Source: an uncultured Halanaerobiales bacterium (GTDB lineage: Bacteria; Bacillota; Halanaerobiia; Halanaerobiales; M55B127). From it: a DNA stretch of 64,000 bases. Under the pieces are notes generated by a model, which was not told the origin of the DNA, ran no database searches, and saw nothing but the letters and a program-made list of their open reading frames with translations. Both the position numbers and the translations under genes were made by a program. The stretch covers positions 1,736-65,735 of the forward strand of contig CAYSHP010000007.1 in the NCBI GenBank assembly GCA_964430875.1. The letters are read 5' to 3'. This document shows, piece by piece, positions 1 through 64,000 of this stretch (positions are counted from its first letter, which is position 1; every line of letters starts with the position of its first letter).

Positions 1-1955
1 TTTGACCACTCTTTTTCAGTAAGTTTCACGGGCTTATTCAATATCTTTTCAGAGATAATAGTTTTCCCTACATCATGCAAAATAGCTAATAGAGATAACC
101 TATCAATTTCTGATTTAGGTAATTTAATTTTATTGCCTAACTTTTTGGCAAGAATACTTAACCTTTCAGCATGTTCCTTCGTCTCAGAACTTTTCTGTTG
201 TAGGGTAACTAAAAGTGTATTTATAATATGACTTTTAATACTCTTTTCTTCAAGTAATTTATCTTTGTACATCATGTCTTCCGCTTCTTTAAATAAAGTT
301 GAAATCTTTTTGCCTTCTTTCCTTTTTATAGAAAAACCTACTGCTAATGACAAAGGCATCTTATCATTATTTTTCACTGTTACTAATATATTTTGTTTTT
401 TAACTTCGGTTACTAACTTTTCAATATTATTTTGTTTAGAATTACTAACCAAGATTATAAATTCATCTCCACCCCATCTTGCTATGATATCTTTTTCATT
501 AAAGATATCTTTTAATATTTCAGCAGTTTTAATTAAAAATTGATCTCCCTTTTCATGACCATAGGCATCGTTAATTAATTTTAAACCATTTAAATCAATC
601 ATTACTAAACCGAGTGGAAATTCTTTTTTTGTATTGAGCCTTTCTAATTCTGACTCAAAAAATGTACGATTAAATGCATCAGTTAAATGATCCCGGTAAC
701 TCAGATGTCTAATTTCATTTTCCTTTTCTTTCTGTTCAGTAATGTCTTCATAAATACCATATACGCCAATGATTTCACCATCGTCCTTTACAGGAACTCC
801 CTTTATTAGGCAATGAATCTTCTTCCCATTTTTATCAAAGCGTATTCCCTCTTTTTTTATATTTTCTCCTCTTAAAACTTTAGCGGTAATATTTTCATTT
901 GCAGAATTACTCTTACTCATATTCATTACATTGTCCATATCTTTACCCTTGATTTCAGGTAAAGTATATTTAAACAACTTCTCAAAGGCTTTGTTAATAT
1001 CAATAACCTTATGATTTTTATCTAATATTGCAATAGCTTCAGTAGAGTTTTTATATAAAGCTTTGAGCCATAAATTTTCTCTTTTCAATTTTTGTTTATA
1101 TTCATATTTTTCACTAACATCACTAAAAACTAAGATAACACCCACTATATTGTTTTCTTGATCTTTAATTGGGGAAGCACTATCTGCTATTTGAATATTT
1201 TCGCCATTTTTTGAAATTAAAGTAGTGTCGTTGGCTAAACCAACAACTCTTTCCTCTTCTAATACCTTTTCTACAGGATTTTTTACTCTTACACCGGTAT
1301 GGGCATTTATAATATTAAATACTTTTTCCAAATCTTGTCCTTTTGCCTCATGGTATTTCCATCCGGTTAATCTTTCAGCTGTAGTGTTCATGCGAATGAT
1401 TTCTCCATCTGGATTAGTTGTAATCACTGCATCTCCAATGGCTTGTAAAGTTATGTCTAATCTTTTTTCTTGTTTTTGTAATATGAGGTTTTTATAAATC
1501 AAACTAAGGTGTAATTCTATTAAATCTCTAAAATTTCTTAAGATATCCTTTGCTTTTTGATTATAAGGATTTTCCTGTTTGTCTAGAACACATAAAGTAC
1601 CAAAAATATCTCCATCAGGCCATTTTATAGGATAACCAAGATAAGATATCATGCCCAATTCAATATCAGGGTTTTCTTTCCAGTCCTCATCTTTTAATGC
1701 ATTTTCAACTAATAAATAATCATCATCTAATATAACAGTCTCACAATATAATCCTGTTAATTCTTCACTATCCCCGACTTTGTAAGGATTATTTTCCGTA
1801 TCACTAGAGCGAAATACTTCTATCATAGGGGGATTTACTCGCATTATCAAAGCGGTAGGTACATCTAGCAGTTTTGTTAAATTATCAACAATTTCTTGCC
1901 ACCTATTGACAATTTCAGTTGGTATGGATAAATCTTTTACTGTTATTTTATTCAT
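1..1955 (-). CDS. Sensor protein GAF-like/PAS/PAS/GGDEF/HD-GYP (bifunctional c-di-GMP turnover), C-terminus cut by window edge
   Basis: Absent from the ORF track because it runs off position 1. The minus frame is open from ATG at 1955 (RBS GGGAGA upstream). Translation starts MNKITVKDLSIP. In-frame motifs are ARWGGDEFIILV (around 460-490) and LSLLAILHDVGKT (around 60-100). Confidence 0.85.
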   Translation of the reverse strand, partial: MNKITVKDLSIPTEIVNRWQEIVDNLTKLLDVPTALIMRVNPPMIEVFRSSDTENNPYKVGDSEELTGLYCETVILDDDYLLVENALKDEDWKENPDIELGMISYLGYPIKWPDGDIFGTLCVLDKQENPYNQKAKDILRNFRDLIELHLSLIYKNLILQKQEKRLDITLQAIGDAVITTNPDGEIIRMNTTAERLTGWKYHEAKGQDLEKVFNIINAHTGVRVKNPVEKVLEEERVVGLANDTTLISKNGENIQIADSASPIKDQENNIVGVILVFSDVSEKYEYKQKLKRENLWLKALYKNSTEAIAILDKNHKVIDINKAFEKLFKYTLPEIKGKDMDNVMNMSKSNSANENITAKVLRGENIKKEGIRFDKNGKKIHCLIKGVPVKDDGEIIGVYGIYEDITEQKEKENEIRHLSYRDHLTDAFNRTFFESELERLNTKKEFPLGLVMIDLNGLKLINDAYGHEKGDQFLIKTAEILKDIFNEKDIIARWGGDEFIILVSNSKQNNIEKLVTEVKKQNILVTVKNNDKMPLSLAVGFSIKRKEGKKISTLFKEAEDMMYKDKLLEEKSIKSHIINTLLVTLQQKSSETKEHAERLSILAKKLGNKIKLPKSEIDRLSLLAILHDVGKTIISEKILNKPVKLTEKEWS

Positions 1956-2145
1956 AGTTTTTTCTCCCTATTATAAATTAAAAATTATTCTGCTAATTTA
2001 TTTTTTAAATTTATATATTTTTACTTTAGTAATGCTTTGTAATCATATATATTTACTTTGAATATTTATATCTTAATTTGTACAACACTTTTTAAAGTCC
2101 TGCTAATATTAAAATATTTAATAAATAAAATATAATTCTCCTGTT

Positions 2146-2358
2146 CTAATCTTTATAACAAATTAACTTTCCCGGAATAAATATCCATATAAAAATATAG
2201 ATTAATATACCGGTTCCATTTATAAATGACAAAAATACAAATATTAATCGAATTAAAGTGACATTAATCTTTAACAAATTTGCAATCGCTATACAGATAC
2301 CTTTTAATATAGGTTTTTTATTAATTTCAATATCTTTTTCAATAATATAAATCACCAC
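2146..2358 (-). CDS. PspC-domain small membrane protein
   Basis: 70 aa. GICIAIANLLKINVTLIRLIFVFLSF..GILIYIFIWIFIP resembles the PspC domain core. It lies 21 nt downstream of the GGDEF gene. Confidence 0.65.
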   Translation of the reverse strand: MVIYIIEKDIEINKKPILKGICIAIANLLKINVTLIRLIFVFLSFINGTGILIYIFIWIFIPGKLICYKD

Positions 2359-2379
2359 TTTTTTATTGCAATTATTATT

Positions 2380-4443
2380 TTATAGTTTCTTATTATTTTT
2401 ATCTTTATACATATTTTTGTCCGCTATTCTTTTGGCTTCAAAGAGTTCCTCATAAGTTTTATTAATTACTTTGTATCCTAAAGAAATACTTAAATCTATT
2501 TTTAAATTGTTTTCTTCAGTGTATGTTCTACATTTATCTTTTATTCTATTACATATCAATTCCGTTTCCTTAGCATCTGTTTCAGGCAGCAAAATGCCAA
2601 ATTCATCTCCTCCAAGACGAGCTACTATATCTTCTTTTCTGGTAATACTTTGTAAAATTTCGGCAACAATTATTATATATTCATCCCCTTTTGCATGTCC
2701 TAAATTATCATTGATAGTTTTTAGACCATCAAGATCTCCAATGACAATAGATATTGGTAATCGTCTTGAATGGTTTAATCTCTCCATCTCTTTTTCAAAA
2801 TATGCTCTGTTGTATAGATCGGTCATTTGGTCATGATATGATAAATATCTCATGAAATCCTCTTCTTTTTTTCTGGTTGTTATATCTCTCATAAATACCA
2901 CATAATAAGGTTCTTCGAGTTCGAGATATAAAGCACTGACCTCGATGTCAATTATCTTACCATCTTTCTTTTTATGCTTTGTTTCAAATTTAGCATATTC
3001 TTCTTTCTGTATTTTTAGCATTCTCTTATCTATATCTTCTTTATCATCAATTATTTCTAACTCAGATATATGCATACCCATTAATTCTCTTTGGGTATAT
3101 CCTACCATATTTGCATAAGATTCATTAACATCTGTAATATAAGCATATTTATTAATCATCCAATAACCATCAGGTGTCTTTTCTAAGATTTTTTCTAGTC
3201 GTTCTTTTGATATCAGTGATTTTTTTAAGTCTTTTTGCATTTTATTAAATGAATCAGCTAATATACCTATTTCATCATTTCTTTTCATGTTTATTTTCTT
3301 ATCAAGGTTACCTTTGCCTAAAGAAGTTGCTATAGAAGCAAGTTCAATTAAAGGCTTAGCTAATTCTTTGCCAAATTTTATAGATAATAAGGATAAAAAT
3401 ATTACTATAATTATACCCGAATATATCAATACTCTTCTAATTTCATAAAAATCACCTAATTTTTCATCTAGATCTGCTGTTATTAATACCTTCCAAGTTT
3501 CATCTTTATTGCCTTTTTTTTGATCAATAGACACAGTGTTGCCCCCAAATTTAATTCTGTTATTACCGTTAGTTATATTTACATTAGCACTACTAAATAT
3601 CTTTTCTTCACCATCAACATTAACAATATAAGAGTTGTTATCATTATCTAATTTATTTAAAACTTTCTGATTAACTTCTGTAGATAAAGGCTCCTTGTCT
3701 TTTTCATAAACAATATATCCGCCGGATCTTACAATTTTTAAATTGCCCACCATATATGAATAACTATAGTTTTCTTCTAAATTAGATAAAAGCCCTTTTA
3801 TATTAACATTACACTTTAAAATGCCTATTATGATATCATCCTTTTTGATAGGAACAACTATTCCTAAAACATAACCTTCAACACTGCTATCATATCCCCT
3901 GTCATCTAGATATATTGTGCCGTAATTCTTATATGAACCCTGCCACCAATATTTATGAGAATGGGCAAGAGTTGTTAACTTACCAGTAGAAGCTACTAAA
4001 ACTCCATATTTATTGGTTAAAAATATTTCCCCAAAAAAATCAGAATCACTCTGATATAAATCACTAAAATAATTTGCCACTTTATTTTTAGTATATCTTT
4101 CTATAAAAGGATGATCATTTTTTTTTAAAAGCATCCATTTTTCATTCAATAAATTTATTATACTTTTTCTAGTTAATTCATTCATGTTTTGATAATTTGC
4201 ATTACTGGTTTCTAAGCTTTCTTTAATAATTGGTGATTTAGAAATAGTCTCAACTCTTGCAATTATTTCTTTTATTTCCTTATCTAGATTTAAAGAATAA
4301 TTGACCGCTAAATTTTTCATATCCTGTTTATTATTTTCGATATATACTTTCTTAAAATGAAAATTATGTATTAACAGCATTAACAAAATAGCTAGAAATC
4401 CCACAACTATAATCCTATAAGTTAACTTTTTCTTTAATTTCAT
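2380..4443 (-). CDS. Membrane sensor diguanylate cyclase (TM, Cache-like extracytoplasmic domain, TM, HAMP, PAS, GGDEF)
   Basis: 687 aa. N-terminal TM, about 300 aa extracytoplasmic region, second TM, HAMP (DEIGILADSFNKM) and PAS. GGDEF is intact (RLGGDEFGILL) with an RxxD I-site (RKED) 5 residues upstream. Confidence 0.9.
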   Translation of the reverse strand: MKLKKKLTYRIIVVGFLAILLMLLIHNFHFKKVYIENNKQDMKNLAVNYSLNLDKEIKEIIARVETISKSPIIKESLETSNANYQNMNELTRKSIINLLNEKWMLLKKNDHPFIERYTKNKVANYFSDLYQSDSDFFGEIFLTNKYGVLVASTGKLTTLAHSHKYWWQGSYKNYGTIYLDDRGYDSSVEGYVLGIVVPIKKDDIIIGILKCNVNIKGLLSNLEENYSYSYMVGNLKIVRSGGYIVYEKDKEPLSTEVNQKVLNKLDNDNNSYIVNVDGEEKIFSSANVNITNGNNRIKFGGNTVSIDQKKGNKDETWKVLITADLDEKLGDFYEIRRVLIYSGIIIVIFLSLLSIKFGKELAKPLIELASIATSLGKGNLDKKINMKRNDEIGILADSFNKMQKDLKKSLISKERLEKILEKTPDGYWMINKYAYITDVNESYANMVGYTQRELMGMHISELEIIDDKEDIDKRMLKIQKEEYAKFETKHKKKDGKIIDIEVSALYLELEEPYYVVFMRDITTRKKEEDFMRYLSYHDQMTDLYNRAYFEKEMERLNHSRRLPISIVIGDLDGLKTINDNLGHAKGDEYIIIVAEILQSITRKEDIVARLGGDEFGILLPETDAKETELICNRIKDKCRTYTEENNLKIDLSISLGYKVINKTYEELFEAKRIADKNMYKDKNNKKL

Positions 4444-4503
4444 AATATCGATCCCTCTATTTTACTTTTTGGTACTTAATCTATAAACTTAGTTATTATT
4501 GAT

Positions 4504-7014
4504 TTATCTTTTTTTAACAAAAGCAAAATCATAAACTGGTTCACCATAATTATCTTTAATTACTCTGACCTTTATATTTACATCTATATATTCTCCATTT
4601 TTCTTAATGTACTTTTTATTCAATTCAAAGTTATCTAGTTCTTTATTAGTTATCTTATCCATATACTCTTTATTTTTTTGATTGTCCTCTTTCTTTGTAA
4701 TATCAAAATGAGTCATTGTTTTTAACTCTTTTTCTGTATAGCCTAGTAATTCACAAAATTTATAATTAACTTCTATTATATTCCCCTTAAAATCAGAAAT
4801 TATAATTGCAATTGGCATTTCATTAAATACAATTCTTTTTTTATTTCTGACTATGCTTAATTTTCTTTTGAAATATTCTTTTTTATTTTGTTTTTTCATC
4901 TCATACATTTTCTCATCTGATATTTTAATTATTTCATTCAAATCCTGTTTATATGACTTTTTGATTGCAATACCGATCGATATGCTGAAATCAATATCTT
5001 TTATATCTATTTTTTTGATATTAATTGCTATTCTATTTTTTATTTTTTTAAGATTATCGTATTTTATTTCAGGCAAGATAATAGAAAATTCATCTCCGCC
5101 TATACGACATATAATGTCTGATTCTCTAACCACATTTCTTAAAACATCAGCTACTCTCTTAATATATTTATCACCTATACTATGACCATACATATCATTT
5201 ACTGATTTTAAATTGTCAATATCAGCAGTAATAACACCTATCGGTAATTTGCGTGATTTATTTATTCTCTTAACTGTATCTGCAAAATATGCCCGATTAT
5301 ATAAACCTGTTAATTGGTCCTGTATTGAAAGATACTTTATTTTATCTTTTTCTTTTTTCCTTTGAGTTATATTTCTTACAAATGCATAAAAGATAGGGCT
5401 AGCTTTTTCATTTATATATGTTTTATTAACCTCTACATCTATTACCTTTCCATTTTTCTTTTTATATTTAGTTTCAAAAAGTTCTTTCTTCTTTTCAATT
5501 ATTTTTTGTAAGCGTGCCTGTAAACCTTTTTTAGTTTCTTTAATATCAATATCTGAAATTTTCATATGCAATAATTCTTTTTCATTATAATCAACCATAT
5601 CTATAAAGGATTTATTAACTCTTATAAATTCACCCTTTTCATTAATTATAAAGAAACCATCTCCAGTTGTTTCAAGTATTTTATCAAGCTTATCTTTTTG
5701 TTCTTGCAATTTTTCATCTTTTATTCTTTTTTCTGTTATATTTTCATGTGCGATTACTGCACTGTATTCACCTTCTCCAACAAATGGAGTTATCCTCATT
5801 TTAAACCATCTTTTTTTATAAGGTGAATGACAAGGATATTCTATAGAAAAAGTGTCTGCCTTACCCTTAATAACTCGTTTTATACCGTCATAAACAATCC
5901 CTGCCTCTTTAGACCATTCACCTTCAGAATTTTTACATACTTCTAAATAATTTGTGCCTACTCCGCTTTCTTCTTCTTTTAAACCATTATTTACAGCAAA
6001 ATTTTCCCAAGCATTATTTACATATTTAATAAATCCTTTTCTATCTAGAACAGCTATATTTGCCGATAAGGAATTTATTAAGGATTGGCTTAATTCTTTT
6101 TCTTTTATTAAATTTTTCTCATATTTTTTCCTTTTAGAAATGTCCCTGGATACACTTAATACCATTTTCTTTTTATCTAAATTCACAATTTTTGAATTAA
6201 TCTCAACAGGTACTTTTTTGCCATTTTTAGTTTTATGAATAGTTTCAAAGATGTGTTCTTTTTTCTCTTCTAATTTTTTTATATTTTCTTTCCGCTTTTC
6301 TATAGTTTCTGATGTTATTACATCTAGTTCTTCGGGGCTAAGTTTTAAAAGTTCATCTTTAGTATATCCTAATTTTTTACAGGTAGCCTCATTAACATCA
6401 ATAAATGGTCCTAATTTATTTTCCTTGCTCTGAGGATAGTATTCATGGAAGAATATCGGGTCATTAATACTATCAAGAATCATTTGGGAATCATGCTTTA
6501 TTTGTTCATAGTCTTTTATTCTTTCATTTAAAATACTATTAAGGTATATATTTTCCAGCTTATATTCAATGATCGTTTTAAATTCTTTCATTAGATCTTT
6601 TTCTTCTTCTTTGAAATTTCTTTCTTTATTATCAAAGACACAAAAAGTCCCAAATGTTTTACCGTCAGGTTTTAAAATCGGTACTCCTAAATATGATTTC
6701 AAATTATATTTTTGGGACTGAGGAAACTCTAAATTATTTTTGTTTTTATAATTACTAATTTCTATTAATCTCTTTTCCTTTAATACTTTTTCACAATAAT
6801 GACCAGCCATTTTATATCTATCATTTTTTTTAAAGGGATTATTATTGGAGTTGTTTGTACTAATGATTACTAAATTATCATTATCGCGTTTTGTAATCAT
6901 AGCAATATTAACTTTTAAAAGGCTGACAATTAAATCTGCTATCTTTTGCCATTCTTCTTCCACTAATAATAGCAACTCATATTTATTTTTATTATTGGGT
7001 CTTCCACTAAACAT
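4504..7014 (-). CDS. Cytoplasmic multi-PAS diguanylate cyclase (GAF-like, PAS x3, GGDEF, C-terminal PAS)
   Basis: The ORF is 4504..7023. I prefer ATG at 7014 (GAGGTG RBS 6 nt upstream) over the GTG at 7023. Carries RIGGDEFSIIL with an RESD I-site. An extra PAS domain follows the GGDEF domain. Confidence 0.88.
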   Translation of the reverse strand: MFSGRPNNKNKYELLLLVEEEWQKIADLIVSLLKVNIAMITKRDNDNLVIISTNNSNNNPFKKNDRYKMAGHYCEKVLKEKRLIEISNYKNKNNLEFPQSQKYNLKSYLGVPILKPDGKTFGTFCVFDNKERNFKEEEKDLMKEFKTIIEYKLENIYLNSILNERIKDYEQIKHDSQMILDSINDPIFFHEYYPQSKENKLGPFIDVNEATCKKLGYTKDELLKLSPEELDVITSETIEKRKENIKKLEEKKEHIFETIHKTKNGKKVPVEINSKIVNLDKKKMVLSVSRDISKRKKYEKNLIKEKELSQSLINSLSANIAVLDRKGFIKYVNNAWENFAVNNGLKEEESGVGTNYLEVCKNSEGEWSKEAGIVYDGIKRVIKGKADTFSIEYPCHSPYKKRWFKMRITPFVGEGEYSAVIAHENITEKRIKDEKLQEQKDKLDKILETTGDGFFIINEKGEFIRVNKSFIDMVDYNEKELLHMKISDIDIKETKKGLQARLQKIIEKKKELFETKYKKKNGKVIDVEVNKTYINEKASPIFYAFVRNITQRKKEKDKIKYLSIQDQLTGLYNRAYFADTVKRINKSRKLPIGVITADIDNLKSVNDMYGHSIGDKYIKRVADVLRNVVRESDIICRIGGDEFSIILPEIKYDNLKKIKNRIAINIKKIDIKDIDFSISIGIAIKKSYKQDLNEIIKISDEKMYEMKKQNKKEYFKRKLSIVRNKKRIVFNEMPIAIIISDFKGNIIEVNYKFCELLGYTEKELKTMTHFDITKKEDNQKNKEYMDKITNKELDNFELNKKYIKKNGEYIDVNIKVRVIKDNYGEPVYDFAFVKKR

Positions 7015-7064
7015 AAAATACACCTCTTTAAACCATATTTCAATTTAATTTTTTCGGTTAAAAA

Positions 7065-9332
7065 TTAAAATATGTCTTTTAAACTAGAATTTATGAATCG
7101 TTCAACAATCTTTGGTGAAAATTGAGTTCCCTTATTAGAAATTAACTCTTCTAAAGCTTCCTTTTTACTTAGATTGTTCCTGTAAGGTCTTTCAGAAGTC
7201 ATGGCATCCCATGCATCTGCTACCGATAATATTTGCGAAATGATCGGTATTTGATCTCCTTTTATACCCTTTGGATAACCATTGCCATCCCATCTTTCAT
7301 GATGATATAAAATATATTCAGCTATTTCCCTTAATTCTATTGAATTCTTCAAAGTTTCATATCCCCAGACCGAATGTTTTTTAATAATAAAATATTCATT
7401 TTCCGATAATTTACCTTTTTTATTCAAAATATTTTTAGGTATTATCATTTTACCTATATCGTGTAAAAGTCCAGCCCAATAAGTCATCTCTATGATTTTT
7501 TGGGAAAGATCCATTTCTCTGGCAATTTCTCTCGAGATATTTGCTACTGTTTCATTATGCCCTTTTGTATAATCATCATGTATTTCGAGTAAATTTGTTA
7601 AAGAAATGATAACCTCATCTGTAAACTCTCTTTGCAATCTATTATAATTTTTTAATGTTAAATACGAAGAAGCCAATCTTTCTATAGAATATAAGGTCCT
7701 CTGGGCATTTTCTGTAAACTCTTCGCTACTATCTTTTTTTATTTCTATAGACATTCGACCAATTATGTTATCATTAACTAATATATTGACTAGTAAAGAA
7801 TTTTTTATTTTTTTTATATTATTTTGGTAATGATCATACAACTTAATAGGTGCTTTATCCTTATCAATAATATTGTTATCTTCAATTTCTTTTATATAAA
7901 ATTTATCATGATTTTTCATATGTATTCTCTTAATATCCAATTTATTTATATTATCAATATTATAACCTACAGCATCAATGAATTTAGCTTTACCATTTTC
8001 AAATAAGTAAATCAACCCATGGTCTGCTTCCGGGATTAATTCCATAGATTTTTTCAAAACTATCGATAAAAACTCTTCTTTATTAGTATCAGTTCCTATT
8101 TTTGAGATTAATTCAATGATATTTTCTAGGTTATAACTCAATATATCTAACTCTTTATAAGTTCTTTCTAAATCTTCATTCATAGCTCTTATTTCTTCAT
8201 TATTTGCCTCAAGCTCCATATATTTTTCTTGTAACTCATCGTTGGCTTCCATTATTTTCTTTTGTTTTTCTTTTCTATCAGAAATATCTCTACTAATAGC
8301 CAATAAATATTTTTTTCCGTTTTCTCTATAAGCATTCAATTTAGTTTCAACCGGTATGCTTTTTTTATTCTTATTAATATGAACTGATTCATAGCTGAAT
8401 TTATTTTCTTTAAATAGTTTTGTAAAAATTTTTTGATGAATTTCTTCAACTATTCTTTCAGGTACTATTTTAGAAGGACTAATTTCTTTAAATTCTTCTC
8501 TAGTATAGCCTAATACTTCACAAGCTTTATCGTTTACTTTTATAAATTTACTGTCTTCATATTTATCTTGAATTTCTAGTAAAAAAACTTCGTCATTAAT
8601 CTTGTTGAATAAAAACTCATATTCATTATTTTTTGACTTTAATTTACGCTTAAATTTACTTTCTCTTTTTTTAAATTCCTGTATGTTTTTAAGCCATGTT
8701 TTAATTTTATACTCAACAATTCTATTGTTTTTAAACCCATCAGGCTCAATATAATAAGGATTTTCATACAGATTGTCCTTCCAAATTATATAATGATGTA
8801 ATTCAAGAATTGATTTAATAATTTCATTATCAAACTTATTCAAATTATATCTACATAAAGCAATTACAGGATAATTATCAAAAATTTCATCATTCAACAA
8901 CCACTCATATTTAATTAGTTCTTCTTTCCCTCTTTTATAGTTTAAGACCCAACTTAGTTCTCCTGTAATACTAAGCCCAGTATAACCATCTTCAATAGCT
9001 TGGGAAGATAAATTTTTCAAAAGTGTTATCATCTTATCTGCTTCAAATTGATCACTTAAAGCATAAGTTTCTTCTTTAGATAAAAATTGTAATTGTCTGG
9101 TTTTTATTAACTGACTAAAATCATCTCGTTCTTTTTGCAGTTCACTATTTATTAACTTTGTATTTGCATCCCCTTGTATATATAAACATATTTCTCCCCG
9201 TTTTAAACTGTTTTTTATAAAAGAAACAACTGGATTTAATGTTTCCTTTTCTTCCTCGTATAATAATACTGAATGGTCGCCCGGTTCTAATTTATCCATG
9301 TTCTCCATTTTTCCAAAATGAACATTCTGCAC
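7065..9332 (-). CDS. MEDS-PAS-GAF-HD-GYP c-di-GMP phosphodiesterase
   Basis: 755 aa. GTG start with an AGGGGG RBS. The N-terminus GDHSVLLYEEE..GEICLYI..LSITGELSW..ALCRYN matches the MEDS pattern. The HD-GYP core is intact (LLHDIGK, HHERWDGNGYP). Confidence 0.88.
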   Translation of the reverse strand: MQNVHFGKMENMDKLEPGDHSVLLYEEEKETLNPVVSFIKNSLKRGEICLYIQGDANTKLINSELQKERDDFSQLIKTRQLQFLSKEETYALSDQFEADKMITLLKNLSSQAIEDGYTGLSITGELSWVLNYKRGKEELIKYEWLLNDEIFDNYPVIALCRYNLNKFDNEIIKSILELHHYIIWKDNLYENPYYIEPDGFKNNRIVEYKIKTWLKNIQEFKKRESKFKRKLKSKNNEYEFLFNKINDEVFLLEIQDKYEDSKFIKVNDKACEVLGYTREEFKEISPSKIVPERIVEEIHQKIFTKLFKENKFSYESVHINKNKKSIPVETKLNAYRENGKKYLLAISRDISDRKEKQKKIMEANDELQEKYMELEANNEEIRAMNEDLERTYKELDILSYNLENIIELISKIGTDTNKEEFLSIVLKKSMELIPEADHGLIYLFENGKAKFIDAVGYNIDNINKLDIKRIHMKNHDKFYIKEIEDNNIIDKDKAPIKLYDHYQNNIKKIKNSLLVNILVNDNIIGRMSIEIKKDSSEEFTENAQRTLYSIERLASSYLTLKNYNRLQREFTDEVIISLTNLLEIHDDYTKGHNETVANISREIAREMDLSQKIIEMTYWAGLLHDIGKMIIPKNILNKKGKLSENEYFIIKKHSVWGYETLKNSIELREIAEYILYHHERWDGNGYPKGIKGDQIPIISQILSVADAWDAMTSERPYRNNLSKKEALEELISNKGTQFSPKIVERFINSSLKDIF

Positions 9333-9614
9333 GATGCACCCCCTATACTTTTACCTATAATTTCTTAATACATTTTTCACAATTTTTAACTTTATCAAGT
9401 GCATCATATACCCTTTCTTATAATTCATTAATAATTTCCTTTTTATTTAACTTTACAGCTTAAAGCTACAGTTATCATCAATATTTCGACTATATTTATA
9501 GTAGTATATTTTCTATAACTATATTTTCAGATTTGTATTAAAGAATAAGTAAGACTTCACTTGTTTCTTTTTATTATATTTTGTAAAATTTACTCATAAG
9601 AATAATATATAGGT

Positions 9615-10073
9615 TTAGTGTAAGTTTTTAATTTCTTTAAGTTCTTTATTCTTTAAAACATTACTGGATTCAATAATTATAATTAATTCATCATTTAAAT
9701 TTGCAATCCCGTTAATATAATTAGCATCGATTTTTTTGGTTATTTCAGGGGCATCATTAATGTCTTTTTGATTTAAACCATTTATTCCAATAACTTCTTC
9801 CACCATAAGACCAACCAATTCATTATCGACAGATATGATAATTATTTTATTGTTATCTATATTAATATTTAAATTAAACTTCTTATCTAAATTAATGATA
9901 GGAATTATCTGTTCCCGCAAATTGATAACTCCCTCCACATAAGAAGGTGCTTCCGGGATAAAAGTTAGTTCCTCAGTCGTAATTATCTCCCGGCTGTCCA
10001 TCACATCAATACCATATTTTTGTCTTCCTAGTGCAAAAATTACATGCTGTCTATTTAGATCTTTTTCAGGCAT
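9615..10073 (-). CDS. cheW: Chemotaxis coupling protein CheW
   Basis: 152 aa with a CheW-like fold (FALGRQKYGIDV..REII). The ATG overlaps the upstream cheW stop. RBS GAGGAGG. Confidence 0.9.
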   Translation of the reverse strand: MPEKDLNRQHVIFALGRQKYGIDVMDSREIITTEELTFIPEAPSYVEGVINLREQIIPIINLDKKFNLNINIDNNKIIIISVDNELVGLMVEEVIGINGLNQKDINDAPEITKKIDANYINGIANLNDELIIIIESSNVLKNKELKEIKNLH

Positions 10074-10572
10074 TTTTTACCTCCTCTGATGGATTATTGT
10101 TATCAAAAAGTATATCTTCTATATTAATAATTACAATCAATTTCCCTTTAGAAGTGAATACACCCTTAATATATTCTTCTTCTAAACTCTGCTTTCCATC
10201 AGTAGTTTTCTCAATATCATCAGAATTAATTGAAAGAACTTCTCTGACATCATCTATATATAATCCTACCATTATTCCATCAATATTTATTATGATTATC
10301 TTATTATTGTCCTTTTTTTTATGATTTTTCACTAATCCTAATTTTTCTTTTAAATCAATTACCGGTGTAACTTTACCTCTGATATTTATAACACCCATTA
10401 CATGTTTAGGTGTATTGGGTACATTTGTTATCTTAGGCGGTTTTATTATCTCTTTCGCTTTTTCTAACTGCAGTCCATAATATTCTTGTTCCAATTTGAA
10501 AGTAAGATACTGGTTTAAACTACCTATATTTGTTTCTTTTTTATCAAGATAAATATCATCTTTTTCTGACAT
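10066..10572 (-). CDS. cheW: Chemotaxis coupling protein CheW (second copy)
   Basis: 168 aa. YLTFKLEQEYYGLQLEKAKEII..GVINIRGKV is typical of CheW. Confidence 0.9.
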   Translation of the reverse strand: MSEKDDIYLDKKETNIGSLNQYLTFKLEQEYYGLQLEKAKEIIKPPKITNVPNTPKHVMGVINIRGKVTPVIDLKEKLGLVKNHKKKDNNKIIIINIDGIMVGLYIDDVREVLSINSDDIEKTTDGKQSLEEEYIKGVFTSKGKLIVIINIEDILFDNNNPSEEVKNA

Positions 10573-10585
10573 TAGAAATCCCCCT

Positions 10586-12580
10586 TTAGGCTATATCACG
10601 AACATCTAATATTAAAGCTACTTCGCCATCCCCAATTATTGTAGCTCCACTTATATTTTTTACATTACCCAGATAATCACTAAGTGATTTAATTACTATC
10701 TCTTGTTGATATAGTAATTCATTAACTATCAATCCCACTTCTTTACCACTAGATTTAACTATTACAACGGACATCTCTTCCTGCTCAGTATAATTATTAT
10801 CTCCCACTTCAATATTTAAACTCTTACGGCTGTCTATAAGGGGTATAGTTTCATTTCTTAAAACTATCACATCATTACCCTTTACCTGTCTGATTTCCTT
10901 AGATTTAATTTTTAAGGTTTCACTTATCGCATTAAGCGGTATTGCAAATACTTCCTCATCTATTTTTACCATAAGGGCATCTTGAATAGCTAATGTTAGA
11001 GGAAGTGATATAACAATCTTAGTACCCTCTTCCTTTTCAGATTTTATGTAAACATCTCCATCTAAGCTTTTTATAGTTCTTTTAACAACATCCATTCCTA
11101 CTCCACGACCAGAAACATTTGAGACCTGGTCAGTAGTGCTTAAGCCCGGTTCAAAGATAAGCTGTAATTTTTTCTCTCTGTCCATTTCTTCAAGTTCTTT
11201 TTGGGTGATCAATTCTTTTTCAACAGCTTTAGCTGTCAATTTATCTATATTAATCCCTGAACCATCATCTTCTACTTCTATAATTATTTCGCTGCCTTTT
11301 TGATAAGCCTTTAACTTTATTTTCCCAGTTTTATCCTTACCCTTTTTAACTCGAGTTTCTGGTTTTTCAATACCGTGATCAACAGCATTTCTCAGTAAAT
11401 GGGTTAAGGGATCTCCCAGTTCATCTATAATAGAACGGTCTAGCTCTGTTTCTTTACCTTTGATTAAAAAATCAATTTCTTTTTGGCTGTCCTTTGATAG
11501 ATCGCGAACCATGCGGGGAAAACGATTAAACATAACTCCGATCGGTTCCATTCTGATCTGCATTACTGTATGATGCAGTTCCATGGTTACCCTATCAAGT
11601 TGAGGCAGTATATCTTTAAATCCTTCCGAATTTATGTTCAGTGCCTCTAAGCGGGTTTTATTAATAAGTAATTCACCAATCATATTCATTAACTTATCTA
11701 ATTTCTTGATTCCCACCCTCACTGTAGAAGATACTGCAAACTTAGAAGAACTACTGTCTTCATTTTTTGCTTTTTGTTTTTCATTATCTGATTTCATATT
11801 CTTATCTGTTGATTCAATATCCATAGCAGTAATATTTATTGCTACTACATCTGTAATATTACTAAGATTATTAACTATATCTTCTCTATTTTCATTTGAA
11901 ATTAATATCATTTTAACTACATCTTCTTCTATTTCTGCTTCATCTACACTTTTTATATCTGGATCTGATTTAAAGATATAGCCCATTTCTTTGGCTTCTT
12001 TCAAAACCATAGAAGCCCTAACTTGTTTAAACTCAGTAACTTTATCTAATTCAGCATTAACAGCATAAACTGTATCTAGCTCTTTTTTGTTTTCTTGAAT
12101 ATTATTTTTTTCAACCTCATTTAAAGTTAGCCTTTTTGAATCAAAGTTATCATTATTATTCTCTATATCTTGATTAGAAGTTTCTTTATGTGCTTTTCCC
12201 TCTTCTATATTATTTTCCAGTTTATGCAAATATACTTCTAAATTAAAATCATCTGTACCCTCATCTTTAATCTGCTTTACTATTTCTTCTATGTAATCTA
12301 TTCCTTCAAATAAAAGGTCTATAATTTCTGTAGTCACATCTATTTTATTATTTCTAACCTTATCCATTAAATTTTCAATTTTATGTGTTAACTCTGTCAA
12401 TACATCAAATCTCATAGTTGCTGACATGCCCTTTAAAGAATGGGCTGCTCTAAATAATGAAGCAACTACTTCTTTATCTTCGGGGTTGTTTTCTAATTTC
12501 AAGATATTATCATTTAATACCATGATGTATTCTTCTGATTCTGCGAAGAACATATCTAAATATTCATTATTATCACTCAA
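10586..12580 (-). CDS. cheA: Chemotaxis histidine kinase CheA
   Basis: 664 aa. Hpt motif AAHSLKGMSATM, HATPase motifs (DDGSGI, GRGVGMDVV) and a C-terminal CheW-like domain. TTG start with a GAGGAGG RBS. Confidence 0.95.
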   Translation of the reverse strand: MSDNNEYLDMFFAESEEYIMVLNDNILKLENNPEDKEVVASLFRAAHSLKGMSATMRFDVLTELTHKIENLMDKVRNNKIDVTTEIIDLLFEGIDYIEEIVKQIKDEGTDDFNLEVYLHKLENNIEEGKAHKETSNQDIENNNDNFDSKRLTLNEVEKNNIQENKKELDTVYAVNAELDKVTEFKQVRASMVLKEAKEMGYIFKSDPDIKSVDEAEIEEDVVKMILISNENREDIVNNLSNITDVVAINITAMDIESTDKNMKSDNEKQKAKNEDSSSSKFAVSSTVRVGIKKLDKLMNMIGELLINKTRLEALNINSEGFKDILPQLDRVTMELHHTVMQIRMEPIGVMFNRFPRMVRDLSKDSQKEIDFLIKGKETELDRSIIDELGDPLTHLLRNAVDHGIEKPETRVKKGKDKTGKIKLKAYQKGSEIIIEVEDDGSGINIDKLTAKAVEKELITQKELEEMDREKKLQLIFEPGLSTTDQVSNVSGRGVGMDVVKRTIKSLDGDVYIKSEKEEGTKIVISLPLTLAIQDALMVKIDEEVFAIPLNAISETLKIKSKEIRQVKGNDVIVLRNETIPLIDSRKSLNIEVGDNNYTEQEEMSVVIVKSSGKEVGLIVNELLYQQEIVIKSLSDYLGNVKNISGATIIGDGEVALILDVRDIA

Positions 12581-12623
12581 TTTCTTTCCTCCTCTATCAT
12601 TATGAACATATCACTTTAACGGC

Positions 12624-12980
12624 TTATATTATTTTATCAATTGCCTCTTTAATTCTCTTTTTGTTAAAAGGTTTCACAATAAAATCTTTAGCCCCAGCTT
12701 CAATTGCTTCTATTACAAGTGATTGTTGACCCATTGCAGAACACATTATTACTTTGGCATCAGAATCAAATTCCATTATTTTTTTTACTGCCTCGATTCC
12801 ATCCATTTCCGGCATGGTTATATCCATTGTTACTAAGTCCGCTCCATGTTTTTGATATGATTCAAAACCTATTTTCCCATTGGCTGCTTCATCTACAATC
12901 TCATGCCCATTATTTTCTAATATGTTTTTTAAATTCATTCGCATAAAAGCTGCATCATCTACTATTAATATTTTTGCCAC
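12624..12980 (-). CDS. cheY: Chemotaxis response regulator CheY
   Basis: 118 aa single REC domain (ILIVDDAAFMR, LVTMDITMPEMDG, KPF). Confidence 0.95.
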   Translation of the reverse strand: MAKILIVDDAAFMRMNLKNILENNGHEIVDEAANGKIGFESYQKHGADLVTMDITMPEMDGIEAVKKIMEFDSDAKVIMCSAMGQQSLVIEAIEAGAKDFIVKPFNKKRIKEAIDKII

Positions 12981-13003
12981 TTTTCATCCGCTCCTTATCA
13001 TTT

Positions 13004-13031
13004 AAAAGAAGAGGCTCTAAGAGCCCCTTCT
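13004..13031 (-). other. Intercistronic stem-loop between mcp and cheY (possible attenuator or mRNA stabiliser)
   Basis: Minus strand AAGAAGGGGCUC-UUA-GAGCCUCUUCUU forms a 12 bp stem with one G-U pair. The following U tract is weak. Confidence 0.4.
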
Positions 13032-13039
13032 TGGTCAAC

Positions 13040-15112
13040 TTATATTTCAAATTGCTCAACTTTACTAGAAAGCTTTTGTGCCATCTCTGAAAGATTTTCT
13101 GATGCTTTAACAATTTCTTCGGTTGAGGCACTTTGTTCTTCACTGGAAGCAGCTACTTCTTCTGCATTACTAGATGCCTGTTCACTAACTGAGGCAACTT
13201 CATCTACAGCTTTTTCTACTTGTGAACTCTTCGCAGCCATATCTTCTGCTGCCTCTGTGATATCTTTAATAAGGCTTCTTAGACTAACTGCTGCAGAATC
13301 AATCTCACCAAAGGAATTCTCAGTTGTTTTAATTGCATCTACGCCATCTTCAACTGCCTCTTCTGCTTTATTCATTTGTTTTATAGTATCTTGAACACCA
13401 TCTTGTATTTCATTGATCAAAGAAGCAATGTTTTCTGTTGCATCAGAAGATTCTTCAGCAAGTTCTCTAATCTCATCTGCAACCACACTAAATCCTCTGC
13501 CAGCTTCTCCTGCTCTAGCTGCCTCTATTGCAGCATTTAAAGCAAGTAGATTGGTCTGGGCCGAAATACCATTAATCAGTTCTACAATATCACCAATTTG
13601 TTCTGATAATTTGCCCAAGTCATCTATCCTATTTGATACAGCCTGTGATTGATTTTTAACTTCTCTGACTTGGTCGATTGAATTATTTATTGAGGTATTA
13701 CCTTCTTTAATATTATCCATAACATTACCAGCTTTTTCATCCATTTCTCCAGACTTTTCTCCCACATTATCAATTCTACCGGCTAAATCTTCAACATTCC
13801 CTTTTGTTTCTTCAATCTGAGCAGTCTGCTCTTCAGCCCCGGAAGCAACTTCTTGAATAGCAGTTCCTACCTGTTCAGCGGAGGCTGAAATCTCTTCACT
13901 GGAAGCTGAAAGCTCTTCACTAGAAGAAGAAAGGTCACTAGCGATTTCTGCCACATCTTCAATTACACCTCGTAAATTATCCTGCATTTTATTTAATGCA
14001 TTTGCTAAAGTCCCTATTTCATCCTCTGAATTAACATCAATTTTTTTAGCTCTCAAATTACCTTGAGCAATCTCTTTAGCAAACTCTACTCCGAGATTAA
14101 CAGGTTTAGTAATACTTCTAGTTATTATAAATGCGATAAGGGCTCCAATTATTAAAGCAACAATTAAAGCTATAATTAAATTTCTAATTGCCGCTGTTTG
14201 CCCCTCTTCCATTTCGGCAAGTTGTAAGTCCTGTAATTCATTTGCACTAGCCAAAAATTCATCAGCTTTAGTTTCCATAGTTGCTTTATTTTGATCTTTG
14301 GTTAGTTCTATTTCATGAATTTGTTGGAATACATTTTCTGTATTATTCAATTGATTTAATATACCCTCTGCTGTTTTAATATCTTTTTCCTCATTAAAGG
14401 AATTTTTAAGTTCCGTTGCTGTTTCTTTAGCAGTTTGGAAAGCAGCTAAAGTACTGTTTGCATATCTTTCCTGCCCTTCTGCATCAGCAAGGTTAATTAT
14501 GTAATTTCTCTCCTGTCTTCCTATATTATCAACATTTTGAACCAACTGATTAGCAAGTAATAAAGTTTGAAGTTTTTGTTCGATATCCCTTATTTCTACA
14601 TTTCCCATTCCACTATTCATATCAGCTATTAGTTCGTCATATTCTTCCTTTTGGGCTTTTTCTAAACTCTCTATTTGACTTTTTAGTTCTTCTTCTACAG
14701 CCACAAATTCAGTTCTAAGTTCATTTTGCTGAAAAAGAGAGTCCGCATAAGAAATAGCGGCTGTTTTATATTGATTAGCAAGAGACTGCATGTTATCAAT
14801 CCTTTTTTTATCAGCCTCTTCTTGCATTAGTTCTTTGGTTTTATCACCGCTTGCCACCATAGAACTTACCATCTGGTCTATATTATCAATATATATTTGT
14901 TCTTCTTGTAACATGAAATTTTTCTCATTTTGTCTAATTTCCAATGTCGTTTCAGCAAAACCAGCTGCATCATTAGAAATCTGAACGTCATGATCGACAT
15001 TATTTAAACCCTGATAACCCACTAATGCCATAATACCAGCTATCAAAATTAAAATTGCAAATCCTCCACCAATTTTAAACCCTAAATTTAAATTCTTAAA
15101 AAATTTTAACAA
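13040..15112 (-). CDS. Methyl-accepting chemotaxis protein (4HB-type sensor, HAMP, MA domain)
   Basis: 690 aa with two TM segments, HAMP and the conserved signalling tip ([33 protein letters not shown]). TTG start with a GGAGGAG RBS. Confidence 0.95.
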
Positions 15113-15410
15113 TATTACTCCTCCTTTTAATTATTAGATCATTTATTATTTATCCCAATTTAATTAATTGGGTTTACAACCAATATATTTATATGTTTTG
15201 AAAATTGTGAAATTGAAAACAATTATTAATATTTGTAATATTTATTTCGTAATATATATTAGATCTATTAAATGTGCTGAATGGCTTTTTAGACAATTAT
15301 TCTCCTCTATGATAGTTATAGCTCTTAAATACTTCATTTAAGTATAAATATTAATTAATTTATATATTTATTATTTTCCTGATTATGTTGATAATATTAC
15401 TTAAGTTTGT

Positions 15411-15527
15411 AAATAAAAAAATATGGCCCTTCTTTTTGGCCATAGTATCTATGGTAACCTGGCAGTCTATTTAAAATAGACCCATAGCTTTGCGTCCTTT
15501 TCTTACGAAAAGTTTGCCTTTTTCATC
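15411..15527 (-). promoter_or_regulatory. c-di-GMP-I (GEMM-I) riboswitch aptamer plus intrinsic terminator expression platform
   Basis: The minus-strand RNA carries GGCAAAC-hairpin(GUAA)-GGACGCAAAGCUAUGGGUC...GACUGCCAGGUUACCAUAG. This is followed by UAUGGCC-N9-GGCCAUA and U7. It matches the class I c-di-GMP aptamer core as I remember it (Vc2). Confidence 0.85.
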
Positions 15528-15788
15528 ATATTATTTGATTTTATTATTTTTTATATGGTATTATAATAACATCTATTATAATAAATAACTTATTTTTCCC
15601 TATAAACTTCCTAACTCTTAAAAATTCTTTCATATTATATCACTTTATCTATATTTATTTTATAACAAATATTATAAAATTTCAGTAAAAAATTATAAAA
15701 ATATGTTCTTTATAGTAACTTTTTGTAAAATATTATCAATTTTTAGTGGTTTTGTGTATAATGATATACAATCTGGGGGTTTTTACTT

Positions 15789-16943
15789 TTGGAATATTTT
15801 TCTTCAAGATTAAAGTTATTAAGGAAAGAAAATAATCTTACTCAAAATAAACTCGCAAATATTTTAGGTTATTCAAGATCAACAATAGCTAAATATGAAG
15901 CAGGTCAGATGATCCCCTCGGGCAGTTTTTTATATGATGTTGCAGAATATTTCGAAGTTTCATTAGACTATCTATTAGGCCGAACTAATATCCATGAAAG
16001 TTTTGGTGACTATATTTTATCAAAAGCACCTAGTATATTATTATTTGTAGACCCTAAAGATGGAAAAATAATAGACCACAGTCCCTCTGCTCTCGATTTT
16101 TACGGATATAAAAGACATGAACTTCTTAAAAAAACCATATATGAACTAAATACCCTACCAAAAGATGAAGTTAAAAAATTAATGAAAAAAGCTATTGAAG
16201 CAAAACATAAAACATATTTTTTTAAACATAAACTGTCTAATGATAAAATAAAAGAAGTAAAAGTAACAACTACAAAAGTTACCATCAATAATAGAAAGGT
16301 AATTGGTTCTTTAATTCAAGACCTTAGTATTAGTAATAATAAGAAAGAAGATAATAAACTATCTAAAAATTTATTTCAATCAATTAATAATATAGCTTTA
16401 CAAAATATTCATCATAAAGACCAACATATTTATAATGTCACTAAACTTGCTGCTGATATTGGTAAACATCTCTTTTTATCCACAAAAGATCTAGAAAATC
16501 TAACATTTGCTAGTCAGCTTCAAAATATTGGAGAAGTTAATATACCCCACCATATTATTAATAAGCCAAACATATTAAATGAAAATGAATATTCAATAAT
16601 AAAAAGCCATCCTGTTTTTAGTCTGCAATTACTTAAAAATACTTCTATTAATAAAAAAATAAAAAAAATTATATTACAACATCATGAAAGATTAGATGGT
16701 TCTGGATACCCGAATAATTTAACGAAAAATGAAATTTTAATAGAAGCACAAATTATCGGAGTAGCTGATGTAATAATTGCTATGATATCTAAAAGGCCTT
16801 ACAGAAAATCATTTGATTTAGAAGATGCTTTAAAAGAAATTAATAAAAATAAAGGTATAAAATATAATAAAGAAATAGTAAATATTTGTAATCATATCTT
16901 AAAAAATACTAAATATAAACCTGAATTTAAAGCCAACTATTAA
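15789..16943 (+). CDS. XRE-family HTH / PAS / degenerate HD-GYP protein (candidate c-di-GMP-binding regulator)
   Basis: 384 aa. TTG start with a GGGGG RBS. XRE HTH (LTQNKLANILGYSRSTIAKYEAG) and PAS. The HD-GYP domain has QLQNIGE in place of LHDIGK but retains HHERLDGSGYP. Confidence 0.85.
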   Translation: MEYFSSRLKLLRKENNLTQNKLANILGYSRSTIAKYEAGQMIPSGSFLYDVAEYFEVSLDYLLGRTNIHESFGDYILSKAPSILLFVDPKDGKIIDHSPSALDFYGYKRHELLKKTIYELNTLPKDEVKKLMKKAIEAKHKTYFFKHKLSNDKIKEVKVTTTKVTINNRKVIGSLIQDLSISNNKKEDNKLSKNLFQSINNIALQNIHHKDQHIYNVTKLAADIGKHLFLSTKDLENLTFASQLQNIGEVNIPHHIINKPNILNENEYSIIKSHPVFSLQLLKNTSINKKIKKIILQHHERLDGSGYPNNLTKNEILIEAQIIGVADVIIAMISKRPYRKSFDLEDALKEINKNKGIKYNKEIVNICNHILKNTKYKPEFKANY

Positions 16944-17091
16944 AATCAATAATATAAATTATTATAATAATTGTTTTAGTGAATAAATAATATTGATAAA
17001 CTATTATTTATATCTTTTTTAAAATTTTATTTTAAAGAAAACATAATTTTATAATTGATAAGCTGTTTAATTGAAAAATATTATAAAAATA

Positions 17092-17120
17092 TAAAATCCC
17101 GGTTAACCCGGGATTTTTGT
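17092..17120. terminator. Bidirectional intrinsic terminator between the convergent HTH-HD-GYP gene and hsp20
   Basis: AAAATCCCGG-TTAAC-CCGGGATTTTT: a 7 bp GC-rich stem flanked by A and T tracts. Confidence 0.7.
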
Positions 17121-17131
17121 GGTTCTATTAT

Positions 17132-17575
17132 TTATTTAATATCTATTGTTTTCTTCTTACTTACAGTTTCTTCTTTTTTAGGAAGTTTAATTTCTAATAT
17201 ACCATCGTTGTATTCTGCTTCTATTTCATCTTCTTTGATGTTTTCAATATAGAAACTTCTGCAATAGCTACCTCTTCTTCTTTCTTTTCTAATATATCCT
17301 TCATCTTCTTCTTCAGTGTATTCTTCATTGTTTGCAGAGATGGTTAAATAATTATCATCCATTTCAACCTCAATATCTTCTTTTTTCATACCAGGTAGTT
17401 CAGCATCTATAACATACTTATCATCCTTTTCTTTAACATCAGTTCTGAAACCTAATTTGGAACGGTCCATCACATTGTTAAAGAAACTATCCCAAAGAGC
17501 GTCAAACGGATCTTCACTTCTTTCAGTCATTTCATTTTGACTTCTACGGTTACGACGTGGAATTAAATCAAACAT
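17132..17575 (-). CDS. Small heat-shock protein, Hsp20/alpha-crystallin family
   Basis: The ORF is 17132..17653. The start is moved to ATG at 17575 (RBS AGGAGGTG), giving MFDLIPRR. The alpha-crystallin core is DVKEKDDKYVIDAELPGMKKEDIEVE..DGILEIKLPK. Confidence 0.9.
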   Translation of the reverse strand: MFDLIPRRNRRSQNEMTERSEDPFDALWDSFFNNVMDRSKLGFRTDVKEKDDKYVIDAELPGMKKEDIEVEMDDNYLTISANNEEYTEEEDEGYIRKERRRGSYCRSFYIENIKEDEIEAEYNDGILEIKLPKKEETVSKKKTIDIK

Positions 17576-17596
17576 ACAGACACCTCCTGAAATTTT

Positions 17597-17631
17597 TTTG
17601 ACTTTATCTGTCTTTCTGACCTTTATTGACT
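17597..17631 (-). promoter_or_regulatory. CtsR-like operator (RGTCAAA heptad repeats) overlapping the hsp20 transcription start
   Basis: The minus strand reads AGTCAAT-AAA-GGTCAGA (17631..17615), against the CtsR consensus RGTCAAA-NAN-RGTCAAA. A third perfect AGTCAAA heptad lies at 17603..17597. Confidence 0.5.
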
Positions 17632-17642
17632 TTCTACTTATT

Positions 17643-17670
17643 ATTATAATCATAATATGGAAAATTTCAA
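17643..17670 (-). promoter_or_regulatory. SigA-type promoter of hsp20
   Basis: -35 TTGAAA (17670..17665), 16-nt spacer, -10 TATAAT (17648..17643). Confidence 0.6.
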
Positions 17671-17673
17671 ATA

Positions 17674-17708
17674 TGAAAAATCGGCAATAATTTTACTTAT
17701 TGCCGATT
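17674..17708 (-). terminator. Intrinsic terminator downstream of the PHP gene
   Basis: Minus strand AUCGGCAAUAA-GUAAAA-UUAUUGCCGAU followed by UUUUUC. Confidence 0.7.
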
Positions 17709-17749
17709 AATTAAAATTATCTCAATATATCTTAAATATACTCAATTTT

Positions 17750-18469
17750 TCATTTTTTACTATTCAAAAAATTTAGTACTTTATTAACTGATGAATTTAT
17801 TATATTTTCGTTTGTAATAAGTCCATCATTGATGATTGGGTCTAAATTACTTAAATCCCCAACCATGTCCCGATAATGAGCATCACTATTTAATGCCAAA
17901 TGGTTCCCATTTTCTAATGATAATTTTACTAATTTTCTGGTTAACTTTTTATCTCCTCTACCTTTCATTTCACTTTTATGAGAACTTGCATTAACTTCTA
18001 AAATTACATCAAATTCTTTAGCAGTTTTTACTATTTCTTCTAAATCTACCATATTAGAAAGGTTAATGGGATGGGTAACCATATCTACTAAGGGATTTTT
18101 CATTGCTGCTATAGTTGCTTTTGTATGCTCTTTAACCGTTGTATTGGTATAACCTGTATTCATGTGAATTCCACAGGCTACGAAATCAAGATGCCTAAAA
18201 TATCTTTTTTCTAAATCAAGTGAACCATCATTTAAGATATTAGCTTCAATTCCCTTGAGTATTTTGACTCCTTTGATCTTATCAGGTAGAACCTTTAAAT
18301 TATTAAAATAATTGAAATGAGTTCCACCTGGTAAGGCAGGACCATGGTCAGTTAGAGCAATTAATTTCAATCCTTTATTTTTAGCTTCTTCTGCTATTTC
18401 ATCAATAGTTGAATAAGCATGTCCACTAAATATAGAGTGGACATGCAGGTCTGCTTCAATTTTTATCAA
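17750..18469 (-). CDS. PHP-domain metal-dependent phosphoesterase
   Basis: The ORF is 17750..18478 (GTG). I prefer TTG at 18469 (GGAG 8 nt upstream), giving MIKIEADLHVHS. PHP motifs present: DLHVHS, TDHGP, GIHMN, SDAH. Confidence 0.8.
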   Translation of the reverse strand: MIKIEADLHVHSIFSGHAYSTIDEIAEEAKNKGLKLIALTDHGPALPGGTHFNYFNNLKVLPDKIKGVKILKGIEANILNDGSLDLEKRYFRHLDFVACGIHMNTGYTNTTVKEHTKATIAAMKNPLVDMVTHPINLSNMVDLEEIVKTAKEFDVILEVNASSHKSEMKGRGDKKLTRKLVKLSLENGNHLALNSDAHYRDMVGDLSNLDPIINDGLITNENIINSSVNKVLNFLNSKK

Positions 18470-18577
18470 TTTATTCACTCCTGTATATTACAATTTAACC
18501 TATTATTATTTGAATAATAATTTTTATCAAATAATAGGTAGCTTTTTTGATTTCATCTTTGTCGATAGTAACTCAAT

Positions 18578-20968
18578 TTACTCATTCTTATTTTTTCCTT
18601 TGAACTCTGCTGCTTTAGCTGCTTTTTCTTCCATAACCTCTTTTACTTTTTGGTGAACTTCGTCCGCTGGTCTATCAAACATTAATTCAATTGCTTCATC
18701 AATATTACTTATTGAATAAAGTTGAAACTTGTCATCTTTTATAGCATTAATAACTTCTTCTTCTAGCATGAGATTATCTTTATTTTGTTCAGGTATTATT
18801 ACACCCTGAGTACCTGTTATTTCTTTATTTTTACAGACTTTATAGAAACCTTCTATTTTCTCATTTACTCCCCCGATAGGCTGTATTTTCCCCTTCTGGT
18901 TCATAGAACCAGTAATTGCTAAATCCTGTCTGATTGGATATTCAGATATTGAAGAAAGAATTGCAATTAATTCAGCTGCTGTTGCAGAATCTCCTTCAAT
19001 TCCACCATAGCTTTGTTCAAATGCTAAAGATACATTTAAACTTAAGGGAGTATCTTTTGCATATTTATTTCCTAAATATCCAGAGAAGATTAAGACAGCT
19101 TTGTTGTGGATCTTACCACTCATATCAGCTTCACGTTCAATATTGATAACTCCTTCTTGACCCATAAAGGTCTGAGCTGTAATTCTAGTCGGGCGTCCGA
19201 AAGAATACTGACCAGTTTGATATACAGATAAACCATTAATCTGACCGGACTCGTCTCCATCTACATCAACTAGAATATGCTCATCTTCAATTTTTTCCTG
19301 GATTTTTTCTTCAATAAGATTCGATCTTCTGATCTTTTCATCTATAGCTTTTTTAACATCTTCTCTTTCTACTAAGTCATGACTATTAACATCTGATAAA
19401 GCATCTGCTTCATAGATCAATTCTAATATTTGGTTAAATTTAGCTGTCATCTTATCCTTGTCTTCTGACATCCTGCTTCCATATTCAATTACTTTTGAAA
19501 CAGCTTCTGGCTTAAAGTGATTTAAACCTTCTTTTCTACAGATAGAAGCTATAAAGGAAGCAAAGTTTTTCATATTTTCTTCATTTCTTTTCATTTCATA
19601 ATCAAATGCTGCTCTAATTTTAAATAGTTTTTTGAATTCTTCATCATAATGGTAAAGTAACTGATAGATATATGGGTTACCTATTAATATTACTTTAACA
19701 TCTATAGGTACTCCCTCTGGTTTTAGACCACTAATTGGAATACTTCTGTATTGTTCACCTATATTTTCAACCACTATCTCCTGGTTTATGAGGATCCTTT
19801 TTAATGTTTCCCAGGCAAAAGGCTTAGTTAAAAGGTCTTTTACCTTCATAATGAGGTATCCGCCGCTTGCCTCATGAATAGCCCCACTTTTTATCATTGT
19901 GAAATCAGTTGTTAAAGTACCAAACTGACTTTTAGCCTCTATCTTACCAAATAGATTATAATAGGTTGGGTTTTGTTCAAAGATAACAGGTGCTCCATCA
20001 AGTTCTTTATTATCTACTATTAAGTTTACTTTATATCTTACGAAAAAGGAATCATCATTTTGCTGCTGTTGGAATAATTTCGAAAGGCTCTGATTTTGGC
20101 TATCCTGATCCCCATCTTTAAACTTATCTAGATGTTGTGTTATATCATGTTTTACTCTCTCTAAATACTGCTTTATTTCTTCAATATCATCATATTTTTC
20201 TTTTAAGTTTTCTATCCTGGGTTCTATTACATTAAGACTTAATTTTTTTTCCATTTCTTTCAACTTTTCCTGTGCTTCTGACTTTATATCTCTGATCCGC
20301 CTCATCATTTTTTCCATATCATTTTGAATTTCTTGACTTTTTTCGCGTAATTTACTTTTCTTTTCTTCATCTAATTTTTGAAATTCGTCTTGTTTGATTA
20401 CATTACCTTCTTCATCTATAGGTACAGGAACTGTACCTCTAGCTGTATTTTGCAAAGTAAATCCTTCTTTTCTAATTTCTTTATTAAATTCTTCCATGAT
20501 TTCATTTGACTTTTCCTGGTACTGTTTCATGATCTTATCACGGGCTTCATCATACTCTTCACCCTGGAAAACTTCTGGAATCTCTTCTTTAAGATCCTTT
20601 ATAATATTTTCCATATCACTTTCTAATCTTAAACCAGTACCCGGAGGTAATTTCATTGCTTTTGGTTTTTCAGGATTACCAAAATTAAACACATATACTA
20701 CATCTTCGGGAACTTCTTTTTTAGCAGCTTTTTTATCTGCTATTGTTTTGGCATAAGTTGAACGTCCAGAACCACTTACACCAGATATATAGATGTTGTA
20801 TCCTTCGTGTTCAATACGCATTCCAGTTTCTATTGCATCTACGGCTCTCTGTTGTCCTATTATTCCGTCTTCAAATGGTTCTAATTCAGCTGTGGATTCA
20901 AACGAGAAAATATCAGGATTACATGCACACTTAAGTTCATCTACAGGAATATTGTAACCTTTTTCCAT
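18578..20968 (-). CDS. Lon-like protease (AAA_32/LonC type) with coiled-coil insertion and C-terminal S16 Ser-Lys protease domain
   Basis: 796 aa. The P-loop reads GVSGSGRST (Arg in place of the Walker A Lys). A long charged helical insert spans about residues 130-310. The protease domain carries GDSATAAE and GGVNEKIEG. Confidence 0.88.
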   Translation of the reverse strand: MEKGYNIPVDELKCACNPDIFSFESTAELEPFEDGIIGQQRAVDAIETGMRIEHEGYNIYISGVSGSGRSTYAKTIADKKAAKKEVPEDVVYVFNFGNPEKPKAMKLPPGTGLRLESDMENIIKDLKEEIPEVFQGEEYDEARDKIMKQYQEKSNEIMEEFNKEIRKEGFTLQNTARGTVPVPIDEEGNVIKQDEFQKLDEEKKSKLREKSQEIQNDMEKMMRRIRDIKSEAQEKLKEMEKKLSLNVIEPRIENLKEKYDDIEEIKQYLERVKHDITQHLDKFKDGDQDSQNQSLSKLFQQQQNDDSFFVRYKVNLIVDNKELDGAPVIFEQNPTYYNLFGKIEAKSQFGTLTTDFTMIKSGAIHEASGGYLIMKVKDLLTKPFAWETLKRILINQEIVVENIGEQYRSIPISGLKPEGVPIDVKVILIGNPYIYQLLYHYDEEFKKLFKIRAAFDYEMKRNEENMKNFASFIASICRKEGLNHFKPEAVSKVIEYGSRMSEDKDKMTAKFNQILELIYEADALSDVNSHDLVEREDVKKAIDEKIRRSNLIEEKIQEKIEDEHILVDVDGDESGQINGLSVYQTGQYSFGRPTRITAQTFMGQEGVINIEREADMSGKIHNKAVLIFSGYLGNKYAKDTPLSLNVSLAFEQSYGGIEGDSATAAELIAILSSISEYPIRQDLAITGSMNQKGKIQPIGGVNEKIEGFYKVCKNKEITGTQGVIIPEQNKDNLMLEEEVINAIKDDKFQLYSISNIDEAIELMFDRPADEVHQKVKEVMEEKAAKAAEFKGKNKNE

Positions 20969-20997
20969 TGATTACCACCTCCGAAATTGTTAATTAA

Positions 20998-21006
20998 ATT
21001 ATACCA
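20998..21006 (-). promoter_or_regulatory. Extended -10 element (TGGTATAAT) upstream of the Lon-like gene
   Basis: The minus strand reads TGGTATAAT about 30 nt upstream of the GGAGGTGG RBS. No good -35 element. Confidence 0.4.
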
Positions 21007-21079
21007 TAGTCACGAAGGTAAATAAAAGTCTAGAGAAGAATTATTAACATTCTAATCTTCATAAAAACTTTACTACAAA

Positions 21080-21111
21080 TTAAAAAACCCTATCTGAGAT
21101 AACAGATAGGG
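21080..21111 (-). terminator. Intrinsic terminator (hydantoinase 3' region / candidate sRNA 3' end)
   Basis: Minus strand CCCUAUCUG-UUAUCU-CAGAUAGGG followed by UUUUUU. Confidence 0.8.
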
Positions 21112-21198
21112 AAGGGGTGTCATAAAATTTATTTAACTTTTGCTTGTTAATTTATAAGCAATTAAAATGTTTTAAAAAGTTTCTTATTTATCGATTTC
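21082..21198 (-). ncRNA. Candidate small RNA (about 115 nt) bounded by its own promoter and the terminator above
   Basis: A near-consensus promoter at 21205..21233 fires into a non-coding 180-nt gap. The predicted transcript has an internal hairpin UUGCUU-N10-AAGCAA, a single-stranded CACCCCUUCCC tract and a terminator. No plausible ORF with an RBS. Confidence 0.35.
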
Positions 21199-21204
21199 AA
21201 AGAT

Positions 21205-21233
21205 AGTATAACATAATTAATTACTTTGTGCAA
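21205..21233 (-). promoter_or_regulatory. SigA-type promoter inside the hydantoinase-Lon intergenic region
   Basis: -35 TTGCAC (21233..21228), 17-nt spacer ending in TGT, -10 TATACT (21210..21205). Confidence 0.55.
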
Positions 21234-21291
21234 GGTTTCACAATAATTTTTTTAATTTTTTTTCTCCTCTCTTATTTCTAAGCTAATTAAC

Positions 21292-22680
21292 TTAATATAA
21301 AGAACTTTTATCGGCCTTAATAAACTGTCCATCTCCCCTATTTCCACGATAAGCACCTTGATTTACAACTAGATTACCGCGGCTAATAGTAGTTACTGGA
21401 TAACCTGATACTTCAATATGGTTATATGGACTATAGCCGGCATTAGAATGCATAAACATAGCTTCTAATTTTCTTGATTTGGCAGGGTCAAAAATAACTA
21501 AGTCAGCATCTGTATTTTCTTTTAGACTACCTTTTTGTGGATAAAGTCCAAATATTTTAGCGGGATTAGTAGATAATTTATTTATTATATCTACTAAATC
21601 CATACCTTTTTTAGTACCAAAATGATGAATTAAAGGTAAAAGAGTTTCTGAACCAGGTATTCCCGGTAAAGTATTAAAAACATCATCACCCATTTTCTTT
21701 TGAGCAATATCAAAGGAACAATGATCAGTTGCTACTACATCAATATTATTTTGTAATAAACCATCCCATAATTTTTTATTATCCTCTTCGGTTCTAAGAG
21801 GAGGAGTCATAAAATAAAGATAACTATCTTCTCTATTAAGAAATCCTCTATTTAAAAGCAAATAATGTGGTGCTGTTTCTGCCTTTAAATTTATGCCTTT
21901 CGCTTGATTTTTTCTTAATACTTCTAAACCTTCTTTTGACGATAAATGTACAATATAGCCTGGCATGTTAAACATTTTTATCAATTCAGCTATATTATCC
22001 ACTGCTTTTGCTTCTGCTTGTCCGGTTCTAATATCTGGATGGTATTTAAGATCTGTCTTACCCTCTTTTTTATATTTTTCTTCATTTTTTTCAATAATTT
22101 CATTATCTTCAGCATGTACAATAGGTAAAAGTTCCATTTGTTTTAAAGTTTTAAATAGCTCATAAAGTTTATCTTCTTCAATTAAATAACCTGCTCTGCG
22201 GTAAGTTGTAAATATCTTAATTGAACTTATTCCTTCATCTTTTACTTTTCTTAATTGCTGAGGACTTAATTCATCAAAATGAGTAACTGTTTGATGAAAG
22301 GTATAGTCTACAACTGCATCCCGGGCCTCCTTTTTCCTATTATCTAAAGAGTCCTTAAAAGTCCGGTCTCTTTCATGTTCATCATCAATGAAATCTATAA
22401 AAGTTGTTACTCCGCCAAAGGCAGAAGCAATCGAACCACTGTAAAAATCATCAGCTGTAACCGTGTTACGTGATTTTAAAAGATAATGGGTGTGGGCATC
22501 AATGATACCCGGAAAAACATATGAACCTTCTGCATCTATTACATTACTTTCTCTAACTTCAGATTCATTAAAATCTTCTGGTTTAGCAACTTTTTTTATA
22601 TACTCATCCTCAATTAAAATATTCATTTGCTCTATAGTATTTTCTTTAACTACTTGACCGTTTTTTATATAAATACTCAT
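21292..22680 (-). CDS. Cyclic amidohydrolase: D-hydantoinase/dihydropyrimidinase family, HyuA (YgeZ)-like
   Basis: ATG at 22680 (RBS AAGGAGGT). Motifs: DAHTHY, SIKIFTTY (carbamylated-Lys region), IVHLSS, PPLR..LW, DVVATDHCSF, FGLYPQKGSL. From memory these resemble E. coli HyuA. Confidence 0.88.
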   Translation of the reverse strand: MSIYIKNGQVVKENTIEQMNILIEDEYIKKVAKPEDFNESEVRESNVIDAEGSYVFPGIIDAHTHYLLKSRNTVTADDFYSGSIASAFGGVTTFIDFIDDEHERDRTFKDSLDNRKKEARDAVVDYTFHQTVTHFDELSPQQLRKVKDEGISSIKIFTTYRRAGYLIEEDKLYELFKTLKQMELLPIVHAEDNEIIEKNEEKYKKEGKTDLKYHPDIRTGQAEAKAVDNIAELIKMFNMPGYIVHLSSKEGLEVLRKNQAKGINLKAETAPHYLLLNRGFLNREDSYLYFMTPPLRTEEDNKKLWDGLLQNNIDVVATDHCSFDIAQKKMGDDVFNTLPGIPGSETLLPLIHHFGTKKGMDLVDIINKLSTNPAKIFGLYPQKGSLKENTDADLVIFDPAKSRKLEAMFMHSNAGYSPYNHIEVSGYPVTTISRGNLVVNQGAYRGNRGDGQFIKADKSSLY

Positions 22681-22699
22681 CAAATACCTCCTTTTTAAG

Positions 22700-22737
22700 A
22701 TAAAAAGAAAAGCCTATCTAAATTGAAGATAGGCTCT
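22700..22737 (-). terminator. Intrinsic terminator/attenuator after phoU, immediately upstream of the hydantoinase RBS
   Basis: Minus strand AGCCUAUCU-UCAAUUU-AGAUAGGCU followed by UUUCUUUUU. Confidence 0.7.
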
Positions 22738-22763
22738 TTAATAAATATATTATTTAATACTTC

Positions 22764-23417
22764 TTAATATTTTGTTCTCTTTTTAGTTAAGATGAATATT
22801 GTTTCTTCTCCAATATTAGTAGCATGGTCTCCAATTCTTTCTAATGATTTAGCAACCTTTGTAAATCTAAAAACCTGATTAATATTTTGTAGGTCTTCTT
22901 TATCACTTGCAAGTTTCAAGTTTTTATTATAGATCTGTTCATATATGTTGTCCACTCTTTCATCCTGTCTACAAGCAGCTTCTGCAAGATCAGCATTTTT
23001 AGTAATAAATGCTTCAAGTACAACATCAAGCATATCCTTTACTATGCTTGCTAATTCAGGAATCATAACTAAAGATTGTAAATATTCTTCATTTTTTAAT
23101 TCAAGAACAATCTCTGCTATGTTTGTAGCATGGTCGGCAATTCTTTCTAAGTCACTGGAAATCTTAACAAGAGCGATACAGTATTGAGTATCACTCAAGA
23201 GGGGTTTGTCGAGCGATAATAATCGGGTAACTTCTTCTTCAATCGTAACCTGGTAGCTGTCCATGACATCATCTCGATTTATAACGTCTCTGGCTAGATC
23301 TGCATCTTTTTCATCGAGCGCTTTAATAGCGTTTTGTAGCATCTCTTCAGCAACTTCACTCATGTTACTTAGATCATCAAGTAGTTGTTTTCTTCTCTCC
23401 TCATAAACCTGTTCCAT
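22764..23417 (-). CDS. phoU: PhoU-family phosphate signalling protein
   Basis: 217 aa with two PhoU repeats, each ending in ERIADHATNIAE / ERIGDHATNIGE. Confidence 0.9.
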   Translation of the reverse strand: MEQVYEERRKQLLDDLSNMSEVAEEMLQNAIKALDEKDADLARDVINRDDVMDSYQVTIEEEVTRLLSLDKPLLSDTQYCIALVKISSDLERIADHATNIAEIVLELKNEEYLQSLVMIPELASIVKDMLDVVLEAFITKNADLAEAACRQDERVDNIYEQIYNKNLKLASDKEDLQNINQVFRFTKVAKSLERIGDHATNIGEETIFILTKKRTKY

Positions 23418-23514
23418 ATAGACACTTCAGCCCCTTCTTTAAAAATAATTATCCTTTTATCATATATTCTCTATTAGGGTGTAAAATCCTCCCTTATTTC
23501 TTGACTATATTAGT

Positions 23515-24180
23515 TTACTTTTGTCTAATTTCTAAACCTTCTTTTAATACAGCAATAAATTCATCTAAGATATCTTCTAACTCCTGGTCAGGAATAGGCA
23601 TTTTATTTATATTATTTTCAATTAACTCTCGATAAGAAAAATCATATTGTTCGGTTACATAATCGAGAAGTGACATTGAAATACGGCTTACTAAAAAAGA
23701 TAAAAACTGACTATCGATATCTGAACGTAATTTCCCATTTTTTTGAGCCTCTATTATATAATCTTCAAAATACTGATCAGACCTTTTTTTAAGCTCGACT
23801 CCTATATTTCCTAACTCATCTATTAAACTCTCATTCATTGCATTCAATATTAATTTTGAATACTTTGGATGAGTGAGGTCAAAACGAGCTCCTTCTAAAT
23901 GCATGGTTTTTAGCATTACAAAAAAGTCTTTTTTAGTTTTAGAAATGTTTTCACTTATGAAATTTAGTTTTTTTTCACCAGCTTGGTCTAATAAATAAAG
24001 GTATAGGTCTTTTTTATTATCAAAGTACTGATACATACTCCCTTTTGAGATCCCGGCTTCTTTCACAATATGATTTATAGAAGCAGAATTATAATCATTA
24101 ACCGCAAATTCTTTTAAAGCCACCTTAAATATCTTATTTCTTTTTTCATCATTCAAATTAAAAAAGGTTTCCTTTGGCAT
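23515..24180 (-). CDS. TetR/AcrR-family transcriptional regulator
   Basis: The ORF is 23515..24204. The start is moved to ATG at 24180 (RBS AAGGAG), giving MPKETFFNL. HTH: SINHIVKEAGISKGSMYQYF. Confidence 0.9.
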   Translation of the reverse strand: MPKETFFNLNDEKRNKIFKVALKEFAVNDYNSASINHIVKEAGISKGSMYQYFDNKKDLYLYLLDQAGEKKLNFISENISKTKKDFFVMLKTMHLEGARFDLTHPKYSKLILNAMNESLIDELGNIGVELKKRSDQYFEDYIIEAQKNGKLRSDIDSQFLSFLVSRISMSLLDYVTEQYDFSYRELIENNINKMPIPDQELEDILDEFIAVLKEGLEIRQK

Positions 24181-24198
24181 AAATCCATCTCCTTTAAC

Positions 24199-24340
24199 GA
24201 CCATCTGGTCATAATTATAATATAAAATTAGCAGGCTGTCAAAGTTTTTATGACCAAGTGGTCTTTTTTTCTAATATTCTCTTGACAAGGGTTTGAGGGT
24301 GTGTTAATATATGACCAAGTGGTCGTATGACCGGGTAGTC
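24199..24340. promoter_or_regulatory. Divergent promoter region with four copies of a TATGACCnnnTGGTC-like operator
   Basis: GACC-N4-GGTC palindromes at 24199-24210, 24252-24263, 24313-24324 and 24329-24340. Two copies are identical 15-mers (TATGACCAAGTGGTC). The minus promoter is TTGACA(24242..24237)-17-TATAAT(24219..24214). The plus promoter is TTGACA(24282..24287)-17-TAATAT(24305..24310). Confidence 0.65.
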
Positions 24341-24358
24341 TTTTTTAGGAGGTGAAAC

Positions 24359-24988
24359 ATGCCCTTAAGTACATTTTATAATTTAGACCCCAAAAAACAA
24401 GAAAAAATTGTCGATATATCTATCAAAGAATTTGCTAAATATGGATATAAAAATACCACTGTTAGCAGTATAGCTAAAAAGGCAAAAATATCAAAGGGAA
24501 GTATGTATCAATATTTTAAAAGCAAGGAAGAACTATATATCTATATATTTGATATATCATATAGAGATAAAAAAAGACACATTAAAAATGCAATTAATAT
24601 AAATGAACTTGAAGATTTCTTCAGCTTATTAGAAACATTATTTATGGAAGCTTATCTCTTCTCTTTAAAACATCCTAATCTTCAGAAGATCTATTTTGAT
24701 TTATTGAAAAACACTAATCGAAAATTGAAAAATAAAGTTTTAAATAGATACAAAACTGATTTAGAAAATGATAATTTCAATTACCTACATTATTTGAAAC
24801 AAGAAATTGATAAAAAAAAGATTAAAAGTGGTGTAGATAAAAAGTTAGCAGCTTTTATAGTTTCTTCTTTTTTAGAAAATTTTTCATTACTGCTTATTGA
24901 AAAAGATATTTTAACTAAAAATATGGAGATTCAAAAATATATAAAAAACTTTATAAAGATTTTAAAAAATGGTATTAAAAAAGATTAA
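24359..24988 (+). CDS. TetR/AcrR-family transcriptional regulator (second, divergent)
   Basis: 209 aa. HTH: TVSSIAKKAKISKGSMYQYF. RBS AGGAGGTG. Confidence 0.9.
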   Translation: MPLSTFYNLDPKKQEKIVDISIKEFAKYGYKNTTVSSIAKKAKISKGSMYQYFKSKEELYIYIFDISYRDKKRHIKNAININELEDFFSLLETLFMEAYLFSLKHPNLQKIYFDLLKNTNRKLKNKVLNRYKTDLENDNFNYLHYLKQEIDKKKIKSGVDKKLAAFIVSSFLENFSLLLIEKDILTKNMEIQKYIKNFIKILKNGIKKD

Positions 24989-25005
24989 TTGAAAGGAGTA
25001 TTAAA

Positions 25006-25404
25006 ATGTTATTTAAAATTATTTGTTATGTGTTGGCATCTACTGCTTTTTTAAAAGGACTTGTTGGTATTTTTGCACACCAATTATTATATGGTTGGGC
25101 TGAGAAACATTATGGTAAAAAAGGTAAATCTTTTACTGTTAATCTACTTTTATTTTATGCATTTACAATATTAATACTAACTTGGTATGCTACTCTTTTT
25201 CAGTATACAGAATATGGATGGATTCTAACAACATTTATTACCTTAATGTCTATAAAAACTGTCGGCTTAACTTTTAAATGGAAAAAAGCATCTCAAAAGT
25301 TTGTTTCTTTCATTAAAAATAGTGGTAAAAAACTCTGGCTTTTAGATGTTGTTGTAATTATTTTAAGTCTTGTCTTTTTTGGACTTGGATACTTTGTCTA
25401 TTAA
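25006..25404 (+). CDS. Hypothetical 4-TM membrane protein
   Basis: 132 aa, hydrophobic, with an RBS (GAAAGGAG). Lies in an operon with the ABC-2 exporter. No family recognised. Confidence 0.6.
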   Translation: MLFKIICYVLASTAFLKGLVGIFAHQLLYGWAEKHYGKKGKSFTVNLLLFYAFTILILTWYATLFQYTEYGWILTTFITLMSIKTVGLTFKWKKASQKFVSFIKNSGKKLWLLDVVVIILSLVFFGLGYFVY

Positions 25405-25422
25405 AATAAGGAGGAATTTAAA

Positions 25423-26277
25423 GTGATAGAAGTTAAAAATTTATTTCATAAGTATGATAATCAATCAGAATATGCCGTCAATGATGTCTCTTTTAAAATA
25501 AATAAAGGCGAGATATTTGGGTTTTTAGGTCCAAGTGGGGCCGGCAAAAGCACTGTACAAAACATTATGACTGGCCTTTTAGAATTACAAAAAGGTGATA
25601 TCTTATATAATAATAGTTCTTTAGATCAAATGGGGCTTGATTTTTTTAATCAAATAGGAGTTTCATTTGAGCACCCTAATCTTTACAGTAAACTCAGTGG
25701 TTATGAAAACCTTAAATACTATGCTGGTCTATTTGATGTACCTACAAAAGAGCCCGAATACCTTTTAAACCAGGTAGGTTTAAAAGAAGCAGCAGATAAA
25801 GAAGCCAAAAGTTACTCTAAAGGCATGAAACAAAGATTAGTATTTGCAAGGGCTTTACTTAATGATCCAAAGATTCTTTTTTTAGATGAACCATTATCCG
25901 GTTTAGACCCTTCTATAGCCAGAGAAATTAAAAATATAATTATTAATAAAAAGAAAAATAAAACTACCATCTTTCTCACCACTCATAATATGTTCGTTGC
26001 AGAAGAATTATGTGATAAGGTCGCCTTTATTAATGAAGGTGAAATAGTAGCTTTAGATACTCCCCGTAATTTAAAATTAAGGTACGGTGAAAAGTCGGTT
26101 AAAGTAGAATACAAACAAGATAATAACCTACAAAAAGAATATCTGTTTCCTGAAAATCAAGCAGATAATTTAAGATTAAAAAAATTAATAGGTAGTAATA
26201 ACATAGAAACAATACATTCTCAGGAGGCCACCTTAGAACAGATTTTTATTAAAATAACCGGTAGGGAGTTGGCATAG
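25423..26277 (+). CDS. ABC transporter ATP-binding protein (ABC-2/drug-exporter type)
   Basis: GTG start after AAGGAGG. Walker A GPSGAGKST, signature YSKGMKQR, Walker B LFLDEP. Confidence 0.9.
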   Translation: MIEVKNLFHKYDNQSEYAVNDVSFKINKGEIFGFLGPSGAGKSTVQNIMTGLLELQKGDILYNNSSLDQMGLDFFNQIGVSFEHPNLYSKLSGYENLKYYAGLFDVPTKEPEYLLNQVGLKEAADKEAKSYSKGMKQRLVFARALLNDPKILFLDEPLSGLDPSIAREIKNIIINKKKNKTTIFLTTHNMFVAEELCDKVAFINEGEIVALDTPRNLKLRYGEKSVKVEYKQDNNLQKEYLFPENQADNLRLKKLIGSNNIETIHSQEATLEQIFIKITGRELA

Positions 26278-27321
26278 ATGCTAAACAAATATTTAAATTT
26301 AACCAAACAAAATCTTACTATTTTAATGAGAAACAATTTTCACTTAATTGTTATTGGATTAGCAGTCATTATGGTAATCTTAGTTAATTTCGTGATACCT
26401 GGCCAAGTAAAAATTACACCTAAAGAGCTCTTTTTTGATAATACTAATAATAATATAGTGCAGGATTATTTATTAAAAAATGATGTACAAAAAGATCGCT
26501 TTGTCGATAGTGAAAAAAAATTATATGAAAGATTAAATCAGAATAGTAATACACTCGGAGTAATAATTGATGGTAATAAAGATAATACTTCCTTTACCAT
26601 TATTGGACAGGGCAATGAAAATGATGAAGCATTTAATCTATTAAGTGCAGCCATGGCAAATTTAATTGACAGAATAAAAAATAATCAAAATGAAAATATT
26701 AATATTCAATATTTAAGGCCTCAACAACCTAATATTCCTTTTAACCAAAAATTAATACCTATAATTATCTTTACAGAAGTTATCTTGTTAGGTTTTCTCT
26801 TGGTCGCAGTTATTGTCTTTCAGGAAAAAGAAGAAGGCGGTATTAAGGCCTTTCGGGTAAGCCCAGCTAATACTATTGTATATATTTTATCTAAAGTTAG
26901 TGCTAATCTAATATTAGCTTATCTATATCTCTTAATTGTACTTTTATTTACATTAGGTTTTAATGTGAATTACTTAAATATATTTGTTTTAACTACTTTA
27001 GGCAGTATATTAATGACGCTTTTAGGTTTGAGTATTAGTGTGTTTTTTAAAAACTTAGAAGAATTTATTTTTGTAGCTTTAATTGTATTATCAATACTTG
27101 CATTACCTATGATGACTTATTTAACTCCATCATTTTCACCAGATTTCTTTAGATTTTTACCTTCTTATTCTGTACTTTTTGGATTAAGAGAATTACTATT
27201 TACCTCTGGCAAAAACTCCATATTATTTAATTTAAATATGTTATTAGTATTAGAAGGTATTGGAATGTTCATTATAGCTACCTGGTCTGTGAATAGAAAA
27301 CTAATGAAGGAGGGTAAATAA
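26278..27321 (+). CDS. ABC-2 family permease
   Basis: 347 aa. N-terminal TM, a large extracytoplasmic loop, then a C-terminal 5-TM bundle. Abuts the ATPase stop. Confidence 0.8.
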   Translation: MLNKYLNLTKQNLTILMRNNFHLIVIGLAVIMVILVNFVIPGQVKITPKELFFDNTNNNIVQDYLLKNDVQKDRFVDSEKKLYERLNQNSNTLGVIIDGNKDNTSFTIIGQGNENDEAFNLLSAAMANLIDRIKNNQNENINIQYLRPQQPNIPFNQKLIPIIIFTEVILLGFLLVAVIVFQEKEEGGIKAFRVSPANTIVYILSKVSANLILAYLYLLIVLLFTLGFNVNYLNIFVLTTLGSILMTLLGLSISVFFKNLEEFIFVALIVLSILALPMMTYLTPSFSPDFFRFLPSYSVLFGLRELLFTSGKNSILFNLNMLLVLEGIGMFIIATWSVNRKLMKEGK

Positions 27322-28319
27322 TGTTTAAAAAAATTAAATACTATTTTAAACAAAATTTAATATTATCTCTAAGAAACAATATGATAATATATATGACAGT
27401 CTTTCCTATCTTATTAGCACTTGGCTTAAGTTTCTTTATGCCGAATGTAACTGAAATTGAAACTACTATAGCAGTAGATAATACTATAGAACAAAATAAG
27501 ATAGATAAATTAGAAGATTATGGTAATGTAATTACTTATAATAATTTAGATGCGCTTAAAGAGAGGGTAAATCAGTGGGATGATGTAGCTGGGATAACAA
27601 AAATGGATGGTAAATATAATATTATTTTAGAAGGAAATGAACCAGAAGAAACTGCCGAAATGAGTGAAGCAGTTCTTGGCTTAATTTTAAATCAAAATAA
27701 TCAGTATTCATTTAACTATGCCAGTTTAGAAAAAGATAATTCTAGTATGGTTGAACTTGCAGGTAGCCTGGTTCTTTTAACCATCATTTTGATCGCCGGA
27801 CTAACTATTGGATTAGGTATTATTGACGAAAAAGAAAATGATGTAATTAATGCTTTGTCAGTTTCACCTATTAGTCTAAAGGAATTTATCTTATCTAAAA
27901 GTATTATCTCAATCTTTTTTGCAGTAGTCTTATCCTTCATTACAGTATTTATTATGGTGGGTAATTCAGTTAATTACTGGCTTGTATTAATAGCAGTTTT
28001 AGCCTCGGTTAAAATAGGAATAATTTGGGGGTTTTTAATTGGAGGTATCGCTGATAATTTAATTGGTGCAATTGGAGTCATTAAAAGTACTGCCCTATTT
28101 TTAATAGCAGTTCCCATGGCTTCAGTATATACTCCTATAAAATTTCACTGGGTATATTATATTTTTCCTAATTACTGGGCATTTAAAAGTTATCAAAATA
28201 TCTTTAATCAAAATCAATGGATCAATTTTAACTATGCCTCAATTATTACCTTTATCTTTAGTTTGGGTTTATTATTAGTCTTAACCCCTTATTTTAAAAG
28301 AAAATTAAATATTAGATAA
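27321..28319 (+). CDS. ABC-2 family permease (second)
   Basis: 332 aa with the same topology. Its ATG overlaps the previous stop. Confidence 0.8.
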   Translation: MFKKIKYYFKQNLILSLRNNMIIYMTVFPILLALGLSFFMPNVTEIETTIAVDNTIEQNKIDKLEDYGNVITYNNLDALKERVNQWDDVAGITKMDGKYNIILEGNEPEETAEMSEAVLGLILNQNNQYSFNYASLEKDNSSMVELAGSLVLLTIILIAGLTIGLGIIDEKENDVINALSVSPISLKEFILSKSIISIFFAVVLSFITVFIMVGNSVNYWLVLIAVLASVKIGIIWGFLIGGIADNLIGAIGVIKSTALFLIAVPMASVYTPIKFHWVYYIFPNYWAFKSYQNIFNQNQWINFNYASIITFIFSLGLLLVLTPYFKRKLNIR

Positions 28320-28371
28320 AAAAATAGGCGGTACTTTTATTATGAAAGTAACCCTCTTACTATTTCAAAAT

Positions 28372-28436
28372 ATATTTAAAACAATACATCTTCACCATTT
28401 AACTTATAATGAACATTATCTAGTTTTTCTATAATA
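28372..28436 (-). pseudogene. Remnant of the 3' end of an aldo/keto-reductase paralogue
   Basis: About 65 nt, roughly 88% identical to 29919..29983, the 3' end of the AKR gene at 29923..31038. It still reads in frame EKLDNVHYKLNGEDVLF*, against EKLDIAHYKLSGEDVLF* in the intact gene. An upstream stop leaves only about 21 codons. Confidence 0.6.
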
Positions 28437-28478
28437 GTTAATTATTGGCTTTTTGATGGTCTTTAACTGAAATTTAAT

Positions 28479-28507
28479 TTGACATTAGGAAATATTAATG
28501 TTATAGA
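28479..28507 (+). promoter_or_regulatory. SigA-type promoter of the MFS gene
   Basis: -35 TTGACA (28479..28484), 17-nt spacer ending in TGT, -10 TATAGA (28502..28507). Confidence 0.6.
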
Positions 28508-28566
28508 TATATAAGTATAGAGTAATAATTTTAATAGTATATTTAAAAATAAGGGTGAATACATAA

Positions 28567-29841
28567 ATGATAAAAGAAGAAATTAATGAACAAAAGCCAA
28601 TAAAATCTCCTTTTTATTATGGCTGGATTGTATTAGTTGTAGCTGCCTTAGGCCTGTTTTTCTCTGGGCCAGGACAAACTTATTCTATTTCAATATTTAT
28701 TAACCACTATATTGATAAATTTGGCTGGAGTCGCTCCTTGATTTCCAGTTTTTATTCAATAGCTACTTTAATTTCAGGTCTTATTCTTACATTTGTAGGT
28801 AGGTATATAGATAAATTAGGGCATAGAAAAATGACTACTATAATTTCTATATTATTTGGATTTGCCTGTATATGGATGAGCCTGATCTTTAATCCACTCA
28901 TGATTTTTATAGGTTTCTTTTTGCTGAGATTATTAGGCCAGGGTTCTATGTCTCTTTTACCACAAACTTTAGTTCCCCACTGGTTTAAACAAAAAAGAGG
29001 GCTTGCCTTGAGCTTATTAGGGATAGGAGGAGTTATAAGTTCTAGCCTGCTACCTCCCCTTAATAATTGGCTTATTAATACATATAGTTTAACCTTTACC
29101 TGGAGATTATGGTCATTTCTGCTCATCTTTTTTATGGCACCAGTCGGATGGATCTTTATTAGAAACAAACCTGAAAATATTGGCCTTAATCCTGATGGTA
29201 TTGACCAAGAGGATAATACTATAGCACCAAAGATTCATATCAGTGAAGATCCTTGGACATTAAATCAATCTATGAAAACTAGGTCTTTTTGGTTTATGAA
29301 TTATTGTGGGGTTGTCTCTGCATTAGTCACTACAGGATTAACCTTTCATATGGTTTCTATTGTAAATAATATTGGTTATTCACCTAGTTTTGCTGCTTTA
29401 ATCTTAAGTATAACTGCCATGATAAAGTTTCCTTTTACATTTGTAGCTGGATGGTTACTAGATCGTTTTAAAGTTAATATTATCAAAGGGATTAATTTTC
29501 TTATTTTATCCGGAGCAATTTTCTTATTATTAAGAGCAGATAGCAAAATCACTTTAATAATATATGCCTTAGTACATGGCACATTTATGGCCTTTGACGC
29601 TGTTAGCACCGGGGTTGTTTGGCCTAATTATTTTGGAAGAGAAAACCTGGGTAGTATTAGAGGGTTTGCTATGACTACAATGGTAATTGGTTCTGCTCTC
29701 GGCCCTTTGCCCTTTGGAGTCGCTTATGATTATTTTGGAGGTTACCATGAAATCATGATTGGAATTTTAATCCTCCCCACCCTAGCTGTTTTTGCTTCAC
29801 TTTTTTCTCCCCCACCTAATTATAAATTCAAAAATAAATAA
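28567..29841 (+). CDS. MFS transporter
   Basis: 424 aa, 12 predicted TM segments, with an MFS loop motif (GRYIDKLGHRKM). Confidence 0.9.
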   Translation: MIKEEINEQKPIKSPFYYGWIVLVVAALGLFFSGPGQTYSISIFINHYIDKFGWSRSLISSFYSIATLISGLILTFVGRYIDKLGHRKMTTIISILFGFACIWMSLIFNPLMIFIGFFLLRLLGQGSMSLLPQTLVPHWFKQKRGLALSLLGIGGVISSSLLPPLNNWLINTYSLTFTWRLWSFLLIFFMAPVGWIFIRNKPENIGLNPDGIDQEDNTIAPKIHISEDPWTLNQSMKTRSFWFMNYCGVVSALVTTGLTFHMVSIVNNIGYSPSFAALILSITAMIKFPFTFVAGWLLDRFKVNIIKGINFLILSGAIFLLLRADSKITLIIYALVHGTFMAFDAVSTGVVWPNYFGRENLGSIRGFAMTTMVIGSALGPLPFGVAYDYFGGYHEIMIGILILPTLAVFASLFSPPPNYKFKNK

Positions 29842-29869
29842 AACTAATATCTTAATATATTTTTTCAAA

Positions 29870-29910
29870 GAAAAGACCGGGAGTGAAATTTCACTCTCGG
29901 TCTTTTCTTT
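29870..29910. terminator. Bidirectional intrinsic terminator between the convergent MFS and AKR genes
   Basis: GACCGGGAGTGA-AATT-TCACTCTCGGTC flanked by an A-rich tract on one side and a T-rich tract on the other. Confidence 0.8.
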
Positions 29911-29922
29911 CTTATTTAATAT

Positions 29923-31038
29923 TTAAAACAATACATCCTCACCACTTAATTTATAATGAGCGATATCTAGTTTTTCTACAATTGGTAAATCATATGGACA
30001 TTGATTGATACATTCTTTACAATTAGTACACTGATTGGCTTTAACATCTAATTCTTGATAAAGTGACCTTGCCTTTTCTTCTCCTTCAAACCAGAATCTT
30101 AATCTATCTCTTAAAGCAAAATCAGCCGGGTTTCTAACTTTACCATCTCTCATCTGACGATCATAATATCCTTCTAATTTAAAGATCTCTTTTATATCTA
30201 TATCTTCAGGACAATCTACACATTCATCACATTGTCTACATACATAATTACCTAATTCAGGTGCATTCATATATAGATCCTGTTTTTCTTCTTCACTCAT
30301 TGGAATATAGTTATTGGCATAGCTAATATCTTCTTTTATCATTTCTTCTGTATTAATACCGGTTACTACTATTGAAACTGGTAAAGAAAAGGCATATCTA
30401 AAGGCAGTTTCTGCTGATCTCCATAAGAAACCATCAGCAAGAGCTTTCATAAGAACAATCCCCACATTTTTGGCTTGAGCCAAAGGTAGTAGTTCATTTT
30501 CTAATTTGGGAAAGTTAAACTTATCGAAGTAATTAAAGGTTGCCATTACCACATCAAATTTATCTTTTTTAAGGGCTTTTATTAAGACATCTGGCTGCCC
30601 GTGCATAGAGATACCTAAATTATTTACTTTGCCTGCTTCTTTTAATTCAAGATAGGCCTCATAGGCTCCACCTTCTGAAAAAATTGTTTCTAATTCCTCA
30701 AAGCTTTTTACGGCATGCATAAATAATATGTCCAGATGGTCTGTTTTAAGATTATCTAAAGTACGATTTACATCTCTTAAAGCTCCTTCTTTAATTCTTG
30801 AACCTGTTTTACTTGCTAATACTACTTCATCTCTGCGCTTTTTAATTACCGGCCCTATCTTTCTTTCTGATTCACCATCTCCATAATCAGCAGCCGTTTC
30901 TATGTAATTGCCACCCATGTCAATATATTTGTTTAATAATTTCTGAGCCCTTTCAGCTGGGATTTCAAGTAAGTGAAAACCACCAAATCCAATTAGACTA
31001 ACTTCTAAACCTGTCTTTCCTAACTTTCTCTTTTCCAT
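29923..31038 (-). CDS. Aldo/keto reductase fused to a C-terminal Fe-S (ferredoxin-like Cys cluster) domain
   Basis: 371 aa. AKR N-terminus (LGKTGLEVSLIGFGG, DTAADYG). C-terminal CRQCDECVDCP and CTNCKECINQCP motifs. Confidence 0.88.
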   Translation of the reverse strand: MEKRKLGKTGLEVSLIGFGGFHLLEIPAERAQKLLNKYIDMGGNYIETAADYGDGESERKIGPVIKKRRDEVVLASKTGSRIKEGALRDVNRTLDNLKTDHLDILFMHAVKSFEELETIFSEGGAYEAYLELKEAGKVNNLGISMHGQPDVLIKALKKDKFDVVMATFNYFDKFNFPKLENELLPLAQAKNVGIVLMKALADGFLWRSAETAFRYAFSLPVSIVVTGINTEEMIKEDISYANNYIPMSEEEKQDLYMNAPELGNYVCRQCDECVDCPEDIDIKEIFKLEGYYDRQMRDGKVRNPADFALRDRLRFWFEGEEKARSLYQELDVKANQCTNCKECINQCPYDLPIVEKLDIAHYKLSGEDVLF

Positions 31039-31041
31039 ATA

Positions 31042-31938
31042 TTACTTTCCCTCCTTTTTATCTGGTCTACCGCCAATCTTATTTACACATTTAAAACCTA
31101 TTTGATTTGCATAATGAGCTGCTTCTTTTAAATTTTTATTTTTTAGATATTTAGCTATAAAAGCAGCTGAAAAAGCATCTCCTGCACCCGTGGTATCTCC
31201 TTCAGCTAACTTTCTTTTCTGTTGAATAAAACAAATTTCATTTTGGTTTCCAATCATACAGCCTTTTTTACCTACTTTTAAAATTACATTTTTATAATAG
31301 TTCAGCAAGTGACTTGTAATTTCTTTTGGCTTATTTTTACCTGTTAGTATCTTGCCTTCTTCTAGATTAGGAAAACAAAGCTCAATACCTTCTGTTTGAT
31401 TTAAGATCTTTTGGATTCCATAATCTTTAAGTCCGGAATAAGAAGAAGGGTCAAATGAAACTGTAATATTTTTTTCTTGCGCCCTCTTTATAGCTTTAAG
31501 AGCAGTATTTTCCATGTTTTTTTCGCCAAAAAAGCTATAACCTCCTAGATGTAGATGGTTTACATCTTCAAAAAATTCTTCTTTTATATCCTCTGGCTTA
31601 ATTTTTACATTTGCACCCCGGTCTGTAATCATTGTCCGGTCTCCATCTTTACTTAATAGAACCACAATTCTGCCGGTTTCTTTTTCTTTACTAATCAGAT
31701 TTTTAAAATCAATATCTGTATTTGCAAATTCTTCTTTTAAATAATCTACTATAAAGTCATCACCTGTTTTAGCAATAAGTCTAACTTTTTGATTTAGATA
31801 ATCCAACCAGTAAGAAAAATTAGCAGCAGAACCACCACCTTTAAAAAATATCTCTGATTGGCTGTCAGTATTAAAGTTTATTGCTTCTCTTAAATTCACG
31901 ATAATATCAAGATTTATATCTCCAATTACTAAAATCAT
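31042..31938 (-). CDS. psuK: PfkB-family carbohydrate kinase, probable pseudouridine kinase
   Basis: 298 aa. PfkB motifs GGGSAANF and DTTGAGDAF. Lies immediately downstream of psuG with a 1-nt gap. Confidence 0.7.
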   Translation of the reverse strand: MILVIGDINLDIIVNLREAINFNTDSQSEIFFKGGGSAANFSYWLDYLNQKVRLIAKTGDDFIVDYLKEEFANTDIDFKNLISKEKETGRIVVLLSKDGDRTMITDRGANVKIKPEDIKEEFFEDVNHLHLGGYSFFGEKNMENTALKAIKRAQEKNITVSFDPSSYSGLKDYGIQKILNQTEGIELCFPNLEEGKILTGKNKPKEITSHLLNYYKNVILKVGKKGCMIGNQNEICFIQQKRKLAEGDTTGAGDAFSAAFIAKYLKNKNLKEAAHYANQIGFKCVNKIGGRPDKKEGK

Positions 31939-31939
31939 T

Positions 31940-32857
31940 TTATCTCATTTCCTTTAATGCTTGCGATATTTTACAACCGGCCTTCAAGTTATTTTTTACC
32001 AGAGATATATTAGCTTTTACACTCGCTCCATCGGTTTCTTCTTTTATTCTTGCTAAAAGATAGGGCGTAATATCCTTACCTCTGATATTTTTATCTTCTA
32101 CTTCCTGTATTAACTCATCAATAATTTTATTAAACTGAGCCCGGTTAAGTTCATCTTCTTTCGGAATAGGTACGGTAACTAATATTCCATTTCTATTTTC
32201 TAAAAGCATATTCTTTACCATTATATCAGCAACTTCTTTACCATTGCTGACCGGGTAATCAACTTCAAGACCACTATCTCTTAAATAAAAAGCAGGAAAT
32301 TTTTCAGTATTATAGCCAAGAATAGGTACTCCTTTTGATTCTAATACTTCCTTGGTTTTTGGTAAATCAAGTACTGATTTAGCTCCAGCACAAACTACGG
32401 TTACTGGAAATTCAGATAATGCTTTTAGGTCAGCTGAAATATCAAAGGTTTTTTCTGCTTTTCTATGTACTCCCCCAATACCACCTGTTACAAAAACATC
32501 AATACCGGCTAAATATGCAATTTGCATAGTTGCTGCGACTGTTGTTGCACCATTTAACTTTTTGGAGACCAAAACTGGTAGATCCCTTAAACTAGCTTTT
32601 TTAATATTATTTGATTGTCCAAGAAATTCTATCTCTTCTTTAGTTAACCCCACCCTCAACTCACCATCAATAATTGCAATTGTCGCTGGAATTACTCCCA
32701 CTTCTCGGGCTTGTTCTTCTAATTCTATGGCCAGCTCAATATTGTCAGGATAAGGAAAACCATGTGCGATTATTGTGGATTCTAAAGCAACAATCGGTTG
32801 ATCTTCTTTAATAGCTTTCCCTACCTCTTTAGAATACCTTAAAAAATTTTCCACCAT
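31940..32857 (-). CDS. psuG: Pseudouridine-5'-phosphate glycosidase
   Basis: 305 aa. VALESTIIAHGFPYP, GATTVAATM, FVTGGIGGVHR and DISADL are characteristic of PsuG/IndA. Confidence 0.9.
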   Translation of the reverse strand: MVENFLRYSKEVGKAIKEDQPIVALESTIIAHGFPYPDNIELAIELEEQAREVGVIPATIAIIDGELRVGLTKEEIEFLGQSNNIKKASLRDLPVLVSKKLNGATTVAATMQIAYLAGIDVFVTGGIGGVHRKAEKTFDISADLKALSEFPVTVVCAGAKSVLDLPKTKEVLESKGVPILGYNTEKFPAFYLRDSGLEVDYPVSNGKEVADIMVKNMLLENRNGILVTVPIPKEDELNRAQFNKIIDELIQEVEDKNIRGKDITPYLLARIKEETDGASVKANISLVKNNLKAGCKISQALKEMR

Positions 32858-33052
32858 TAACTCCCCCCTTTTAGATATATCAAGTAAACTGGTAGCTATT
32901 TTTTTCTTTTAAATATTTTCTATAATTTTGTCTGTTTCTTATATTAATGATTTCAATATCGAACTTGCTTTTCCTTTATCAAGCTATCTAGAAAAAATTA
33001 AACCCCTTTAATTTTTATTTAAGCTTAAAGATTAAGTGAACTTCACAACTTA

Positions 33053-33391
33053 TTAATTACTGTTGTCCTCTGCTTTATAGGTTAATATTTCTACTTTTTC
33101 TACTGTTACTAATCCTTCTTTTACCATCTCTTGTACAGTAGGTATTATATTGTCTATCTTTTCTGACTTATCAACCACCTCAATCATAATAGGAAGATCT
33201 TCAGATAGTTGCCAGATATGAGAATTTTTAATTCTACTGTTTAAACCAAACCCTTCTATTCCGGAAATTGCAGTTGCTCCAGCTAATCCCATTTCTTTAA
33301 ATTTTTTTATCAATGCTCTGTAGAGTGGTTCACCTTCCAACATATCATTTTCGCCAATATATATTTTTAACACTTTACCTTCTCCAACCAT
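33053..33391 (-). CDS. DUF190 (PII-like fold) protein
   Basis: The ORF is 33053..33433. The start is moved to ATG at 33391 (RBS AAGGATGGTGA), which removes the overlap with the antiporter. KIYIGENDMLEGEPLY..GLAGATAISGIEGFG is typical of DUF190. Confidence 0.8.
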   Translation of the reverse strand: MVGEGKVLKIYIGENDMLEGEPLYRALIKKFKEMGLAGATAISGIEGFGLNSRIKNSHIWQLSEDLPIMIEVVDKSEKIDNIIPTVQEMVKEGLVTVEKVEILTYKAEDNSN

Positions 33392-33407
33392 TTTATCACC
33401 ATCCTTT

Positions 33408-34601
33408 TTATTTAAGCCAATTATTACCCGCAAATTTAATACCGACTGCCCCCAAAGGTGCAGTAATCACAATAGCTAACACTGCCATAGCTAAAATTAA
33501 TTCACCCGATTCAACTCCAACTGCTATAGGTACTGCCCCAATTGCTGCTTGAACTGTCGCCTTTGGTGTATAGGCTATCACACAAAAAAATCTTTCTTTT
33601 AAATTTAAAGGGGTATTAGTTACAGAAATTAACACACCTATACTTCTAGCCAAAAGACCAACTGAGATAATTAACAAACCTTTCAAACCAGTTTCAATAG
33701 CCAGATAAACATCCACCTCAGCTCCCACAAGTACAAAAAGCATTATTTCTGCAAAAACCCATATCTTATTAAATTTAGAAGCAAGTCTTGTTCCTACTAA
33801 TTTATAACGTTCCTGAAGTACAAATCCTATTGTCATAACCCCAAGAAGAGAAGCAATTGGCACAATATCTTTTAAATAATCTTCTAAGCCAGTTAATAAT
33901 ATTGCGGATCCTAATATAATTAAAGCTTTTTTTGTATCTCTAAAGTGATATTTCTTAAATAGATAAACCATAAATAAAGCTATAAAAAATCCAAGCAGAA
34001 CTCCTATAATAATGGATAAGGGGACATCCATTATCTTTTTTGTAATATTTATTTGTTTCCCTCCATAAATACCCATGAATGTAGTAAAAATTGTAATAGC
34101 AACTACATCATCAATAGAAGCTCCAGTCAATATTAAAGTGGGTATTCCTTTATTAGTTCCCTTATTTTTATTTATCAAATTTAACATCTGGGGAACTACC
34201 ACAGCCGGTGAAACAGCTGCAATAATAAAAGCTAATATTCCTGCCTCCACGAAAGATAACTCAAAAATATAACTTGCAACTAATAAAATTGAAATCCCTT
34301 CTAAAATACCCGGTATAAAACTTAGTCTAAAAGCAGGAAGACCTACTTTTTTGAGCGTTTCTTTTTCAATACCTAAACCTGCTCTCAACAAAATTACAAT
34401 TAAGGCAATCTTTCTTAAATCGGCTGATATATTTAATATTTCATTACTGATAATACCAAATCCATAAGGACCAATTAAGATTCCCAAAATTAACATCCCC
34501 AGTAAACCCGGTAACTTAATTTTATCAAATAATCTATTAAAACCCAATCCCAATAAAATAATTACTGCTAAACTAAAGGCCATAACAACTTCACACTCCA
34601 T
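33408..34601 (-). CDS. Cation:proton antiporter (Na+/H+ exchanger family)
   Basis: 397 aa polytopic protein with an LPGLLGMLILGILIGPYG N-terminus. The start could instead be ATG at 34583 (MAFSL). Confidence 0.85.
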   Translation of the reverse strand: MECEVVMAFSLAVIILLGLGFNRLFDKIKLPGLLGMLILGILIGPYGFGIISNEILNISADLRKIALIVILLRAGLGIEKETLKKVGLPAFRLSFIPGILEGISILLVASYIFELSFVEAGILAFIIAAVSPAVVVPQMLNLINKNKGTNKGIPTLILTGASIDDVVAITIFTTFMGIYGGKQINITKKIMDVPLSIIIGVLLGFFIALFMVYLFKKYHFRDTKKALIILGSAILLTGLEDYLKDIVPIASLLGVMTIGFVLQERYKLVGTRLASKFNKIWVFAEIMLFVLVGAEVDVYLAIETGLKGLLIISVGLLARSIGVLISVTNTPLNLKERFFCVIAYTPKATVQAAIGAVPIAVGVESGELILAMAVLAIVITAPLGAVGIKFAGNNWLK

Positions 34602-34618
34602 TATAATTTATTTTTGCA

Positions 34619-34710
34619 TAAAAAAATAAGCTCCTATTCAGCCCAATTGTTCTGAATAGGAGCCATCAATTGCAAAATATGCAATAATTAAGGTGAGCTC
34701 CATCACCTAC
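34619..34710 (-). promoter_or_regulatory. Fluoride riboswitch (crcB motif) with terminator expression platform
   Basis: The minus-strand RNA reads AGGUGAUGGAGCUCACCUUAAUUAUUGCAUAUUUUGCAAUUGAUGGCUCCUA. This is followed by the hairpin GCUCCUAUUCAG-N10-CUGAAUAGGAGC and U7. It closely parallels the remembered B. cereus crcB riboswitch (AGGCGAUGGAGUUCGCCAUAAACGCUGCUUAGCUAAUGACUCCUAC plus terminator). Confidence 0.85.
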
Positions 34711-34731
34711 TATATTTTTAATTATATATTA

Positions 34732-35646
34732 TCATTCTCTACTGTATGGTTTACCAAGTGCAGCCGGGAATTCTACTCTTTTTCTGAAAATCCACATTAT
34801 CAATAAGACCGAAATAAAAGGTAACATTAATAAGAACTGATAAGGTATTAAAGAATTTCCCAATTGCTGTTGGAAAGAAAAAACTTCAATTGCAGCAAAT
34901 ATAAAAGCACCAAGTAAAGCTCTTTCCGGCCTCCAACTAGCAAATATAGCAATACCTATCGCCATGAAACCTCTACCATTAGAAATATTGGTAGTATATG
35001 TTCCTGTAACAACAAGCGGTAAATAAGCGCCTGCAAGGCCCATTAATGAGCCACCTATGATAGTAGTTACATATCTTCTTAATTTTACATTTATACCAAC
35101 AACATCTGCAGCCTTGGGATCTTCTCCAATAGCCCTAGTTTCTAATCCTAAACGGGTATGATAAAAAATATAGTAAGCGGCAAAGACTGCTATATAAGCA
35201 AAGTATACCACTATATCCTGATTTAAAAAGGCAGATATTATAGGTATCTGTGAAATACCTGGTATTCTAATATCAGGGACAGGAGGAGCTTCTGGTGCAA
35301 AAAGCTGAACTCCCACAATAGTCTTATATAATAAATCAGATAAGCCTGTCCCTAAAATTACTAGAGTAATCCCTAGTATAAATTGGCTAATCTTTAGCTT
35401 TTCATGGATATATATTAATATCAGTCCAAAAAGAGCTCCCATTAAAGCCCCTACTAAAAAACCCATAAACCAATTTCCAGTTTGATAAGCAGCAATAAAA
35501 CCGGCAGAAGCGGAAGCAAGCATAATACCTTCCCCAGAAATATTAAAAACTCCCGTTCTTCCACCAATCACTATTCCAAGACTGGCCAGGGCATAAACAC
35601 TTGTATAAGAAACTATCTGAGTAAGTATTTCTGTTAGTTGGCCCAC
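34732..35646 (-). CDS. Nucleoside/BMP-type ABC transporter permease
   Basis: 304 aa, about 8 TM segments, ribose/BMP ABC permease family. In an operon with the BMP binding protein. Confidence 0.88.
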   Translation of the reverse strand: MGQLTEILTQIVSYTSVYALASLGIVIGGRTGVFNISGEGIMLASASAGFIAAYQTGNWFMGFLVGALMGALFGLILIYIHEKLKISQFILGITLVILGTGLSDLLYKTIVGVQLFAPEAPPVPDIRIPGISQIPIISAFLNQDIVVYFAYIAVFAAYYIFYHTRLGLETRAIGEDPKAADVVGINVKLRRYVTTIIGGSLMGLAGAYLPLVVTGTYTTNISNGRGFMAIGIAIFASWRPERALLGAFIFAAIEVFSFQQQLGNSLIPYQFLLMLPFISVLLIMWIFRKRVEFPAALGKPYSRE

Positions 35647-35682
35647 AACAACACTTCCTTTCTATAACTAAGTATATGTTTT

Positions 35683-36774
35683 TTATTCAATATATCCACC
35701 GCCAGCTTGACGTCTTAATACTACAATCAATAAAACTATTATTGCTTGAGTTAAGAATACAAGTTCTACAGGTACCTGTAAAGTCCTCTGCATAGCATCT
35801 GCACCTACTAATAAAATTGAGATGAACATTGCTGAAAGAGGTACACCTAAAGGTTTACCCTGACAAATTAAGGCAGTTAATATACCGAAAATACCGTATT
35901 GAGCACCACTAGTTAAGGCAAATCCTTCAATTAGACGGGAATGAACCCCCATAACTTCTATTCCACCACCAAGGCCACCCATGGCCCCAGCAATTAAGAA
36001 AGTAAATATTAAGGTTTTCTTCATCTTTATTCCATAAACAGAAGAAGCATCAGGATTATATCCTGTTGCCTTTATTTCATAACCTAAAACGGTTTTATTC
36101 ATTAGATAATATACAGCAATTATTGCGATTAAAACAACTATAATACCCAAATGAATTTGGCCAAACACCTTAGGAAACAAGGCCGCTTCTGGCAGTTTCA
36201 AAGTCATCGGATGGCCGGTTTGAGGAGCCTTCCAGGGATTCGTTGTCGCTACAAAGTTAACGAAGTAAAAAGCTATAAAGTTTAACATAATAGTTGAAAT
36301 AATTGGATTAATATTATAATAAGCTTTTAAAAATCCAGCTAAAAATGCAAAGGCTGCGCCAGCTACCATTGCTGTTAATATGAGTATCGGTATGAAAATT
36401 ACAGAAGGTATATTAAAACCTGATAATCCAATTCCTACAACTGCTGTAATAGTTCCTCCAAAAAGCATCTGGCCCCAGCCACCGATATTAAAAAATTTAA
36501 TTCTAAAAGGAATAGCAAAGGCATATGTTGCGAAAGTTAAAGGAATAAATTTCTTTAAAGTCTCTATTATACCTCTTCTTGAAGAAAACGAAGTTAAAAT
36601 TAAGGTTTGATACGCTTTCGGTATATTATATCCTAACAAGCCAATAATCACGCCTGAAATTCCAAATGCAATTAATAAAGCTAACACATAAGGCTTAACA
36701 TTATTCCAAATTTCTTGCCCTCTGGAATCTTCTTGAATTACTTGTTCTTGTCCAGCCACTTTACTAACCTCCAA
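35683..36774 (-). CDS. Nucleoside/BMP-type ABC transporter permease
   Basis: 363 aa polytopic protein. Overlaps the ATPase stop. Confidence 0.88.
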   Translation of the reverse strand: MEVSKVAGQEQVIQEDSRGQEIWNNVKPYVLALLIAFGISGVIIGLLGYNIPKAYQTLILTSFSSRRGIIETLKKFIPLTFATYAFAIPFRIKFFNIGGWGQMLFGGTITAVVGIGLSGFNIPSVIFIPILILTAMVAGAAFAFLAGFLKAYYNINPIISTIMLNFIAFYFVNFVATTNPWKAPQTGHPMTLKLPEAALFPKVFGQIHLGIIVVLIAIIAVYYLMNKTVLGYEIKATGYNPDASSVYGIKMKKTLIFTFLIAGAMGGLGGGIEVMGVHSRLIEGFALTSGAQYGIFGILTALICQGKPLGVPLSAMFISILLVGADAMQRTLQVPVELVFLTQAIIVLLIVVLRRQAGGGYIE

Positions 36775-38299
36775 TCATCTTTGCACCAATTTCATATTTA
36801 TCATACTGATCTTGCGTAAATATATCTACAAGTTTTCCTTCATGGATAACTCCAATTCTATCACTTACTTCCATTAGTTCATCTAAATCTTCATTGATAT
36901 ATAATACTGCTGTATTCTTTGACCTCAAATCAACTAATCTATTAAATACAAATTCCACAGAAGCCATATCTAAGCCAGCAGTTGGACTGTGAGTTACCAA
37001 TAAATCCAAATCATTTATCAAAGCTCTTCCAATAACTACTCTTTGTATATTACCGCCTGAAAGCTTGCCAATTTGCTGTTCTTCATCAGGAGTTTTTACT
37101 TCATATTCATCTATTATTTCTTTGGTTTCTTTTTTAACTTTATTCCATTTAACTATACCATTTTGTTGAAATTGATCTTCTCGCTGGTGTCCCAATAAAA
37201 CATTATCTTTTATATCCCCTAGTCCTAAAATAGATTCATTTTTTCTGTCTTCAGGTATATAAAAGACATTTCTTTTAAAAATCTGATTTGTAGTAAGTCC
37301 ATTTACTTTTTTACCTTTTAAAATAATTTCTCCTTCAGTAATGTTATTGGGATCAATTAAAACTTCCGCCAGCTCTTTTTGGCCATTACCGGAAATCCCA
37401 GCTATACCAAGTATTTCACCCCCATAAATATCAAAAGAGATAGAATCTAAATTAGTGCCATCTTTTTCTTTTGATTTAGCCGAAACATTTTTGAGACTTA
37501 AGATAGGTTCTTTAGATTTTTCAACCTCCGGTATATCTATTATGGGAATAGCGCTTTCTGTAATATTTATTTCTTGATTTTGGAACATTAGTTTGACTAA
37601 ATCTTCTTTTGTAACATCTTCAGTATCTACGGTACCCTGCATTACACCACCTGTTAACACACTTGCCCGATCACAGGCCTTTAAAACTTCTTTTATTTTA
37701 TGGGTGATAAAAACAATGGTAACCCCATTTTGCACCATTTTTTTAAGAGAATCTAATAATTGTTCAAATTCCTTTTCTACTAAGGAAGTAGTAGGTTCAT
37801 CTAAAATTAAAATATTAGCTCCTCTATAAATAGCCCGAATTATTTCAACCTTTTTTTGCACTCCAGCTGGTAGTTCTTTTACTTTAGTATCAAGGGGAAA
37901 TTGTAAACCAAAATCCTTTTGTAGTTTTAAGATTTCCTCTTTTGCCTCCCCTAGTTCTAAATTTAATTTACTACCTTCAGTACCTAAAATTAAATTTTCA
38001 AGAGCAGTAAATTCTGGCACTAAAGTAGAGCTTTGATGAATCATTCCAATACCTTTTTTTATAGAATCAATAGGAGAATTAAATTTAACTTTTTCTCCCT
38101 TTATATAAATTTCACCTTCATCTTCATTATAAAGACCATATAATACATTCATTAAAGTAGATTTACCGGCACCATTCTCTCCTAATAAACCATGGATTTC
38201 ACCTTTATTTAGATCAAAATTAACTTTATCTAAAGCCTGAACTGGACCAAAACTTTTACTTATATTTTTAGCTTCTAACACTTTATTTGTATTAGCCAT
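36764..38299 (-). CDS. Nucleoside/sugar ABC transporter ATP-binding protein (tandem ABC domains)
   Basis: 511 aa. Walker A GENGAGKST, LSGGNIQR, and two nucleotide-binding domains. Confidence 0.9.
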   Translation of the reverse strand: MANTNKVLEAKNISKSFGPVQALDKVNFDLNKGEIHGLLGENGAGKSTLMNVLYGLYNEDEGEIYIKGEKVKFNSPIDSIKKGIGMIHQSSTLVPEFTALENLILGTEGSKLNLELGEAKEEILKLQKDFGLQFPLDTKVKELPAGVQKKVEIIRAIYRGANILILDEPTTSLVEKEFEQLLDSLKKMVQNGVTIVFITHKIKEVLKACDRASVLTGGVMQGTVDTEDVTKEDLVKLMFQNQEINITESAIPIIDIPEVEKSKEPILSLKNVSAKSKEKDGTNLDSISFDIYGGEILGIAGISGNGQKELAEVLIDPNNITEGEIILKGKKVNGLTTNQIFKRNVFYIPEDRKNESILGLGDIKDNVLLGHQREDQFQQNGIVKWNKVKKETKEIIDEYEVKTPDEEQQIGKLSGGNIQRVVIGRALINDLDLLVTHSPTAGLDMASVEFVFNRLVDLRSKNTAVLYINEDLDELMEVSDRIGVIHEGKLVDIFTQDQYDKYEIGAKMIGG

Positions 38300-38426
38300 A
38301 TTGCAAACTCACTCTCTTTTTTAAATATTTTTATTTAAAATGTCTCAAGAAAACTCCATCTAAATCTTATTTTTAATTCAGGTGGAGTAATTGACTAATC
38401 TATCAATAATTAAATTAAAATCAAGA

Positions 38427-38453
38427 TTGCTGCCTGATAACCACAGGCAGCAA
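38427..38453 (-). other. Stem-loop after the binding-protein gene (partial terminator or stabiliser typical of ABC operons)
   Basis: Minus strand UUGCUGCCUG-UGGUUAU-CAGGCAGCAA: a 10 bp stem with a weak U tract. Confidence 0.5.
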
Positions 38454-38488
38454 ATTATAAACTATTAATTTGAATATTTTAATAATCT

Positions 38489-39499
38489 TTAGTCTAGATC
38501 TATTTCAGATAAATTTTTCTCTACTTTTATCTCGCCACTTGCTACTTTTTCTGCAATATCTTTAACCCAGTTATTAACTTCATCAGACACATTATCTACA
38601 GGAAGTTTAAGATAACGAGACTTTTCTGGACCATATTCCATGGGAATAAAGTTGCTTGTTTGACCTGATTTAATTTTTTCAATTGCTTCAAAAACAACAG
38701 GATTATATCTAAATAAATCTGAAGTTAGATGATGTTCTGGTGCTTGATTATACTTATTAGTATAAGTGGTTGTTACATATACTTGTCTTTCAGCATTTTC
38801 AACGGCTCTAAATAAACCATAATTTCCTAAGTTAACTCCACTAATAATTACATCTATACCCTGTGAAATCAATGCTTCAGCACTTTGTTTGGTTTTTACA
38901 GGGTCATTAAAGTCTCCTACATAAATATATTTAAACTCAACTTCAGGTTTATAGGTATCAATTGCCTGGTTAATTGCATTAACTTCACCATAAGTAAAGG
39001 GAAGTTCTAATCCACCGATATAACCTATTTTGTTAGTTTCTGTTACTTGAGTAGCTAAAGCTCCTAATACATAAAAGCCTGGATAATAATTACGTTCTAA
39101 AAGAGTAATATTAGGATATTCTTCTTCTAAAGGCATATCGCCTTCAATTATGAAAGCCACTTCTGGAAATTCCGGAGCTACTTCAAATACTGCTTCATTA
39201 AACTGTGCACCATGAGCCCAAATAATACCATAACCGCTAGATGCATATTCACTTAAAACACGAGCAGCATCTGGTACAGCAACTTGCTCAGAATAAGAAA
39301 CTTCTAGCCCTAATTCTTCTTCAACGGCCTCCATTGTCCTATAACCGGTCGCATTATAATCCGCATCCTGGATTGAGCCCGGGAAGATTACAGCAAACTT
39401 ATCCATATCTTGAGCCATTACACTATTACTAATTGAAACAAGACTTAACACCAACATTAAAGTTATTGTTAGAACACTAATAAAGCTAATTTTTTTCAT
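38489..39499 (-). CDS. BMP-family (Med/PnrA-like) nucleoside-binding periplasmic protein
   Basis: The ORF is 38489..39595. The start is moved to ATG at 39499 (RBS AGGAGG), giving MKKISFISVLT. SPase-I type signal (SVMA/QD) with no lipobox Cys. The mature protein is very acidic. Confidence 0.9.
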   Translation of the reverse strand: MKKISFISVLTITLMLVLSLVSISNSVMAQDMDKFAVIFPGSIQDADYNATGYRTMEAVEEELGLEVSYSEQVAVPDAARVLSEYASSGYGIIWAHGAQFNEAVFEVAPEFPEVAFIIEGDMPLEEEYPNITLLERNYYPGFYVLGALATQVTETNKIGYIGGLELPFTYGEVNAINQAIDTYKPEVEFKYIYVGDFNDPVKTKQSAEALISQGIDVIISGVNLGNYGLFRAVENAERQVYVTTTYTNKYNQAPEHHLTSDLFRYNPVVFEAIEKIKSGQTSNFIPMEYGPEKSRYLKLPVDNVSDEVNNWVKDIAEKVASGEIKVEKNLSEIDLD

Positions 39500-39685
39500 T
39501 TTAACTTGCCTCCTATTATTGTTGGAATATTTATTCATAGATACAGTAAATATAAAAGCAAAACCACTCCTTTCTTTCCCTTTTATATTAACCATTATAA
39601 CATATTTTTTAAAAAAATATTATGTTTATAAACATTAATATTAATAATATTTTTTGTAAATTATTACAAATATATTATATTTTAT

Positions 39686-40708
39686 TTATAACTTTCTCTT
39701 AAAGATTTCTGCTGCTTCTAAAATATCCTCTCTATTTACATCTAGATGTGTTACAGCTCTTAGTTTATCATGTAAAACACTAACTCTTAAACCATCTTCT
39801 AATAACTTTTCAGCAAACTGAGCTGAATTTTGCCCTTTTATCTTAAATATAACAATATTTGTATCCACAGTCTCGGGATCAATCTCTACTCTATCTAATT
39901 CAGCTAACTTCTCTGCTAACAGTTTTGCATTTCCATTATCTACCTTTAATCTTTCAAGATTATTTTCAAGAGCATAGATTCCACCGGCTGCAATGATACC
40001 AGCCTGACGCATAGCTCCCCCTAATCTCTGTTTCCAATACCGAGCTTCATTAATAAACTCACTTGATCCCGCCAATACTGAGCCAACAGGTGCTCCTAAT
40101 CCTTTACTTAAATCAAACCAAACCGAATCAAAGTTAGCGGCATATTTTTTTGCAGAAATACCAGTTGCTGCAACTGCATTAAAAAGCCTTGCTCCATCCA
40201 TATGGGTTTTTAAACCCAGTTCATGAGCTCTTTCGGTAAGCTTATTTATTAATTTAAGCGGCCAAACTCTGCCTCCACCTAAATTAGAGGTTTGTTCAAT
40301 TGATAAAACCTTACTCTGTGGGTCATGATAATCTTTAGTCCTAACTGCCTTTTCAAACTGATCTAATTGAAAAATACCTTTTTCACCTTCTAAACCCCGA
40401 ATGGTAGCCCCACTTATGACAGCCGTAGCTCCGCCTTCATAATGAATAGGGTGAGCACTTTGATCCATAATAACCTCATCACCAGGATTACAGTGAACAG
40501 CAAAAGAAATTTGGTTAGCCATCAATCCTGAAGGTAGATAGACTGCTTCTTCTTTACCTAAAAGTTCAGATGCCATTTCTGTTAATTTATTTACACTAGG
40601 ATCTTCAAATAACTGTTCATCACCGACTTCAGCTTCAGCCATGAATTTTCTCATCTCATCTGAGGGTCTTGTACCAGTATCACTAAATAAATCAATCTTT
40701 ATTTCCAT
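39686..40708 (-). CDS. ltaE: Low-specificity L-threonine aldolase (PLP, beta-eliminating lyase fold)
   Basis: The start is moved to ATG at 40708 (GGAGAGG 8 nt upstream). Motifs: DLFSDTGTRP, VYLPSGLMANQ, and a FDLSKGLGAP PLP-Lys region. Confidence 0.82.
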   Translation of the reverse strand: MEIKIDLFSDTGTRPSDEMRKFMAEAEVGDEQLFEDPSVNKLTEMASELLGKEEAVYLPSGLMANQISFAVHCNPGDEVIMDQSAHPIHYEGGATAVISGATIRGLEGEKGIFQLDQFEKAVRTKDYHDPQSKVLSIEQTSNLGGGRVWPLKLINKLTERAHELGLKTHMDGARLFNAVAATGISAKKYAANFDSVWFDLSKGLGAPVGSVLAGSSEFINEARYWKQRLGGAMRQAGIIAAGGIYALENNLERLKVDNGNAKLLAEKLAELDRVEIDPETVDTNIVIFKIKGQNSAQFAEKLLEDGLRVSVLHDKLRAVTHLDVNREDILEAAEIFKRKL

Positions 40709-40722
40709 AAATTTCACCTCTC

Positions 40723-41040
40723 CTAAATTAATGTGAAAATATATAAATATAACATACCTAAAAATACTGTAGTAAAGATGCTCCTTGTAAAATATGCAGT
40801 GATAAAAGTGGGTATTGCAGCTAATAGATAATGATTACTCAAAGATATATCAACTGCTCCTTCTGTAATAAAAAGAGCTGGAGCTAATAATGATGCAAGA
40901 ATAGCTGGACCTACAAACTTTAAAATTCTAACTAAAATATCAGGAATTTTAACCTTTGAAAGAAGAGTTACCGGTAACATTCGAGGAATATATGTTACTA
41001 AAGTCATACCCAATATCATTAATATATATTTAGATTGCAT
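40723..41040 (-). CDS. azlD: AzlD-family branched-chain amino acid transport protein
   Basis: 105 aa, 4 TM segments. Overlaps azlC by 11 nt. Confidence 0.8.
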   Translation of the reverse strand: MQSKYILMILGMTLVTYIPRMLPVTLLSKVKIPDILVRILKFVGPAILASLLAPALFITEGAVDISLSNHYLLAAIPTFITAYFTRSIFTTVFLGMLYLYIFTLI

Positions 41041-41734
41041 TTTCTATTACCACCCCTGCTACTGCTGCAGTTACTGTTGCCACTATTATATTCCAATTTC
41101 CCGGTAAAATAAAGTAAAAAACAATTGATAGTAATGCAGCCATGATGGAAACTACTATATCCATTTTTTCATTGATCTGTAAAATAAGTAAGATTATAAA
41201 CATAGCGGGTAGGACAAATCCAATCACAGGAATTTCAAAGTTTAATATATACCTGCCAATAATCACACCGGCCAGTGAACTAAAAACCCAGCCCAGGTAA
41301 GCACTTAAACCCATTGCTAAAAAGAAAATTCCTTTATTTTCCTCTTCATCTTTTATAAGGGTATTACCTAAAGCATAAGATTCATCAGTTATCACAAAGC
41401 CAATAATAGGAAGCAACTTTTGAGGGGTATTTTTGAAATGTAAACTTAAAGATGCACTCATTAAAATATGCCTAAGATTTACCAAAAAAGTAGTCATAAC
41501 AATTGGGATAAGAGCTGCTTGAGCAGTTAACATATTTACTGCTATAAGTTGAGATGACCCTGCAAAAACAAAAATAGACATACCAACGATAAGGTAAGGA
41601 GATAAGTCAGTCTGCAAAGCCAAAATCCCATAGCTGATTCCAATTGGCATATAACCTAAGATAACTGGTATTGATTTTTTAAAACCAGATATAATACTTT
41701 TTTTGTAGTTCAAAATAAAAAACTCCCTTCCCAT
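41030..41734 (-). CDS. azlC: AzlC-family branched-chain amino acid exporter
   Basis: 234 aa with FAGSSQ and NLRH motifs. Confidence 0.85.
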   Translation of the reverse strand: MGREFFILNYKKSIISGFKKSIPVILGYMPIGISYGILALQTDLSPYLIVGMSIFVFAGSSQLIAVNMLTAQAALIPIVMTTFLVNLRHILMSASLSLHFKNTPQKLLPIIGFVITDESYALGNTLIKDEEENKGIFFLAMGLSAYLGWVFSSLAGVIIGRYILNFEIPVIGFVLPAMFIILLILQINEKMDIVVSIMAALLSIVFYFILPGNWNIIVATVTAAVAGVVIENAI

Positions 41735-41739
41735 TAATA

Positions 41740-42507
41740 TTATATTTCGGGAAGGGCTATCTCAATTCCTCTTGCTTTTTCATTAATTTTTATATCAATT
41801 CCGTAAGCATTACCCAGATTACGGCCAGTCATTATCTCATTGGTATCCCCATCTGCCATTATTGAGCCATCTTTAACAATGATTACTCGGTCACAATACT
41901 TTAAGGCAAGATTAGGATCATGCAAAGCCATAATTACTCCGGTATTACTGTTCCGTGTTAATTTTTTAATTTCTCTCATTAAGAGATTCTTATTTTTAAA
42001 GTCAAGATGGGAAGTAGGTTCATCCATGATTAAATAGCCCGTATCCTGCATAAGGGCTCTAGCAATTAAGATTAGTTGTTTTTCACCACCACTTAGCTGA
42101 TTATACTGTCTATCAGCCAGGTATTCAATATCCAACTTTTTAAGTATCTTAAGAGCTCGCTCATAATGTTTTTGTCCAGGCATCTTTCCAAAACCCAGAT
42201 AGGGGGTTGCGCCCATTGTAACTACATCCAGGACTCTATAGGAAAAAACCACTGAATGCTCCTGGGGTACCATACTAACATATTGAGCAATCTGCCTTTG
42301 ATTTAATTCATCTAAATCAGTTTGATCTATCTTTATTTTTCCTTCGTCTTTTTCTAAAACTCCATTTAAACATTTTAAAATAGTTGTTTTACCAGAACCA
42401 TTAGCACCCAAAAGGCAGGAAAACTCCTGCCTTTTGACCCTGAAGTTTATGTTATTGATGGTTTTAACTTTATTATATGAAAACCCTAAATTTTTAACTT
42501 CTAACAT
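41740..42507 (-). CDS. Type-II ABC importer ATPase (FepC/BtuD/MolC-like)
   Basis: 255 aa. GANGSGKTT, LSGGEKQ, LIMDEP and H-loop HD. Confidence 0.9.
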   Translation of the reverse strand: MLEVKNLGFSYNKVKTINNINFRVKRQEFSCLLGANGSGKTTILKCLNGVLEKDEGKIKIDQTDLDELNQRQIAQYVSMVPQEHSVVFSYRVLDVVTMGATPYLGFGKMPGQKHYERALKILKKLDIEYLADRQYNQLSGGEKQLILIARALMQDTGYLIMDEPTSHLDFKNKNLLMREIKKLTRNSNTGVIMALHDPNLALKYCDRVIIVKDGSIMADGDTNEIMTGRNLGNAYGIDIKINEKARGIEIALPEI

Positions 42508-42524
42508 ATTTACACCTTCTATTT

Positions 42525-43532
42525 CTATAGGTTGCTTCCACCTAATTCTTGATAACTTTGTTCATATAAAGTATTGTAATATTCATTAACTATTTTTTCA
42601 ATATCTAGATCGTCATACATTTCAGGATATAATTTTTCAGCTAACCAGACAATCCCTAGATAAGAAGAAGGACTTGGAAAATCCCAAGGTTCAACTTTAG
42701 AGGGAAATCTATAAATATTCTCATTTTTAACAGCTTTAAGCTGTTGTAATTCTGGTCGGTTTGATAGATCTTCTATAGTACCACTATAATATTGTGAAAC
42801 TACAATTACATCTGGATTCCATTTAATTAATTCTTCTAAAGAGGTTTTTATAAATCCTGTTTTTACTTCTTTAGCAGGATTAATACCCCCTGCTAATTCG
42901 ATCATGCTGGTCTGTAACATATTCTTGCCAACTGTATCAAATAAATCTGAATTTGCAAAGTATACTTCTTTCCTGTCAATAATTTCATTTGTATTATCTA
43001 CTATCTTAAGTATTTTATTATATTGATCTATTACCTCTTCAGCTCTTTTCTCAGCATCTAAAGCTTTTCCTAAAATTCTGGTAGTTTCCTTGATTTGAGC
43101 ATAACTTTCAGGCACTATTATAATTGAAGCTATACCAAATTCTTTTAATTTCTTGGCAACCTTAGGTCCATCATTGTAGGGAAATAAAATTACTAAATCA
43201 GGATCTACTTCAATGATCTGTTCTAAGTTTAAACCATGTCTTTTCGAACCTACATTTGGAAGTTTTTCTCCTTCATATAATTTTTGGAACAAGGAAATCT
43301 TTTCAAAACTTAGATCAGAAGCTACTAATCTATCTTGAGCATTAAGGCAAAATACAAATTGAGTTGCAGAACGATATGTTGTCACTATTCTATTTACTTC
43401 ATCTGGTACTTCAACTTTTCTACCTGTCATATCAGTGACCAGCTTCCCGGCAAAAGCAGATGAAGTGACCATTAAACCTATGACTAATACCATTGTTATG
43501 ATTATTGCAAATTTTCTAGAATAATTTTTCAA
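42525..43532 (-). CDS. Class-III periplasmic binding protein (FecB/BtuF/MolA-like)
   Basis: 335 aa. TTG start after AAGGAGG. SPase-I signal (SSAFA/GK). PDLVI and NPDVIVV motifs of the PF01497-type fold. Confidence 0.85.
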   Translation of the reverse strand: MKNYSRKFAIIITMVLVIGLMVTSSAFAGKLVTDMTGRKVEVPDEVNRIVTTYRSATQFVFCLNAQDRLVASDLSFEKISLFQKLYEGEKLPNVGSKRHGLNLEQIIEVDPDLVILFPYNDGPKVAKKLKEFGIASIIIVPESYAQIKETTRILGKALDAEKRAEEVIDQYNKILKIVDNTNEIIDRKEVYFANSDLFDTVGKNMLQTSMIELAGGINPAKEVKTGFIKTSLEELIKWNPDVIVVSQYYSGTIEDLSNRPELQQLKAVKNENIYRFPSKVEPWDFPSPSSYLGIVWLAEKLYPEMYDDLDIEKIVNEYYNTLYEQSYQELGGSNL

Positions 43533-43555
43533 AGTTAATTCCTCCTTATGTTTTT

Positions 43556-43579
43556 CGTTATTTGTAACCTCATATAACG
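43556..43579. promoter_or_regulatory. ModE-type operator-like inverted repeat
   Basis: CGTTATTTG-N6-CATATAACG (8 of 9 positions symmetric) lies 24-47 nt upstream of the binding-protein start codon. It resembles the remembered E. coli ModE site pattern CGnTATAT-N6-ATATAnCG. An overlapping ATAACGTTAT palindrome lies at 43574-43583. Confidence 0.5.
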
Positions 43580-43596
43580 TTATTAAAAAAATAATT

Positions 43597-43962
43597 TTAC
43601 TCTTTTAATTTATCTTTGAATTTTTGAGTAAAATATTTTGTTTCCAATTTAGACATTTCGCGCCTGGCTTCAGTTCTAAAGTTTAAAAAAGTATCCATAA
43701 TTAATCTACCTTTTTTGGTTAAAGTAGAACCTCCACCTTCAGCTCCACCAACCTGTTTTTCTAATAATTTAAATCCCAGCTTCTTTTCTAATTTGTCGAT
43801 TAATTGCCAGGCTTGGCTATAGGACATATTTATGGCTGCAGCAGCTTTGCTTAAAGAACCCAGTTTATCTACAAGTCTTAATATATCTGCTGGTCCGTCA
43901 CCGAAAAGGCGTTCTCCATCTTCTTCTAACCATAGTTTGTAATTCAACTTCATAAAAATCAT
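43597..43962 (-). CDS. ModE N-terminal-domain-like winged-helix regulator (no Mop domains)
   Basis: 121 aa. GDGPADILRLVDKLGSLSKAAAAINMSYSQAWQLIDKLEKKLGFKLLE..GGAEGGGSTLT matches the ModE/LysR-type HTH. The start could instead be ATG at 43953. Confidence 0.75.
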   Translation of the reverse strand: MIFMKLNYKLWLEEDGERLFGDGPADILRLVDKLGSLSKAAAAINMSYSQAWQLIDKLEKKLGFKLLEKQVGGAEGGGSTLTKKGRLIMDTFLNFRTEARREMSKLETKYFTQKFKDKLKE

Positions 43963-43964
43963 CC

Positions 43965-44567
43965 CTAATCATATTTGTTTTTATAATAAAGGTAATCATC
44001 ATAGTAATCTAAGTCTATGATTACCTTTTGGTTATCAATAGGATAATACTCAACTAAGTCTTTATGTTCTTCAATAAATGGTTTTAATCCCATCGGACCT
44101 TCTAACTTTTTCATTTCAGATAAGTATTTTGTACTAATAATCACCGGATGGCCCGGTTTATCATTATAAATAGGCATTATTATCTCAGAGGATGATTTTT
44201 CAAACTCACTTATAATATTATCAAATATATCTGGTGTAATCAATGGTTGATCTCCCAAAAATATTACCAAGTTTTTTGTGTTATTTGATAAATTATTAAT
44301 ACCCACTTTTAAACTACTGCTCATACCTCTGGTAAAATCAGGATTTTCTTTGATTCTAAAGCGGTTATCATCATAGTAATCTATTTTCTTTTTAACTCTC
44401 TCTGCTTCAGCACCTAAGACCACCCTGATCTCATCATCAATATATTCACTAGCTAATACATTATCAATAACTGTTTCCAGTATTGTCTTATCTTTCCAGG
44501 GTAACAGTTGTTTTAATTTTCCCATTCTATCCGCTTCACCAGCGGCTAATATAATAGCTGTATACAT
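43965..44567 (-). CDS. MobA/MocA-like molybdenum cofactor nucleotidyltransferase
   Basis: The ORF is 43965..44663. The start is moved to ATG at 44567, giving MYTAIILAAGEADRMG..KQLLPW, the NTP_transf_3 signature. This removes the overlap with the permease. Confidence 0.8.
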   Translation of the reverse strand: MYTAIILAAGEADRMGKLKQLLPWKDKTILETVIDNVLASEYIDDEIRVVLGAEAERVKKKIDYYDDNRFRIKENPDFTRGMSSSLKVGINNLSNNTKNLVIFLGDQPLITPDIFDNIISEFEKSSSEIIMPIYNDKPGHPVIISTKYLSEMKKLEGPMGLKPFIEEHKDLVEYYPIDNQKVIIDLDYYDDYLYYKNKYD

Positions 44568-44591
44568 AATAACCATCCTCTTGATTATAAA

Positions 44592-44611
44592 GGGGAGGAA
44601 ATTTCCTCCCC
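44592..44611. other. Perfect 20-nt GC-rich palindrome (intercistronic hairpin)
   Basis: GGGGAGGAAATTTCCTCCCC lies between the permease stop and the MocA start. On the minus strand only UUUAUAAU follows it. Confidence 0.4.
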
Positions 44612-44628
44612 CTTTTATATTTATATCT

Positions 44629-45951
44629 TTATAAAAACAAGAAGTATGCAATAAATACTGCACCTAATACATAAACTAATGTATTTACTTCTTTTCCTCT
44701 ACCAGTAAATAACTTAATTAGAGGGTAAATAATAAAGCCTAAAGCAATTCCATTAGAAATTGAATATGTTAAGGGCATTGCGATCATAGCAATAAAGGCT
44801 GGTAATACTTCAGTGAAATCATCCCAGTCTAAGTCACTTACATTAGTCATCATCATAGTACCTACTATAACTAAAGCAGGGGCAGTAGCTGCACCGGGCA
44901 CTAGACCAATTAATGGTCTAAAGAACAATGCTAAGAAAAATAGGATAGCAGTAACTACACCTGTTAAACCTGTTCTACCACCTTCAGCAACACCGGCAGC
45001 AGACTCAATATATGTTGTAACTGTACTGGTACCAAAGAGCGCACCACCAGTAGTACCAATCGCATCAGCCAAGAGAGCATTACTTGCTTTTGGTAGGTTA
45101 CCATCTTCATCAATATAGCCAGCCTGTTTACTTACTCCTACCAGAGTACCGGCTGTATCAAAAAGGTCAACAAATAAGAATGATAATAAGACTCCTACCA
45201 TACTTAATCTTAAAGCTGAAGCAATATCTAATTGGAATAAAACTTGGTTCCAATCAGCCATCTTAGGCATTGCAAAAATACCATTAAAAGCTGGGGTTAC
45301 ACCATTTGTCCAGCCAAAAGCTGTCGCTATTAAGATACCCCAGAGGAGTGATCCTTTTATTTTAAGGGAATGTAAAATTCCAGTTACTATTAAACCAATC
45401 AGGGCAACTAAAGCAGGCCCTGATAATAATGAACCCATACTTACTAAAGTAGCTTCATCATTAACAACGATTCCAGCATTTTGTAGTCCGATAAAAGCAA
45501 TAAATAAACCTATACCAGCACTAATACCAGTTTTTAGATTCATTGGTATAGAGTTAACTATCTTTTTCCGGACCGGCGTCACACTTAAGACAATAAAGAT
45601 TATACCTTCTATAAATATTATCCCTAAAGCGGTCTGCCAGGATACACCCATACCAATAACTACAGAATAAGCAAAAAATGCATTTAAGCCCATACCTGAA
45701 GCTAGTGCAAATGGATAATTTGTTAAGAAAGCCATCGCCAAAGTACCTAAAATAATACCAGCAATTGTAGCAATAAATACTCCATTAAAAGGCATCCCTG
45801 CTTCACTAAGGATTGATGGGTTTACAAATATAATATAAGCCATGGTTAAAAAGGTTGTAAATCCAGCAATTACCTCAGTCTTAGGATCGGTATTGTTCTC
45901 TTTAAGTTTAAATACCTTTTCCAGGAAGCCTCCGTCATTCATTTCGTTCAT
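44629..45951 (-). CDS. NCS2/AzgA-type adenine-guanine-hypoxanthine permease
   Basis: ATG at 45951 (RBS AAGGAGGG). TEVIAGFTTFLTMAYIIFVNP is the hallmark N-terminus of PbuG/GhxQ-type permeases. Confidence 0.9.
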   Translation of the reverse strand: MNEMNDGGFLEKVFKLKENNTDPKTEVIAGFTTFLTMAYIIFVNPSILSEAGMPFNGVFIATIAGIILGTLAMAFLTNYPFALASGMGLNAFFAYSVVIGMGVSWQTALGIIFIEGIIFIVLSVTPVRKKIVNSIPMNLKTGISAGIGLFIAFIGLQNAGIVVNDEATLVSMGSLLSGPALVALIGLIVTGILHSLKIKGSLLWGILIATAFGWTNGVTPAFNGIFAMPKMADWNQVLFQLDIASALRLSMVGVLLSFLFVDLFDTAGTLVGVSKQAGYIDEDGNLPKASNALLADAIGTTGGALFGTSTVTTYIESAAGVAEGGRTGLTGVVTAILFFLALFFRPLIGLVPGAATAPALVIVGTMMMTNVSDLDWDDFTEVLPAFIAMIAMPLTYSISNGIALGFIIYPLIKLFTGRGKEVNTLVYVLGAVFIAYFLFL

Positions 45952-46043
45952 CAAATTCCCTCCTTATTAATGATAAGTCTTAATTTAGATAAATATTGAA
46001 GATAATCTTACACTTATTTTCCCTTTTAACACCTCCTCTTAAA

Positions 46044-47759
46044 TTAATCGCCTACTCCTAGGGAAACAAATTTATTCTCATCAATATCAAATAAACCTTG
46101 GTCAGTTATTTTTAAAGAAGGAATTACTGGTAAAGCCATGAAAGACAAGGTCATAATGGGACTCTGACGAGTTACCCCCATCGAATATACCTTTTCTTTC
46201 ATCTTCTTTAATTTTTTTGCTACTTCAGGTATTGAATCTTTAGACATCAAACCGGCAATTTCTAAAGAAAGACAGTCTAATAGTTTACCATCTTCAACTA
46301 CAGCAATACCACCCTGTAATTTCTCTATTTCTTTGACTGCTTTATACATATCTTTTGAATTTAAGCCAACCACAATAATATTATGTGAATCATGGCCAAT
46401 AGAAATAGCTATTGCTCCTTTACGGAGTCCAAAACCTTTGAGTAATCCTAAACCAACATTCCCGGTTTTTTTATGTCTTTCAACTACAGCTATTTTTACT
46501 AAGTTATTAGCAACTAAATCATCAATTTTTACTTTCTCATCAAATTTTATAATTTCTTTATCAGTTACTATTTGATCTTTTATTAAGCTCATCACACGAT
46601 ACTCTTTAAAATCGGGTAAATTGAAGTCCTGTTTTTTTAACTTACCAATATTAACTGATTTAAATATTTTTTCCGATTTTCCTTCTTTTATTTCAGGTAA
46701 ATTTACAATTAAGCTCTCATTTTCTGCTACAAGTCGACCATCTTTAAAGACTTTTTCTATATTAAAGTCTTTTAGATTATCAAGAATAACTAAATCTGCT
46801 TTATAGCCAGGCGCAATCGCACCCACATTATTTAAACCCAAAGCCTTAGCAGAATTAATAGTCGCTAATTTGATAGCCCTTAACGGTGAGATACCATTTT
46901 GAATTGCCTTTTTGATCACAAAGTTAATATGACCGTTTTCATATAAGTCTTCAGGGTCCCTGTCATCTGTGGCAAATAAAAATCTAGATAAATTACTATT
47001 ATTTACAGCCGGTAGTAAGTTCACGAGATCTCGTGTTACTGAGCCCTCTCTGATCATAACATACATACCCTTTGTTACTTTTTCAATTGCTTCCTCAGGT
47101 TCAGTACATTCATGATCTGCCATTATACCCCCAAGCAGATAAGCATTAAGTGCTTTGCCGCTGACCCCAGGGGCGTGCCCATCGATGAATTTATCACCAA
47201 TCATATCTATTTTTCCCCAAATGTTTTTATCTCCTTTGATCACTCCAACAAAATCCATTACTTCACCTAAACCAAAGATCCCTTCTTTGTCTTTAAGTTT
47301 AGCTAATTTATCGGCTGTTAACACAGCTCCAGAAGTTTCATTAGAGGTAGCAGGTACACAGGAGGGAAGCATTAAATTAAAGTTCCAGGGTAGCTTTGTC
47401 CCGCGGTCTAGAAAATATTTGATTCCATCTAAACCCGCTACATTAGCAATTTCATGTGGATCTGCAAACACAGTTGTGGTGCCTCTTGGCACTATCCAAG
47501 CTGCAAATTCATCCACTCTAACCATAGCACTTTCAAAATGAAGGTGCCCATCTATAAAACCAGGTGCAATAATATTTTCTTCAAAATCAATCTCCTTTAC
47601 CCCTTCATAATCACCAATACCAATTATCTTACCATCTGCAATTGCAATATCTTCTCTAATTAAGCGTTCATTAAACACATCAACTATTCTTCCGTGCTTT
47701 AAGACTAATTCCGCGGGTATTTCACCCTTAGCCATTTTTAAAATTCTATTGTTAATCAA
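46044..47759 (-). CDS. ade: Adenine deaminase
   Basis: 571 aa. PGFIDGHLHFES, DPHEIANV, DGHAPG and HDSHNIIVVG motifs. Confidence 0.9.
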   Translation of the reverse strand: MINNRILKMAKGEIPAELVLKHGRIVDVFNERLIREDIAIADGKIIGIGDYEGVKEIDFEENIIAPGFIDGHLHFESAMVRVDEFAAWIVPRGTTTVFADPHEIANVAGLDGIKYFLDRGTKLPWNFNLMLPSCVPATSNETSGAVLTADKLAKLKDKEGIFGLGEVMDFVGVIKGDKNIWGKIDMIGDKFIDGHAPGVSGKALNAYLLGGIMADHECTEPEEAIEKVTKGMYVMIREGSVTRDLVNLLPAVNNSNLSRFLFATDDRDPEDLYENGHINFVIKKAIQNGISPLRAIKLATINSAKALGLNNVGAIAPGYKADLVILDNLKDFNIEKVFKDGRLVAENESLIVNLPEIKEGKSEKIFKSVNIGKLKKQDFNLPDFKEYRVMSLIKDQIVTDKEIIKFDEKVKIDDLVANNLVKIAVVERHKKTGNVGLGLLKGFGLRKGAIAISIGHDSHNIIVVGLNSKDMYKAVKEIEKLQGGIAVVEDGKLLDCLSLEIAGLMSKDSIPEVAKKLKKMKEKVYSMGVTRQSPIMTLSFMALPVIPSLKITDQGLFDIDENKFVSLGVGD

Positions 47760-47813
47760 TTTAATCCCTCCCTCCCTTATACTTATTATCTATTATATTC
47801 TTATATGTTTTAA

Positions 47814-48902
47814 TTACTCTAATTTTAATGCACCAAAGTTACAACGGGTGATACATAGTCCACAGCCTGCACATTTATCAGGATCGATGACAATATAGTC
47901 TCTACTTTCATTATATGAAATAGCATCATATACACAACTGGTGATACATAAGCCACAAGTGGTACAGTTTTCTTCAATTACTGTTGGTACAACTGTATTA
48001 AAGTTAGCTTCTTCTTTAACCACCTGAGCAGTTAAACCTTTAATATCATTTACACTTTCATATCCATTTTCATCTAAGAATTTATTTAATTCTTCATTTA
48101 TTTTCTTATAGACACTAGGACCATTTACAATAGCTTCTGTACAAACCTGTACAGCAGATGCTCCAGCCATAAACATCTTGGCAGCTCTTAAGCCGCTATC
48201 AATACCACCTACACCAATAACAGGAATATCAACATTATTGGAGGCTTGGTAAACTGCTCTTAAGGCCAGTGGGAATATAGCTTCACCTGATAGCCAGCCA
48301 AATCCATTGTCACTACCCATTACTGGTTTTCCAGTTTTGGGATCAATATCTAAGGTTGGGCCAAAGGAATTAATCAATACAATACCATCTGCACCAGCTT
48401 CTTCAGCCGCTTTAGCAAATTCTGGTATGTCAATTCCCGGACTTAATTTAACGAAAACTGGAATATCGACTTCATCTTTAGCTGCTTTAATACTTTCTTC
48501 CATGGGAGTTGTGTCATCACCTAAATAGTGAGTAGAAAGTTCTAAAGCATCTGCATACTTTTCTACCTTTTTAGCTAACTCTCTAATTTGATCTTTTGTA
48601 TAACCAATACCTGCTATAACGGGTAAGCCTAATTCTCTAATCACAGGATATTCCTCTTCTAGCCAATGTTCTGGAGTTAGTTCGGACCATAGTTCAGTAT
48701 TTAAGAAACCACCTTTTATTCTAGCCATGTTTGGTCTCGGTACTTTAGCAGCCGTAGTAGAGATAGTCTTTGTAACGATTGCACCAGCCCCACCATTTTT
48801 GGCTCTTTTTGCTGCTTTTGCATCTTTAACTGGCGGACCGGCCGCCGGCATAACGGGATTATCTAATTCAATTCCTGCAAATTCTACTTTTAAATCAGCC
48901 AT
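47814..48902 (-). CDS. DHOD/DPD-like FMN oxidoreductase with C-terminal 2x[4Fe-4S] ferredoxin domain (PreA-like)
   Basis: ATG at 48902 (RBS GAGGAGTG). The TIM-barrel DHOD family N-terminus reads FAGIELDNPVMPAAGP. C-terminal CTTCGLCITSC and CAGCGLCITRC motifs. Confidence 0.85.
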   Translation of the reverse strand: MADLKVEFAGIELDNPVMPAAGPPVKDAKAAKRAKNGGAGAIVTKTISTTAAKVPRPNMARIKGGFLNTELWSELTPEHWLEEEYPVIRELGLPVIAGIGYTKDQIRELAKKVEKYADALELSTHYLGDDTTPMEESIKAAKDEVDIPVFVKLSPGIDIPEFAKAAEEAGADGIVLINSFGPTLDIDPKTGKPVMGSDNGFGWLSGEAIFPLALRAVYQASNNVDIPVIGVGGIDSGLRAAKMFMAGASAVQVCTEAIVNGPSVYKKINEELNKFLDENGYESVNDIKGLTAQVVKEEANFNTVVPTVIEENCTTCGLCITSCVYDAISYNESRDYIVIDPDKCAGCGLCITRCNFGALKLE

Positions 48903-48907
48903 CAATA

Positions 48908-49486
48908 TCACTCCTCATTTTTATTAATTTTCATAATTGTCTTTCTTAATTCTTGATAAATATCTTCAAAAACAGATTCATGGTTTTTTTCTTTAACCCT
49001 ATACATACTTATATCATTTCTGCTTCTTATCTTATCTAAAAACTTGTTATGCTCATCTTTGATTACAGCCAATACTGGTTTTTTACTGTCCATAATTTCA
49101 AACACTTTTTCTTGAAATTTTAAAGCCTTCAGCTCAAACCTCCCAAGTTCATCCATGACTAATATATCTCGAAATTTGCTTCCAATTTCTAAAAACTGAA
49201 CTCCTTTATCATCAAAAACCTCGGGATTAACTTGCCAATCTTGGGAAGGATGGTCTCTTTTCGCAAAAATCTGACATTTCTTTTTAAACCCTGCTGAATC
49301 TTTTCCCTGCCAATGGTAATAGTAATCCAGAGGATCTGTTAGGTAAAAACTTAACCACTGATTTATATTGCCTGTTCGACCTACTACAAATCCTCCGGGT
49401 TTTAGATTCAATTTATCTAAAATTCTTTTTACAATAGTACTTTTACCGACATACTTATCTCCGGTAATCAATATATTGTTTGGCAT
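48908..49486 (-). CDS. P-loop NTPase, THEP1/PF03266-like
   Basis: 192 aa. ILITGDKYVGKST (Walker A) and ILVMDELGRFEL (Walker B region) parallel Aquifex THEP1 (IIITGEPGVGKTT, IIIDEIGKMEL) as I remember it. The start overlaps the Mo-subunit stop. Confidence 0.7.
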   Translation of the reverse strand: MPNNILITGDKYVGKSTIVKRILDKLNLKPGGFVVGRTGNINQWLSFYLTDPLDYYYHWQGKDSAGFKKKCQIFAKRDHPSQDWQVNPEVFDDKGVQFLEIGSKFRDILVMDELGRFELKALKFQEKVFEIMDSKKPVLAVIKDEHNKFLDKIRSRNDISMYRVKEKNHESVFEDIYQELRKTIMKINKNEE

Positions 49487-50475
49487 TAATTATTTTTTTC
49501 CTCTAATGCATCTAATATTTTTTCTGGTGTAATCGGTAGACTTTTAATTCTAACACCGATTGCATCATAAACTGCATTTGCCACGGCAGGACTAGCAGCA
49601 ATTAAAGTAGGTTCACCTACTCCTTTAGAGCCAAAAGGTCCATCAGAATCTTTATTTTCAATTAAGGTACTTTCAAACTCGGGAATATCTTTAATACTGG
49701 GAACCAGGTAATTAGTCATATCGGCATTTAAGGTAATACCATCTTTAATCACTTGATCTTCCATTAAAGCCATACCTAATCCCTGAACTGTACCACCTTC
49801 AATTTGACCGTGTACATTTTGCGGATTAATAGCTTTTCCTACATCTAAAGCCGTATAGACATTCATTACTTCAATAATACCAGTATCGGTATCTACTTCT
49901 ATATCCATCACCTGAGTCATAAAAGTATAGGCTACATAGTTTTTCTCAGTTTGGCCTGTTTTCTTATCAGGGGCATAAGTTTTAGGAAAAAAGCTTGCTT
50001 CAGCACTCAGTTTTTTTCCTTTTTCTTCAATTATGTCTGCTAATTGCCAATAAGTTATCTTTTTATCCTCATCACAAGCGTATAATTCACCCTCCTTAAC
50101 AGTTAATTCTGGATGGTTACTGTTAAAATAAAGGCTGCCATGGTGATAGATTTTACCCATAACTTCTTCGGCCGCTTCTCTTACTGCATTACCGGAAAAG
50201 AAGGTTTGTCTACTAGCAGAAGTAGAACCGGAATTTTTTGCATTGTGAGTATCCTGACCGACAATTTCAATATAGGAAGGATCTATTTTTAAGACTTCCG
50301 CAGCAATCTGAATCATTGTTGTTAAAAAGCCTTGACCCATATCTGCACCAGCTGTTCTTAATTTAATCTTCTTGTCTGGGGTGATTTCTATTTCAGCAAT
50401 GGAATGATCGGGAAAACCCTCACCATATCCAAAGCCGAACATTATTGAGGCCATACCTCTTCCTTTTTTTCTCAT
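49486..50475 (-). CDS. Molybdenum hydroxylase, C-terminal half of the Mo-pterin subunit (NdhM-like)
   Basis: 329 aa. Aligns to residues about 440-765 of the full-length paralogue at 57168..59465 and contains GVGEPTL. It has an ATGA overlap with the N-terminal half and a GGGAGGGGGAG RBS. Confidence 0.9.
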   Translation of the reverse strand: MRKKGRGMASIMFGFGYGEGFPDHSIAEIEITPDKKIKLRTAGADMGQGFLTTMIQIAAEVLKIDPSYIEIVGQDTHNAKNSGSTSASRQTFFSGNAVREAAEEVMGKIYHHGSLYFNSNHPELTVKEGELYACDEDKKITYWQLADIIEEKGKKLSAEASFFPKTYAPDKKTGQTEKNYVAYTFMTQVMDIEVDTDTGIIEVMNVYTALDVGKAINPQNVHGQIEGGTVQGLGMALMEDQVIKDGITLNADMTNYLVPSIKDIPEFESTLIENKDSDGPFGSKGVGEPTLIAASPAVANAVYDAIGVRIKSLPITPEKILDALEEKNN

Positions 50476-51791
50476 TTGTTAATCTCCCCCTCCCATTTCG
50501 ACAGATTAATTGCTTCTTCTATTGTTCTTTTAGTATTTACACTTTTCCCTAACATCTGACCATTGGGAGTAATTGAACCGGTATCATAAGCATTTTGATA
50601 TCTAAATTGAGCAGGATCCATATTTAACTTCTGAGCAATTATATCAATTTGTGATTCATAAGCAAATGCCATCTGGGTTGTACCAAAACCGCGCATAGCA
50701 CCACCATAGGTGTTATTGGTATAAACTGCATAAGAAGTACCACGTACATTGGATACATTATATGGACCTGTACAGTGATACATTCCTTTATGAACTACAG
50801 CCGGGCCACTAGAAGCATAAGCTCCGGTATCTCCGATTACAAATACCTGCCAGGCAGTTAGATATCCATCATTTGTTACACCTGTCTTAGCTCTAATGGT
50901 AAGAGGGTGTCTTTTTGATTGAGAAATCATTGATTCTTCTCTTGTATATTCTAATTTAACCGGTCTATTTACACGCATTGCTGCTAAAGCAAGGTGAATA
51001 TGAACTGAAACATCTTCTTTTTTACCAAAAGCTCCCCCAATTGCAGCATTTATTATTCTAATCTTATCTTTCGACATATTTAAAGATTGAGCAACATCAG
51101 CTTGGGTATCATGTAACCACTGAGAAGCAGTCCAAATCTTTATTTCACCAGATTTTTCATCATAGACTGCATAGCCTGCCTCATTTTGTATAGGAAGTTG
51201 GTCGATATGTTGAGTCTGATAATCGTTTTTTACTATAAAATCAGCTTCTTCAAACCCTTTATCTACATCACCTTTTTCTAGATGATGATCAACTAAGATA
51301 TTTTTGCGGTTTACATCGGGACTTAAATATTCTGTACATAAATCATCTAAATCCTCATGAATGGCAGGAGCGTCTTTTTCGATGGCTCGATGTGCGTTAT
51401 CAATAACTTCTAATTTTTCTACTTCTACTTCGATTTTTTCTCTTGCTTTTAAGGCAGCTTCGGCTGTTTCAGCTACAACTATGGCTAAAGCATCTCCCAT
51501 AAATCTCATTTTTTCACCAATTTTAATTAAAACAGGTTGGTCTTTAATGATTAGACCAAATTTATTGAGATCTGGGTAGTCTGCTTCTGTAATGATATCT
51601 ACGACGCCCTTAACTTTCTTAGCCTTACTAATATCTAAATCTTTTAAAATCGCATGAGGATAAGTTGCTCTTTTGACTTTAACATGTAAATAATCATCAA
51701 ACTTTAAATCAGATGGGTAATTAGCTTGTCCGGTGACTTTATCCTTTGCATCTACTTTTAAGATGTCTTCTCCTACATATCTTTTAGACAT
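50472..51791 (-). CDS. Molybdenum hydroxylase, N-terminal half of the Mo-pterin subunit (NdhL-like)
   Basis: The start is moved to ATG at 51791, giving MSKRYVGEDILKVDAKDKVTG. Contains GGAFGKKE and GGAMRGFG motifs. Confidence 0.9.
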   Translation of the reverse strand: MSKRYVGEDILKVDAKDKVTGQANYPSDLKFDDYLHVKVKRATYPHAILKDLDISKAKKVKGVVDIITEADYPDLNKFGLIIKDQPVLIKIGEKMRFMGDALAIVVAETAEAALKAREKIEVEVEKLEVIDNAHRAIEKDAPAIHEDLDDLCTEYLSPDVNRKNILVDHHLEKGDVDKGFEEADFIVKNDYQTQHIDQLPIQNEAGYAVYDEKSGEIKIWTASQWLHDTQADVAQSLNMSKDKIRIINAAIGGAFGKKEDVSVHIHLALAAMRVNRPVKLEYTREESMISQSKRHPLTIRAKTGVTNDGYLTAWQVFVIGDTGAYASSGPAVVHKGMYHCTGPYNVSNVRGTSYAVYTNNTYGGAMRGFGTTQMAFAYESQIDIIAQKLNMDPAQFRYQNAYDTGSITPNGQMLGKSVNTKRTIEEAINLSKWEGEINK

Positions 51792-52266
51792 TATCTTCAC
51801 CCCCACTTTGCATCTTGTGGGATGCCTCTTTGACAGCATCAACTATCTTGACATATCCGGTACATCTACATATATTACCGGATAAACCTCTTTTGATTTC
51901 TTCATCACCTGGATTTATATTATCATCGAGTAACTTTTTGCTGGACATAATCATTCCGGGTATACAAAAACCACACTGTACTGCCCCGGTTTCAATAAAG
52001 GACTGCTGGATTGGGTGTAACTTCTCTTTATCTCCTAATCCTTCTACAGTCTGTATCTCAGCACCATCAGCCTGGGGAGCTAATACCAGACAAGAAGCTA
52101 CCACTTTATTATTCATGATTACTGTACAAGCACCACATTCACCTTTTCCACAACCTTCTTTAGTTCCTGTTAGTCCAAGATCTTCTCTTAAAAGGTCTAG
52201 TAAGCGGGTATGTGGTTTAACATCTACTTCTCTTTTTTGACCATTAACTGTTAATTTAATTTTCAT
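51784..52266 (-). CDS. Molybdenum hydroxylase [2Fe-2S] subunit
   Basis: 160 aa. CGKGECGACTV and CGFCIPG..CRCTGY. Confidence 0.95.
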   Translation of the reverse strand: MKIKLTVNGQKREVDVKPHTRLLDLLREDLGLTGTKEGCGKGECGACTVIMNNKVVASCLVLAPQADGAEIQTVEGLGDKEKLHPIQQSFIETGAVQCGFCIPGMIMSSKKLLDDNINPGDEEIKRGLSGNICRCTGYVKIVDAVKEASHKMQSGGEDNV

Positions 52267-53168
52267 TGGTTAATCACCTCATTTAGGGCACTTTTAGTTA
52301 TATTAAAAGCGACCTGTCTGCGGTATTTAGCTGTACCTCTAATATCATCAATCGGTGATATTTTATCTGAAACTATCTGTGCTATTTCTTCTATATTTAC
52401 ATTATTAATTTTTTTGGCAAGTAATTCATCTTCTGCTTTTTTAATTCTAAGTGGTGTTGGAGCAGCTGAACCCACACATATTCTACTTTCTTTAATTTTT
52501 TTATCTTCATCAAACACAATATTAAAAGCTAAACTTATTGATGAAATAACGAGGGCTTTTCTTTTACCTACTTTAACCCAGGCCCCTCTGTACATTTCAT
52601 CTCTTAAAGGAAGAATTATTTTTTCAACAATTTCTCCCTTTTTTAATACATTTTTCTTGGGCCCTGTAAAAAATTCATTGGCATCTACAATACGTTCCCC
52701 ATCTTTTGAAATCAGTTTTAATTTAGCATTATAGACTAAAAGGGGTGGTAGTAAATCACCGGCTGGTGATGATGTAACAATATTCCCACCAATAGTACCC
52801 CTACTTCTAATCTGGGGTGAACCGACATCAGCCGCTGCCTGTTGAATGACAGGGAAAAGTTCTTTGATCTTATCTAATTTATAGAGTCTTTCATGAGTGA
52901 CCATAGAACCAATTTCGACCTTATCATCATAAATCTTGATCTCTTTAAATTCACTTACCCAGTTTAAATCGAGCCATCTATCAACTTTATATAGATTATT
53001 ATAATGTTCAACTAAAAGATCAGTACCTCCCGCTATTACGGTAAGGGCATCCTCATAATCTCTCAATACCTGCATTAATCCTTCTTTTGTTTGTGGCCTA
53101 AAGTAACTGTTAAAATCTTCTCCAGAAGTCTTTGGCCTGTTGTTTGCATTTTTTGATTGTTTTTTCAT
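52263..53168 (-). CDS. Molybdenum hydroxylase FAD-binding subunit
   Basis: 301 aa. IAGGTDLLV and TIGGNI motifs. The only in-frame start gives a 59-nt overlap with ssnA. Confidence 0.88.
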   Translation of the reverse strand: MKKQSKNANNRPKTSGEDFNSYFRPQTKEGLMQVLRDYEDALTVIAGGTDLLVEHYNNLYKVDRWLDLNWVSEFKEIKIYDDKVEIGSMVTHERLYKLDKIKELFPVIQQAAADVGSPQIRSRGTIGGNIVTSSPAGDLLPPLLVYNAKLKLISKDGERIVDANEFFTGPKKNVLKKGEIVEKIILPLRDEMYRGAWVKVGKRKALVISSISLAFNIVFDEDKKIKESRICVGSAAPTPLRIKKAEDELLAKKINNVNIEEIAQIVSDKISPIDDIRGTAKYRRQVAFNITKSALNEVINQ

Positions 53169-54447
53169 AATCTAAAACTTTCACCTCCTGGTTTTCCATC
53201 AAAACATGTCCATTTACAATTGTACTATCAACTAAACCCCCATTGAAACCAAATAGGATATGGTAAAAATAATTTTCATCGGTTATCGGAGTCGGAGATT
53301 TATAATCTACAACTATAATATCAGCGGGCACATCTTTTTTAATAATACCTAACTCTTTATCAAAATATTGTTTTGCTATCTTTCGATTATTTTCAAAAGC
53401 AATTTTATTAATATCTTCTCCACCTAGATTAGGATCTAAATTGTTATGCTTTTGTAAAAGATCGGCAACATTGATACTTTCAAACATGTCTGTGGTATAA
53501 CCATCAGTACCAAGTCCTATTGTTAAATCCTTATCTAAAGCTTTTCTTAAGTTAATTGCACCTACTGCATTTCCCATATTGGATTCAGGGTTGTGGATTA
53601 AAAACACATTATTATCCGCAAGTATTTCATATTCACTTTCAGATAAATGTACTCCATGAATTGCCAGTGAATCTTCTCTTAATATATTTAACTTATCAAA
53701 ACGATCTGCTAGATTCTTATAACCGCGTTTTTTACTATCTTCTTCATCTACTTTGCCTTCAGCTGCATGAAAGTGTGTTGGTGTATTGGTGCTTTCAGCA
53801 AGTTCAGCAACCTCTCTTAAAGTTTTATCACTTAAAGTAAAGGAGGCATGTAGACCAATGGCGGGAGTAATAAAATCGCTATTTAGCTTCCTAGCACGCT
53901 TAATAAAACGCTCATTTTCTTTGATTGCCTGTTTTGCTTTTTGTTCACCATGACGGTCAGAAATCTCATAAGATAGACTGGTTCTAAGTTTAGACTTTAC
54001 AACTGCCTCTGAGATTATATCAAGACTGTTTTCGATATATCCATAACTTGCATGGTGGTCAAAAATAGTCGTTGTACCACTTCGTATACTTTCAACTAAA
54101 GCATATATCGTACTGTAATAGATATCTTCACTATTTAGGGTTTCATCTAAACGCCACCATAGTTTTTCTAATATTTCTTCAAAATTTTGTGGTGGTAGCT
54201 CGGTTTTTAAATCCATACCACGTGCAAAAGTACTGTAAAAATGCATATGAGAATTTATCATTCCAGGCATGATTACTTTACCTTTTACATCTTTAAAGTC
54301 TGCTTCCTGATATCTAACCTTTAAATTATCAGTTTTACCATAATCTTTTATAATACCTTCATCAATTAATACAGCACCATCATTAATAACAGGGTCATTT
54401 GAATTTAAGGTGATTAATACACCATTTCCATAAAGTTTCAAGTTCAA
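53110..54447 (-). CDS. ssnA: SsnA-type amidohydrolase (putative aminohydrolase of the purine cluster)
   Basis: 445 aa. SHMHFYS, LWWRLD, FDHHAS, HAAE, GTDG, YKSPTP and a C-terminal FWRRF parallel E. coli SsnA as I remember it. Confidence 0.85.
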   Translation of the reverse strand: MNLKLYGNGVLITLNSNDPVINDGAVLIDEGIIKDYGKTDNLKVRYQEADFKDVKGKVIMPGMINSHMHFYSTFARGMDLKTELPPQNFEEILEKLWWRLDETLNSEDIYYSTIYALVESIRSGTTTIFDHHASYGYIENSLDIISEAVVKSKLRTSLSYEISDRHGEQKAKQAIKENERFIKRARKLNSDFITPAIGLHASFTLSDKTLREVAELAESTNTPTHFHAAEGKVDEEDSKKRGYKNLADRFDKLNILREDSLAIHGVHLSESEYEILADNNVFLIHNPESNMGNAVGAINLRKALDKDLTIGLGTDGYTTDMFESINVADLLQKHNNLDPNLGGEDINKIAFENNRKIAKQYFDKELGIIKKDVPADIIVVDYKSPTPITDENYFYHILFGFNGGLVDSTIVNGHVLMENQEVKVLDYEKTIKKCKQQAKDFWRRF

Positions 54448-54453
54448 CCCTCC

Positions 54454-55821
54454 TTATTTACTTAAAAGATCTTGCGCAATCTGATTGTGTTTCTTTATTA
54501 CATTATATTCTTTAATAGTTGTTAATTCTCCTTTTCGAACTACAACTTTACCGTCCACTATATTGTAATCTACTTCTTGAGTAGTGCCTGTATTTACTAA
54601 TGCTTCAACCGGATCACTTTGCCCACCTGCAAAACCTAACCTATCACTTCTAACCATGAAAAGGTCAGCAGCTTTACCTTCTTCAATACTGCCTATTTCT
54701 GGTTGGTTAAGTACATCTCTACCTCCATTAGTGGCAATAGATAATACATCTTCAGAAGATATACTTTTAATACCATGAATCAATTTATGCAGTAGATAGG
54801 CAAGCTTTAACTCTAAAATCATATTAGAGGCATCATTACTAGCACTACCATCAACTGCTAGACTAACCGGTACATTCTTTTTAAGCATATACGGAATCTT
54901 AGCTGCTCCCGAAGATAACTTCATATTTGAAGCAGGGCAGTGGGAAACACCCGTACCTGTTTCGGCTAGTTTTACTATTTCAAATTCATTAAAATGCACT
55001 CCATGGGCAAACCAGACATCTTTACCAATCCAACCCCATTCTTCCATCAAATCTAAGGGTCTTTTACCAAAGGTATCAACACAGTATTGGTTTTCATCTT
55101 GAGTTTCAGCAAGATGAGTATGGCTTAATACATTGTTTTTTCTAGCCAATTTTATTGATTCAACCATTAGGTCTTCTGAAACAGAAAAAGGTGAACACGG
55201 TGCTAATACTACCCTCTGCATTGCATATTTGCTATCATCATGGAATTTATCAATTACTCTCTGGGAATCATTTAAGATTTCATCTTCACTTTGTACAACC
55301 GAAGCAGGTGGTAATCCACCATCTTCTTCACTTAACGACATACTACCCCTGCTACCATGAAATCTAATACCGATTTCTTTAGCAGCTTTAAACTGATAAT
55401 CCATTAAATTATCAGGTTGGCTTTCGGGAAAGACATAAAAATGATCCACACTGGTAGAACAACCTGTCTTTAAAAGTTCTGCTGATGCTAATAATGTACT
55501 ATAGTATACTGCTTCCGGTGTTAGGTTAGACCAGATTGGATAAAGGAATTTAAGCCAGTTAAACAGCTCAACTCCTTGTGCTTCAGGAATATTGCGGGTT
55601 AAGGTCTGGTAGAAGTGATGGTGGGTATTTATTAAGCCGGGAAAGGCGAAATAGTTCCCGGCTTCAATTATCTCATCAACTTCATCTTCGCCTATATCAA
55701 TATTATCATCAATTGTTTTTATTTTTTTATCTTCAATTAAGATATCAGTGTTTTTATAACGGTTTCTTTTTTCATCCATCGTGATTAACTCTTTAATGTC
55801 TCTAATTAAAATTTTAGACAT
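54454..55821 (-). CDS. COG0402 amidohydrolase, guanine/8-oxoguanine deaminase-like
   Basis: The start is moved to ATG at 55821 (GGAG inside the upstream stop region), giving MSKILIRD. Motifs: NTHHHFYQTLTR, HTHLAE, HGVH, AVDGSASND. Confidence 0.82.
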   Translation of the reverse strand: MSKILIRDIKELITMDEKRNRYKNTDILIEDKKIKTIDDNIDIGEDEVDEIIEAGNYFAFPGLINTHHHFYQTLTRNIPEAQGVELFNWLKFLYPIWSNLTPEAVYYSTLLASAELLKTGCSTSVDHFYVFPESQPDNLMDYQFKAAKEIGIRFHGSRGSMSLSEEDGGLPPASVVQSEDEILNDSQRVIDKFHDDSKYAMQRVVLAPCSPFSVSEDLMVESIKLARKNNVLSHTHLAETQDENQYCVDTFGKRPLDLMEEWGWIGKDVWFAHGVHFNEFEIVKLAETGTGVSHCPASNMKLSSGAAKIPYMLKKNVPVSLAVDGSASNDASNMILELKLAYLLHKLIHGIKSISSEDVLSIATNGGRDVLNQPEIGSIEEGKAADLFMVRSDRLGFAGGQSDPVEALVNTGTTQEVDYNIVDGKVVVRKGELTTIKEYNVIKKHNQIAQDLLSK

Positions 55822-55822
55822 T

Positions 55823-56299
55823 TTATTCACTCCTGTCTTTGTTAACAACACTTTCAATCGCTTCTATGATTTGTTGATAACCGGTACATCTACAGAGATT
55901 ACCCTCTATAGCAGTTTTAATCTCTTCTCTATCAGGATCCGGCTTTTCATTGAGTAATGCCTTTGCCGACATTAACATACCGGGTGTACAAAAACCACAC
56001 TGTACGGCTTGATGGTCGATAAATGCTTCTTGTAAAGGATCTAGCTTACCATCGATCTCTAATCCTTCCACAGTTAAGACTTCACTGCCATCAATCTGGA
56101 AAGTGTAGACCATACAGGAGTTAACCGCTTTGCCATCTAAAACTACTGTACAGGCTCCACATTCACCTATACTACAGCCTTCTTTAACTCCTGTCAGGTG
56201 TAATCTGTCTCTTAAGGTATCAAGTAGTCTTTCATCTGACGGAACTTTTATATTATGTTCTTTGCCATTAACGGTTAAGGTTACATTAACTTCTTCCAT
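55823..56299 (-). CDS. Xanthine dehydrogenase-type [2Fe-2S] subunit
   Basis: 158 aa. CSIGECGACTV and CGFCTPG..CRCTGY. Confidence 0.95.
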   Translation of the reverse strand: MEEVNVTLTVNGKEHNIKVPSDERLLDTLRDRLHLTGVKEGCSIGECGACTVVLDGKAVNSCMVYTFQIDGSEVLTVEGLEIDGKLDPLQEAFIDHQAVQCGFCTPGMLMSAKALLNEKPDPDREEIKTAIEGNLCRCTGYQQIIEAIESVVNKDRSE

Positions 56300-56301
56300 T
56301 A

Positions 56302-57171
56302 TTACTGCACCTCCTTAACTATTGACTGGAGGGCTCTCTTTAATAGATTACCAACAACAGGTCTTTTATAAGGAGTAGACCATCTTTCACCTGTAATACC
56401 GACCATTTCCTCGCTGGTTTTTTCAGCTAATTGTTCATAATCTATGGCTGAGAGGTCAGCTCCTGCAAGTTCTTTTTCAATTTCTTTAAATCTTGTAGCA
56501 GTAGGAGTAGCAGAGCCAAATGCTACCCTAATATCATTAAATTTATTGTCTTTAACTTTGGTAATTACAGCTAAATTAATTCTAGCTATAGCAACAGCCT
56601 GACGTCTTTTTACCTTTTGATAACAATCATAGTATTCGTCCTGTATATATGGTACCTTTACTTCCGTCATTATTTCATCTTCTTTACGGTCAGTACAATA
56701 AGGACCAGTAATAAATTCACTTAAAGGTAGTTCCCTCTTGCCGTGACTGGAATGTAAAACCACCGAAGCATCAAGAGCAATTAGGGCAGTTACTAAATCA
56801 GCTGCGGGTGAAGCATTATTGACATTACCGCCCACCGTTCCTCGATTTCTAATTTGGGTAGAGCCGATAACTTCCGCTGCTTTTTGTAAGATAGGAAACT
56901 TTTCATTTATTAATACGGAGTCCATAATTTCACTGTGAGTAACTAAAGCTCCCAGCCTTAAATACTCTCCGTTATCTTCTATAACATCTAAACCGGAAAT
57001 AGCGCTAATATCTAAAAGATACTTCATCTCTTTTAGATCATCACTTTCATGATGAATCTGTACTAACATATCGGTTCCACCGGCAACCATTTTCACTTCG
57101 TTTTTCTTATCAGCTAGTATATCTATAGCTTCATCTAGACTATTGGCCTTTAACGCTTCAAATTCTATCAT
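56302..57171 (-). CDS. Xanthine dehydrogenase-type FAD-binding subunit
   Basis: 289 aa. VAGGTDMLV and TVGGNV. Confidence 0.9.
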   Translation of the reverse strand: MIEFEALKANSLDEAIDILADKKNEVKMVAGGTDMLVQIHHESDDLKEMKYLLDISAISGLDVIEDNGEYLRLGALVTHSEIMDSVLINEKFPILQKAAEVIGSTQIRNRGTVGGNVNNASPAADLVTALIALDASVVLHSSHGKRELPLSEFITGPYCTDRKEDEIMTEVKVPYIQDEYYDCYQKVKRRQAVAIARINLAVITKVKDNKFNDIRVAFGSATPTATRFKEIEKELAGADLSAIDYEQLAEKTSEEMVGITGERWSTPYKRPVVGNLLKRALQSIVKEVQ

Positions 57172-59465
57172 TTATGATCAACCCCTTTGTGTAAGTCCTT
57201 GCCCACAATGATTTTTTCGAGGTTAAGAGGTAATGATCTAATCCTCTTTTTAGTTGCATTAGCAACAGCATTAGCAATTGCAGCTGCTCCTAATTCAAGG
57301 GTAGGTTCACCAATTGATTTAGCTCCAAAAGGACCGTTTGGATCTGGATTTTCAACAATAATTGGCTCTATATCGGGCATATCTTTGACAGTCGGTATCA
57401 TATATTCATCAAAGTTAGTGTTTTCTATATATCCTTGATCTGTTTCTATTTCTTCCATAACACCATAACCTAAGCCCATGGAAACACCGCCATAGATTTG
57501 TCCTTTAACATTAGCGGGGTTAATAGCGCGTCCTACATCATGGGCAGCTGTCATGTTTAATACATCTATTTCACCGGTGCCAGTATCAACTTCAACTTCA
57601 GCGACCTGACATCCATAGACATAAGTGAAATAGGGGCGACCATGGCCAGTTTCTTCATCCCAAGAAATATCAGGGGATACATACCAACCATAGGTAGTCA
57701 GATAAACACCTTCCATAGCGGCTTTAGAAGCCATTTCATTAATACTCATAATCTCAACATCTTTTTGACCATAAATAGAGCCATCTTTGATATAGATATC
57801 TTCTTTATCTTGGTCATATTTATCTGAAATATATTCTTTTATCTTTTCAATTAAATTATCAGCAGCTTTCTTAACAGCATTACCACCGATTAGAGTTGCC
57901 CGCGAAGCAACTGTTGAACCACTATCCGGTGAAATTAAGGTGTCAACCTGCATAAAGTTAATCTTATCAGTATCTAAACCTAATGCTTCCGCAGCCATCT
58001 GACAGTAGACAGTTTTAAGTCCCTGTCCGTTTTCTGCTAAGCCAGAATAAAGGCTTACACTACCGTCTTTTTTAAGTGATAAGATAATACCAGCTGCATC
58101 GATTGCTTCTGCACCTAAACTACAACCTCTAAAACTAATAGAAAGTCCAATACCTTTTTTCTTATCACCGGGTTGTTCTTTACTATATTCTTTATATTTT
58201 TCAACAAAGTTACTTTTTTCTACTGCCTTTGTTAATACTTCTTCTAAACTAACTTCATGATTATCAAGTTTTTGTCCACTGGCTGTAAATGAGTTATTAT
58301 GGTAGATATTTTTCATCCTCAATTCAACTGGATCCATATCTAACTCATCTGCTAGTTCATCCATCAAGGATTCCTGTGCAAAGATAACCTGTGGAGAACC
58401 ATAACCACGCATCGCACCTGTGTATACATTATTTGTATAGTATCCATAAGTATCTGTTTTAACATTATCTACTTCATAAGGACCTGTGGCCTGTACTACA
58501 GATCTCCAGGTTACAAAAGGAGTCTGGCAGGCATAGGCTCCACTGTCTGCAACAGCTTCAATTTCCATAGCCTGAATCTTGCCATCTTCAGTTGCACCTA
58601 TCTTATACTTCATATGATAGGGATGTCTTTTATAACTTTCTTTAATAGATTCATCTCGACTATTTACAAGTTTTATAGGCCTTTCAGTTTTTAAAGCTAA
58701 AACTGAAGCTCTAGCGGCCATAGATGAAATAACTTCATCCTTACCTCCAAAAGAACCGCCCATATGGTTTTGAACAATTCTTACCTTATTTAAGTCTTCC
58801 TGTAAAACGGTTGCTACTGCATTTTGGGTAGCAAAAGGATTTTGAACTGAACCATAAACGGTGACAGTTGAATTTTCTTGATAAGGAACTGCAACTACCG
58901 CTTCCGGTTCAATATATGACTGTTCAATAAAGGGAGTATCATATTCCCTTTCTATAATTACATCTGAGTTTTCAAAACCTTTTTTCGGATCTCCTTTTCT
59001 CAAAGGGTGATGGATGACTTGATTGTCTTCTAAATCTTCATGTACTAACTGTGCATCTTCTTCTCTTGCCTCTAAAGGGTCATATATACCTTCTAACTCT
59101 TCATATTCCACCTCAATCTTTTCAGCTGCTTTAGCAGCCTGCTTAGCTGTTTCAGCTGCAACTACGGCTATACCATCACCTATATATAATGCTTTTTCTT
59201 TAGCTAGCACTTGTTGATTTTCAATAATTACACCAAATTCATTATTAGGTATATCGGCGGCTGTAATTACTGCTACTACGCCCGGCATTTTTTCCGCGTT
59301 TGTAGTATCTATACTCTTGATCTTCGCATAAGGATATTCAGTATGAAGAACTTTTCCATAAAGCATATCTGGAAATCTCATATCTGCTCCATACTTTGCT
59401 TTACCGGTTACTTTTTCGTAAACATCTACTCTTTTTTCTGATTTGTTTACATGTGCAAACTCCAT
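57168..59465 (-). CDS. Xanthine dehydrogenase-type molybdopterin subunit (full length)
   Basis: 765 aa. GGSFGGKDE, GAMRGYG and SIGEPTL motifs. Confidence 0.95.
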   Translation of the reverse strand: MEFAHVNKSEKRVDVYEKVTGKAKYGADMRFPDMLYGKVLHTEYPYAKIKSIDTTNAEKMPGVVAVITAADIPNNEFGVIIENQQVLAKEKALYIGDGIAVVAAETAKQAAKAAEKIEVEYEELEGIYDPLEAREEDAQLVHEDLEDNQVIHHPLRKGDPKKGFENSDVIIEREYDTPFIEQSYIEPEAVVAVPYQENSTVTVYGSVQNPFATQNAVATVLQEDLNKVRIVQNHMGGSFGGKDEVISSMAARASVLALKTERPIKLVNSRDESIKESYKRHPYHMKYKIGATEDGKIQAMEIEAVADSGAYACQTPFVTWRSVVQATGPYEVDNVKTDTYGYYTNNVYTGAMRGYGSPQVIFAQESLMDELADELDMDPVELRMKNIYHNNSFTASGQKLDNHEVSLEEVLTKAVEKSNFVEKYKEYSKEQPGDKKKGIGLSISFRGCSLGAEAIDAAGIILSLKKDGSVSLYSGLAENGQGLKTVYCQMAAEALGLDTDKINFMQVDTLISPDSGSTVASRATLIGGNAVKKAADNLIEKIKEYISDKYDQDKEDIYIKDGSIYGQKDVEIMSINEMASKAAMEGVYLTTYGWYVSPDISWDEETGHGRPYFTYVYGCQVAEVEVDTGTGEIDVLNMTAAHDVGRAINPANVKGQIYGGVSMGLGYGVMEEIETDQGYIENTNFDEYMIPTVKDMPDIEPIIVENPDPNGPFGAKSIGEPTLELGAAAIANAVANATKKRIRSLPLNLEKIIVGKDLHKGVDHK

Positions 59466-59577
59466 TAAAACACCTCCATTTTTTAATCTTAAACAGAACT
59501 TTCTTATTTCCTGTTTTCTTTTTATATCACTTTTAATTACTAGTTAGTTTATATGTTTAGTCATATATCTCAATTTC

Positions 59578-59586
59578 ATTATATCA
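59578..59586 (-). promoter_or_regulatory. Extended -10 promoter element (TGATATAAT) upstream of the xdh-type operon
   Basis: The minus strand reads GTGTGATATAAT about 110 nt upstream of the Mo-subunit ATG. The -35 element is poor (TTAAAA). Confidence 0.45.
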
Positions 59587-59623
59587 CACTAAAAACAATA
59601 TTTTTAATATTTCCCGTCTTTTC

Positions 59624-60991
59624 TTAACATTCAATACGTTTTTCTTTTCGGGGTAAAAGTAAGTTAAGTAAGATAGCACTTATAGCACCAACAGTTATTC
59701 CAGATGATAAAACTGTAGAAAGTATATTAGGTAACTTACTCACTATATCTGGCCTAAAAGTTACTCCTAAGCCGACACTTAAAGCTATTGAAAGGATAAA
59801 AATCTTACGATCTGTTAAACCACCCCTTACAATTATTTTCATACCAGAAGTAGCTACCATACCGAATAAAGCTATAGTTGCTCCTCCCAGAACAGGTTTA
59901 GGCATCACACTAATTAAAGCACCAATTTTAGGTAAAAGTCCTAAAATTACCAGGATCCCTGCCACTGCATAACCAACTACTCTACTGCCCACCTTGGTCA
60001 TTTGAATAACTCCCACATTTTGACTAAAGGTAGTATTAGGCATTGTGTTAAAGATTGCCGCGATGGCTGAACCTACACCATCAGCCAGGATACCCCCACT
60101 GATTCTTTCTCGATAAAGGTCACCTTCAACAGGTTCTCCAGAAACTTCTGAAATCGCAGTTAAGTCTCCAATTGATTCAATTGATGTAATAATATAAGCT
60201 ATAATCCAGGGCAATAAATGTGATATTCTAAAGGACATTCCAAATTTAAATGGTACAGGAACTGTAAACCAGCCAGCATCAGCGACAGGCTGAAAATCAA
60301 CTATACCTAAAGGTATTGAAACTATATAACCTGCTACTAAACCAATAGCTACTGCTCCTACCTTGATTAAACCATTTCCAAATCTATTTGCAATTACAAT
60401 AATTACTAGAACAAAGGTACCTAATAATAGATTTTGAACACTTCCAAAGTTTTCAGCACCTACTCCTCCACCAAAATCCGTTATACCAACTTCCATTAAA
60501 CCTAAACCAATAAGCATAACCACTACACCTGTTACTACAGGTGGAAAAAGTTTTTTAGTTTGTTTAATAAATCTACTAATTACCATTTCCACAGGAGAAG
60601 CTGCTAAAGCCATCCCTAAGACCAAGGCTAAACCACCAGTATTAACAGCTGAAATAGCCATTGGCACAAAAGTGAAGCTAGTACCATGTACACCTAACAA
60701 ACCAGATCCTACTGGTCCAAATTTACGACATTGAATATAAGAAGCTACCCCTGAAACAATAAGGGCCATATTAACAAAAAAAGCTGATTCAGCTGCATTT
60801 AATCCGGCTGCTCCGGCAATAATTAGAGGTGGTGTAATTATACCTACAAACATAGCTAACATATGTTGAAATCCCAATAGGATAGTTTCACCCGTAGGTG
60901 GTCTATCTTCTAATTCATAATATGCTTCCTCTTCGACCACAGTTTCATATTCCTGTTCTTTTGCTTTTTGGTCCTCTACTTTTTTACTCAT
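59624..60991 (-). CDS. NCS2 uracil/xanthine/uric-acid permease
   Basis: The start is moved to ATG at 60991 (RBS AAAGGAGAG). 12-14 TM segments, with a TFSQNVGV motif typical of xanthine/urate NCS2 carriers. Confidence 0.9.
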   Translation of the reverse strand: MSKKVEDQKAKEQEYETVVEEEAYYELEDRPPTGETILLGFQHMLAMFVGIITPPLIIAGAAGLNAAESAFFVNMALIVSGVASYIQCRKFGPVGSGLLGVHGTSFTFVPMAISAVNTGGLALVLGMALAASPVEMVISRFIKQTKKLFPPVVTGVVVMLIGLGLMEVGITDFGGGVGAENFGSVQNLLLGTFVLVIIVIANRFGNGLIKVGAVAIGLVAGYIVSIPLGIVDFQPVADAGWFTVPVPFKFGMSFRISHLLPWIIAYIITSIESIGDLTAISEVSGEPVEGDLYRERISGGILADGVGSAIAAIFNTMPNTTFSQNVGVIQMTKVGSRVVGYAVAGILVILGLLPKIGALISVMPKPVLGGATIALFGMVATSGMKIIVRGGLTDRKIFILSIALSVGLGVTFRPDIVSKLPNILSTVLSSGITVGAISAILLNLLLPRKEKRIEC

Positions 60992-61033
60992 ATTAACTCT
61001 CCTTTTTATAATATTCAAAAATTTTTTAAATGG

Positions 61034-61060
61034 AGAAAAAACGGAGATGATATCTCCGCT
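61034..61060 (-). terminator. Intrinsic terminator after ygeW, about 45 nt upstream of the permease start
   Basis: Minus strand CGGAGAU-AUC-AUCUCCG followed by UUUUUUCUCC. Confidence 0.8.
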
Positions 61061-61170
61061 TTTATTTGTATGAAATTAATGATAATGGTAAGTAAACTTT
61101 AAGTAGTATTTTTTAGAAGATTATTGCTATTAAAGTAATCTTTTTGTATAGAAAATATTTATATTAACGA

Positions 61171-62154
61171 TTATTTGCCACCCATTGTTAAAGCCATCAC
61201 AGCTTTAGCGGTATGAAGTCTGTTTTCAGCTTCATCATAAACGATAGAGTGGGGTCCATCTATTACAGAGTCTTCTACTTCATTGCCTCTATCTGCAGGC
61301 AGAGCATGCATGTACATAACATCTTCATCTGCCATTGCCATCATCTCTTCTGTACATTTCCAATCTTTATGTGATTCTAGGTTATCATCTATTACCTCAT
61401 CACTTTGATTTGTAACCCAGCTGCCCCAGTTTTTAGGAATAACTATATCGGCATCAGTATAGGCTACTTCCATATCATGAGTAATCTTAAATGAACCACC
61501 ATGTTTTTCAGCATTCGCTCTGGACTGTTCAATTACCCAATCAGGTAAGTCATAACCTTCTGGATAAGCTAAAGTAACATCCATTCCGAATCTTGGGAAG
61601 AGAAGTGATTGAGTTACCGGAACTGAAATCGGTTTCTTATGGCTTGTTGCATAAGCCCAAATGATAGAAATTTTTAAATTTCGGATTTTTTCTCTTTTTT
61701 CCATAATAGTCATTAAATCCGCAATACCCTGCATTGGATGGTAAAGATCATCTTGTAAACTTAATATAGGTACAGGAGCCCATTTAGCTAAACTTGTTAA
61801 ATAATCATTACCAATACCCCAATCACAGTTACGACAGGCTATCATATGACCGTATCTACCTAAGATAATAGCTGTGTCTTTAGCTACTTCACCGTGAGAA
61901 ACCTGCATGGTAGAAGTATCTAAAAAGTTAGCATGTCCACCTAATTGAGCTAAACCAGCTTCCATAGAGTTTCTAGTTCTTGTTGATTGTTCAAAAAACA
62001 TCAACATACCAGTTTTGTTATTTAAATAAGGTGTATCAAGACCCATTGCGAATTTCTTTTTTAAGTCAAAAGAGACTTCTAATAATGTATCAAGTTCTTC
62101 CTTTGACCAATCTTGTAAAGTTATAAAGTCTTTTCCTCTAAATTCAGTTTTCAT
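61171..62154 (-). CDS. ygeW: YgeW-type (knotted) carbamoyltransferase
   Basis: 327 aa. STRTR and HPMQ motifs. WAYATSHKKPISVP..RFGMDVTLAYPEGYDL and KDWKCTEEMM closely parallel E. coli YgeW as I remember it. Confidence 0.82.
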   Translation of the reverse strand: MKTEFRGKDFITLQDWSKEELDTLLEVSFDLKKKFAMGLDTPYLNNKTGMLMFFEQSTRTRNSMEAGLAQLGGHANFLDTSTMQVSHGEVAKDTAIILGRYGHMIACRNCDWGIGNDYLTSLAKWAPVPILSLQDDLYHPMQGIADLMTIMEKREKIRNLKISIIWAYATSHKKPISVPVTQSLLFPRFGMDVTLAYPEGYDLPDWVIEQSRANAEKHGGSFKITHDMEVAYTDADIVIPKNWGSWVTNQSDEVIDDNLESHKDWKCTEEMMAMADEDVMYMHALPADRGNEVEDSVIDGPHSIVYDEAENRLHTAKAVMALTMGGK

Positions 62155-62174
62155 CTTATTATTCCTCCTTGAAA

Positions 62175-63416
62175 TTATTCAACAATATTTTTGGTTATTT
62201 CAGGCATTTTATTAGCATAGTCATTTACATAAATTGATGGTATCAATGCATAGAAAGCGGCTGCTTTTACTAATTCATCTTTCCAGGTTTTTTCATTAGG
62301 AGCATGTGCCTGATCTTCATGCCCAGGTCCAAAACCTATACAAGGAATTCCATGTCTTCCCATAATTGAAACCCCATTAGTAGAAAAAGTCCATTTGTCA
62401 ACTAAGGGTTCATCATCAAATAATTTTTTATAAGAATCAACAAGAGTATCACAAACTGGGTGATCCTCTTCAATTACCCAGGTTGGAAAATAGGATTCAA
62501 TTGGATAACTTAGTCCAGTATAGGAAGGTCTTTCATACTCATACATCTCAACATCAGCCTTGGCTTCTTTAACTGAAGGTAAGTTTCTTATTTGTTGTAG
62601 AGCAAATTCCCAGGTTTCACCGGCTGTTAGTCTTCTATCAATTGAAATTGAACAGCCGTCAGCTACTGCACACCTAGATGGTGAGCTAAAAAATATCTCA
62701 GAAACGGTTAATGTACCTTTGCCTAAAAACTCATCATATTTTAGATTCTCATTTAATGCCTTTAACTCATTAATAATAGGTGCCATCTTATAAATAGCAT
62801 TATCTCCCCGGCTCGGAGCTGATCCATGACAGCTAACACCGTGTGTGGTTACCTTAATTTCCATCCGACCGCGGTGCCCGCGATATATGTTACAAGAAGA
62901 TGGTTCGGTAATAACCACAAATTCAGGTCTAATATCTTCTTCTTCAATCATATAATGCCAGCAGAGACCATCACAATCTTCTTCCTGGACAGTACCGGTT
63001 ACTACTAAAGTATAATCATCTTCTAAGCCTAAATCTTTAATAATCTTTCCAGCATAAACCATAGAAGCCATTCCGCCTTCCTGGTCACTAGCACCTCTAC
63101 CTCCAATTACTTCATCATCTTCATAGCCTTCTAAGGGGTCAAAGTCCCAGAGCTCTTCATCCCCTAAACCAACGGTATCTATATGGGCATCCATAGCAAT
63201 CAGATGATCTCCATGTCCTATGTATCCTAGTACATTCCCCATATCATCAATTTCAACTTTATCAAAACCTACTTTTTCCATTTCTTCTTTTATTCTCAAA
63301 ATAACATCTTTTTCCTGACAGCTTTCACTTGGAATCGCTATCATATCTCTTAAAAATTTTGAAATATCTGGACGATATTTTTCAGCTTGTTTTAAAATTT
63401 CCGAAAAATCTTTCAT
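62175..63416 (-). CDS. ygeY: YgeY-type M20 peptidase/amidohydrolase
   Basis: 413 aa. An M20 metal-ligand pattern ([21 protein letters not shown]) in the YgeY context next to ygeW. Confidence 0.82.
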
Positions 63417-63449
63417 CTTTATATAACCTCCATTATTGATAATTGATAA

Positions 63450-63989
63450 TTAAAAGTTTGGTGGTGTAATAGCTGAAATAAATACAAGATCTTCTTTTCC
63501 AATACTGGTTATTTTATGAGGAAGGTTGGCATTATAATAAATACTGTCACCCTTATCTAACTCATATCTTTCACTACCAATTGTAATTTGCATCTTTCCT
63601 TGAATGACAATACTTACTTCTTCACCATTATGGGATAATGGTTTCTCTAAAGTACTAGCTCCCGGCTCAAGTCTTGCTTCAATCATCTCAATATCGTGGT
63701 CGAGATCAGGTGATATTAGTTCAAAGGTTAAATTAGAACCTGGAAATCTAAGTACTTTTCTATCTTCTTTTCTAACTACTGCATTGTGTTTTTGATCTTC
63801 AATTAAAAAGTAAAATATCGGTACATTTAATGCTTTTGATATCTCCCTTAAAGCTGTTATAGAGGGTTCAGCTAAGCCTCGTTCAACCTGACTTAAATAA
63901 CTAGAGGTTTTGCCAATCTTTTCTGCTAATACCGATAGGCTGAGACCTTGAGTTTTTCTTATATTTCTAATCTTTTCACCCATCTTCAT
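63450..63989 (-). CDS. XRE-HTH / cupin-domain transcriptional regulator
   Basis: 179 aa. N-terminal HTH (LSLSVLAEKIGKTSSYLSQVERG) and a C-terminal cupin (GEEVSIVIQGKM..GDSIYYNANLPHK). Confidence 0.85.
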   Translation of the reverse strand: MKMGEKIRNIRKTQGLSLSVLAEKIGKTSSYLSQVERGLAEPSITALREISKALNVPIFYFLIEDQKHNAVVRKEDRKVLRFPGSNLTFELISPDLDHDIEMIEARLEPGASTLEKPLSHNGEEVSIVIQGKMQITIGSERYELDKGDSIYYNANLPHKITSIGKEDLVFISAITPPNF

Positions 63990-64000
63990 ATTGGCTTCCA

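Follow-up and report, generated by a model that had tools for sequence, protein, structure and literature searches.

What occupies the gap behind the dihydropyrimidinase gene in this genome of an uncultured Halanaerobiales lineage, and is it a gene in its own right? We addressed this question in a 64,000-nt stretch of DNA (the window) and in homologous loci of relatives. The reading that we favor, and that we think probable although far from assured on sequence evidence, is that the gap holds a ~117-nt gene for a non-coding, trans-acting small RNA (sRNA) that is repressed by Rex and carries a seed of the anti-Shine–Dalgarno (anti-SD) type.

Promoter, terminator and predicted transcript in the gap

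The element lies in the 3′ region of a phoU–dihydropyrimidinase operon, upstream of a LonC-like gene that has the same orientation. The first-pass annotation had given the gap as 180 nt, which falls short of its actual 323 nt. The DNA around the element is ~30% G+C. No ORF of at least 40 aa was found inside 20969-21291 on either strand, and the flanking ORFs alone touch the edges of the gap. In the NCBI metagenome-assembled genome (MAG), both flanking proteins carry consecutive accession numbers, and therefore no CDS is annotated between them. The upstream protein scored 391.3 bits against the NCBIfam dihydropyrimidinase/D-hydantoinase model, slightly below the cut-off of 393.25. The features discussed below are as follows, where "versions" are the distinct forms of the element recovered among relatives.

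21292-22680, minus strand: amidohydrolase gene, 462 aa, best NCBIfam match dihydropyrimidinase/D-hydantoinase
20969-21291: intergenic gap of 323 nt between the dihydropyrimidinase and LonC-like genes
21264-21271, minus strand: purine/G tract GAGAGGAG between the dihydropyrimidinase stop codon and the promoter, weak in the window genome
21226-21243, strand not assigned: 18-bp inverted repeat TTGTGAAACCTTGCACAA, predicted Rex-type, overlapping the −35 hexamer
21233-21228, minus strand: −35 hexamer TTGCAC, invariant in 15 of 15 versions
21210-21205, minus strand: −10 hexamer TATACT after a 17-nt spacer ending in TGT
21205-21213, minus strand: extended −10 element TGtTATACT, with the TG at 21213-21212
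21082-21198, minus strand: predicted primary transcript of ~117 nt (94-117 nt in relatives)
21183-21198, minus strand: A-rich 5′ segment GAAAUCGAUAAAUAAG, conserved and predicted to be unpaired
21122-21182, minus strand: hypervariable body without a consensus helix, 43% pairwise identity
21161-21140, minus strand: hairpin TTGCTT-N10-AAGCAA (UUGCUU-N10-AAGCAA in RNA), specific to the window genome
21112-21121, minus strand: predicted unpaired seed GACACCCCUU, 100% identical in all versions
21119-21109, minus strand: C-rich tract CACCCCTTCCC, running into the terminator stem
21111-21088, minus strand: terminator CCCTATCTG-TTATCT-CAGATAGGG, followed by T6 (U6 in RNA) at 21087-21082
20998-21006, minus strand: separate LonC promoter, extended −10 element TGgTATAAT, conserved across versions
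18578-20968, minus strand: LonC-like protease gene, 796 aa, with AAA_32, LonB lid and Lon_C domains

The minus-strand promoter described in the first-pass annotation (TTGCAC-17-(TGT)TATACT) is present, as is the terminator that it had placed ~115 nt downstream, which has a 9-bp stem and U6. Taken alone, the promoter match is no better than chance in AT-rich DNA, since a scan of 1.3 kb returned 4 promoter-like matches against 6.5 expected in shuffles. Terminator-like sites in the same scan were above chance (2 found, 0.3 expected). The terminator stem (CCCUAUCUG/CAGAUAGGG) has 9 bp, including 5 G–C pairs, and is closed by a 6-nt loop and followed by U6; this G+C-rich hairpin with a U-tract on the transcribed strand is that of an intrinsic (Rho-independent) terminator. 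The plus strand lacks a T-run, and the terminator is therefore unidirectional. The scan found no terminator-like site from the dihydropyrimidinase stop codon to the promoter, so that operon transcripts should run through to the element's terminator. The transcription start (G21198) was placed by promoter geometry only, 7 nt past the −10 hexamer.

The 117-nt RNA folded somewhat better than its shuffles (z = −2.75), mainly owing to the terminator. In the predicted folds, the first ~12 nt were unpaired in 9 of the 10 versions folded, and the middle of the RNA formed weak AU hairpins that differed in each version. The UUGCUU-N10-AAGCAA hairpin reported for the predicted RNA does exist, but RNAalifold and the alignment confine it to one genome. 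RNAalifold recovered the terminator helix only, and the multi-helix structure with covariation that characterizes riboswitches and cis-leaders was not found; the terminator was the sole shared helix and there was no Rfam match. At the level of sequence and predicted folds, the element instead combines what is expected of a generic trans-acting sRNA, namely its own promoter and terminator, the lack of coding capacity, and a conserved accessible seed.

We also considered whether the element encodes the 16-residue peptide MTPLPYLLSQIGFFNL, a reading that we regard as exceedingly improbable. An ATG or TTG does occur at the same position in most versions. Nevertheless, the ORF (start at 21123) lacks a Shine–Dalgarno sequence and runs through the terminator, as the first-pass annotation had pointed out, and its stop codon lies past the terminator, so that the terminated RNA would contain no stop. 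In addition, the ATG is not conserved, the start codon being lost altogether in the L016 group (TCG), and the C-terminal end is encoded by unconserved sequence.

Conservation of the element among relatives

The element was recovered at 26 loci, representing 15 distinct versions, in one Halanaerobiales clade. These loci came from exact-protein look-ups of LonC homologues (79-100% identity), one genome scan, and one metagenome scan with the pattern GACACCCCTTCCCN{12,22}GGGTTTT, in which the inside of the terminator stem was left free. Of the matches to the metagenome pattern, 9 were true homologues that shared one genomic context and 16 were due to chance, on high-GC contigs; the scan detected no copies in other genomic contexts. 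Among the GTDB representatives, two MAGs labeled "Halanaerobiales bacterium" are closest, with a dihydropyrimidinase that is 85% identical. Carriers of the element include GCA_046482435.1, CAZGMM01, DATGCJ01 and the 254-kb contig of MDZ7673236.1. The element follows the dihydropyrimidinase stop codon at all 26 loci, and phoU, dihydropyrimidinase, element and LonC come in this order everywhere except in L043, where a group II intron instead follows the terminator. A covariance model (R1) scored 99 bits at the element and nothing else significant in the 64-kb window, and it gave no further copy in either the window or the outgroup loci.

The dihydropyrimidinase proteins are 66-77% identical between lineages, and four-fold degenerate sites of this adjacent gene are 31-45% identical, that is, saturated. 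Along the alignment of the gap (A1), mean pairwise identities were distributed as follows.

Stop codon to box: 57%
18-bp box: 93%
−10 block TATGTTATACT: 100%
−10 to +1: 93%
First 16 nt of the RNA: 75%
RNA body: 43%
Tract GACACCCCTT: 100%
Terminator: 89%, with an invariant stem and variation in the loop alone
Terminator to LonC promoter: 35%
LonC promoter and RBS: 63%

By this alignment, two short blocks, one comprising the complete promoter and the other the C-rich tract and terminator, are more constrained than the neighboring coding sequences, and the RNA body between them shows the pattern of a randomized spacer that is free to drift. The first-pass annotation had staked its proposal on conservation among relatives, and the promoter, 5′ end, seed and terminator indeed proved to be invariant or nearly so. 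Its suggested check for covariation brought no support, as 0 of 9 terminator pairs covary; there is no covariation to count because the stem sequence never varies, and the evidence for the terminator structure is therefore solely thermodynamic.

The same pattern bears on the reading that a chance promoter-like match lies beside an ordinary gene terminator and that there is no RNA gene. The lack of enrichment of promoter-like matches (4 versus 6.5 expected) would suit this reading. However, the promoter block and the tract are 93-100% identical, compared with 35-57% for the neighboring intergenic DNA, and recent horizontal copies are excluded by the diverged flanks of the homologous loci. Conservation of these blocks despite saturated synonymous sites rules out a chance promoter with an ordinary terminator; we regard the chance reading as very improbable and, judging from the alignment, as already effectively refuted.

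Outside the clade, dihydropyrimidinase identity falls from at least 68% to at most 52%. Synteny is broken in L014, which has no element within 22 kb, and the syntenic site lies beyond the contig ends in L015 and L044. In L045 and L046, the slot is occupied by rex instead of the element.

A Rex-type inverted repeat over the promoter

An 18-bp inverted repeat (TTGTGAAACCTTGCACAA), which is absent from the first-pass annotation, overlaps the −35 hexamer. The Rex operator consensus was defined in S. aureus as TTGTGAAW4TTCACAA (PMC2883068). The repeat is one mismatch away from the consensus TTGTGAAnnnnTTCACAA, and it is the sole match with at most one mismatch in 64 kb (0.03 expected). With at most two mismatches, the ~250 kb of AT-rich sequence examined yielded only the boxes of the orthologous sRNA promoters. 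The spacer varies (ACCT, TCCT, TACT, TATT) between two half-sites, TGTGAA and TTGCACAA, that never change, which, at sequence level, is the footprint of a protein that binds DNA as a dimer. Also conserved in the versions are the TT...AA flanks of the Rex consensus and its positions A7 and T12.

The dyad center lies at approximately −36.5 relative to the deduced +1, over a well-spaced −35 hexamer. These coordinates suggest a repressor rather than Crp/Fnr class II activation at −41.5. At the sequence level, the box thus has what is expected of a Rex regulon member: a near-consensus 18-bp repeat that overlaps the core promoter, given the predicted +1. As in Gram-positive Rex operators, the 18-bp inverted repeat covers a core promoter element. 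It differs from them in that the G at position 13 also makes the TTG of the −35 hexamer, in that its product is a candidate sRNA and not an enzyme of fermentation or respiration, and in that a cognate rex was not located in the window and clade loci searched.

The box might also serve a regulator other than Rex, because the core TGTGA-N6-(T/G)CACA is common to Crp/Fnr-family sites. The consensus of the Crp/Fnr/ArcR type is TGTGA-N6-TCACA, and the core found here, TGTGA-N6-GCACA, fits it at 9 of 10 positions. The sRNA may therefore exist as described and be bound by a Crp/Fnr-family or other regulator, with an input other than NADH/NAD+, a possibility that we consider unlikely. That rex was not found in the clade loci examined is also in line with it. 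Against it stand the geometry of the box, which is centered at −36.5 over a good −35 with 17-nt spacing and not at −41.5 in place of a poor one, the conserved positions of the Rex consensus outside the shared core, and the finding that a Pfam scan of the 63 window ORFs revealed no Crp/Fnr-family protein. Furthermore, Rex is widespread in Halanaerobium and is found in Halarsenatibacteraceae.

The distribution of rex in the order provides further context. Between its dihydropyrimidinase and LonC genes, Halanaerobium saccharolyticum carries, on the opposite strand, a gene for a 226-aa rex product with PF06971 and PF02629. This protein scored above the cut-offs of three NCBIfam Rex models: NF003995 (214.5, cut-off 126), NF003994 (202.5, cut-off 130) and NF003996 (193.6, cut-off 138). 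A Halarsenatibacteraceae MAG has the order phoU, dihydropyrimidinase, two small genes, rex (opposite strand) and LonC. Halanaerobium has Rex homologues in abundance, and a further one is named from Halarsenatibacteraceae; many of these lie on contigs that agree in length with contigs bearing the dihydropyrimidinase homologues. Since rex occupies the slot in two related families, Rex exists in this order and is ancestrally linked to the dihydropyrimidinase–LonC locus. In the sRNA clade, the slot contains no rex and carries the candidate Rex-boxed RNA gene; tblastn with two Rex queries found no rex in the 64-kb window or the clade loci examined.

Rex of this order may prefer another operator, because the probable Rex box of Halanaerobium is of the TTGTTAA type. 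It is a TGTTA-N6-TAACA palindrome, present as a single copy in the 13-kb Halanaerobium locus directly upstream of rex, a position consistent with autoregulation. The rex–LonC spacer of L046 contains a half-site only.

In both Halanaerobium and Halarsenatibacteraceae, rex is divergent from LonC, so that a Rex-related element upstream of LonC recurs. Together with the position and orientation of the element in the window, this could suit a Rex-controlled leader or attenuator of LonC, in which partial read-through would give redox-dependent expression of lonC and hsp20. We think this quite improbable. The terminator is strong (9 bp, 5 G–C pairs, U6), and ~80 nt at 35% identity separate it from LonC's own extended −10 promoter, which, as a sequence feature, marks the candidate sRNA as a distinct transcription unit. 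There is no conserved antiterminator alternative structure, a group II intron follows the terminator in L043, and a leader would not require an invariant single-stranded C-tract.

We therefore return to the Rex-repressed sRNA. The sequence, position and conservation of the operator are observations; a dimeric repressor bound to TTGTGAAACCTTGCACAA would occlude the strong sigma-A-type promoter (TTGCAC, 17 nt, extended −10 TGtTATACT). Judging from the operator consensus and geometry, this repressor is most likely Rex, which would come off, and so turn on the RNA, when NADH/NAD+ rises. Transcription would stop at the invariant terminator, whose hairpin and U-tract are seen in the sequence and in the predicted structure. 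The RNA body would serve as a spacer, and GACACCCCUU(CCC) would pair with G-rich SD-type sequences of target mRNAs (ideal site, GGGAAGGGGUGUC), blocking translation or altering mRNA decay, as RoxS and RsaE do.

A more elaborate reading, which we judge distinctly unlikely, is that a Rex-controlled sRNA took over the slot that rex holds in the sister families and that promoter choice gates the seed via a G-run upstream. If true, a diderm and strictly fermentative Firmicute would possess a redox riboregulator that resembles RoxS by convergence and has its cis anti-seed built in. That a candidate sRNA with a Rex box stands at one locus in place of rex is an evolutionary side question, and the possible cis anti-seed a mechanistic one.

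The C-rich tract, its likeness to RoxS/RsaE, and possible targets

The C-rich sequence forms one tract only, GACACCCCUUCCC, and the last CCC of this tract belongs to the terminator stem; CACCCCUUCCC stands directly 5′ of the stem and continues into it. In the MFE structures of all 10 versions folded, (G)ACACCCCUU was unpaired immediately 5′ of the terminator. The tract had been described as unpaired in the first-pass annotation, which holds for this part and not for the last CCC, by which the seed extends (21111-21109) to form the base of the terminator stem. The seed is complementary to GGGAAGGGGUGUC and, as a sequence, resembles an anti-SD sequence. The 3′ end of 16S rRNA, which the seed resembles, is CACCUCCUUUCU.

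The RoxS/RsaE sRNAs pair C-rich regions with Shine–Dalgarno sequences (PMC4409812). RoxS contains four C-rich regions, with CCCCUUUGUU present twice (PMC4409812), and its transcription is repressed by Rex, the RoxS/RsaE operator being placed downstream of the promoter (PMC5419742). The candidate shares with these RNAs a length of ~100 nt, its own promoter and an intrinsic terminator, a predicted unpaired C-rich seed with CCCCUU that could pair with G-rich Shine–Dalgarno sequences, and, at the sequence level, a promoter with a Rex-type operator, which strengthens the analogy. It differs from RoxS in having one C-rich tract and no duplication of CCCCUUUGUU, and from RoxS/RsaE in that the operator overlaps the −35 hexamer and the host, a Halanaerobiales lineage, is strictly anaerobic and lies outside the Bacillales.

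The Rfam RsaE model (RF01820) gave no match in 20900-21400 even at E≤10, and none in the whole window at the gathering threshold. Gathering-threshold scans of eight relatives likewise gave no match at the element, and blastn against plasmids gave none. The earlier proposal of an RsaE/RoxS-type anti-SD seed thus gains from the CCCCUU tract and the Rex-type box, but membership of the RsaE family is not borne out by the Rfam search that it had suggested. Since CCCCUU and the Rex link are shared and the RsaE model failed, the element is RoxS-like without being a family member, and it is best read as analogous to and convergent with RoxS/RsaE, not homologous. The weak matches at E≤10 were driven by the terminator: PyrR (26 bits, where the gathering score is 54), CyaR and Ref84. 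A PyrR site, suggested by the pyrimidine-related neighbor, was rejected, as the alignment covered the terminator only and skipped the PyrR-binding core.

If confirmed, the coupling of a Rex operator to a C-rich anti-SD sRNA would have arisen independently of RoxS/RsaE, and would suggest a recurrent design for post-transcriptional redox homeostasis and not a peculiarity of the Bacillales. Halanaerobiales, which are halophilic, fermentative Firmicutes with an outer membrane, are important in hypersaline sediments and shale-gas wells. A full-text literature search found no paper on small RNAs in this order, and the candidate offers an entry point with a predicted input (NADH/NAD+ via Rex) and a defined seed of 10-13 nt.

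Upstream of the promoter, a G-run forms a perfect 5-8-nt complement of some seed register in 9 of 11 versions. These runs vary (GGGAA, AAGGG, AAGGGG, GGGTGT, AAGGGGT, GGGAAGGG, GAAGGGGT), and one version (L005) has none. The 605 nt from stop codon to box contain 17 occurrences of GGG, compared with 0 in 586 nt of RNA body and 3 in the 770 nt that follow the terminator. When the long form was folded, pairing between the G-run and the seed had a probability of ~0.9-1.0 for most versions, of 0.6 for the window and of 0 for L005, with the caveat that any G-run in an AU-rich RNA is predicted to pair with the sole C-run. According to these predictions, the G-run may act as a cis anti-seed that masks the seed in the read-through 3′ UTR, leaving the promoter-derived RNA alone active; alternatively, the 3′ UTR may be a target or sponge.

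These observations also bear on the idea that the module is mainly a cis element of the phoU–dihydropyrimidinase mRNA, in which the terminator ends the operon, the promoter is supplementary, and pairing of the C-rich tract with the G-run shapes or stabilizes the 3′ UTR or gates the seed. We consider this unlikely, while granting that several findings fit it: the operon has no other terminator-like site before the promoter, the seed-complementary G-runs occur in the same place in 9 of 11 versions, pairing is predicted at ~0.9-1.0 in most long-form folds, and the element always travels with the dihydropyrimidinase gene. It leaves unexplained, however, why a 3′ UTR should contain a complete promoter and operator (box 93%, −10 block 100%). 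Moreover, the G-run is missing in L005 and weak in the window, and the predicted pairing is weak evidence, as a G-run would pair with the only C-run anyway.

A trans-acting sRNA at this position also has parallels elsewhere. MicL and DapZ of enterobacteria, which are sRNAs located in the 3′ regions of mRNAs, each have a promoter of their own and a terminator common to the mRNA. The candidate likewise directly follows a coding gene and uses that gene's only terminator, so that two forms are expected, a long one by read-through and a short primary one. Unlike in MicL and DapZ, the promoter here lies in the intergenic 3′ UTR and not within the coding sequence, and a possible cis anti-seed G-run stands upstream.

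Finally, we predicted duplexes of the seed within the 64-kb window, and the best of these fell on translation-initiation regions. They included the site GGGAGGGGGA of the gene for the xanthine-dehydrogenase Mo-binding subunit (49486-50475; −18.6 kcal/mol) and sites at azlC, adenine deaminase, phoU and hsp20. These predicted targets are leads only: local targets are not discriminating, because the seed is anti-SD-like and pairs with many ribosome-binding sites, and the conserved sites at phoU and hsp20 have the same standing, because ribosome-binding sites would be conserved in any case. Across six divergent loci, AGAAGGGGCUGAA in the phoU leader is invariant and matches CCCCUUC perfectly over 7 bp, and the hsp20 RBS retains AGGAGGUGU.

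Surroundings of the candidate sRNA

In the clade to which the window belongs, the slot between the dihydropyrimidinase and LonC genes is occupied by the Rex-boxed candidate sRNA, and rex is not present in this slot. A rex gene lies between dihydropyrimidinase and LonC in two outgroup loci, Halanaerobium saccharolyticum (L045:7358-8038, minus strand) and a Halarsenatibacteraceae MAG (L046:3658-4308), and is transcribed divergently from LonC in both. The features flanking the candidate sRNA were as follows.

Features on either side of the candidate sRNA
20998-21030, minus strand: the LonC-like gene's own conserved promoter, with extended -10 TATGGTATAAT
21264-21271, minus strand: G-run site
L043:3073-3136: group II intron, domains D1-D4 (RF02001, 51.7 bits), running off the contig end

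G-runs complementary to the seed, the invariant C-rich tract of the sRNA, lie a short way 3' of the dihydropyrimidinase stop codon in nine of the 11 versions (equivalents of the window site: L001, L002, L009, L010, L013, L016, L024, L025, and L043). In transcripts reading through from upstream, these G-runs are predicted to pair with the seed and would thereby hide it. On the other side, the extended -10 of the LonC-like gene is preceded by a conserved ACTTTTATTTACCTT block, which may be a regulator site, and hsp20 lies downstream of this promoter in the window. The LonC promoter is absent at the corresponding point of the L043 contig, from a relative carrying the sRNA element, because the group II intron begins there, about 85 nt 3' of the sRNA terminator; certain bacterial group II introns insert 3' of terminator hairpins.

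A seed match in the phoU leader

The phoU leader (23420-23444, minus strand) contains an invariant AGAAGGGGCUGAA that is common to the orthologous leaders of five relatives (L005, L009, L010, L013, and L016) and matches the candidate sRNA seed perfectly over 7 bp. It is located at least 13 nt upstream of the phoU start codon, a distance unusually great for a Shine-Dalgarno sequence.

Other elements in the window and in a distant relative

Riboswitches, catabolic genes, and recoding elements
15449-15527, minus strand: c-di-GMP-I-GGC riboswitch (71 bits)
34650-34716, minus strand: fluoride riboswitch (42 bits)
44600-63400, minus strand: large gene cluster for the anaerobic breakdown of purines and pyrimidines
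L014:17450-17549 and 18895-18994: one PYLIS_3 (pyrrolysine insertion) element at each position

Downstream of the c-di-GMP riboswitch, the gene for a methyl-accepting chemotaxis protein (13040-15112) stands first in a cheY-cheA-cheW cluster, near which GGDEF/PAS and HD-GYP-type protein genes are found (2380-9332). The fluoride riboswitch, also present in L025, precedes two genes, one of the Na+/H+ exchanger family (33408-34601) and one encoding a DUF190 protein (33053-33433); crcB was not seen among the Pfam-scanned ORFs. The catabolism cluster encodes two xanthine-dehydrogenase-type Mo/FAD/2Fe-2S enzyme sets (the Mo subunit being split in one), adenine deaminase, two additional amidohydrolases, an M20 peptidase, a carbamoyltransferase, and a DHO_dh resembling dihydropyrimidine dehydrogenase, the last together with a 4Fe-4S protein. 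Two xanthine/uracil permeases are also encoded there. Both PYLIS_3 elements of L014, a more distant Halanaerobiales MAG, lie within tandem mttB (trimethylamine methyltransferase) genes.

Follow-up and report, generated by a model that had tools for sequence, protein, structure and literature searches.

A predicted fluoride riboswitch upstream of an NHA2-like antiporter gene and a DUF190 gene in a Halanaerobiales contig

The minus-strand leader RNA analysed here is a fluoride riboswitch, judged by its sequence and covariation, and a response to the ligand is predicted. Very probably it serves as the transcriptional ON switch of an antiporter-DUF190 operon that encodes a predicted H+-handling exchanger and a putative regulatory DUF190 protein (Table 1). 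The window, which was the whole 64-kb stretch of DNA, held a single fluoride aptamer according to both the Rfam model RF01734 and the purpose-built covariance model R1. The locus is a well-formed but ordinary case and introduces no new principle. Both overlapping-terminator fluoride riboswitches and their link to Na+/H+ antiporters have been documented since 2010-2012. [quoted passage not shown]

The riboswitch-linked antiporter represents a tightly conserved, horizontally spread subfamily with an NHA2-type ion site, riboswitch-controlled in about nine of ten species sampled, and can therefore be targeted in transport assays as a well-defined group. As a bacterial counterpart of NHA2 it could also serve as a model, one whose physiological trigger is clear. 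The occurrence of DUF190 with either crcB or the antiporter inside one order is a natural experiment on whether DUF190 is a PII-like regulator of transporters. Both side results could help to explain the roles of the non-exporter members of fluoride regulons.

Table 1. Features of the antiporter-DUF190 locus, in window coordinates
Feature	Position	Strand	Details	Basis
Candidate weak sigma-70-like promoter	34728..34757	-	TTGGTA, 18 nt, GATAAT	9/12 consensus matches
Fluoride riboswitch aptamer (crcB motif, RF01734)	34650..34716	-		RF01734 and R1 matches
P1 hairpin	34692..34707	-	GGUG 34704-34707 / CACC 34692-34695, loop AUGGAGCU	sequence, fold
Pseudoknot 5' strand	34697..34701	-	GGAGC, inside the P1 loop	pairs with 34659-34663
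Second hairpin	34669..34685	-	AUUGC 34681-34685 / GCAAU 34669-34673	sequence, fold
Pseudoknot 3' strand	34659..34663	-	GCUCC, also opens the terminator stem	sequence, fold, covariation
Intrinsic terminator	34620..34663	-	perfect 12-bp stem 34652-34663 / 34630-34641, 10-nt loop, then UUAUUUUUUU at 34620-34629	fold
Cation/proton antiporter gene	33408..34583	-	391 aa, NHA2/SLC9B2-like, GGAG ribosome-binding site at 34596-34599	PF00999
DUF190 (PII-like) gene	33053..33391	-	112 aa, own AGGA/GGTGA site	PF02641
Possible weak operon terminator	32993..33016	-	A/U-only hairpin, then U's, after DUF190	fold

Aptamer, terminator and transcription signals

The aptamer was matched over model positions 1-64 of RF01734 with 41.9 bits (E 3.1e-08), the curated gathering score being 34 bits. 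The score was moderate compared with 61-64 bits in some relatives, and all consensus nucleotides were intact. R1 gave 76.7 bits. This model had been built from regex-matched aptamers, and its matches, rechecked at 11 loci, coincided with RF01734 matches. The fluoride riboswitch proposed in the initial annotation, together with a search against RF01734, was thus borne out, and the minus-strand RNA quoted there was found exactly as written. The bounds given there, 33053-34710, included all of P1, but the upper end left out six nucleotides at the 5' side of the Rfam match, where conservation is low.

P1, the second hairpin (P2) and the pseudoknot that joins the P1 loop to the 3' tail can all form in the window RNA, and all three helices are supported by covariation in the 74 homologous aptamers found among related loci. 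P1 was 100% paired across these aptamers, with compensatory changes at two of its four pairs. The second hairpin was paired in 90.9% of cells and showed two-sided changes at all five pairs, and the pseudoknot helix was 98.6% paired. One pseudoknot pair (alignment columns 20-127), U-A in the Rfam consensus, was U-A in 40 aptamers and C-G in 32, the window carrying C-G. In this alignment, which was fitted to a model that already held both hairpins and lacked the pseudoknot, the three helices together had 96.5% of cells paired, compared with 82% in shuffles. Double-change cells numbered 165 against 55 in shuffles, a value reached by none of 500 shuffles. Controls with slid helices collapsed to 35-57% paired.

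The arms of the terminator stem were GCUCCUAUUCAG and CUGAAUAGGAGC, with the U-tract UUAUUUUUUU downstream. The terminator hairpin alone folded at -22.2 kcal/mol and the whole leader at -35.4 kcal/mol (z = -5.2), with none of 200 shuffles folding as well. The first five bases of the stem are the 3' pseudoknot strand of the aptamer, GCUCC. Terminator overlap with this motif was already described by Weinberg 2010, and an aptamer-overlapping terminator of the same design was present in 71 of the 74 related aptamers. The GCUCC strand is the predicted decision point of the switch, and the layout is that of a classic ON switch. Such a layout, with 3' aptamer residues shared with a 12-bp terminator stem, had been read from the letters initially and agrees with the fold and with the relatives. 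A consensus terminator scanner missed the riboswitch terminator because of its loop limit of 8 nt and flagged P1; folding was used instead.

Only 36 nt separated the U-tract from the antiporter ATG. This spacing leaves no room for a promoter, so that transcription must pass the terminator. Sigma-70-like sites were no more numerous in the region than expected from shuffling, and the site listed in Table 1 therefore stays a mere candidate. This site shares sequence with the final codons of the ABC permease gene upstream, and transcription from it would begin a few nucleotides ahead of the aptamer. The aptamer itself starts 16 nt past the stop codon of this permease gene, so some transcripts may stem from the ABC operon, and read-through may be an alternative source of leader transcripts. 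The one candidate for an operon terminator past DUF190 was an A/U hairpin, in a region whose fold was no better than shuffles (z = -0.79).

Antiporter, DUF190 protein and fluoride exporters in related loci

The 391-aa protein matched PF00999 (Na_H_Exchanger) with an E value of 1.6e-40 and 139.6 bits (cut-off 26.2). The match was near full length, with residues 9-383 on profile positions 4-370 of 375, and the start MAFSLA agreed with the conserved N-terminus of 17 homologs. Scores against the NCBIfam K+/H+ equivalog models were far under the cut-offs (61 vs 355), which sets the antiporter apart from those named K+/H+ orthologs. The closest solved structure in a profile search was NHA2 (bison, E 4e-56; human, E 4.4e-55). 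Residues E95, V124, D158, D159, R313, K341 and T343 aligned with NHA2 E214, V243, D277, D278, R431, K459 and T461, and all seven were invariant, with E95, D158, D159, R313, K341 and T343 counted as such in 18 homologs. The protein is a close NHA2/SLC9B2 relative that keeps the ion-site residues, and exchange activity is predicted. Sequence does not reveal whether H+ would move out or in.

The DUF190 gene starts 16 nt past the antiporter stop codon. Its 112-aa product matched PF02641 (DUF190; E 1.3e-37, 128.4 bits vs 23.4), with residues 6-102 on profile positions 1-97 of 97. The match to PF00543 (P-II) was marginal, at 26.4 bits with a cut-off of 25. Relatives in the PDB were 2DCL (E 4.9e-29) and 1O51 (E 1.2e-18), and JGI gene calling on an identical metagenome contig gave the same 112-aa product. 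The two Pfam assignments agree with the Na+/H+ exchanger-family protein and the DUF190 PII-like protein named as regulated genes in the initial annotation.

Orthologs of the antiporter with 58-76% identity were sampled from 80 species, which belonged to Bacillota, Thermotogota and Methanobacteria and included one Bacteroidales MAG. An aptamer lay on the same strand and directly upstream of the antiporter in 70 of the 80 species, beside differing upstream neighbours. This number came from the covariance model built from the 18 of 80 loci that a strict aptamer regex had matched; the regex count itself was discarded. About eight orthologous loci, including the Thermotogae locus L041, carried no aptamer, so the link of the antiporter to fluoride is not a strict one. 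DUF190 was missing at 76 of the 80 riboswitch-antiporter loci. Among the loci examined it followed the antiporter only in the present Halanaerobiales lineage (pairs in L007 (JBNJDV01), L009 (JAXHLT01) and Halanaerobium hydrogeniformans (CP002304)) and at the riboswitch-less L041. Pairs of crcB and DUF190 were located behind RF01734 aptamers in L004, L034 and L085. The finding of DUF190 after riboswitch-controlled crcB genes in relatives supports its recurrence in fluoride regulons.

Sister Halanaerobiales carried crcB followed by a DUF190 gene whose product was 62-67% identical to that of the window. All contigs encoding DUF190 proteins at least 71% identical to the window protein were shared with antiporter orthologs, and those in the 62-67% class were shared with CrcB. 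This split by partner indicates, at the level of gene order and identity, a switch of DUF190 partner inside the order Halanaerobiales. A comparison of the T-loop-like region between clades linked to the cation/proton antiporter (CPA) and to CrcB gave only a few scattered differences and no partner-specific divergence. The T-loop-equivalent stretch GIEGFGLNSRIK...QLSEDLP was nearly identical in both, with differences such as W vs L in HIWQLS/HILQLS, and thus gave no support for adaptation to two very different membrane partners.

To look for fluoride exporters, three CrcB and two CLC-F queries plus a CrcB HMM were run unfiltered on every stop-to-stop segment of 40 aa or longer in the six frames of the window; no match was better than E 0.1. 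Size-compatible ORFs with a Pfam assignment all belonged to other families, and a 132-aa ORF at 25006-25404 had no Pfam family and no match to the CrcB or CLC-F queries. The lack of crcB and eriC-F in the window, as first noted, was therefore confirmed. The term 'non-CrcB fluoride-response module' exceeded this evidence, which covers 64 kb rather than the whole genome, and some relatives pair the antiporter with exporters. In L057 and L079 the next gene after the antiporter, in one operon, encoded a CLC with GNNLI, the CLC-F signature according to PMC11139923. In L004 and L034 the antiporter was within 6 kb of a second operon consisting of riboswitch, crcB and DUF190. From this gene order, the antiporter is predicted to work alongside exporters in these four loci, not to replace them. 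The best 120 of 1921 matches to a Halanaerobiales CrcB query named H. salsuginis, Frackibacter, Sporohalobacter, Halobacteroides and Anoxybacter. None of these 120 was named H. hydrogeniformans, Acetohalobium, Halocella or Iocasia, all of them antiporter carriers; the survey was one of CrcB only. For H. hydrogeniformans, the best 120 matches are suggestive of an absence of CrcB.

Proposed mechanism and alternative readings

According to the established mechanism of this riboswitch class, the terminator would form without fluoride and transcription would stop. With F- bound as a Mg2+-F- cluster, the pseudoknot would hold GCUCC, the terminator would be unable to nucleate and the polymerase would read into the operon. 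The first product would be an NHA2-type Na+(Li+)/H+ exchanger, in which the DD motif and the Glu-Arg pair, the features making NHA2 electroneutral, are kept. HF diffusing into the cell would dissociate and bring a proton load. The likely job of the exchanger would then be H+ expulsion driven by the large gradient of Na+ into a halophilic cell, by which cytoplasmic pH and proton-motive force would be kept where fluoride exporters and metabolism still work. For DUF190, a PII-fold protein of the trimer type, we infer that it is most likely a small regulatory or ligand-sensing subunit of the co-expressed fluoride-induced transporter.

Possibly, although with lower probability, DUF190 is instead a soluble protein of the fluoride-stress response that acts on its own, such as a PII-like sensor or buffer binding nucleotides or metal fluorides, and is simply carried in any available fluoride-induced operon. 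The nearly unchanged T-loop-equivalent in both clades and the many riboswitch-antiporter loci without DUF190 are consistent with this, as is flJ, a separate gene in actinomycete fluorination clusters in the available gene descriptions. However, DUF190 was almost always encoded directly downstream of a membrane transporter gene at the loci examined. GlnK-AmtB and SbtB-SbtA are pairs in which a PII-family protein regulates a membrane transporter, and the precedent of GlnK-AmtB favours modulation of a transporter here as well. So does an earlier genome paper, which put DUF190 forward as a modulator of channels in the manner of GlnK (PMC3543383).

It is unlikely that the same switch serves the reverse physiology, in which the exchanger would import H+ and move Na+ out, lower cytoplasmic pH and shrink the gradient driving F- accumulation. 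This would fit the fact that F- accumulation tracks the transmembrane pH gradient, and the lower internal pH tolerated by fluoride-adapted yeast (Strobel 2022, as summarised in PMC11139923). NHA2-type exchange is moreover electroneutral and reversible, with gradients alone setting the direction. On the other hand, the Na+ gradient of a halophile points inward and favours Na+ entry with H+ exit, and the sequence holds no feature that sets the direction. The association of antiporters with fluoride riboswitches was attributed to pH homeostasis and the countering of acidification (PMC11139923).

A further-reaching proposal, which is doubtful, concerns the lineage of this contig, L007, L009 and H. 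hydrogeniformans. DUF190 would have moved there from Fluc/CrcB to the NHA2-like exchanger and dedicated exporters would possibly have been lost, leaving a DUF190-regulated Na+/H+ exchanger alone as the response and DUF190 as a transporter-agnostic fluoride-stress regulator. If true, fluoride would be tolerated by proton and pH management instead of F- export. Very unlikely is a self-sufficient resistance system of antiporter and DUF190 that replaces Fluc/CLC-F in the lineage, by transport of F- or a fluoride complex or by pH control alone. The window without CrcB or CLC-F, the position of DUF190, normally a crcB partner, behind the antiporter, and the four antiporter carriers not named among the best 120 of 1921 CrcB matches would agree with such a system. 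The invariant NHA2-like cation site (DD, Glu-Arg, Lys) points to cations and H+ as the substrate, the same antiporter stands beside crcB or CLC-F in the four loci described above, and the exporter absence was read from the best 120 matches of CrcB only.

A decayed, non-functional aptamer whose hairpin is the constitutive terminator of the ABC operon, with the antiporter expressed otherwise, is highly improbable: the short distance to the permease stop, the absence of another terminator found for that operon and the moderate Rfam score would suit it, but the aptamer has kept its consensus nucleotides, the two helices and the pseudoknot, there is no promoter room before the gene, and the reading as a mere ABC terminator was rejected on these conserved features and on a layout kept in 70 species beside unrelated upstream genes. 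A fluoride-responsive ON switch of an exchanger and a DUF190 protein is the preferred reading.

Comparison with known systems

The closest counterpart of the switch is RF01734 of the ON type, exemplified by the Bacillus cereus crcB leader. The full-length match, P1, the second hairpin, the pseudoknot and the 3' strand shared with the terminator were all alike and the structure was no different; the downstream genes were the antiporter and DUF190, not crcB or eriC-F. A PF00999 protein directly after the aptamer is also shared with the riboswitch-linked Na+/H+ antiporters of the fluoride 'super-regulon' (Baker et al. 2012, as outlined in PMC11139923). In the outline given there, these antiporters were treated generically, whereas an NHA2-like subfamily is named here and DUF190 is additional in the lineage. 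Among the papers searched, none linked NHA2 with fluoride riboswitches and none joined 'fluoride riboswitch' with 'DUF190'.

[quoted passage not shown] They are likened here by gene description and differ in biosynthetic context and phylum, and the available account of them mentions no riboswitch. The crcB-DUF190 operons (L085/L086, L004 and L034) have the same riboswitch control, with crcB preceding DUF190 in place of the antiporter. Compared with the PII regulators of GlnK-AmtB and SbtB-SbtA, the PII-like fold and the gene position directly after a transporter are alike, and a regulatory role of DUF190 is predicted. The T-loop-equivalent of DUF190 did not differ between the two partner classes.

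The antiporter compares best with NHA2/SLC9B2 (PDB 7P1I, 7B4L), an electroneutral Na+(Li+)/H+ exchanger, which was matched over residues 12-392. The alignment started at query residue 12 and NHA2 residue 124, and the bacterial protein is without the long N-terminus. Because of this start and a length of only 391 aa, it is also predicted to be without the domain-swapped TM -1 helix, and thus to differ from the 14-TM form. NHA2 W456 was replaced by Tyr. Common to both proteins were the DD motif, the NHA2-specific Glu, the Arg, the Lys/Thr of the TM12 break and the unwound segment AVSPAVVVP.

Fluoride riboswitch and its conservation

The initial annotation had described a fluoride riboswitch overlapping a terminator and controlling an antiporter and a DUF190 gene. 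All of these were present, and both the observation and its interpretation were correct. The minus-strand RNA quoted there was identical from 34716 to 34617. RF01734, the search proposed as a check, matched at full model length with 41.9 bits (E 3.1e-08; curated gathering score 34). It was the only fluoride aptamer found in the 64-kb window with RF01734 and R1, a covariance model trained here on 17 aptamers. As described, the 3' aptamer residues are shared with the 12-bp terminator stem, which starts with the pseudoknot strand GCUCC. The leader folded with -35.4 kcal/mol (z = -5.2) and no shuffled sequence folded equally well.

Features of the window
Feature	Position	Strand	Remarks
RF01734 match	34650-34716	(-)	
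P1	GGUG 34704-34707 with CACC 34692-34695	(-)	loop AUGGAGCU
Second hairpin	AUUGC 34681-34685 with GCAAU 34669-34673	(-)	
Pseudoknot	GGAGC (P1 loop) 34697-34701 with GCUCC 34659-34663	(-)	pairing possible
Terminator stem	34652-34663 with 34630-34641	(-)	12 bp, perfect; then UUAUUUUUUU
Antiporter ATG	34583	(-)	36 nt past U-tract; GGAG site before
DUF190 gene	33053-33391	(-)	112 aa
Bmp/PnrA-type ABC transporter operon	34732-39595	(-)	
Indigoidine_A (psuG/psuK-like)	31940-32857	(-)	
PfkB (psuG/psuK-like)	31042-31938	(-)	
c-di-GMP-I-GGC riboswitch RF03167	15449-15527	(-)	71.3 bits; GA 59
Methyl-accepting chemotaxis protein	13040-15112	(-)	690 aa; HAMP + MCPsignal
Putative purine-catabolism cluster	44629-61018	(-)	
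Xanthine/uracil permeases	44629-45954; 59624-61018	(-)	
Xanthine-dehydrogenase-type subunit	50472-51842	(-)	molybdopterin

The comparison set comprised 80 loci from different species with antiporter orthologs of 58-76% identity, spanning Halanaerobiales, many Clostridia and Tissierellia, Thermotogota, Methanobacteria and one Bacteroidales MAG. R1 placed a fluoride aptamer directly upstream of the antiporter, on the coding strand, in 70 of them, coinciding with RF01734 matches in the 11 loci re-checked. The R1 search found no aptamer in seven loci (L001, L020, L026, L040, L041, L061 and L077); the other three held a remnant (L032), a degenerate copy (L054) or no upstream sequence (L015). Riboswitch linkage of this antiporter subfamily was shown to be near-obligate. 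In an alignment of 74 aptamers, 96.5% of paired cells were complementary versus 82% in shuffles, double-sided changes filled 165 cells versus 55 expected, and sliding the partners by 1-3 columns lowered pairing to 35-57%. The pseudoknot, left out of the model that made the alignment, covaried cleanly; one of its pairs was U-A in 40 sequences and C-G, as in the window, in 32. A hairpin starting within the pseudoknot strand and ending at a U-run was present in 71/74 aptamers. This overlap, together with the covariation, makes the window leader a typical, structurally intact example of a conserved, predicted transcriptional ON switch. From what is established for the class, F- binding would stabilise the pseudoknot and block the terminator, and transcription would continue.

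The three exceptions were archaeal. L059, L074 and L075, from Methanobacterium or Methanothermobacter MAGs, kept the aptamer (63.2 bits in L059) before antiporter orthologs of 58-61% identity. No overlapping hairpin with U-run was found there, suggesting a different expression platform. The aptamer-gene unit is implied to have spread horizontally across domains.

Operon layout and fluoride exporters

Translation from ATG 34583 gives the N-terminus MAFSLA, conserved in 17 homologs; a longer ORF starting at 34601 is probably not in use. DUF190 starts 16 nt past the antiporter stop codon, and the JGI gene caller predicted the same 112-aa product on Ga0102934_1000148, a 41-kb metagenome contig of identical sequence. 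The cassette, flanked by the ABC transporter operon and the psuG/psuK-like genes, appears to have been inserted into a cluster for nucleoside/pseudouridine uptake and catabolism. With the aptamer following the ABC permease stop codon after just 16 nt, the riboswitch terminator may double as the end of that operon, and fluoride could let its transcripts run on into the antiporter. Elsewhere in the window, the RF03167 riboswitch lies ~340 nt upstream of the chemotaxis gene, which suggests c-di-GMP control of this chemoreceptor. The region with two xanthine/uracil permeases, the xanthine-dehydrogenase-type subunit and several amidohydrolases looks like a purine-catabolism cluster.

The antiporter was mostly the sole gene behind the riboswitch, and its neighbours varied by species. 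Caloramator sp. and Thermobrachium celere (L057 5882-8551, L079 5878-8550) encode a 441-aa CLC directly 3' of the riboswitch-controlled antiporter. It carries GNNLI, the signature of fluoride-specific CLC-F (PMC11139923), placing exchanger and F-/H+ antiporter in one operon. Two further loci, L004 (182-1071, 5843-7182; Anaerosolibacter MAG) and L034 (5797-7149, 11336-12233), each hold two fluoride riboswitches ~6 kb apart or less. One RF01734 aptamer precedes crcB-DUF190, with pseudoknot variant GAAGC/GCUUC, and the other the antiporter. Downstream of its antiporter locus, L004 also has a Clostridiales-2 RNA and two Moco/tungsten aptamers (RF01055; 9225-9354 and 10688-10808, 86 and 70 bits).

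As initially annotated, neither CrcB nor CLC-F was found within the 64 kb. This absence carries little weight, because the genome is probably 2.5-4 Mb. The best 120 matches to a Halanaerobiales CrcB query included named CrcBs of various genera within the order and none belonging to Halanaerobium hydrogeniformans, Acetohalobium, Halocella or Iocasia, all carriers of the antiporter. An exporter-free fluoride response in this organism is possible but unsupported. Loci that hold antiporter and exporter together speak for an antiporter that as a rule works alongside export.

DUF190 and its partners

The second protein, annotated as PII-like DUF190, was confirmed as DUF190 over its full length and matched P-II marginally; among solved structures its relatives are 2DCL and 1O51, both of PII fold and uncharacterised. 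DUF190 lies directly 3' of the antiporter only in the window, two syntenic MAG loci (L007, L009), H. hydrogeniformans and one riboswitch-less Thermotogae locus. No fluoride aptamer was detectable in Thermotogota L041 (6001-7566; antiporter, DUF190 right behind) or L020 (antiporter), so the antiporter-DUF190 pair also occurs outside riboswitch control. In H. hydrogeniformans (CP002304; L081 1945-5336) and in L082 the order is aptamer (RF01734, 39.5 bits), 107-aa ORF, 471-aa Dynamin_N-family GTPase ORF, antiporter, DUF190, which would be a four-gene fluoride operon including a dynamin-like GTPase.

DUF190 homologs at least 71% identical to that of the window lay on contigs equal in length to those of antiporter orthologs, and those with 62-67% identity lay with CrcB. 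Three look-ups bore out this clean split. Halanaerobiales thus have two sister DUF190 lineages, one serving crcB and the other the antiporter. This change of partner from CrcB to the antiporter inside one order is a by-product worth keeping. One Halanaerobiales crcB-DUF190 pair (L083/L084, 4090-5366) has a ~400-nt upstream gap without RF01734 or R1 match; a paralogous or sister pair (L085/L086) does carry the aptamer. MAG 'PWR10' appears to hold two crcB-DUF190 copies.

PII biology offers precedent for modulating a transporter. That DUF190 modulates the transporter encoded beside it, in the manner of PII proteins, may reasonably be guessed, with precedent in the literature (PMC3543383). A transporter-independent role is the less likely alternative; in its favour, the gene is missing from most loci and the T-loop-like region is nearly alike in the CrcB-linked and antiporter-linked lineages, with no sign there of partner-specific adaptation.

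Antiporter and comparison with known systems

The cation/proton antiporter assignment held, the protein being a full-length PF00999 member; against NCBI named K+/H+ antiporter models it scored far under the cut-offs. An 18-homolog profile matched mammalian NHA2/SLC9B2 structures with E 4e-56 and archaeal NhaP structures with ~1e-10. Residues picked out by the NHA2 structure paper were mapped via profile alignment. E214, V243, D277, D278, R431, K459 and T461 correspond to E95, V124, D158, D159, R313, K341 and T343, all invariant among the homologs, showing an ion site of predicted NHA2 type. The conserved acidic site argues for transport of a cation against H+, and the Glu-Arg pair for NHA2-like electroneutral exchange. 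NHA2 W456, however, is Tyr, and the N-terminal extension of NHA2 is missing, so 13 rather than 14 helices are probable.

At low external pH, HF would enter the cell and dissociate into H+ and F-. The F- would leave through exporters, and the induced exchanger would handle the proton load plus pH and Na+ balance, the rationale given in a 2024 review (PMC11139923). Exchange may also run in the opposite direction: a less probable but serious alternative is that the exchanger acidifies the cytoplasm on purpose and so shrinks the pH gradient behind fluoride accumulation.

This kind of system is already known. The crcB motif, its terminators and their overlap were described by Weinberg et al. (2010). 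Na+/H+ antiporters, rightly annotated as recurrent in fluoride regulons, are described as ranking second in frequency among the gene classes linked to this riboswitch (PMC11139923). Actinomycete fluorination clusters regularly include both DUF190 and a cation:H+ antiporter. Among the literature searched, no paper connected NHA2 with fluoride riboswitches; that the riboswitch-linked antiporters form a conserved subfamily of NHA2-like type is a by-product worth keeping.

Follow-up and report, generated by a model that had tools for sequence, protein, structure and literature searches.

Does a run of closely spaced genes in an uncultured, halophilic Halanaerobiales bacterium encode anaerobic purine breakdown, and if so by which route? 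In a 64,000-nt stretch of DNA (the window), the initial annotation had described positions 39686-63989 as an anaerobic purine/urate catabolism supercluster related to the ygeW-ygfU region of E. coli. This description held, the homology being to parts of that region, with matches to YgeY, SsnA, MocA, the permeases and Xdh-type subunits (Table 1); SsnA and YgeY exceeded curated equivalog cut-offs and are true orthologues. Several pathway steps had been called biochemically unassigned, a statement overtaken by two 2025 studies that reconstituted the reductive urate pathway (bioRxiv 10.1101/2025.04.24.650524; PMC12507026). The published route leads from urate to 2,8-dioxopurine, through ring reduction and then SsnA, HyuA, YgeW, YgeY and YgeX, to pyruvate. 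Our analysis established which genes are present, how they are arranged in operons and conserved in order, and that YgeX and a pair of PLP enzymes have complementary distributions. From gene content, we consider it likely that the region is the core of a purine-catabolic regulon encoding a variant of the reductive (2,8-dioxopurine, "yanthine") urate pathway.

Table 1. Features of the purine gene region and its surroundings, in minus-strand reading order (window coordinates).
Feature	Position	Strand	Basis
XRE-HTH + cupin transcriptional regulator	63450..64000 (5' end 4 nt outside window)	-	PuuR, HTH_3/HTH_31 + Cupin_2
YgeY, M20 hydrolase	62175..63416	-	TIGR03526, 729 bits vs cut-off 321.5
Short YgeW-related carbamoyltransferase, 327 aa	61171..62154	-	below cut-offs for OTC and YgeW
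Intrinsic terminator, end of first operon	61036..61058	-	7-bp GC-containing stem, 3-nt loop, T6
NCS2 xanthine/urate permease (PbuX/XanQ/UacT-like)	59624..61018	-	TIGR03173, 463 bits vs cut-off 414
Promoter-like site, extended -10	59578..59607	-	consensus match only
Mo hydroxylase 1, three subunits	55823..59465	-	XdhA/B/C-type matches, all under equivalog cut-offs
 Mo; FAD; 2x[2Fe-2S]	57168-59465; 56302-57171; 55823-56299	-	
COG0402 amidohydrolase, 8-oxoguanine deaminase family	54454..55857	-	NF006055, 587 bits vs cut-off 532
SsnA	53110..54447	-	NF005540, 563 bits vs 444; TIGR03314, 530 vs 455
Mo hydroxylase 2, four subunits	49486..53168	-	
 FAD; 2x[2Fe-2S]; Mo-N; Mo-C	52263-53168; 51784-52266; 50472-51842; 49486-50475	-	
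THEP1-like NTPase	48908..49486	-	PF03266, 98 bits
UacX-like reductase, DHOD-fold FMN domain + 2x[4Fe-4S]	47814..48911	-	PF01180 + Fer4 domains
Adenine deaminase	46044..47759	-	TIGR01178, 614 bits vs cut-off 472
AzgA/GhxQ-type purine permease	44629..45954	-	PF00860, 161 bits
MocA, molybdenum cofactor cytidylyltransferase	43965..44663	-	TIGR03310, 169 bits (cut-off 186, slightly under); PF12804
ModE/binding protein/ATPase group	41740..43962	-	
 ModE; Peripla_BP_2; ABC ATPase	43597-43962; 42525-43532; 41740-42507	-	
AzlC; AzlD; threonine-aldolase-type PLP enzyme	39686..41734 (41030-41734; 40723-41040; 39686-40717)	-	
BMP-family (PnrA-like) ABC transporter, four genes	34732..39595	-	
Stand-alone D-hydantoinase/dihydropyrimidinase	21292..22683	-	TIGR02033, 391.3 bits vs cut-off 393.25

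All 24 open reading frames reported for 39686-63989 were found, every one on the minus strand. The spacing described, mostly under 100 nt, was borne out: intergenic distances ranged from -59 to +90 nt apart from the carbamoyltransferase-pbuX (152 nt) and pbuX-Mo subunit (158 nt) gaps. Overlaps of 1-4 nt were common (MoL1/FAD1, FAD2/FeS2, MoN2/MoC2 with 4 nt, MoC2/NTPase and NTPase/UacX-like). The terminator proposed at 61034-61060, which follows the carbamoyltransferase stop (61171) and precedes the pbuX start, was confirmed; on the minus strand (61058..61036) it reads CGGAGAT-atc-ATCTCCG followed by TTTTTT, and the hairpin scanner listed this hairpin on the plus strand. A promoter-like site (59607-59578, TTAAAA-18-TATAAT with TG upstream) precedes the Mo-hydroxylase 1/SsnA operon. 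GC skew was negative over the whole window, the minus strand carries about nine tenths of the open reading frames of the 64 kb, and the same-strand run extends from 29923 to at least 9.4 kb beyond the window end. Because co-directionality is this common, the cluster signal lies in functional coherence and not in strand. A block of about 20 genes was syntenic in the mapped Halanaerobiales loci, including those of the cultured Halanaerobium sp. MA284 and H. polyolivorans; the Orenia cluster is related but rearranged. A weaker second hairpin (GGGGGAGGAAATTTCCTCCCC, 44592-44612) with a T-poor tail was seen between the AzgA-type permease gene and mocA.

Near-identical contigs (L002, 99.98% identical) extended the sequence by 9.4 kb past the window, to 73 kb in total. 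The regulator start had been placed at 63989, which is an internal Met of a gene truncated by the window end. In L002 the complete gene codes for 184 aa and begins with an ATG that shares 1 nt with the stop of the upstream gene (PALP416, below). PuuR was the top NCBIfam match (83 bits, under cut-off), and the Pfam domains in Table 1 were obtained on an identical copy of the gene. The regulator is kept at the cluster head in Halanaerobiales and is present in loci L092 and L095 too. YgeY, which in the published pathway takes off the last ureido group to yield 2,3-diaminopropionate (PMC12507026), was 73% identical to E. coli YgeY. The adjacent enzyme had been named YgeW carbamoyltransferase; it does not belong to that equivalog (TIGR03316, 183-193 bits vs 453-500) and scored 247 against a cut-off of 281 for OTC, but it groups in a sister clade of YgeW and has YgeW-type motifs. 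The carbamoyl-phosphate motifs STRTR and HPxQ are retained, the OTC motif DxxxSMG is lacking, and PK[NS]W and MH[AC]LPAD are common to YgeW. An Anaerosalibacter copy, 80% identical, lies in the order YgeX-YgeY-carbamoyltransferase-carbamate kinase. The enzyme probably converts 2,3-diureidopropionate to carbamoyl phosphate by phosphorolysis.

The genes ygeX, ygfK, yqeB/yqeC, selD and that for carbamate kinase had been expected past 64 kb. None was found in the next 9.4 kb, and carbamate kinase, YqeB/YqeC and SelD were not found within the 73 kb available. The extension instead held two PLP enzymes and then unrelated genes. The operon opens with this pair, a threonine-synthase-like protein of 416 aa (PALP416) and a CysK-like protein of 491 aa (PALP491), translationally coupled to the regulator-YgeY-carbamoyltransferase operon. 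Among solved proteins, the first is closest to threonine synthase and the second to CysK/CBS. Among SsnA loci, 23 carried the PLP pair and 3 carried YgeX, with an overlap of zero, and YgeX was present in none of 48 PALP491 loci. SsnA clusters with the pair embedded were seen in Halobacteroidaceae, Clostridiales, Atribacterota and Pseudomonadota; an E. coli-like cluster, L158, contains it as well. In Synergistales it accompanies YgeY (79%) and the carbamoyltransferase (73%) without Xdh or SsnA, and we therefore place it in the lower pathway. Some PALP491 homologues have few or no purine genes nearby.

We consider it unlikely that the pair is an ordinary threonine synthase and cysteine synthase beside a purine cluster, with YgeX elsewhere in the genome. 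PALP416 is slightly over the NCBIfam threonine synthase cut-offs (309 vs 303; 223 vs 167), PALP491 carries the name "cysteine synthase" in public sources, and the genome is visible over 73 kb only; C. sporogenes reportedly has its carbamate kinase gene at another place in the chromosome, an example of an unlinked pathway gene, and YgeX could lie elsewhere in PLP-pair genomes. Against this, the Arg of NPxR[IL]EGQKT, invariant in four solved threonine synthases, is Met in PALP416 and is missing from all 62 cluster-linked homologues, with STGNT and GNAGNI altered too. PALP491 matches CysK at only ~1e-16, has an extension of ~100 aa at each end and is 73-77% identical across phyla. The coupling to the cluster regulator, the recurrence within purine clusters of several phyla and the zero co-occurrence with YgeX also argue against two biosynthetic genes. 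YgeX, the 2,3-diaminopropionate ammonia-lyase that usually acts last, appears to be replaced by two PLP enzymes in this variant.

The ring-opening step is represented by SsnA, 35% identical to its E. coli counterpart, an amidohydrolase whose substrate is reduced 2,8-dioxopurine (PMC12507026). A ygfK gene had been listed as missing; the PreA-like reductase, however, matches UacX, described as the YgfK substitute of C. difficile, in domains and ssnA neighbourhood. It scored under the cut-offs for PyrD (213 vs 269) and PreA (184 vs 335). Its gene stands five genes from ssnA, and orthologues 53-54% identical adjoin ssnA in Anaerosalibacter and C. tetanomorphum. By these matches it is a candidate 2,8-dioxopurine reductase in place of YgfK. 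The THEP1-like NTPase gene sits between the Mo-C and reductase genes in most mapped Halanaerobiales loci, L029 being without it. In locus L102, a member of the NTPase family follows a PALP491 homologue. The hydantoinase, a probable HyuA equivalent by similarity (34% identity to E. coli HyuA), had been put 30 kb away; this is its distance from ssnA, and the cluster edge is 17 kb away. Orthologues 40-46% identical sit within the cluster in L030, L048 and Orenia (L047).

Mo hydroxylase 1 belongs to a clade common to Halanaerobium and Atribacterota, and its Mo-FAD-FeS-deaminase-SsnA block is also kept in Atribacterota. The deaminase of this block is just 24% identical to E. coli GuaD, and its gene always adjoins ssnA in Halanaerobiales and Atribacterota. 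In Mo hydroxylase 2 the closest solved relative of Mo-N was NdhL of E. barkeri nicotinate dehydrogenase (3HRD_A, 324 bits); the split Mo subunit is kept in Halanaerobiaceae, one Atribacterota locus and L063. Comparison of Mo-subunit clades placed neither hydroxylase in the E. coli XdhD clade or in the FeS-fused clade that other Firmicutes have in their SsnA clusters; the C. sporogenes enzyme would be expected in the latter. At least two distinct Mo-subunit clades include enzymes with DOPDH function (demonstrated for E. coli XdhD, suggested by context for the FeS-fused clade), which makes clade membership a weak predictor of it.

A system that mainly salvages and interconverts purines (adenine to hypoxanthine to xanthine, and xanthine to and from urate), with purines serving as an electron sink, is quite improbable. 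It would stop short of full mineralisation because it has neither carbamate kinase nor YgeX and its hydantoinase is unlinked. Both Mo enzymes are XDH-type with the canonical GEP active-site motif, no recognisable DOPDH-clade enzyme was seen, and three lower-pathway genes are absent locally, all as salvage would have it. But SsnA, YgeY, the carbamoyltransferase and the UacX-like reductase are ring- and ureido-cleavage enzymes without a salvage role, their genes are tightly joined in operons with those of the Mo enzymes and the set is conserved as a whole, and the clade argument is weak for the reason given. The UbiD/UbiX-type decarboxylase, imidazolonase and formiminotransferase that are reportedly the marker genes of the xanthinase route (Tong et al. 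2023) were not found in family scans of all open reading frames of at least 90 aa within the annotated gene run. That Rabinowitz fermentation (xanthine to 4-ureido-5-imidazolecarboxylate, aminoimidazole, formiminoglycine and glycine) is extremely doubtful here: two amidohydrolases directly after an XDH-type enzyme could act on xanthine-derived imidazoles, a PLP aldolase at the cluster tail could connect to glycine and the host is an environmental anaerobe, the reported setting of that pathway (PMC12990295), but one amidohydrolase is a true SsnA, and YgeY, the YgeW-like carbamoyltransferase and the UacX-type reductase would have nothing to do.

The NCS2 permease (40% identity to XanQ, 33% to UacT) likely starts at the ATG at 60991, and mocA (33% to E. 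coli MocA) at an ATG near 44567; the second permease shares 36% identity with GhxQ of E. coli. The group read as a ModE-like regulator with an ABC pair was partly upheld: the regulator consists of a ModE N-terminal domain (121 aa) and the ATPase is present, but the binding protein is Peripla_BP_2 (iron/cobalamin-type), not ModA, and the group has no permease gene. The ModE and binding protein genes hold the same position in Halanaerobiales relatives, and in L030 AzlC likewise follows the binding protein. AzlCD and the aldolase had been counted in purine catabolism; we found no evidence for this link. The BMP-family transporter may belong to the supercluster and possibly imports nucleosides or purines; Bmp-type transporters lie beside SsnA, carbamoyltransferase or PALP491 genes in five loci (L027, L061, L063, L086 and L117).

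For the preferred reductive pathway we infer the enzymatic steps, the division of work between the Mo enzymes and the reaction of the PLP pair as follows. Bases would be taken up by the NCS2 and AzgA-type permeases and converted to urate by adenine deaminase, the 8-oxoguanine-deaminase-family enzyme (guanine-type bases to urate or xanthine) and one FAD-containing Mo hydroxylase. The other Mo hydroxylase would reduce urate to 2,8-dioxopurine, with MocA providing the cytidylated Mo cofactor. The UacX-like FMN/Fe-S reductase would dearomatise 2,8-dioxopurine, SsnA would open the ring and the remote hydantoinase would yield 2,3-diureidopropionate. Its two ureido groups would be taken off by the short carbamoyltransferase and YgeY, and the PLP pair would turn the amino-acid product into a central metabolite in YgeX's stead.

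The C. difficile-type reductive uricolytic cluster comprises XdhD-like, UacX, SsnA, HyuA, UacY, YgeY and YgeX proteins (Li et al. 2025, PMC12507026). The Halanaerobiales cluster, also from a Firmicute anaerobe, shares with it orthologous SsnA and YgeY, nucleobase permeases and a DHOD-fold FMN/Fe-S reductase in YgfK's place. It differs in having a carbamoyltransferase where C. difficile has the amidohydrolase UacY, FAD subunits in both Mo hydroxylases (C. difficile XdhD reportedly has none), an unlinked hydantoinase, the thrC-like/cysK-like pair instead of YgeX, and integrated adenine and 8-oxoguanine-type deaminases, NTPase and MocA/ModE. With E. coli it has in common a general plan, in which permeases and a deaminase are combined with Mo hydroxylases and ring cleavage, and homologues of ygeY, ssnA, hyuA, ygeW (36%), mocA, xanQ/uacT, ghxQ and xdh-type subunits; unlike E. 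coli, the cluster has no ygfK, ygeX, yqeA, yqeB, yqeC or ygeV homologue, an XRE-cupin regulator in place of a sigma-54 activator, a short sister clade of YgeW, and Mo enzymes of other clades without the XdhD-specific insertion bearing E606. The architecture of Mo hydroxylase 2 is comparable to that of the four-subunit purine hydroxylase of purinolytic clostridia. Like E. barkeri nicotinate dehydrogenase (PDB 3HRD) it has four subunits, with Mo split into ~450 + 330 aa, FAD and 2x[2Fe-2S], but its genomic context is purine and not nicotinate catabolism, and its orthologue is unsplit in Orenia and L048. The PLP pair, finally, is not orthologous to YgeX (PALP416, 22% identity, E = 6e-7; PALP491, no match) and consists of two proteins where YgeX is one, but it shares the fold-type II (PF00291) superfamily with YgeX and occupies the same cluster niche, beside YgeY and the carbamoyltransferase.

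On its gene content, the locus reads as a genuine purine/urate catabolic supercluster, as the initial annotation had claimed: SsnA and YgeY scored above their model cut-offs and the locus is conserved across Halanaerobiales. It would be a variant of the known reductive urate pathway. The accompanying statement that several steps are biochemically unassigned is out of date, since the pathway was reconstituted by two studies in 2025 (bioRxiv 10.1101/2025.04.24.650524; PMC12507026). In the published route, urate is converted to 2,8-dioxopurine by XdhD-YgfM or XdhAC, to dihydro-2,8-dioxopurine by YgfK or UacX, to ureidomethylhydantoin by SsnA, and to 2,3-diureidopropionate by HyuA. YgeW then yields a mono-ureido intermediate and carbamoyl phosphate, with YqeA making ATP and UacY as an alternative, and the last two steps lead to 2,3-diaminopropionate (YgeY) and pyruvate (YgeX). 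The predicted features of the Halanaerobiales variant are a UacX-type reductase, a short YgeW-like carbamoyltransferase (CTase) without a linked carbamate kinase, an unlinked hydantoinase, two FAD-bearing molybdenum (Mo) hydroxylases of new clades, and a pair of threonine-synthase-like (thrC-like) and CysK-like PLP enzymes in the place of YgeX.

Features of the supercluster, its extension, and its surroundings (scores in bits vs model cut-off; L002 is a near-identical contig that extends the window)
Feature	Coordinates	Strand	Evidence or remark
Methyl-accepting chemotaxis protein gene	13040-15112		
c-di-GMP-I riboswitch (GGC variant)	15449-15527	-	71 bits vs gathering score 59
Hydantoinase	21292-22683	-	TIGR02033 (IPR011778) 391.3 bits vs 393.25; 34% identity to HyuA
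Aldo-keto reductase fused to 4Fe-4S domain	29923-31038	-	
PfkB kinase	31042-31938	-	
Pseudouridine-5'-phosphate glycosidase	31940-32857	-	Indigoidine_A
DUF190 protein	33053-33433		
CPA2-type cation/proton antiporter	33408-34601		
Fluoride riboswitch	34650-34716	-	41.9 bits vs 34
BMP-type ABC transporter	34732-39595		
Threonine-aldolase-type PLP enzyme	39686-40717	-	
AzlC and AzlD	40723-41734	-	
ABC ATPase	41740-42507	-	permease gene absent nearby
Binding protein	42525-43532	-	Peripla_BP_2 (iron/cobalamin class), not ModA
ModE N-terminal domain only	43597-43962	-	121 aa
MocA	43965-44663	-	169 bits vs 186; 33% identity to E. coli MocA
AzgA/GhxQ-type permease	44629-45954	-	PF00860; 36% identity to GhxQ
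Adenine deaminase	46044-47759	-	614 bits vs 472
UacX-like ("PreA-like") reductase	47814-48911	-	PF01180 DHOD-fold FMN domain and 2x[4Fe-4S]
THEP1-like NTPase	48908-49486	-	PF03266
Mo hydroxylase 2, Mo-C	49486-50475	-	
Mo hydroxylase 2, Mo-N	50472-51842	-	
Mo hydroxylase 2, 2x[2Fe-2S]	51784-52266	-	
Mo hydroxylase 2, FAD	52263-53168	-	
SsnA	53110-54447	-	NF005540 563 bits vs 444; TIGR03314 (IPR017700) 530 vs 455
8-oxoguanine deaminase family	54454-55857	-	587 bits vs 532
Mo hydroxylase 1	55823-59465	-	XdhABC-type, three subunits
PbuX-type permease	59624-61018	-	463 bits vs 414
CTase	61171-62154	-	327 aa; below cut-off for every model
YgeY M20 hydrolase	62175-63416	-	TIGR03526 729 bits vs 321.5; 73% identity to E. 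coli YgeY
PALP491	L002:6665-8140		upstream of PALP416
PALP416	L002:8163-9413		upstream of regulator

All 24 minus-strand ORFs claimed for 39686-63989 were found, and the tight packing attributed to them was confirmed, with several overlaps of 1-4 nt and only two gaps of more than 100 nt (152 nt before and 158 nt after pbuX). The flagged terminator was borne out as well (minus strand CGGAGAT-atc-ATCTCCG followed by TTTTTT, 61058-61036); a second, weaker hairpin lies at 44592-44612, and a site resembling a promoter, its -10 element extended, at 59607-59578. Co-directionality by itself says little, because the GC skew is negative over the whole window, approximately nine of every ten ORFs are on the minus strand, and the same-strand run extends well past the supercluster on both sides. 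The identical YgeY protein is encoded on metagenome contigs, and one contig, L002, matches window 57720-64000 at 99.98% identity and runs 9.4 kb past position 64000. On L002, translational coupling links the regulator gene at the window end (XRE-HTH plus cupin) to the two PLP genes upstream of it; these come after an OsmC gene, a terminator and an AT-rich spacer of 248 nt, in that order. This gives PALP491-PALP416-regulator-YgeY-CTase-terminator as the first transcription unit, and the supercluster ends approximately 2.75 kb beyond the window.

No purine, xanthine or NMT1 riboswitch was detected at threshold before pbuX or the operons of the cluster when the whole window was scanned with Rfam; the sole matches, a c-di-GMP-I and a fluoride riboswitch, are both outside the cluster. 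The former is upstream of a methyl-accepting chemotaxis protein gene, in a region where GGDEF/HD-GYP and che genes are abundant. The latter is upstream of the antiporter and DUF190 genes, and this fluoride-response unit has the BMP ABC transporter on one side and, on the other, the pseudouridine genes (29923-32857), in which the aldo-keto reductase fusion follows the PfkB kinase. The pseudouridine genes and the BMP-type transporter suggest nucleoside scavenging beside the purine cluster. A motif search for an operator common to the cluster promoters and the remote hydantoinase gave only shared ribosome-binding sites. An AT-only 16-mer, TTAATATAAATATTTT, occurs as an exact copy upstream of both PALP491 (L002:6600-6620) and pbuX (window 61152-61167, minus strand); it is not enriched (5 near-matches vs 2.3 expected) and may be chance or an operator half-site.

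The initial annotation listed ygeX, carbamate kinase (yqeA), yqeB, yqeC, ygfK, and selD as missing and possibly located past 64 kb. Queries including the first five were run with tblastn against the window and the 9.4-kb extension, approximately 73 kb, and none of the five gave a match; SelD, which with YqeB and YqeC makes up the selenium-cofactor trait, did not turn up in family scans of the ORFs. YqeB homologues are found in the clusters of five relatives (L029, L047, L055, L057, and L063), and published accounts place carbamate kinase, the source of the ATP yield, away from the cluster in some organisms as well.

Where YgeX was sought, the 73 kb contain two PF00291 proteins, one thrC-like (PALP416, 416 aa) and one CysK-like (PALP491, 491 aa). 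PALP416 is nominally a threonine synthase by HMM score (309 bits vs 303). The Arg of the motif NPxR[IL]EGQKT, a ligand of the substrate phosphate in threonine synthase, is invariant in four solved threonine synthases; it is Met in PALP416 (NPYMVEGKKT), where STGNT has in addition become STGNA and GNAGNI has become GDGCTI. The same Arg is missing in all 62 cluster-linked PALP416 homologues from the fetched purine loci. On these motif changes the reading of PALP416 as a threonine synthase was rejected. PALP491 is distantly CysK-like (best solved match E ~1e-16), and carries extensions of approximately 100 aa at each end. Its identity is 73-77% between Halanaerobiales and Atribacteria, Aerophobetes, and Synergistales, and public sources give it only generic names. 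The AlphaFold model of PALP491 is moderate (pLDDT 70, with active-site loops of low confidence), and its Foldseek matches were CysK, CBS, beta-cyanoalanine synthase, and O-ureidoserine synthase, with no diaminopropionate ammonia-lyase among the 50 matches listed.

Genome loci centred on SsnA (n = 80) contained a member of the PLP pair in 23 cases and a YgeX orthologue in 3, and both were never found together. We also collected 48 metagenome loci centred on PALP491, each of at least 9 kb. PALP416 was present in 25 of these and a carbamoyltransferase in 22, followed by a hydantoinase and a Mo hydroxylase (15 each), YgeY (14), carbamate kinase (12), and SsnA (10); YgeX was present in none of the 48. 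"Lonely" PALP491 homologues still neighbour an M20 gene (L162) or a hydantoinase and a THEP1-like NTPase (L102). In an E. coli-like cluster, L158, with YgeW (67%), YgfK, XdhD, HyuA, YgeY (77%), and SsnA, the PLP pair adjoins YgeY and YgeX is absent. This distribution looks like the signature of non-orthologous displacement of YgeX. A Synergistales contig (L086, 6187-16966) encodes an M20 paralogue, a PALP416-like protein, an SHMT-like PLP enzyme, and PALP491, and further a TRAP transporter, YgeY (79%), a short CTase (73%), and a Bmp ABC transporter. Because this locus has the pair together with YgeY and the CTase and lacks Xdh and SsnA, the pair appears to belong to the lower, ureido-cleaving half of the pathway. 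With such a lower-pathway-only module, some organisms may take up and break down a ureido or hydantoin intermediate that other organisms release.

The PLP genes could alternatively be biosynthetic genes that happen to adjoin the cluster, but this is made less likely by the lost motifs, by the coupling of their translation to that of the regulator, and by the embedding of the pair in such clusters across phyla. We give roughly even chances to the reading that the Arg-less thrC-like and the extended CysK-like enzymes constitute an unrecognised terminal module replacing YgeX in several lineages, namely Halanaerobiales, Atribacterota, Synergistales, and others mostly from non-gut samples. The chemistry of such a module may differ from that of YgeX: it could be a beta-elimination or a beta-replacement, with 2,3-diaminopropionate as the substrate or, without that intermediate, the beta-ureido amino acid albizziin, and the product could be other than pyruvate. 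A published neighbourhood survey counted any PF00291 protein near ssnA as "YgeX", and would therefore not have told the YgeX and PLP-pair solutions apart.

A salvage-only reading does not explain the locus, as it leaves the co-operonic SsnA, YgeY, CTase, and reductase unaccounted for. The xanthinase (Rabinowitz) type of purine fermentation, whose markers Tong and colleagues reportedly named in 2023 as a prFMN (UbiD/UbiX) decarboxylase, an imidazolone hydrolase, and a glycine formiminotransferase, is not supported and was rejected: these families were absent from NCBIfam and Pfam scans of the window ORFs, and the locus does encode markers of the reductive pathway.

The missing ygfK appears to be substituted by the UacX-like reductase, whose gene is five genes from ssnA. 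The protein falls below the cut-off for both PyrD and PreA. Orthologues of 53-54% identity lie next to ssnA in Anaerosalibacter and C. tetanomorphum. In most mapped Halanaerobiales loci the THEP1-like NTPase is kept between the split Mo subunit and this reductase; on an unrelated metagenome contig the same uncommon family directly follows a PALP491 homologue, beside a hydantoinase (L102:11563-12099). SsnA homologues (42-43%) were also observed with UacX-like reductases (48-51%) on three Hadarchaeota MAG contigs (L075, L079, and L081), two of which carry a hydantoinase; archaea may therefore share the core that reduces and opens the ring.

The CTase scored best with the OTC model TIGR00658 (247 bits vs 281), and lower with the YgeW models including TIGR03316 (183-193 vs 453-500); PF00185, which the literature takes as a broader criterion, is present in the neighbourhood. 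The carbamoyl-phosphate motifs STRTR and HPxQ are retained. The ornithine loop DxxxSMG is lacking, the sequence being PKNWGSW rather than DVWVSMG, and HCLP is changed to HALP; the reading as an OTC (ArgF/ArcB) was rejected on these motifs. PK[NS]W and MH[AC]LPAD are common to the CTase and YgeW, and the CTase clade is sister to the YgeW clade. An 80%-identical CTase is found in Anaerosalibacter in the gene order YgeX-YgeY-CTase-carbamate kinase. From its motifs, sister clade, and this context, the CTase is best read as a putative short-form functional counterpart of YgeW. The hydantoinase gene is located 17 kb outside the cluster, with orthologues inside the cluster in L030, L048, and Orenia L047. 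At window 22684-22763, the phoU terminator hairpin AGAGCCTATC...GATAGGCTTTTCTTTTT lies only approximately 15 nt before the hydantoinase ribosome-binding site, which leaves no space for an obvious promoter of a stand-alone hydantoinase.

Mo hydroxylase 2 has its Mo subunit divided at a 4-nt overlap. The split is not an artefact, being kept in Halanaerobiaceae, one Atribacterota locus, and L063; a single ORF is found in Orenia and L048. E. barkeri nicotinate dehydrogenase, whose NdhL (3HRD_A) is the best solved relative, has an identical L/M split with FAD and 2x[2Fe-2S] subunits. In a neighbour-joining tree without C. sporogenes XdhAC, both Mo hydroxylases formed clades of their own, apart from E. 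coli XdhD and from the FeS-fused enzymes of SsnA clusters (Anaerosalibacter, C. tetanomorphum, Orenia, and others). Both have an XDH-type GEP at the catalytic Glu, a position that reads E[IL] in XdhD-clade and FeS-fused enzymes. E. coli XdhD is a demonstrated urate reductase with E606 as published marker residue; this residue is inside an insertion unique to the XdhD clade, and the marker is not transferable to other clades. Because Mo hydroxylase 1 holds the position of the fused enzyme in Orenia and travels with deaminase-SsnA in Atribacterota, the three-subunit enzyme is the weakly favoured candidate for urate reduction, and the split enzyme would then be an XDH or purine hydroxylase.

At the far end of the cluster, the proposed ModE-like regulator with its ABC pair stood in part: the ModE domain and the ATPase are present, the binding protein is not ModA, and no permease was found. 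AzlC and AzlD follow directly after the binding protein and ATPase genes and might provide the membrane part. Relatives keep ModE and the binding protein at this position; in L030, AzlC again comes after the binding protein.

Four of the proteins carry the best or public names "threonine synthase" (PALP416), "cysteine synthase" (PALP491, public), "ornithine carbamoyltransferase" (CTase), and "dihydroorotate dehydrogenase" (reductase), and all four names are probably wrong in this context. The PLP module and the Mo clades are relevant to predicting uricolytic capacity from metagenomes and to engineering the pathway, and the Mo hydroxylases of new clades are candidates for urate reduction. The finding matters mostly for the PLP pair and for its evidence of a pathway widespread among free-living anaerobes. 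The nearest genomes are uncultured Halanaerobiales MAGs (SsnA 89% identical), and the recorded origins of relatives include Salar de Ascotan soil and the Soudan site, with isolate codes GSL... and Tobar.... Among cultured relatives, the cluster is present in Halanaerobium sp. MA284, H. polyolivorans, and Orenia metallireducens, and our literature search found no earlier work on purine use by Halanaerobium. Related cores are present in Atribacterota, Caldisericota, Synergistales, and Hadarchaeota MAGs.

The C. difficile system offers the nearest published likeness for the reductive step: the architecture of UacX (Q181U4), the stand-in for YgfK there, and its place beside ssnA, as described by Li et al. 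(PMC12507026), are those of 47814-48911, a match made by description. So far the pathway has been treated chiefly as a trait of the gut that matters for gout. The present locus is a complete-looking, well-conserved version of it in free-living halophilic fermenters, which bears on a question raised in PMC12990295: did the pathway arise early and in the environment, or as an adaptation to the gut?

Follow-up and report, generated by a model that had tools for sequence, protein, structure and literature searches.

The binding protein (SBP) and ATPase genes of the window—by which we mean the whole 64,000-nucleotide stretch that was analysed—very probably encode parts of an ordinary MolABC-like type-II importer whose permease gene has been relocated in the genome in this group of halophilic anaerobes, so that its absence here would reflect gene order and not a new kind of transporter. 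A sequence-only reading of this DNA had offered three explanations for the missing permease; the one that places it elsewhere agrees with what is observed, as an orthologous FecCD gene is present at another, conserved locus in three MAGs of the clade to which the window belongs.

All of the genes concerned lie on the minus strand, in the order MocA-like transferase, short ModE-type regulator, ModE-box operator, SBP, ATPase, AzlC, AzlD and threonine aldolase (Table 1). The MocA/YgfJ-like protein scores 168.6 bits against TIGR03310, slightly short of the cutoff of 186, and its gene—the true start of which is probably about 30 codons inside the open reading frame (ORF)—is the conserved upstream neighbour in nearly every related locus. 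The aldolase matches NF041359 with 361 bits, which exceeds the cutoff. AzlD and AzlC overlap by 11 nt, and 5 nt separate the ATPase stop from the AzlC start; an alternative in-frame TTG start for AzlC, with a better-placed ribosome-binding site (RBS), lies 21 nt further in, and would make the gap to the ATPase gene 26 nt. The SBP and ATPase genes had been described as lacking a FecCD partner in the window, and gene calls, Pfam and tblastn all bear this out: Pfam recognises no FecCD domain in 47 of the 49 window ORFs of at least 150 aa (those at 17132-17653 and 17750-18478 being outside the scan), and a tblastn search of the 64 kb in six frames with seven diverse FecCD queries found neither a gene nor a pseudogene (best E only 0.13).

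Table 1. Features of the permease-less locus; coordinates are positions in the window.
Feature	Coordinates	Strand	Match or description
MocA/YgfJ-like molybdenum-cofactor cytidylyltransferase	43965..44663	-	Pfam NTP_transf_3, E 9e-32
Short ModE-type regulator, 121 aa	43597..43962	-	HTH_1, E 9e-11
ModE-box-like operator	43556..43579	.	Inverted repeat CGTTAT-N12-ATAACG, before SBP gene; minus-strand reading CGTTATATGAGGTTACAAATAACG
Class-III (cluster A) periplasmic SBP, MolA-like, 335 aa	42525..43532	-	Pfam Peripla_BP_2, E 9e-27
SBP-ATPase spacer, 17 nt	42508..42524	-	Contains ATPase RBS GAAGGTG
Type-II importer ATPase (MolC/BtuD/HmuV-like NBD), 255 aa	41740..42507	-	ABC_tran
AzlC	41030..41734	-	Pfam AzlC, E 2e-41
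AzlD	40723..41040	-	Pfam AzlD, E 3e-26
Low-specificity threonine aldolase-like PLP enzyme	39686..40717	-	Beta_elim_lyase, E 2e-92

The neighbourhoods of orthologous SBP genes were surveyed, as had been proposed with the sequence-only reading, and in the relatives a FecCD gene is adjacent, a result that the reading itself had named as counting against it. About 25 related loci, from species-level genomes of Halanaerobium, Natroniella and Petrotoga, have the order SBP-FecCD-ATPase, which we call canonical. The SBPs of these operons are orthologues of the window's (47-58% identity), as are the ATPases, and the operons share with the window the ModE box and a neighbourhood of MocA, ModE-N, XdhC and xanthine dehydrogenase genes; they differ in that the permease gene is between those of the SBP and the ATPase. 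AzlC and AzlD had been said to sit where the permease should be, but in canonical operons the permease gene follows the SBP gene and precedes the ATPase gene, so that AzlC and AzlD, which come after the ATPase gene, are not in the permease slot. Some canonical operons hold an extra DUF364/DUF4213 or methyltransferase gene, and in some loci a DUF364 'metal chelation' gene separates FecCD and the ATPase gene.

The permease-less order is found in the window and 10 species-level MAGs, which form one Halanaerobiales clade, and in all of these the middle gene is absent and the ORFs are intact. The SBPs of the 11 species diverge by up to about 30%, and dN/dS values of 0.07-0.14 for the SBP and 0.05-0.08 for the ATPase reflect strong purifying selection. 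Three close relatives (L008-L010) share 91-92% identity with the window in the ATPase and 76-82% in the SBP, and in the comparison with L008 the ATPase gene is the most conserved of the cluster by phmmer score ratio. The spacer between the two genes, AGAAGGTG(T/A)AA..ATG, is conserved across the permease-less clade and resembles GAAAGTGGGTGGAATTAATG, the FecCD/ATPase overlap of the canonical operons; from this resemblance the 17-nt spacer probably derives from the 3' end of a deleted FecCD gene.

Both remaining proteins have the characters of type-II importer components. The SBP has an N-terminal signal peptide and a PF01497 match (E 9e-27) spanning residues 49-279, and all of its PDB matches are class-III SBPs, in the order 4ovk, 4hn9 and then HI_1472/MolA (3psa/3psh), which aligns end to end with E 1e-32. 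MolA is the best characterised match; 4ovk and 4hn9, which outscore it, are uncharacterised SBPs from structural genomics, and binders of nickel, iron, heme and B12 match at E 1e-21 or weaker. The top NCBIfam models for the ATPase belong to type-II ATPases (heme, corrinoid and FecE-type), and its best single-NBD match in the PDB is HI1470/MolC (2nq2_C, E 2e-34), with 4g1u_C also at the top and 7lb8 (FhuC) after BceA. MolA and MolC are the closest characterised solved relatives of the SBP and the ATPase, respectively. The catalytic motifs examined—Walker A (GANGSGKT), Q-loop (VPQE), signature (LSGGE), Walker B (LIMDEPTSHLD) and H-loop (ALHD)—are all intact, and the ATPase keeps 72 of the 78 columns that are conserved among canonical-operon ATPases, and 25 of 27 in the Q-loop/helical subdomain, the surface that contacts the membrane subunit. 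Two SBP glutamates, E104 (NLEQI) and E233 (SLEEL), are 100% conserved in canonical and permease-less SBPs alike, and the RLPR motif (R59, R62) of the permease is invariant in the orphan FecCDs described below. In BtuF, residues E72 and E202 reportedly dock onto R56, R59 and R295 of BtuC, and by motif we take the two glutamates and the RLPR arginines to be the equivalents of these docking residues.

A search with the nearest in-operon permease revealed an orphan FecCD gene (Pfam FecCD, E 1e-89) at a distant locus with the order purH - oxidoreductase - Asp/Glu racemase - FecCD - (MogA-like) - GH65. In more than 15 contigs the flanking genes are alike and no SBP or ATPase gene stands beside the permease gene, and in most sublineages a MoCF_biosynth gene follows it. 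For the orphan FecCD dN/dS is 0.035-0.07, a constraint stronger still than that on the SBP and ATPase. Both loci are present in three MAGs of the permease-less clade: JAIPEX01 (permease-less locus L011, orphan FecCD L047), JAGXLU01 (L013 and L069) and DATGCJ01 (L009 and L099); as MAGs are bins, sharing a MAG is strong evidence, though short of absolute proof, that two loci share a genome. DATGCJ01 belongs to the window's own subclade, with an SBP 82% and an ATPase 91% identical to those of the window.

In neighbour-joining trees the orphan FecCDs are monophyletic and branch beside the in-operon permeases of three canonical loci (L020, L017 and L024). The permease-less clade takes the matching position in the SBP tree, beside the same three, and in the ATPase tree it stands beside a neighbouring canonical group (L022/L025/L029/L035). 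Among the three MAG pairs, moreover, SBP, ATPase and FecCD all single out the same two genomes as the closest. Judged by these trees, the orphan FecCD and the in-operon permease are orthologues, and we infer from the relatives that the window's own genome, which is known over 64 kb only, also carries it. A FecCD contig from the same JGI sample as the window (3300007537), L056, was considered as the window's permease, but it shares 99.7% identity with the JAGXLU species; as several related populations (L071, L073 and L078) occur in the sample, L056 is not assignable to the window organism. Duplication followed by reciprocal loss is not supported. It predicts that the ATPase of L068, a locus in which a FecCD-ATPase pair lies between moaA and moaC and beside modABC and moeA, is sister to that of the permease-less clade; the L068 ATPase groups instead with that of L020, and the alternative appears in 1 of 50 bootstraps.

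We suggest that the ancestral operon was SBP-FecCD-ATPase, placed behind a ModE-type operator and adjoining molybdenum-cofactor maturation and xanthine dehydrogenase genes, and that one Halanaerobiales lineage lost the permease gene by a clean excision, with the ribosome-binding stretch of the ATPase gene alone remaining. An orthologous copy of the permease gene would have persisted alone at the purH...GH65 locus. The transporter, (FecCD)2(ATPase)2 plus the periplasmic SBP, would then be assembled from the products of two loci, the SBP presumably docking through its two conserved glutamates onto the RLPR arginines, and its likely cargo would be molybdate or tungstate, destined for the molybdenum hydroxylases of which many are encoded in the vicinity. 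The AzlC, AzlD and aldolase genes would be an independent module that became the immediate downstream neighbour of the ATPase gene through loss of intervening DNA.

Two further explanations came from the sequence-only reading, and neither agrees with the comparative data. Were the locus a decaying remnant, the SBP and ATPase would be functionless leftovers heading to pseudogenes after loss of the permease. This would fit the absence of the permease gene and two observations from related sequences: L040, a related lineage, is reduced further, keeping the SBP with no ATPase and with AzlCD straight after the SBP, and in L054, a metagenome variant of the window locus, a deletion of 28 bp shifts the frame of the ATPase gene, so that the system could be dispensable. 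We nonetheless regard decay as highly improbable, given intact ORFs in 11 species whose SBPs are so divergent, dN/dS values of 0.05-0.14 across the two genes, an ATPase more conserved than the SBP, retention of all of the catalytic motifs and docking glutamates, and an orthologous permease kept elsewhere under stronger constraint. It is extremely improbable that the ATPase energises AzlC/AzlD, a secondary carrier pair of LIV-E type (TC 2.A.78), in place of a FecCD permease, and we know of no ABC-coupled AzlCD. The gap between the ATPase and AzlC genes is 5-27 nt in 11 of the 11 permease-less species, and as there is no terminator in it co-transcription is likely, which speaks for such a partnership; a promoter and terminator scan of the operon gave results at chance level. 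L020, L040 and the entire permease-less clade all have the AzlC-AzlD-aldolase module, the aldolase always accompanying AzlCD there, but its adjacency depends neither on the ATPase nor on replacement of the permease. In L020 the full set is already followed by it, in the order SBP-FecCD-ATPase-(835 nt)-AzlC-AzlD-aldolase, so AzlCD is a neighbour and not a replacement; in L040 no ATPase is present, and in the Halanaerobium loci AzlC lies about 6 kb downstream. The membrane-contact surface of the ATPase is also unchanged relative to that of canonical-operon ATPases, and selection maintains a cognate FecCD. AzlC is thus probably a co-transcribed neighbour that stands outside the ABC transporter.

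The SBP and ATPase might instead work with a paralogous FecCD that belongs to a different type-II system, for example one importing cobalamin or iron chelates, with the orphan FecCD serving something else. Further FecCD systems can indeed occur in genomes of this group—near L024 there are four additional FecCD genes—and the ModE box is missing at the orphan permease (see below). Against this, the orphan FecCD is by tree position orthologous to the in-operon permease, lacks an SBP or ATPase neighbour of its own and is linked to a molybdenum-cofactor gene, and SBP, ATPase and FecCD agree on the closest genome pair. Borrowing of this kind appears quite improbable, and relocation of the cognate permease gene remains the preferred explanation.

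The operator was compared with the E. coli ModE consensus, CGnTATATA-N6-TATATAnCG (PMC545781). Aligned to the form ATCGnTATATA-N6-TATATAnCGAT, the window box covers the same 24-nt span and agrees at 15 of the 18 specified core positions. The window has a single occurrence of the pattern CGTTAT-N12-ATAACG, where 0.03 would be expected, and in each of 35 related loci the pattern likewise occurs a single time, shortly before the SBP gene. No ModE box, either exact or with up to two mismatches, is found at the promoter before the orphan permease, and the simple co-regulation of the two loci that would be expected is apparently lacking. The regulator matches TIGR00637 (ModE_repress) with 60 bits and E 2e-16, under the cutoff, and consists of the ModE N-terminal DNA-binding domain only, lacking the Mop/TOBE molybdate-binding domain, so that a response to molybdate is putative; its gene is conserved beside the SBP gene in canonical and permease-less loci.

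Homology to MolA and MolC, together with gene context, suggests molybdate or tungstate as the likely cargo. An analogy to Haemophilus influenzae MolABC (MolA HI1472, MolB HI1471, MolC HI1470) had been drawn at the outset, and homology and context support it: both systems have a class-III SBP, a MolC-like ATPase and a link to molybdenum metabolism, the permease is of FecCD type in MolABC as at the orphan locus of the window's relatives, and the window adds an E. coli-type ModE box and molybdenum-cofactor neighbours. It does not extend to gene order, as the three genes of the window's clade are non-contiguous, with the permease at a separate locus; the identity of the SBP to H. influenzae MolA is also low, the uncharacterised 4ovk and 4hn9 being closer. 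A ModE box and a ModE-N-only regulator precede the SBP gene in the window's clade, whereas for H. influenzae molABC the literature gives no known regulator (PMC4031551). MolBC-A imports molybdate with low affinity alongside ModABC, and in the related lineage L068 a MolABC-like system coexists with one of ModABC type in the same manner as MolBC-A beside ModBC-A (PMC4031551).

Given the DUF364 gene of some canonical operons, the cargo may be chelated and not a free oxyanion. It is conceivable, although rather unlikely, that the true cargo is tungstate, or a DUF364-made chelated metal destined for purine-catabolic molybdenum hydroxylases, and that regulation is split, with SBP, ATPase, AzlCD and aldolase on a Mo/W-responsive ModE-box promoter and the permease independent, beside a MogA-like gene after a purine-biosynthesis operon. 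The amount of active importer would in that case be set by two separate signals.

The relatives define a MolABC-like family, so far uncharacterised, with members in Halanaerobiales, Natroniella and Petrotoga; it is tightly linked to the ModE box, to MocA/XdhC/YqeC maturation genes and to enzymes of the xanthine-dehydrogenase type, and it is a reasonable target for asking whether type-II oxyanion importers supply Mo/W to purine-degrading anaerobes. An ABC importer that appears 'incomplete' in a genome window does not imply a remnant or an exotic partner; here the neighbourhood survey and the permease search led to the missing subunit at another locus. Importers encoded at separate loci are familiar from Staphylococcus fhuCBG, with fhuD1 and fhuD2 elsewhere, and from the shared ATPases MsmK and MsiK. 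In those systems it is usually the SBP or the ATPase gene that lies apart; in the window's clade the permease gene alone is apart, and the SBP and ATPase genes remain together behind the operator.

Every gene of the region around the class-III binding protein (SBP) and the type-II ABC ATPase is called on the minus strand. The ATPase has its full set of catalytic motifs, and its top curated matches are type-II importer ATPases. The sequence-only reading had reported that the window lacks a FecCD-family permease, and this is borne out: none was found by Pfam scans of nearly all window ORFs of at least 150 aa, nor by six-frame tblastn of the window with seven diverse FecCD queries (best E-value 0.13).

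Features of the window in and around the SBP-ATPase region
Feature	Position	Strand	Remark
MocA/YgfJ-like nucleotidyltransferase	43965-44663	minus	first in transcription order
ModE DNA-binding domain only, 121 aa	43597-43962	minus	next after MocA-like gene
Peripla_BP_2 binding protein (SBP)	42525-43532	minus	signal peptide
ABC ATPase	41740-42507	minus	17 nt after SBP
AzlC	41030-41734	minus	5 nt after ATPase
AzlD	40723-41040	minus	overlaps AzlC
Threonine-aldolase-like enzyme	39686-40717	minus	after AzlD
Bmp-type nucleoside ABC system		minus	after threonine-aldolase-like gene
Large purine/pyrimidine-catabolic island	46044-63416
Xanthine-dehydrogenase-type Mo-hydroxylase set 1	49486-53168		split MoCoBD subunit
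Xanthine-dehydrogenase-type Mo-hydroxylase set 2	55823-59465

Two gene starts in this region may differ from those listed. The AzlC ORF begins at an ATG 5 nt past the ATPase stop (41714-41734 region); its true start may be an in-frame TTG seven codons later, about 8 nt after a strong AAGGGAG ribosome-binding site, and AzlC is called at 227 aa in relatives versus 234 aa here. On the minus strand, a GC-rich hairpin with a trailing T-run (44594-44612) lies in the 5'-extended part of the MocA ORF as listed, suggesting that the upstream permease gene terminates there; the MocA start would thus fall further in, near MYTAIILAAG.

The SBP belongs to Halanaerobiales metagenome-assembled genomes (MAGs). 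Among the four neighborhoods compared initially, one locus (L001, 71% identical) is permease-less like the window, including the AzlC, AzlD and aldolase genes, whereas those of Natroniella acetigena, Halanaerobium hydrogeniformans and Petrotoga (51-55% identity) have the canonical order SBP-FecCD-ATPase, in a common context of a MocA-like gene, a short HTH_1 regulator, XdhC, YqeC, NTPase_1 and xanthine dehydrogenase. A survey of one genome per species, parsed with phmmer seeds, yielded 39 loci; about 25 have the permease between SBP and ATPase, and the permease-less arrangement is present in 10 species-level MAGs (L008-L015, L037 and L038; SBPs 69-82% identical) as well as the window. The short ModE-N form without the Mop/TOBE molybdate-sensing domain is conserved across related loci. 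An inverted repeat, CGTTATATGAGGTTACAAATAACG, at 43556-43579 (one in the window versus 0.03 expected) occurs once per locus in 35 related loci, in each case immediately before the SBP gene, and agrees in span and at most core positions with the E. coli ModE consensus given in PMC545781.

Permeases were searched for with the FecCD from the operon of L020, a canonical relative. The matches included a large set of FecCD proteins of 335 aa (59-63% identical), several of which are labelled Halanaerobiales bacterium; in-operon permeases from other genera are no closer to the query than these. Three members of the set stand alone in a MAG that also has a permease-less SBP-ATPase locus: P0161 (JAIPEX010000001.1, L047; paired with L011, JAIPEX010000014.1), P0177 (JAGXLU010000003.1, L069; paired with L013, JAGXLU010000025.1) and P0242 (DATGCJ010000126.1, L099; paired with L009, DATGCJ010000009.1). 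L009 belongs to the window's own subclade (SBP 82% and ATPase 91% identical to the window). The orphan locus has the same order in more than 15 contigs: purM/purN/purH, a GFO_IDH_MocA oxidoreductase, Asp/Glu racemase, FecCD, MoCF_biosynth (MogA/MoaB-like, 157-169 aa, present in most sublineages), GH65, two EamA, PhoU_div and PHO4. In none of these contigs is an SBP or ATPase gene beside the orphan FecCD, and no ModE box was found at the orphan permease locus. JGI sample 3300007537, which contains the window's exact SBP, also has a FecCD contig (L056), but this matches the JAGXLU species at 99.7% identity and the sample holds several related populations; for the window, therefore, the claim is based on phylogenetic bracketing. 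A permease encoded elsewhere, one of the readings offered earlier, is thus seen in three MAGs of the permease-less clade, and would extend to the window's genome by bracketing with these three subclades, one of them its own.

In neighbor-joining trees the orphan permeases are monophyletic and branch beside the FecCD proteins of L020, L017 and L024; the permease-less clade has the corresponding place in the SBP tree, and in the ATPase tree, which recovers the clade as such in 50/50 bootstraps, lies beside the neighboring canonical group L022/L025/L029/L035. That the pair is a remnant had also been proposed. One observation in its favor is L054 (2026-2793; JGI 3300026172, contig Ga0209964_1001423), where the SBP is identical (P0001) and the ATPase gene is exact outside a 28-bp frameshifting deletion (gene nt 202-229, window 42279-42306) that splits it into ORFs of 85 aa and 177 aa; this could be a real inactivating population variant or an assembly error. 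The selection analysis contradicts a remnant: Nei-Gojobori dN/dS for pairs with unsaturated dS is 0.07-0.14 for SBP, 0.05-0.08 for ATPase and 0.035-0.07 for orphan FecCD. The ORFs are unbroken in 11 of 11 permease-less species, and among 78 ATPase columns with conservation of 85% or more in canonical operons, the permease-less clade retains the residue at 72, including 25 of 27 in the Q-loop/helical subdomain, which contacts the membrane subunit. SBP glutamates E104 and E233, which we take from motif matching to be the counterparts of the BtuF docking residues, are invariant throughout canonical and permease-less SBPs, as are the RLPR arginines among orphan FecCD proteins.

The remaining proposal was a non-canonical membrane partner; the sequence-only reading also described AzlC/AzlD as lying where the permease should be. 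The canonical permease lies between SBP and ATPase, so AzlCD is not in its position. L020 (57% identity) has the order MocA, ModE-N, SBP, FecCD, ATPase, two small ORFs, AzlC, AzlD and aldolase, and therefore the AzlCD-aldolase module lies downstream even in a locus that retains the permease; AzlCD is a neighbor that predates the permease loss. L040 (60% identity; JARRCS010000006.1, 9124-13121) has only MocA, SBP, AzlC, AzlD and aldolase, with no FecCD, ATPase or ModE-N gene at the locus and half of the operator left, and is a further step in dispersal of the transporter genes. With AzlCD accompanying FecCD in one locus and lacking an ATPase in the other, a partnership finds no support. On this comparative evidence the window pair is part of a putative MolABC-like type-II importer with a split operon, its cognate permease probably encoded elsewhere and under strong selection; the lack of a permease here is a real but ordinary finding. 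Canonical FecCD genes overlap the start of the ATPase gene, and their final codons look similar to the spacer between SBP and ATPase (AGAAGGTG..ATG); this suggests removal of the permease by a deletion sparing the ATPase ribosome-binding site. Relocation could have been by duplication then loss, or by direct transposition.

The closest characterized solved structures are MolA (HI_1472) for the SBP (E-value 1e-32, full-length alignment) and MolC (HI1470) for the ATPase (2e-34); the type-II importer MolBC-A takes up molybdate/tungstate with low affinity and operates beside ModABC (PMC4031551, PMC4245157). A FecCD-ATPase pair of the same family as the window's system lies within a molybdenum-cofactor cluster in L068 (Logan SRR28875795_4842, 657-10724), ordered modA-modB-modC, MobB-like, moeA, moeA, moaA, FecCD, ATPase, moaC, MOSC and GH65; no SBP gene adjoins the pair, GH65 is a neighbor shared with the orphan-permease loci, and the ATPase groups with that of L020 and not with the permease-less clade. 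These likenesses, together with the ModE-like repeat, make molybdate/tungstate the best guess for the cargo. In several canonical operons FecCD and ATPase are separated by an additional gene (L022, 4633-5370; L035, 11765-12553), which encodes either a DUF364/DUF4213 protein ('putative heavy-metal chelation') or a SAM methyltransferase; this hints that the cargo or its processing may involve more than the free oxyanion.

Upstream of the SBP region is the purine-catabolic island with its two molybdenum hydroxylase gene sets, which also encodes adenine deaminase, two more amidohydrolases (a fourth is at 21292-22683), a DPD-like DHO_dh/4Fe-4S protein, NTPase_1, a carbamoyltransferase, an M20 peptidase and a Xan_ur permease; a second Xan_ur permease is just upstream at 44629-45954. 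The left part of the window (2380-20968) is a signalling region unrelated to the SBP-ATPase finding, with two GGDEF/PAS proteins, a MEDS-PAS-HD-GYP-like protein, CheA, two CheW, an MCP, an HTH-PAS-HD protein and a LonB/LonC-like protease.
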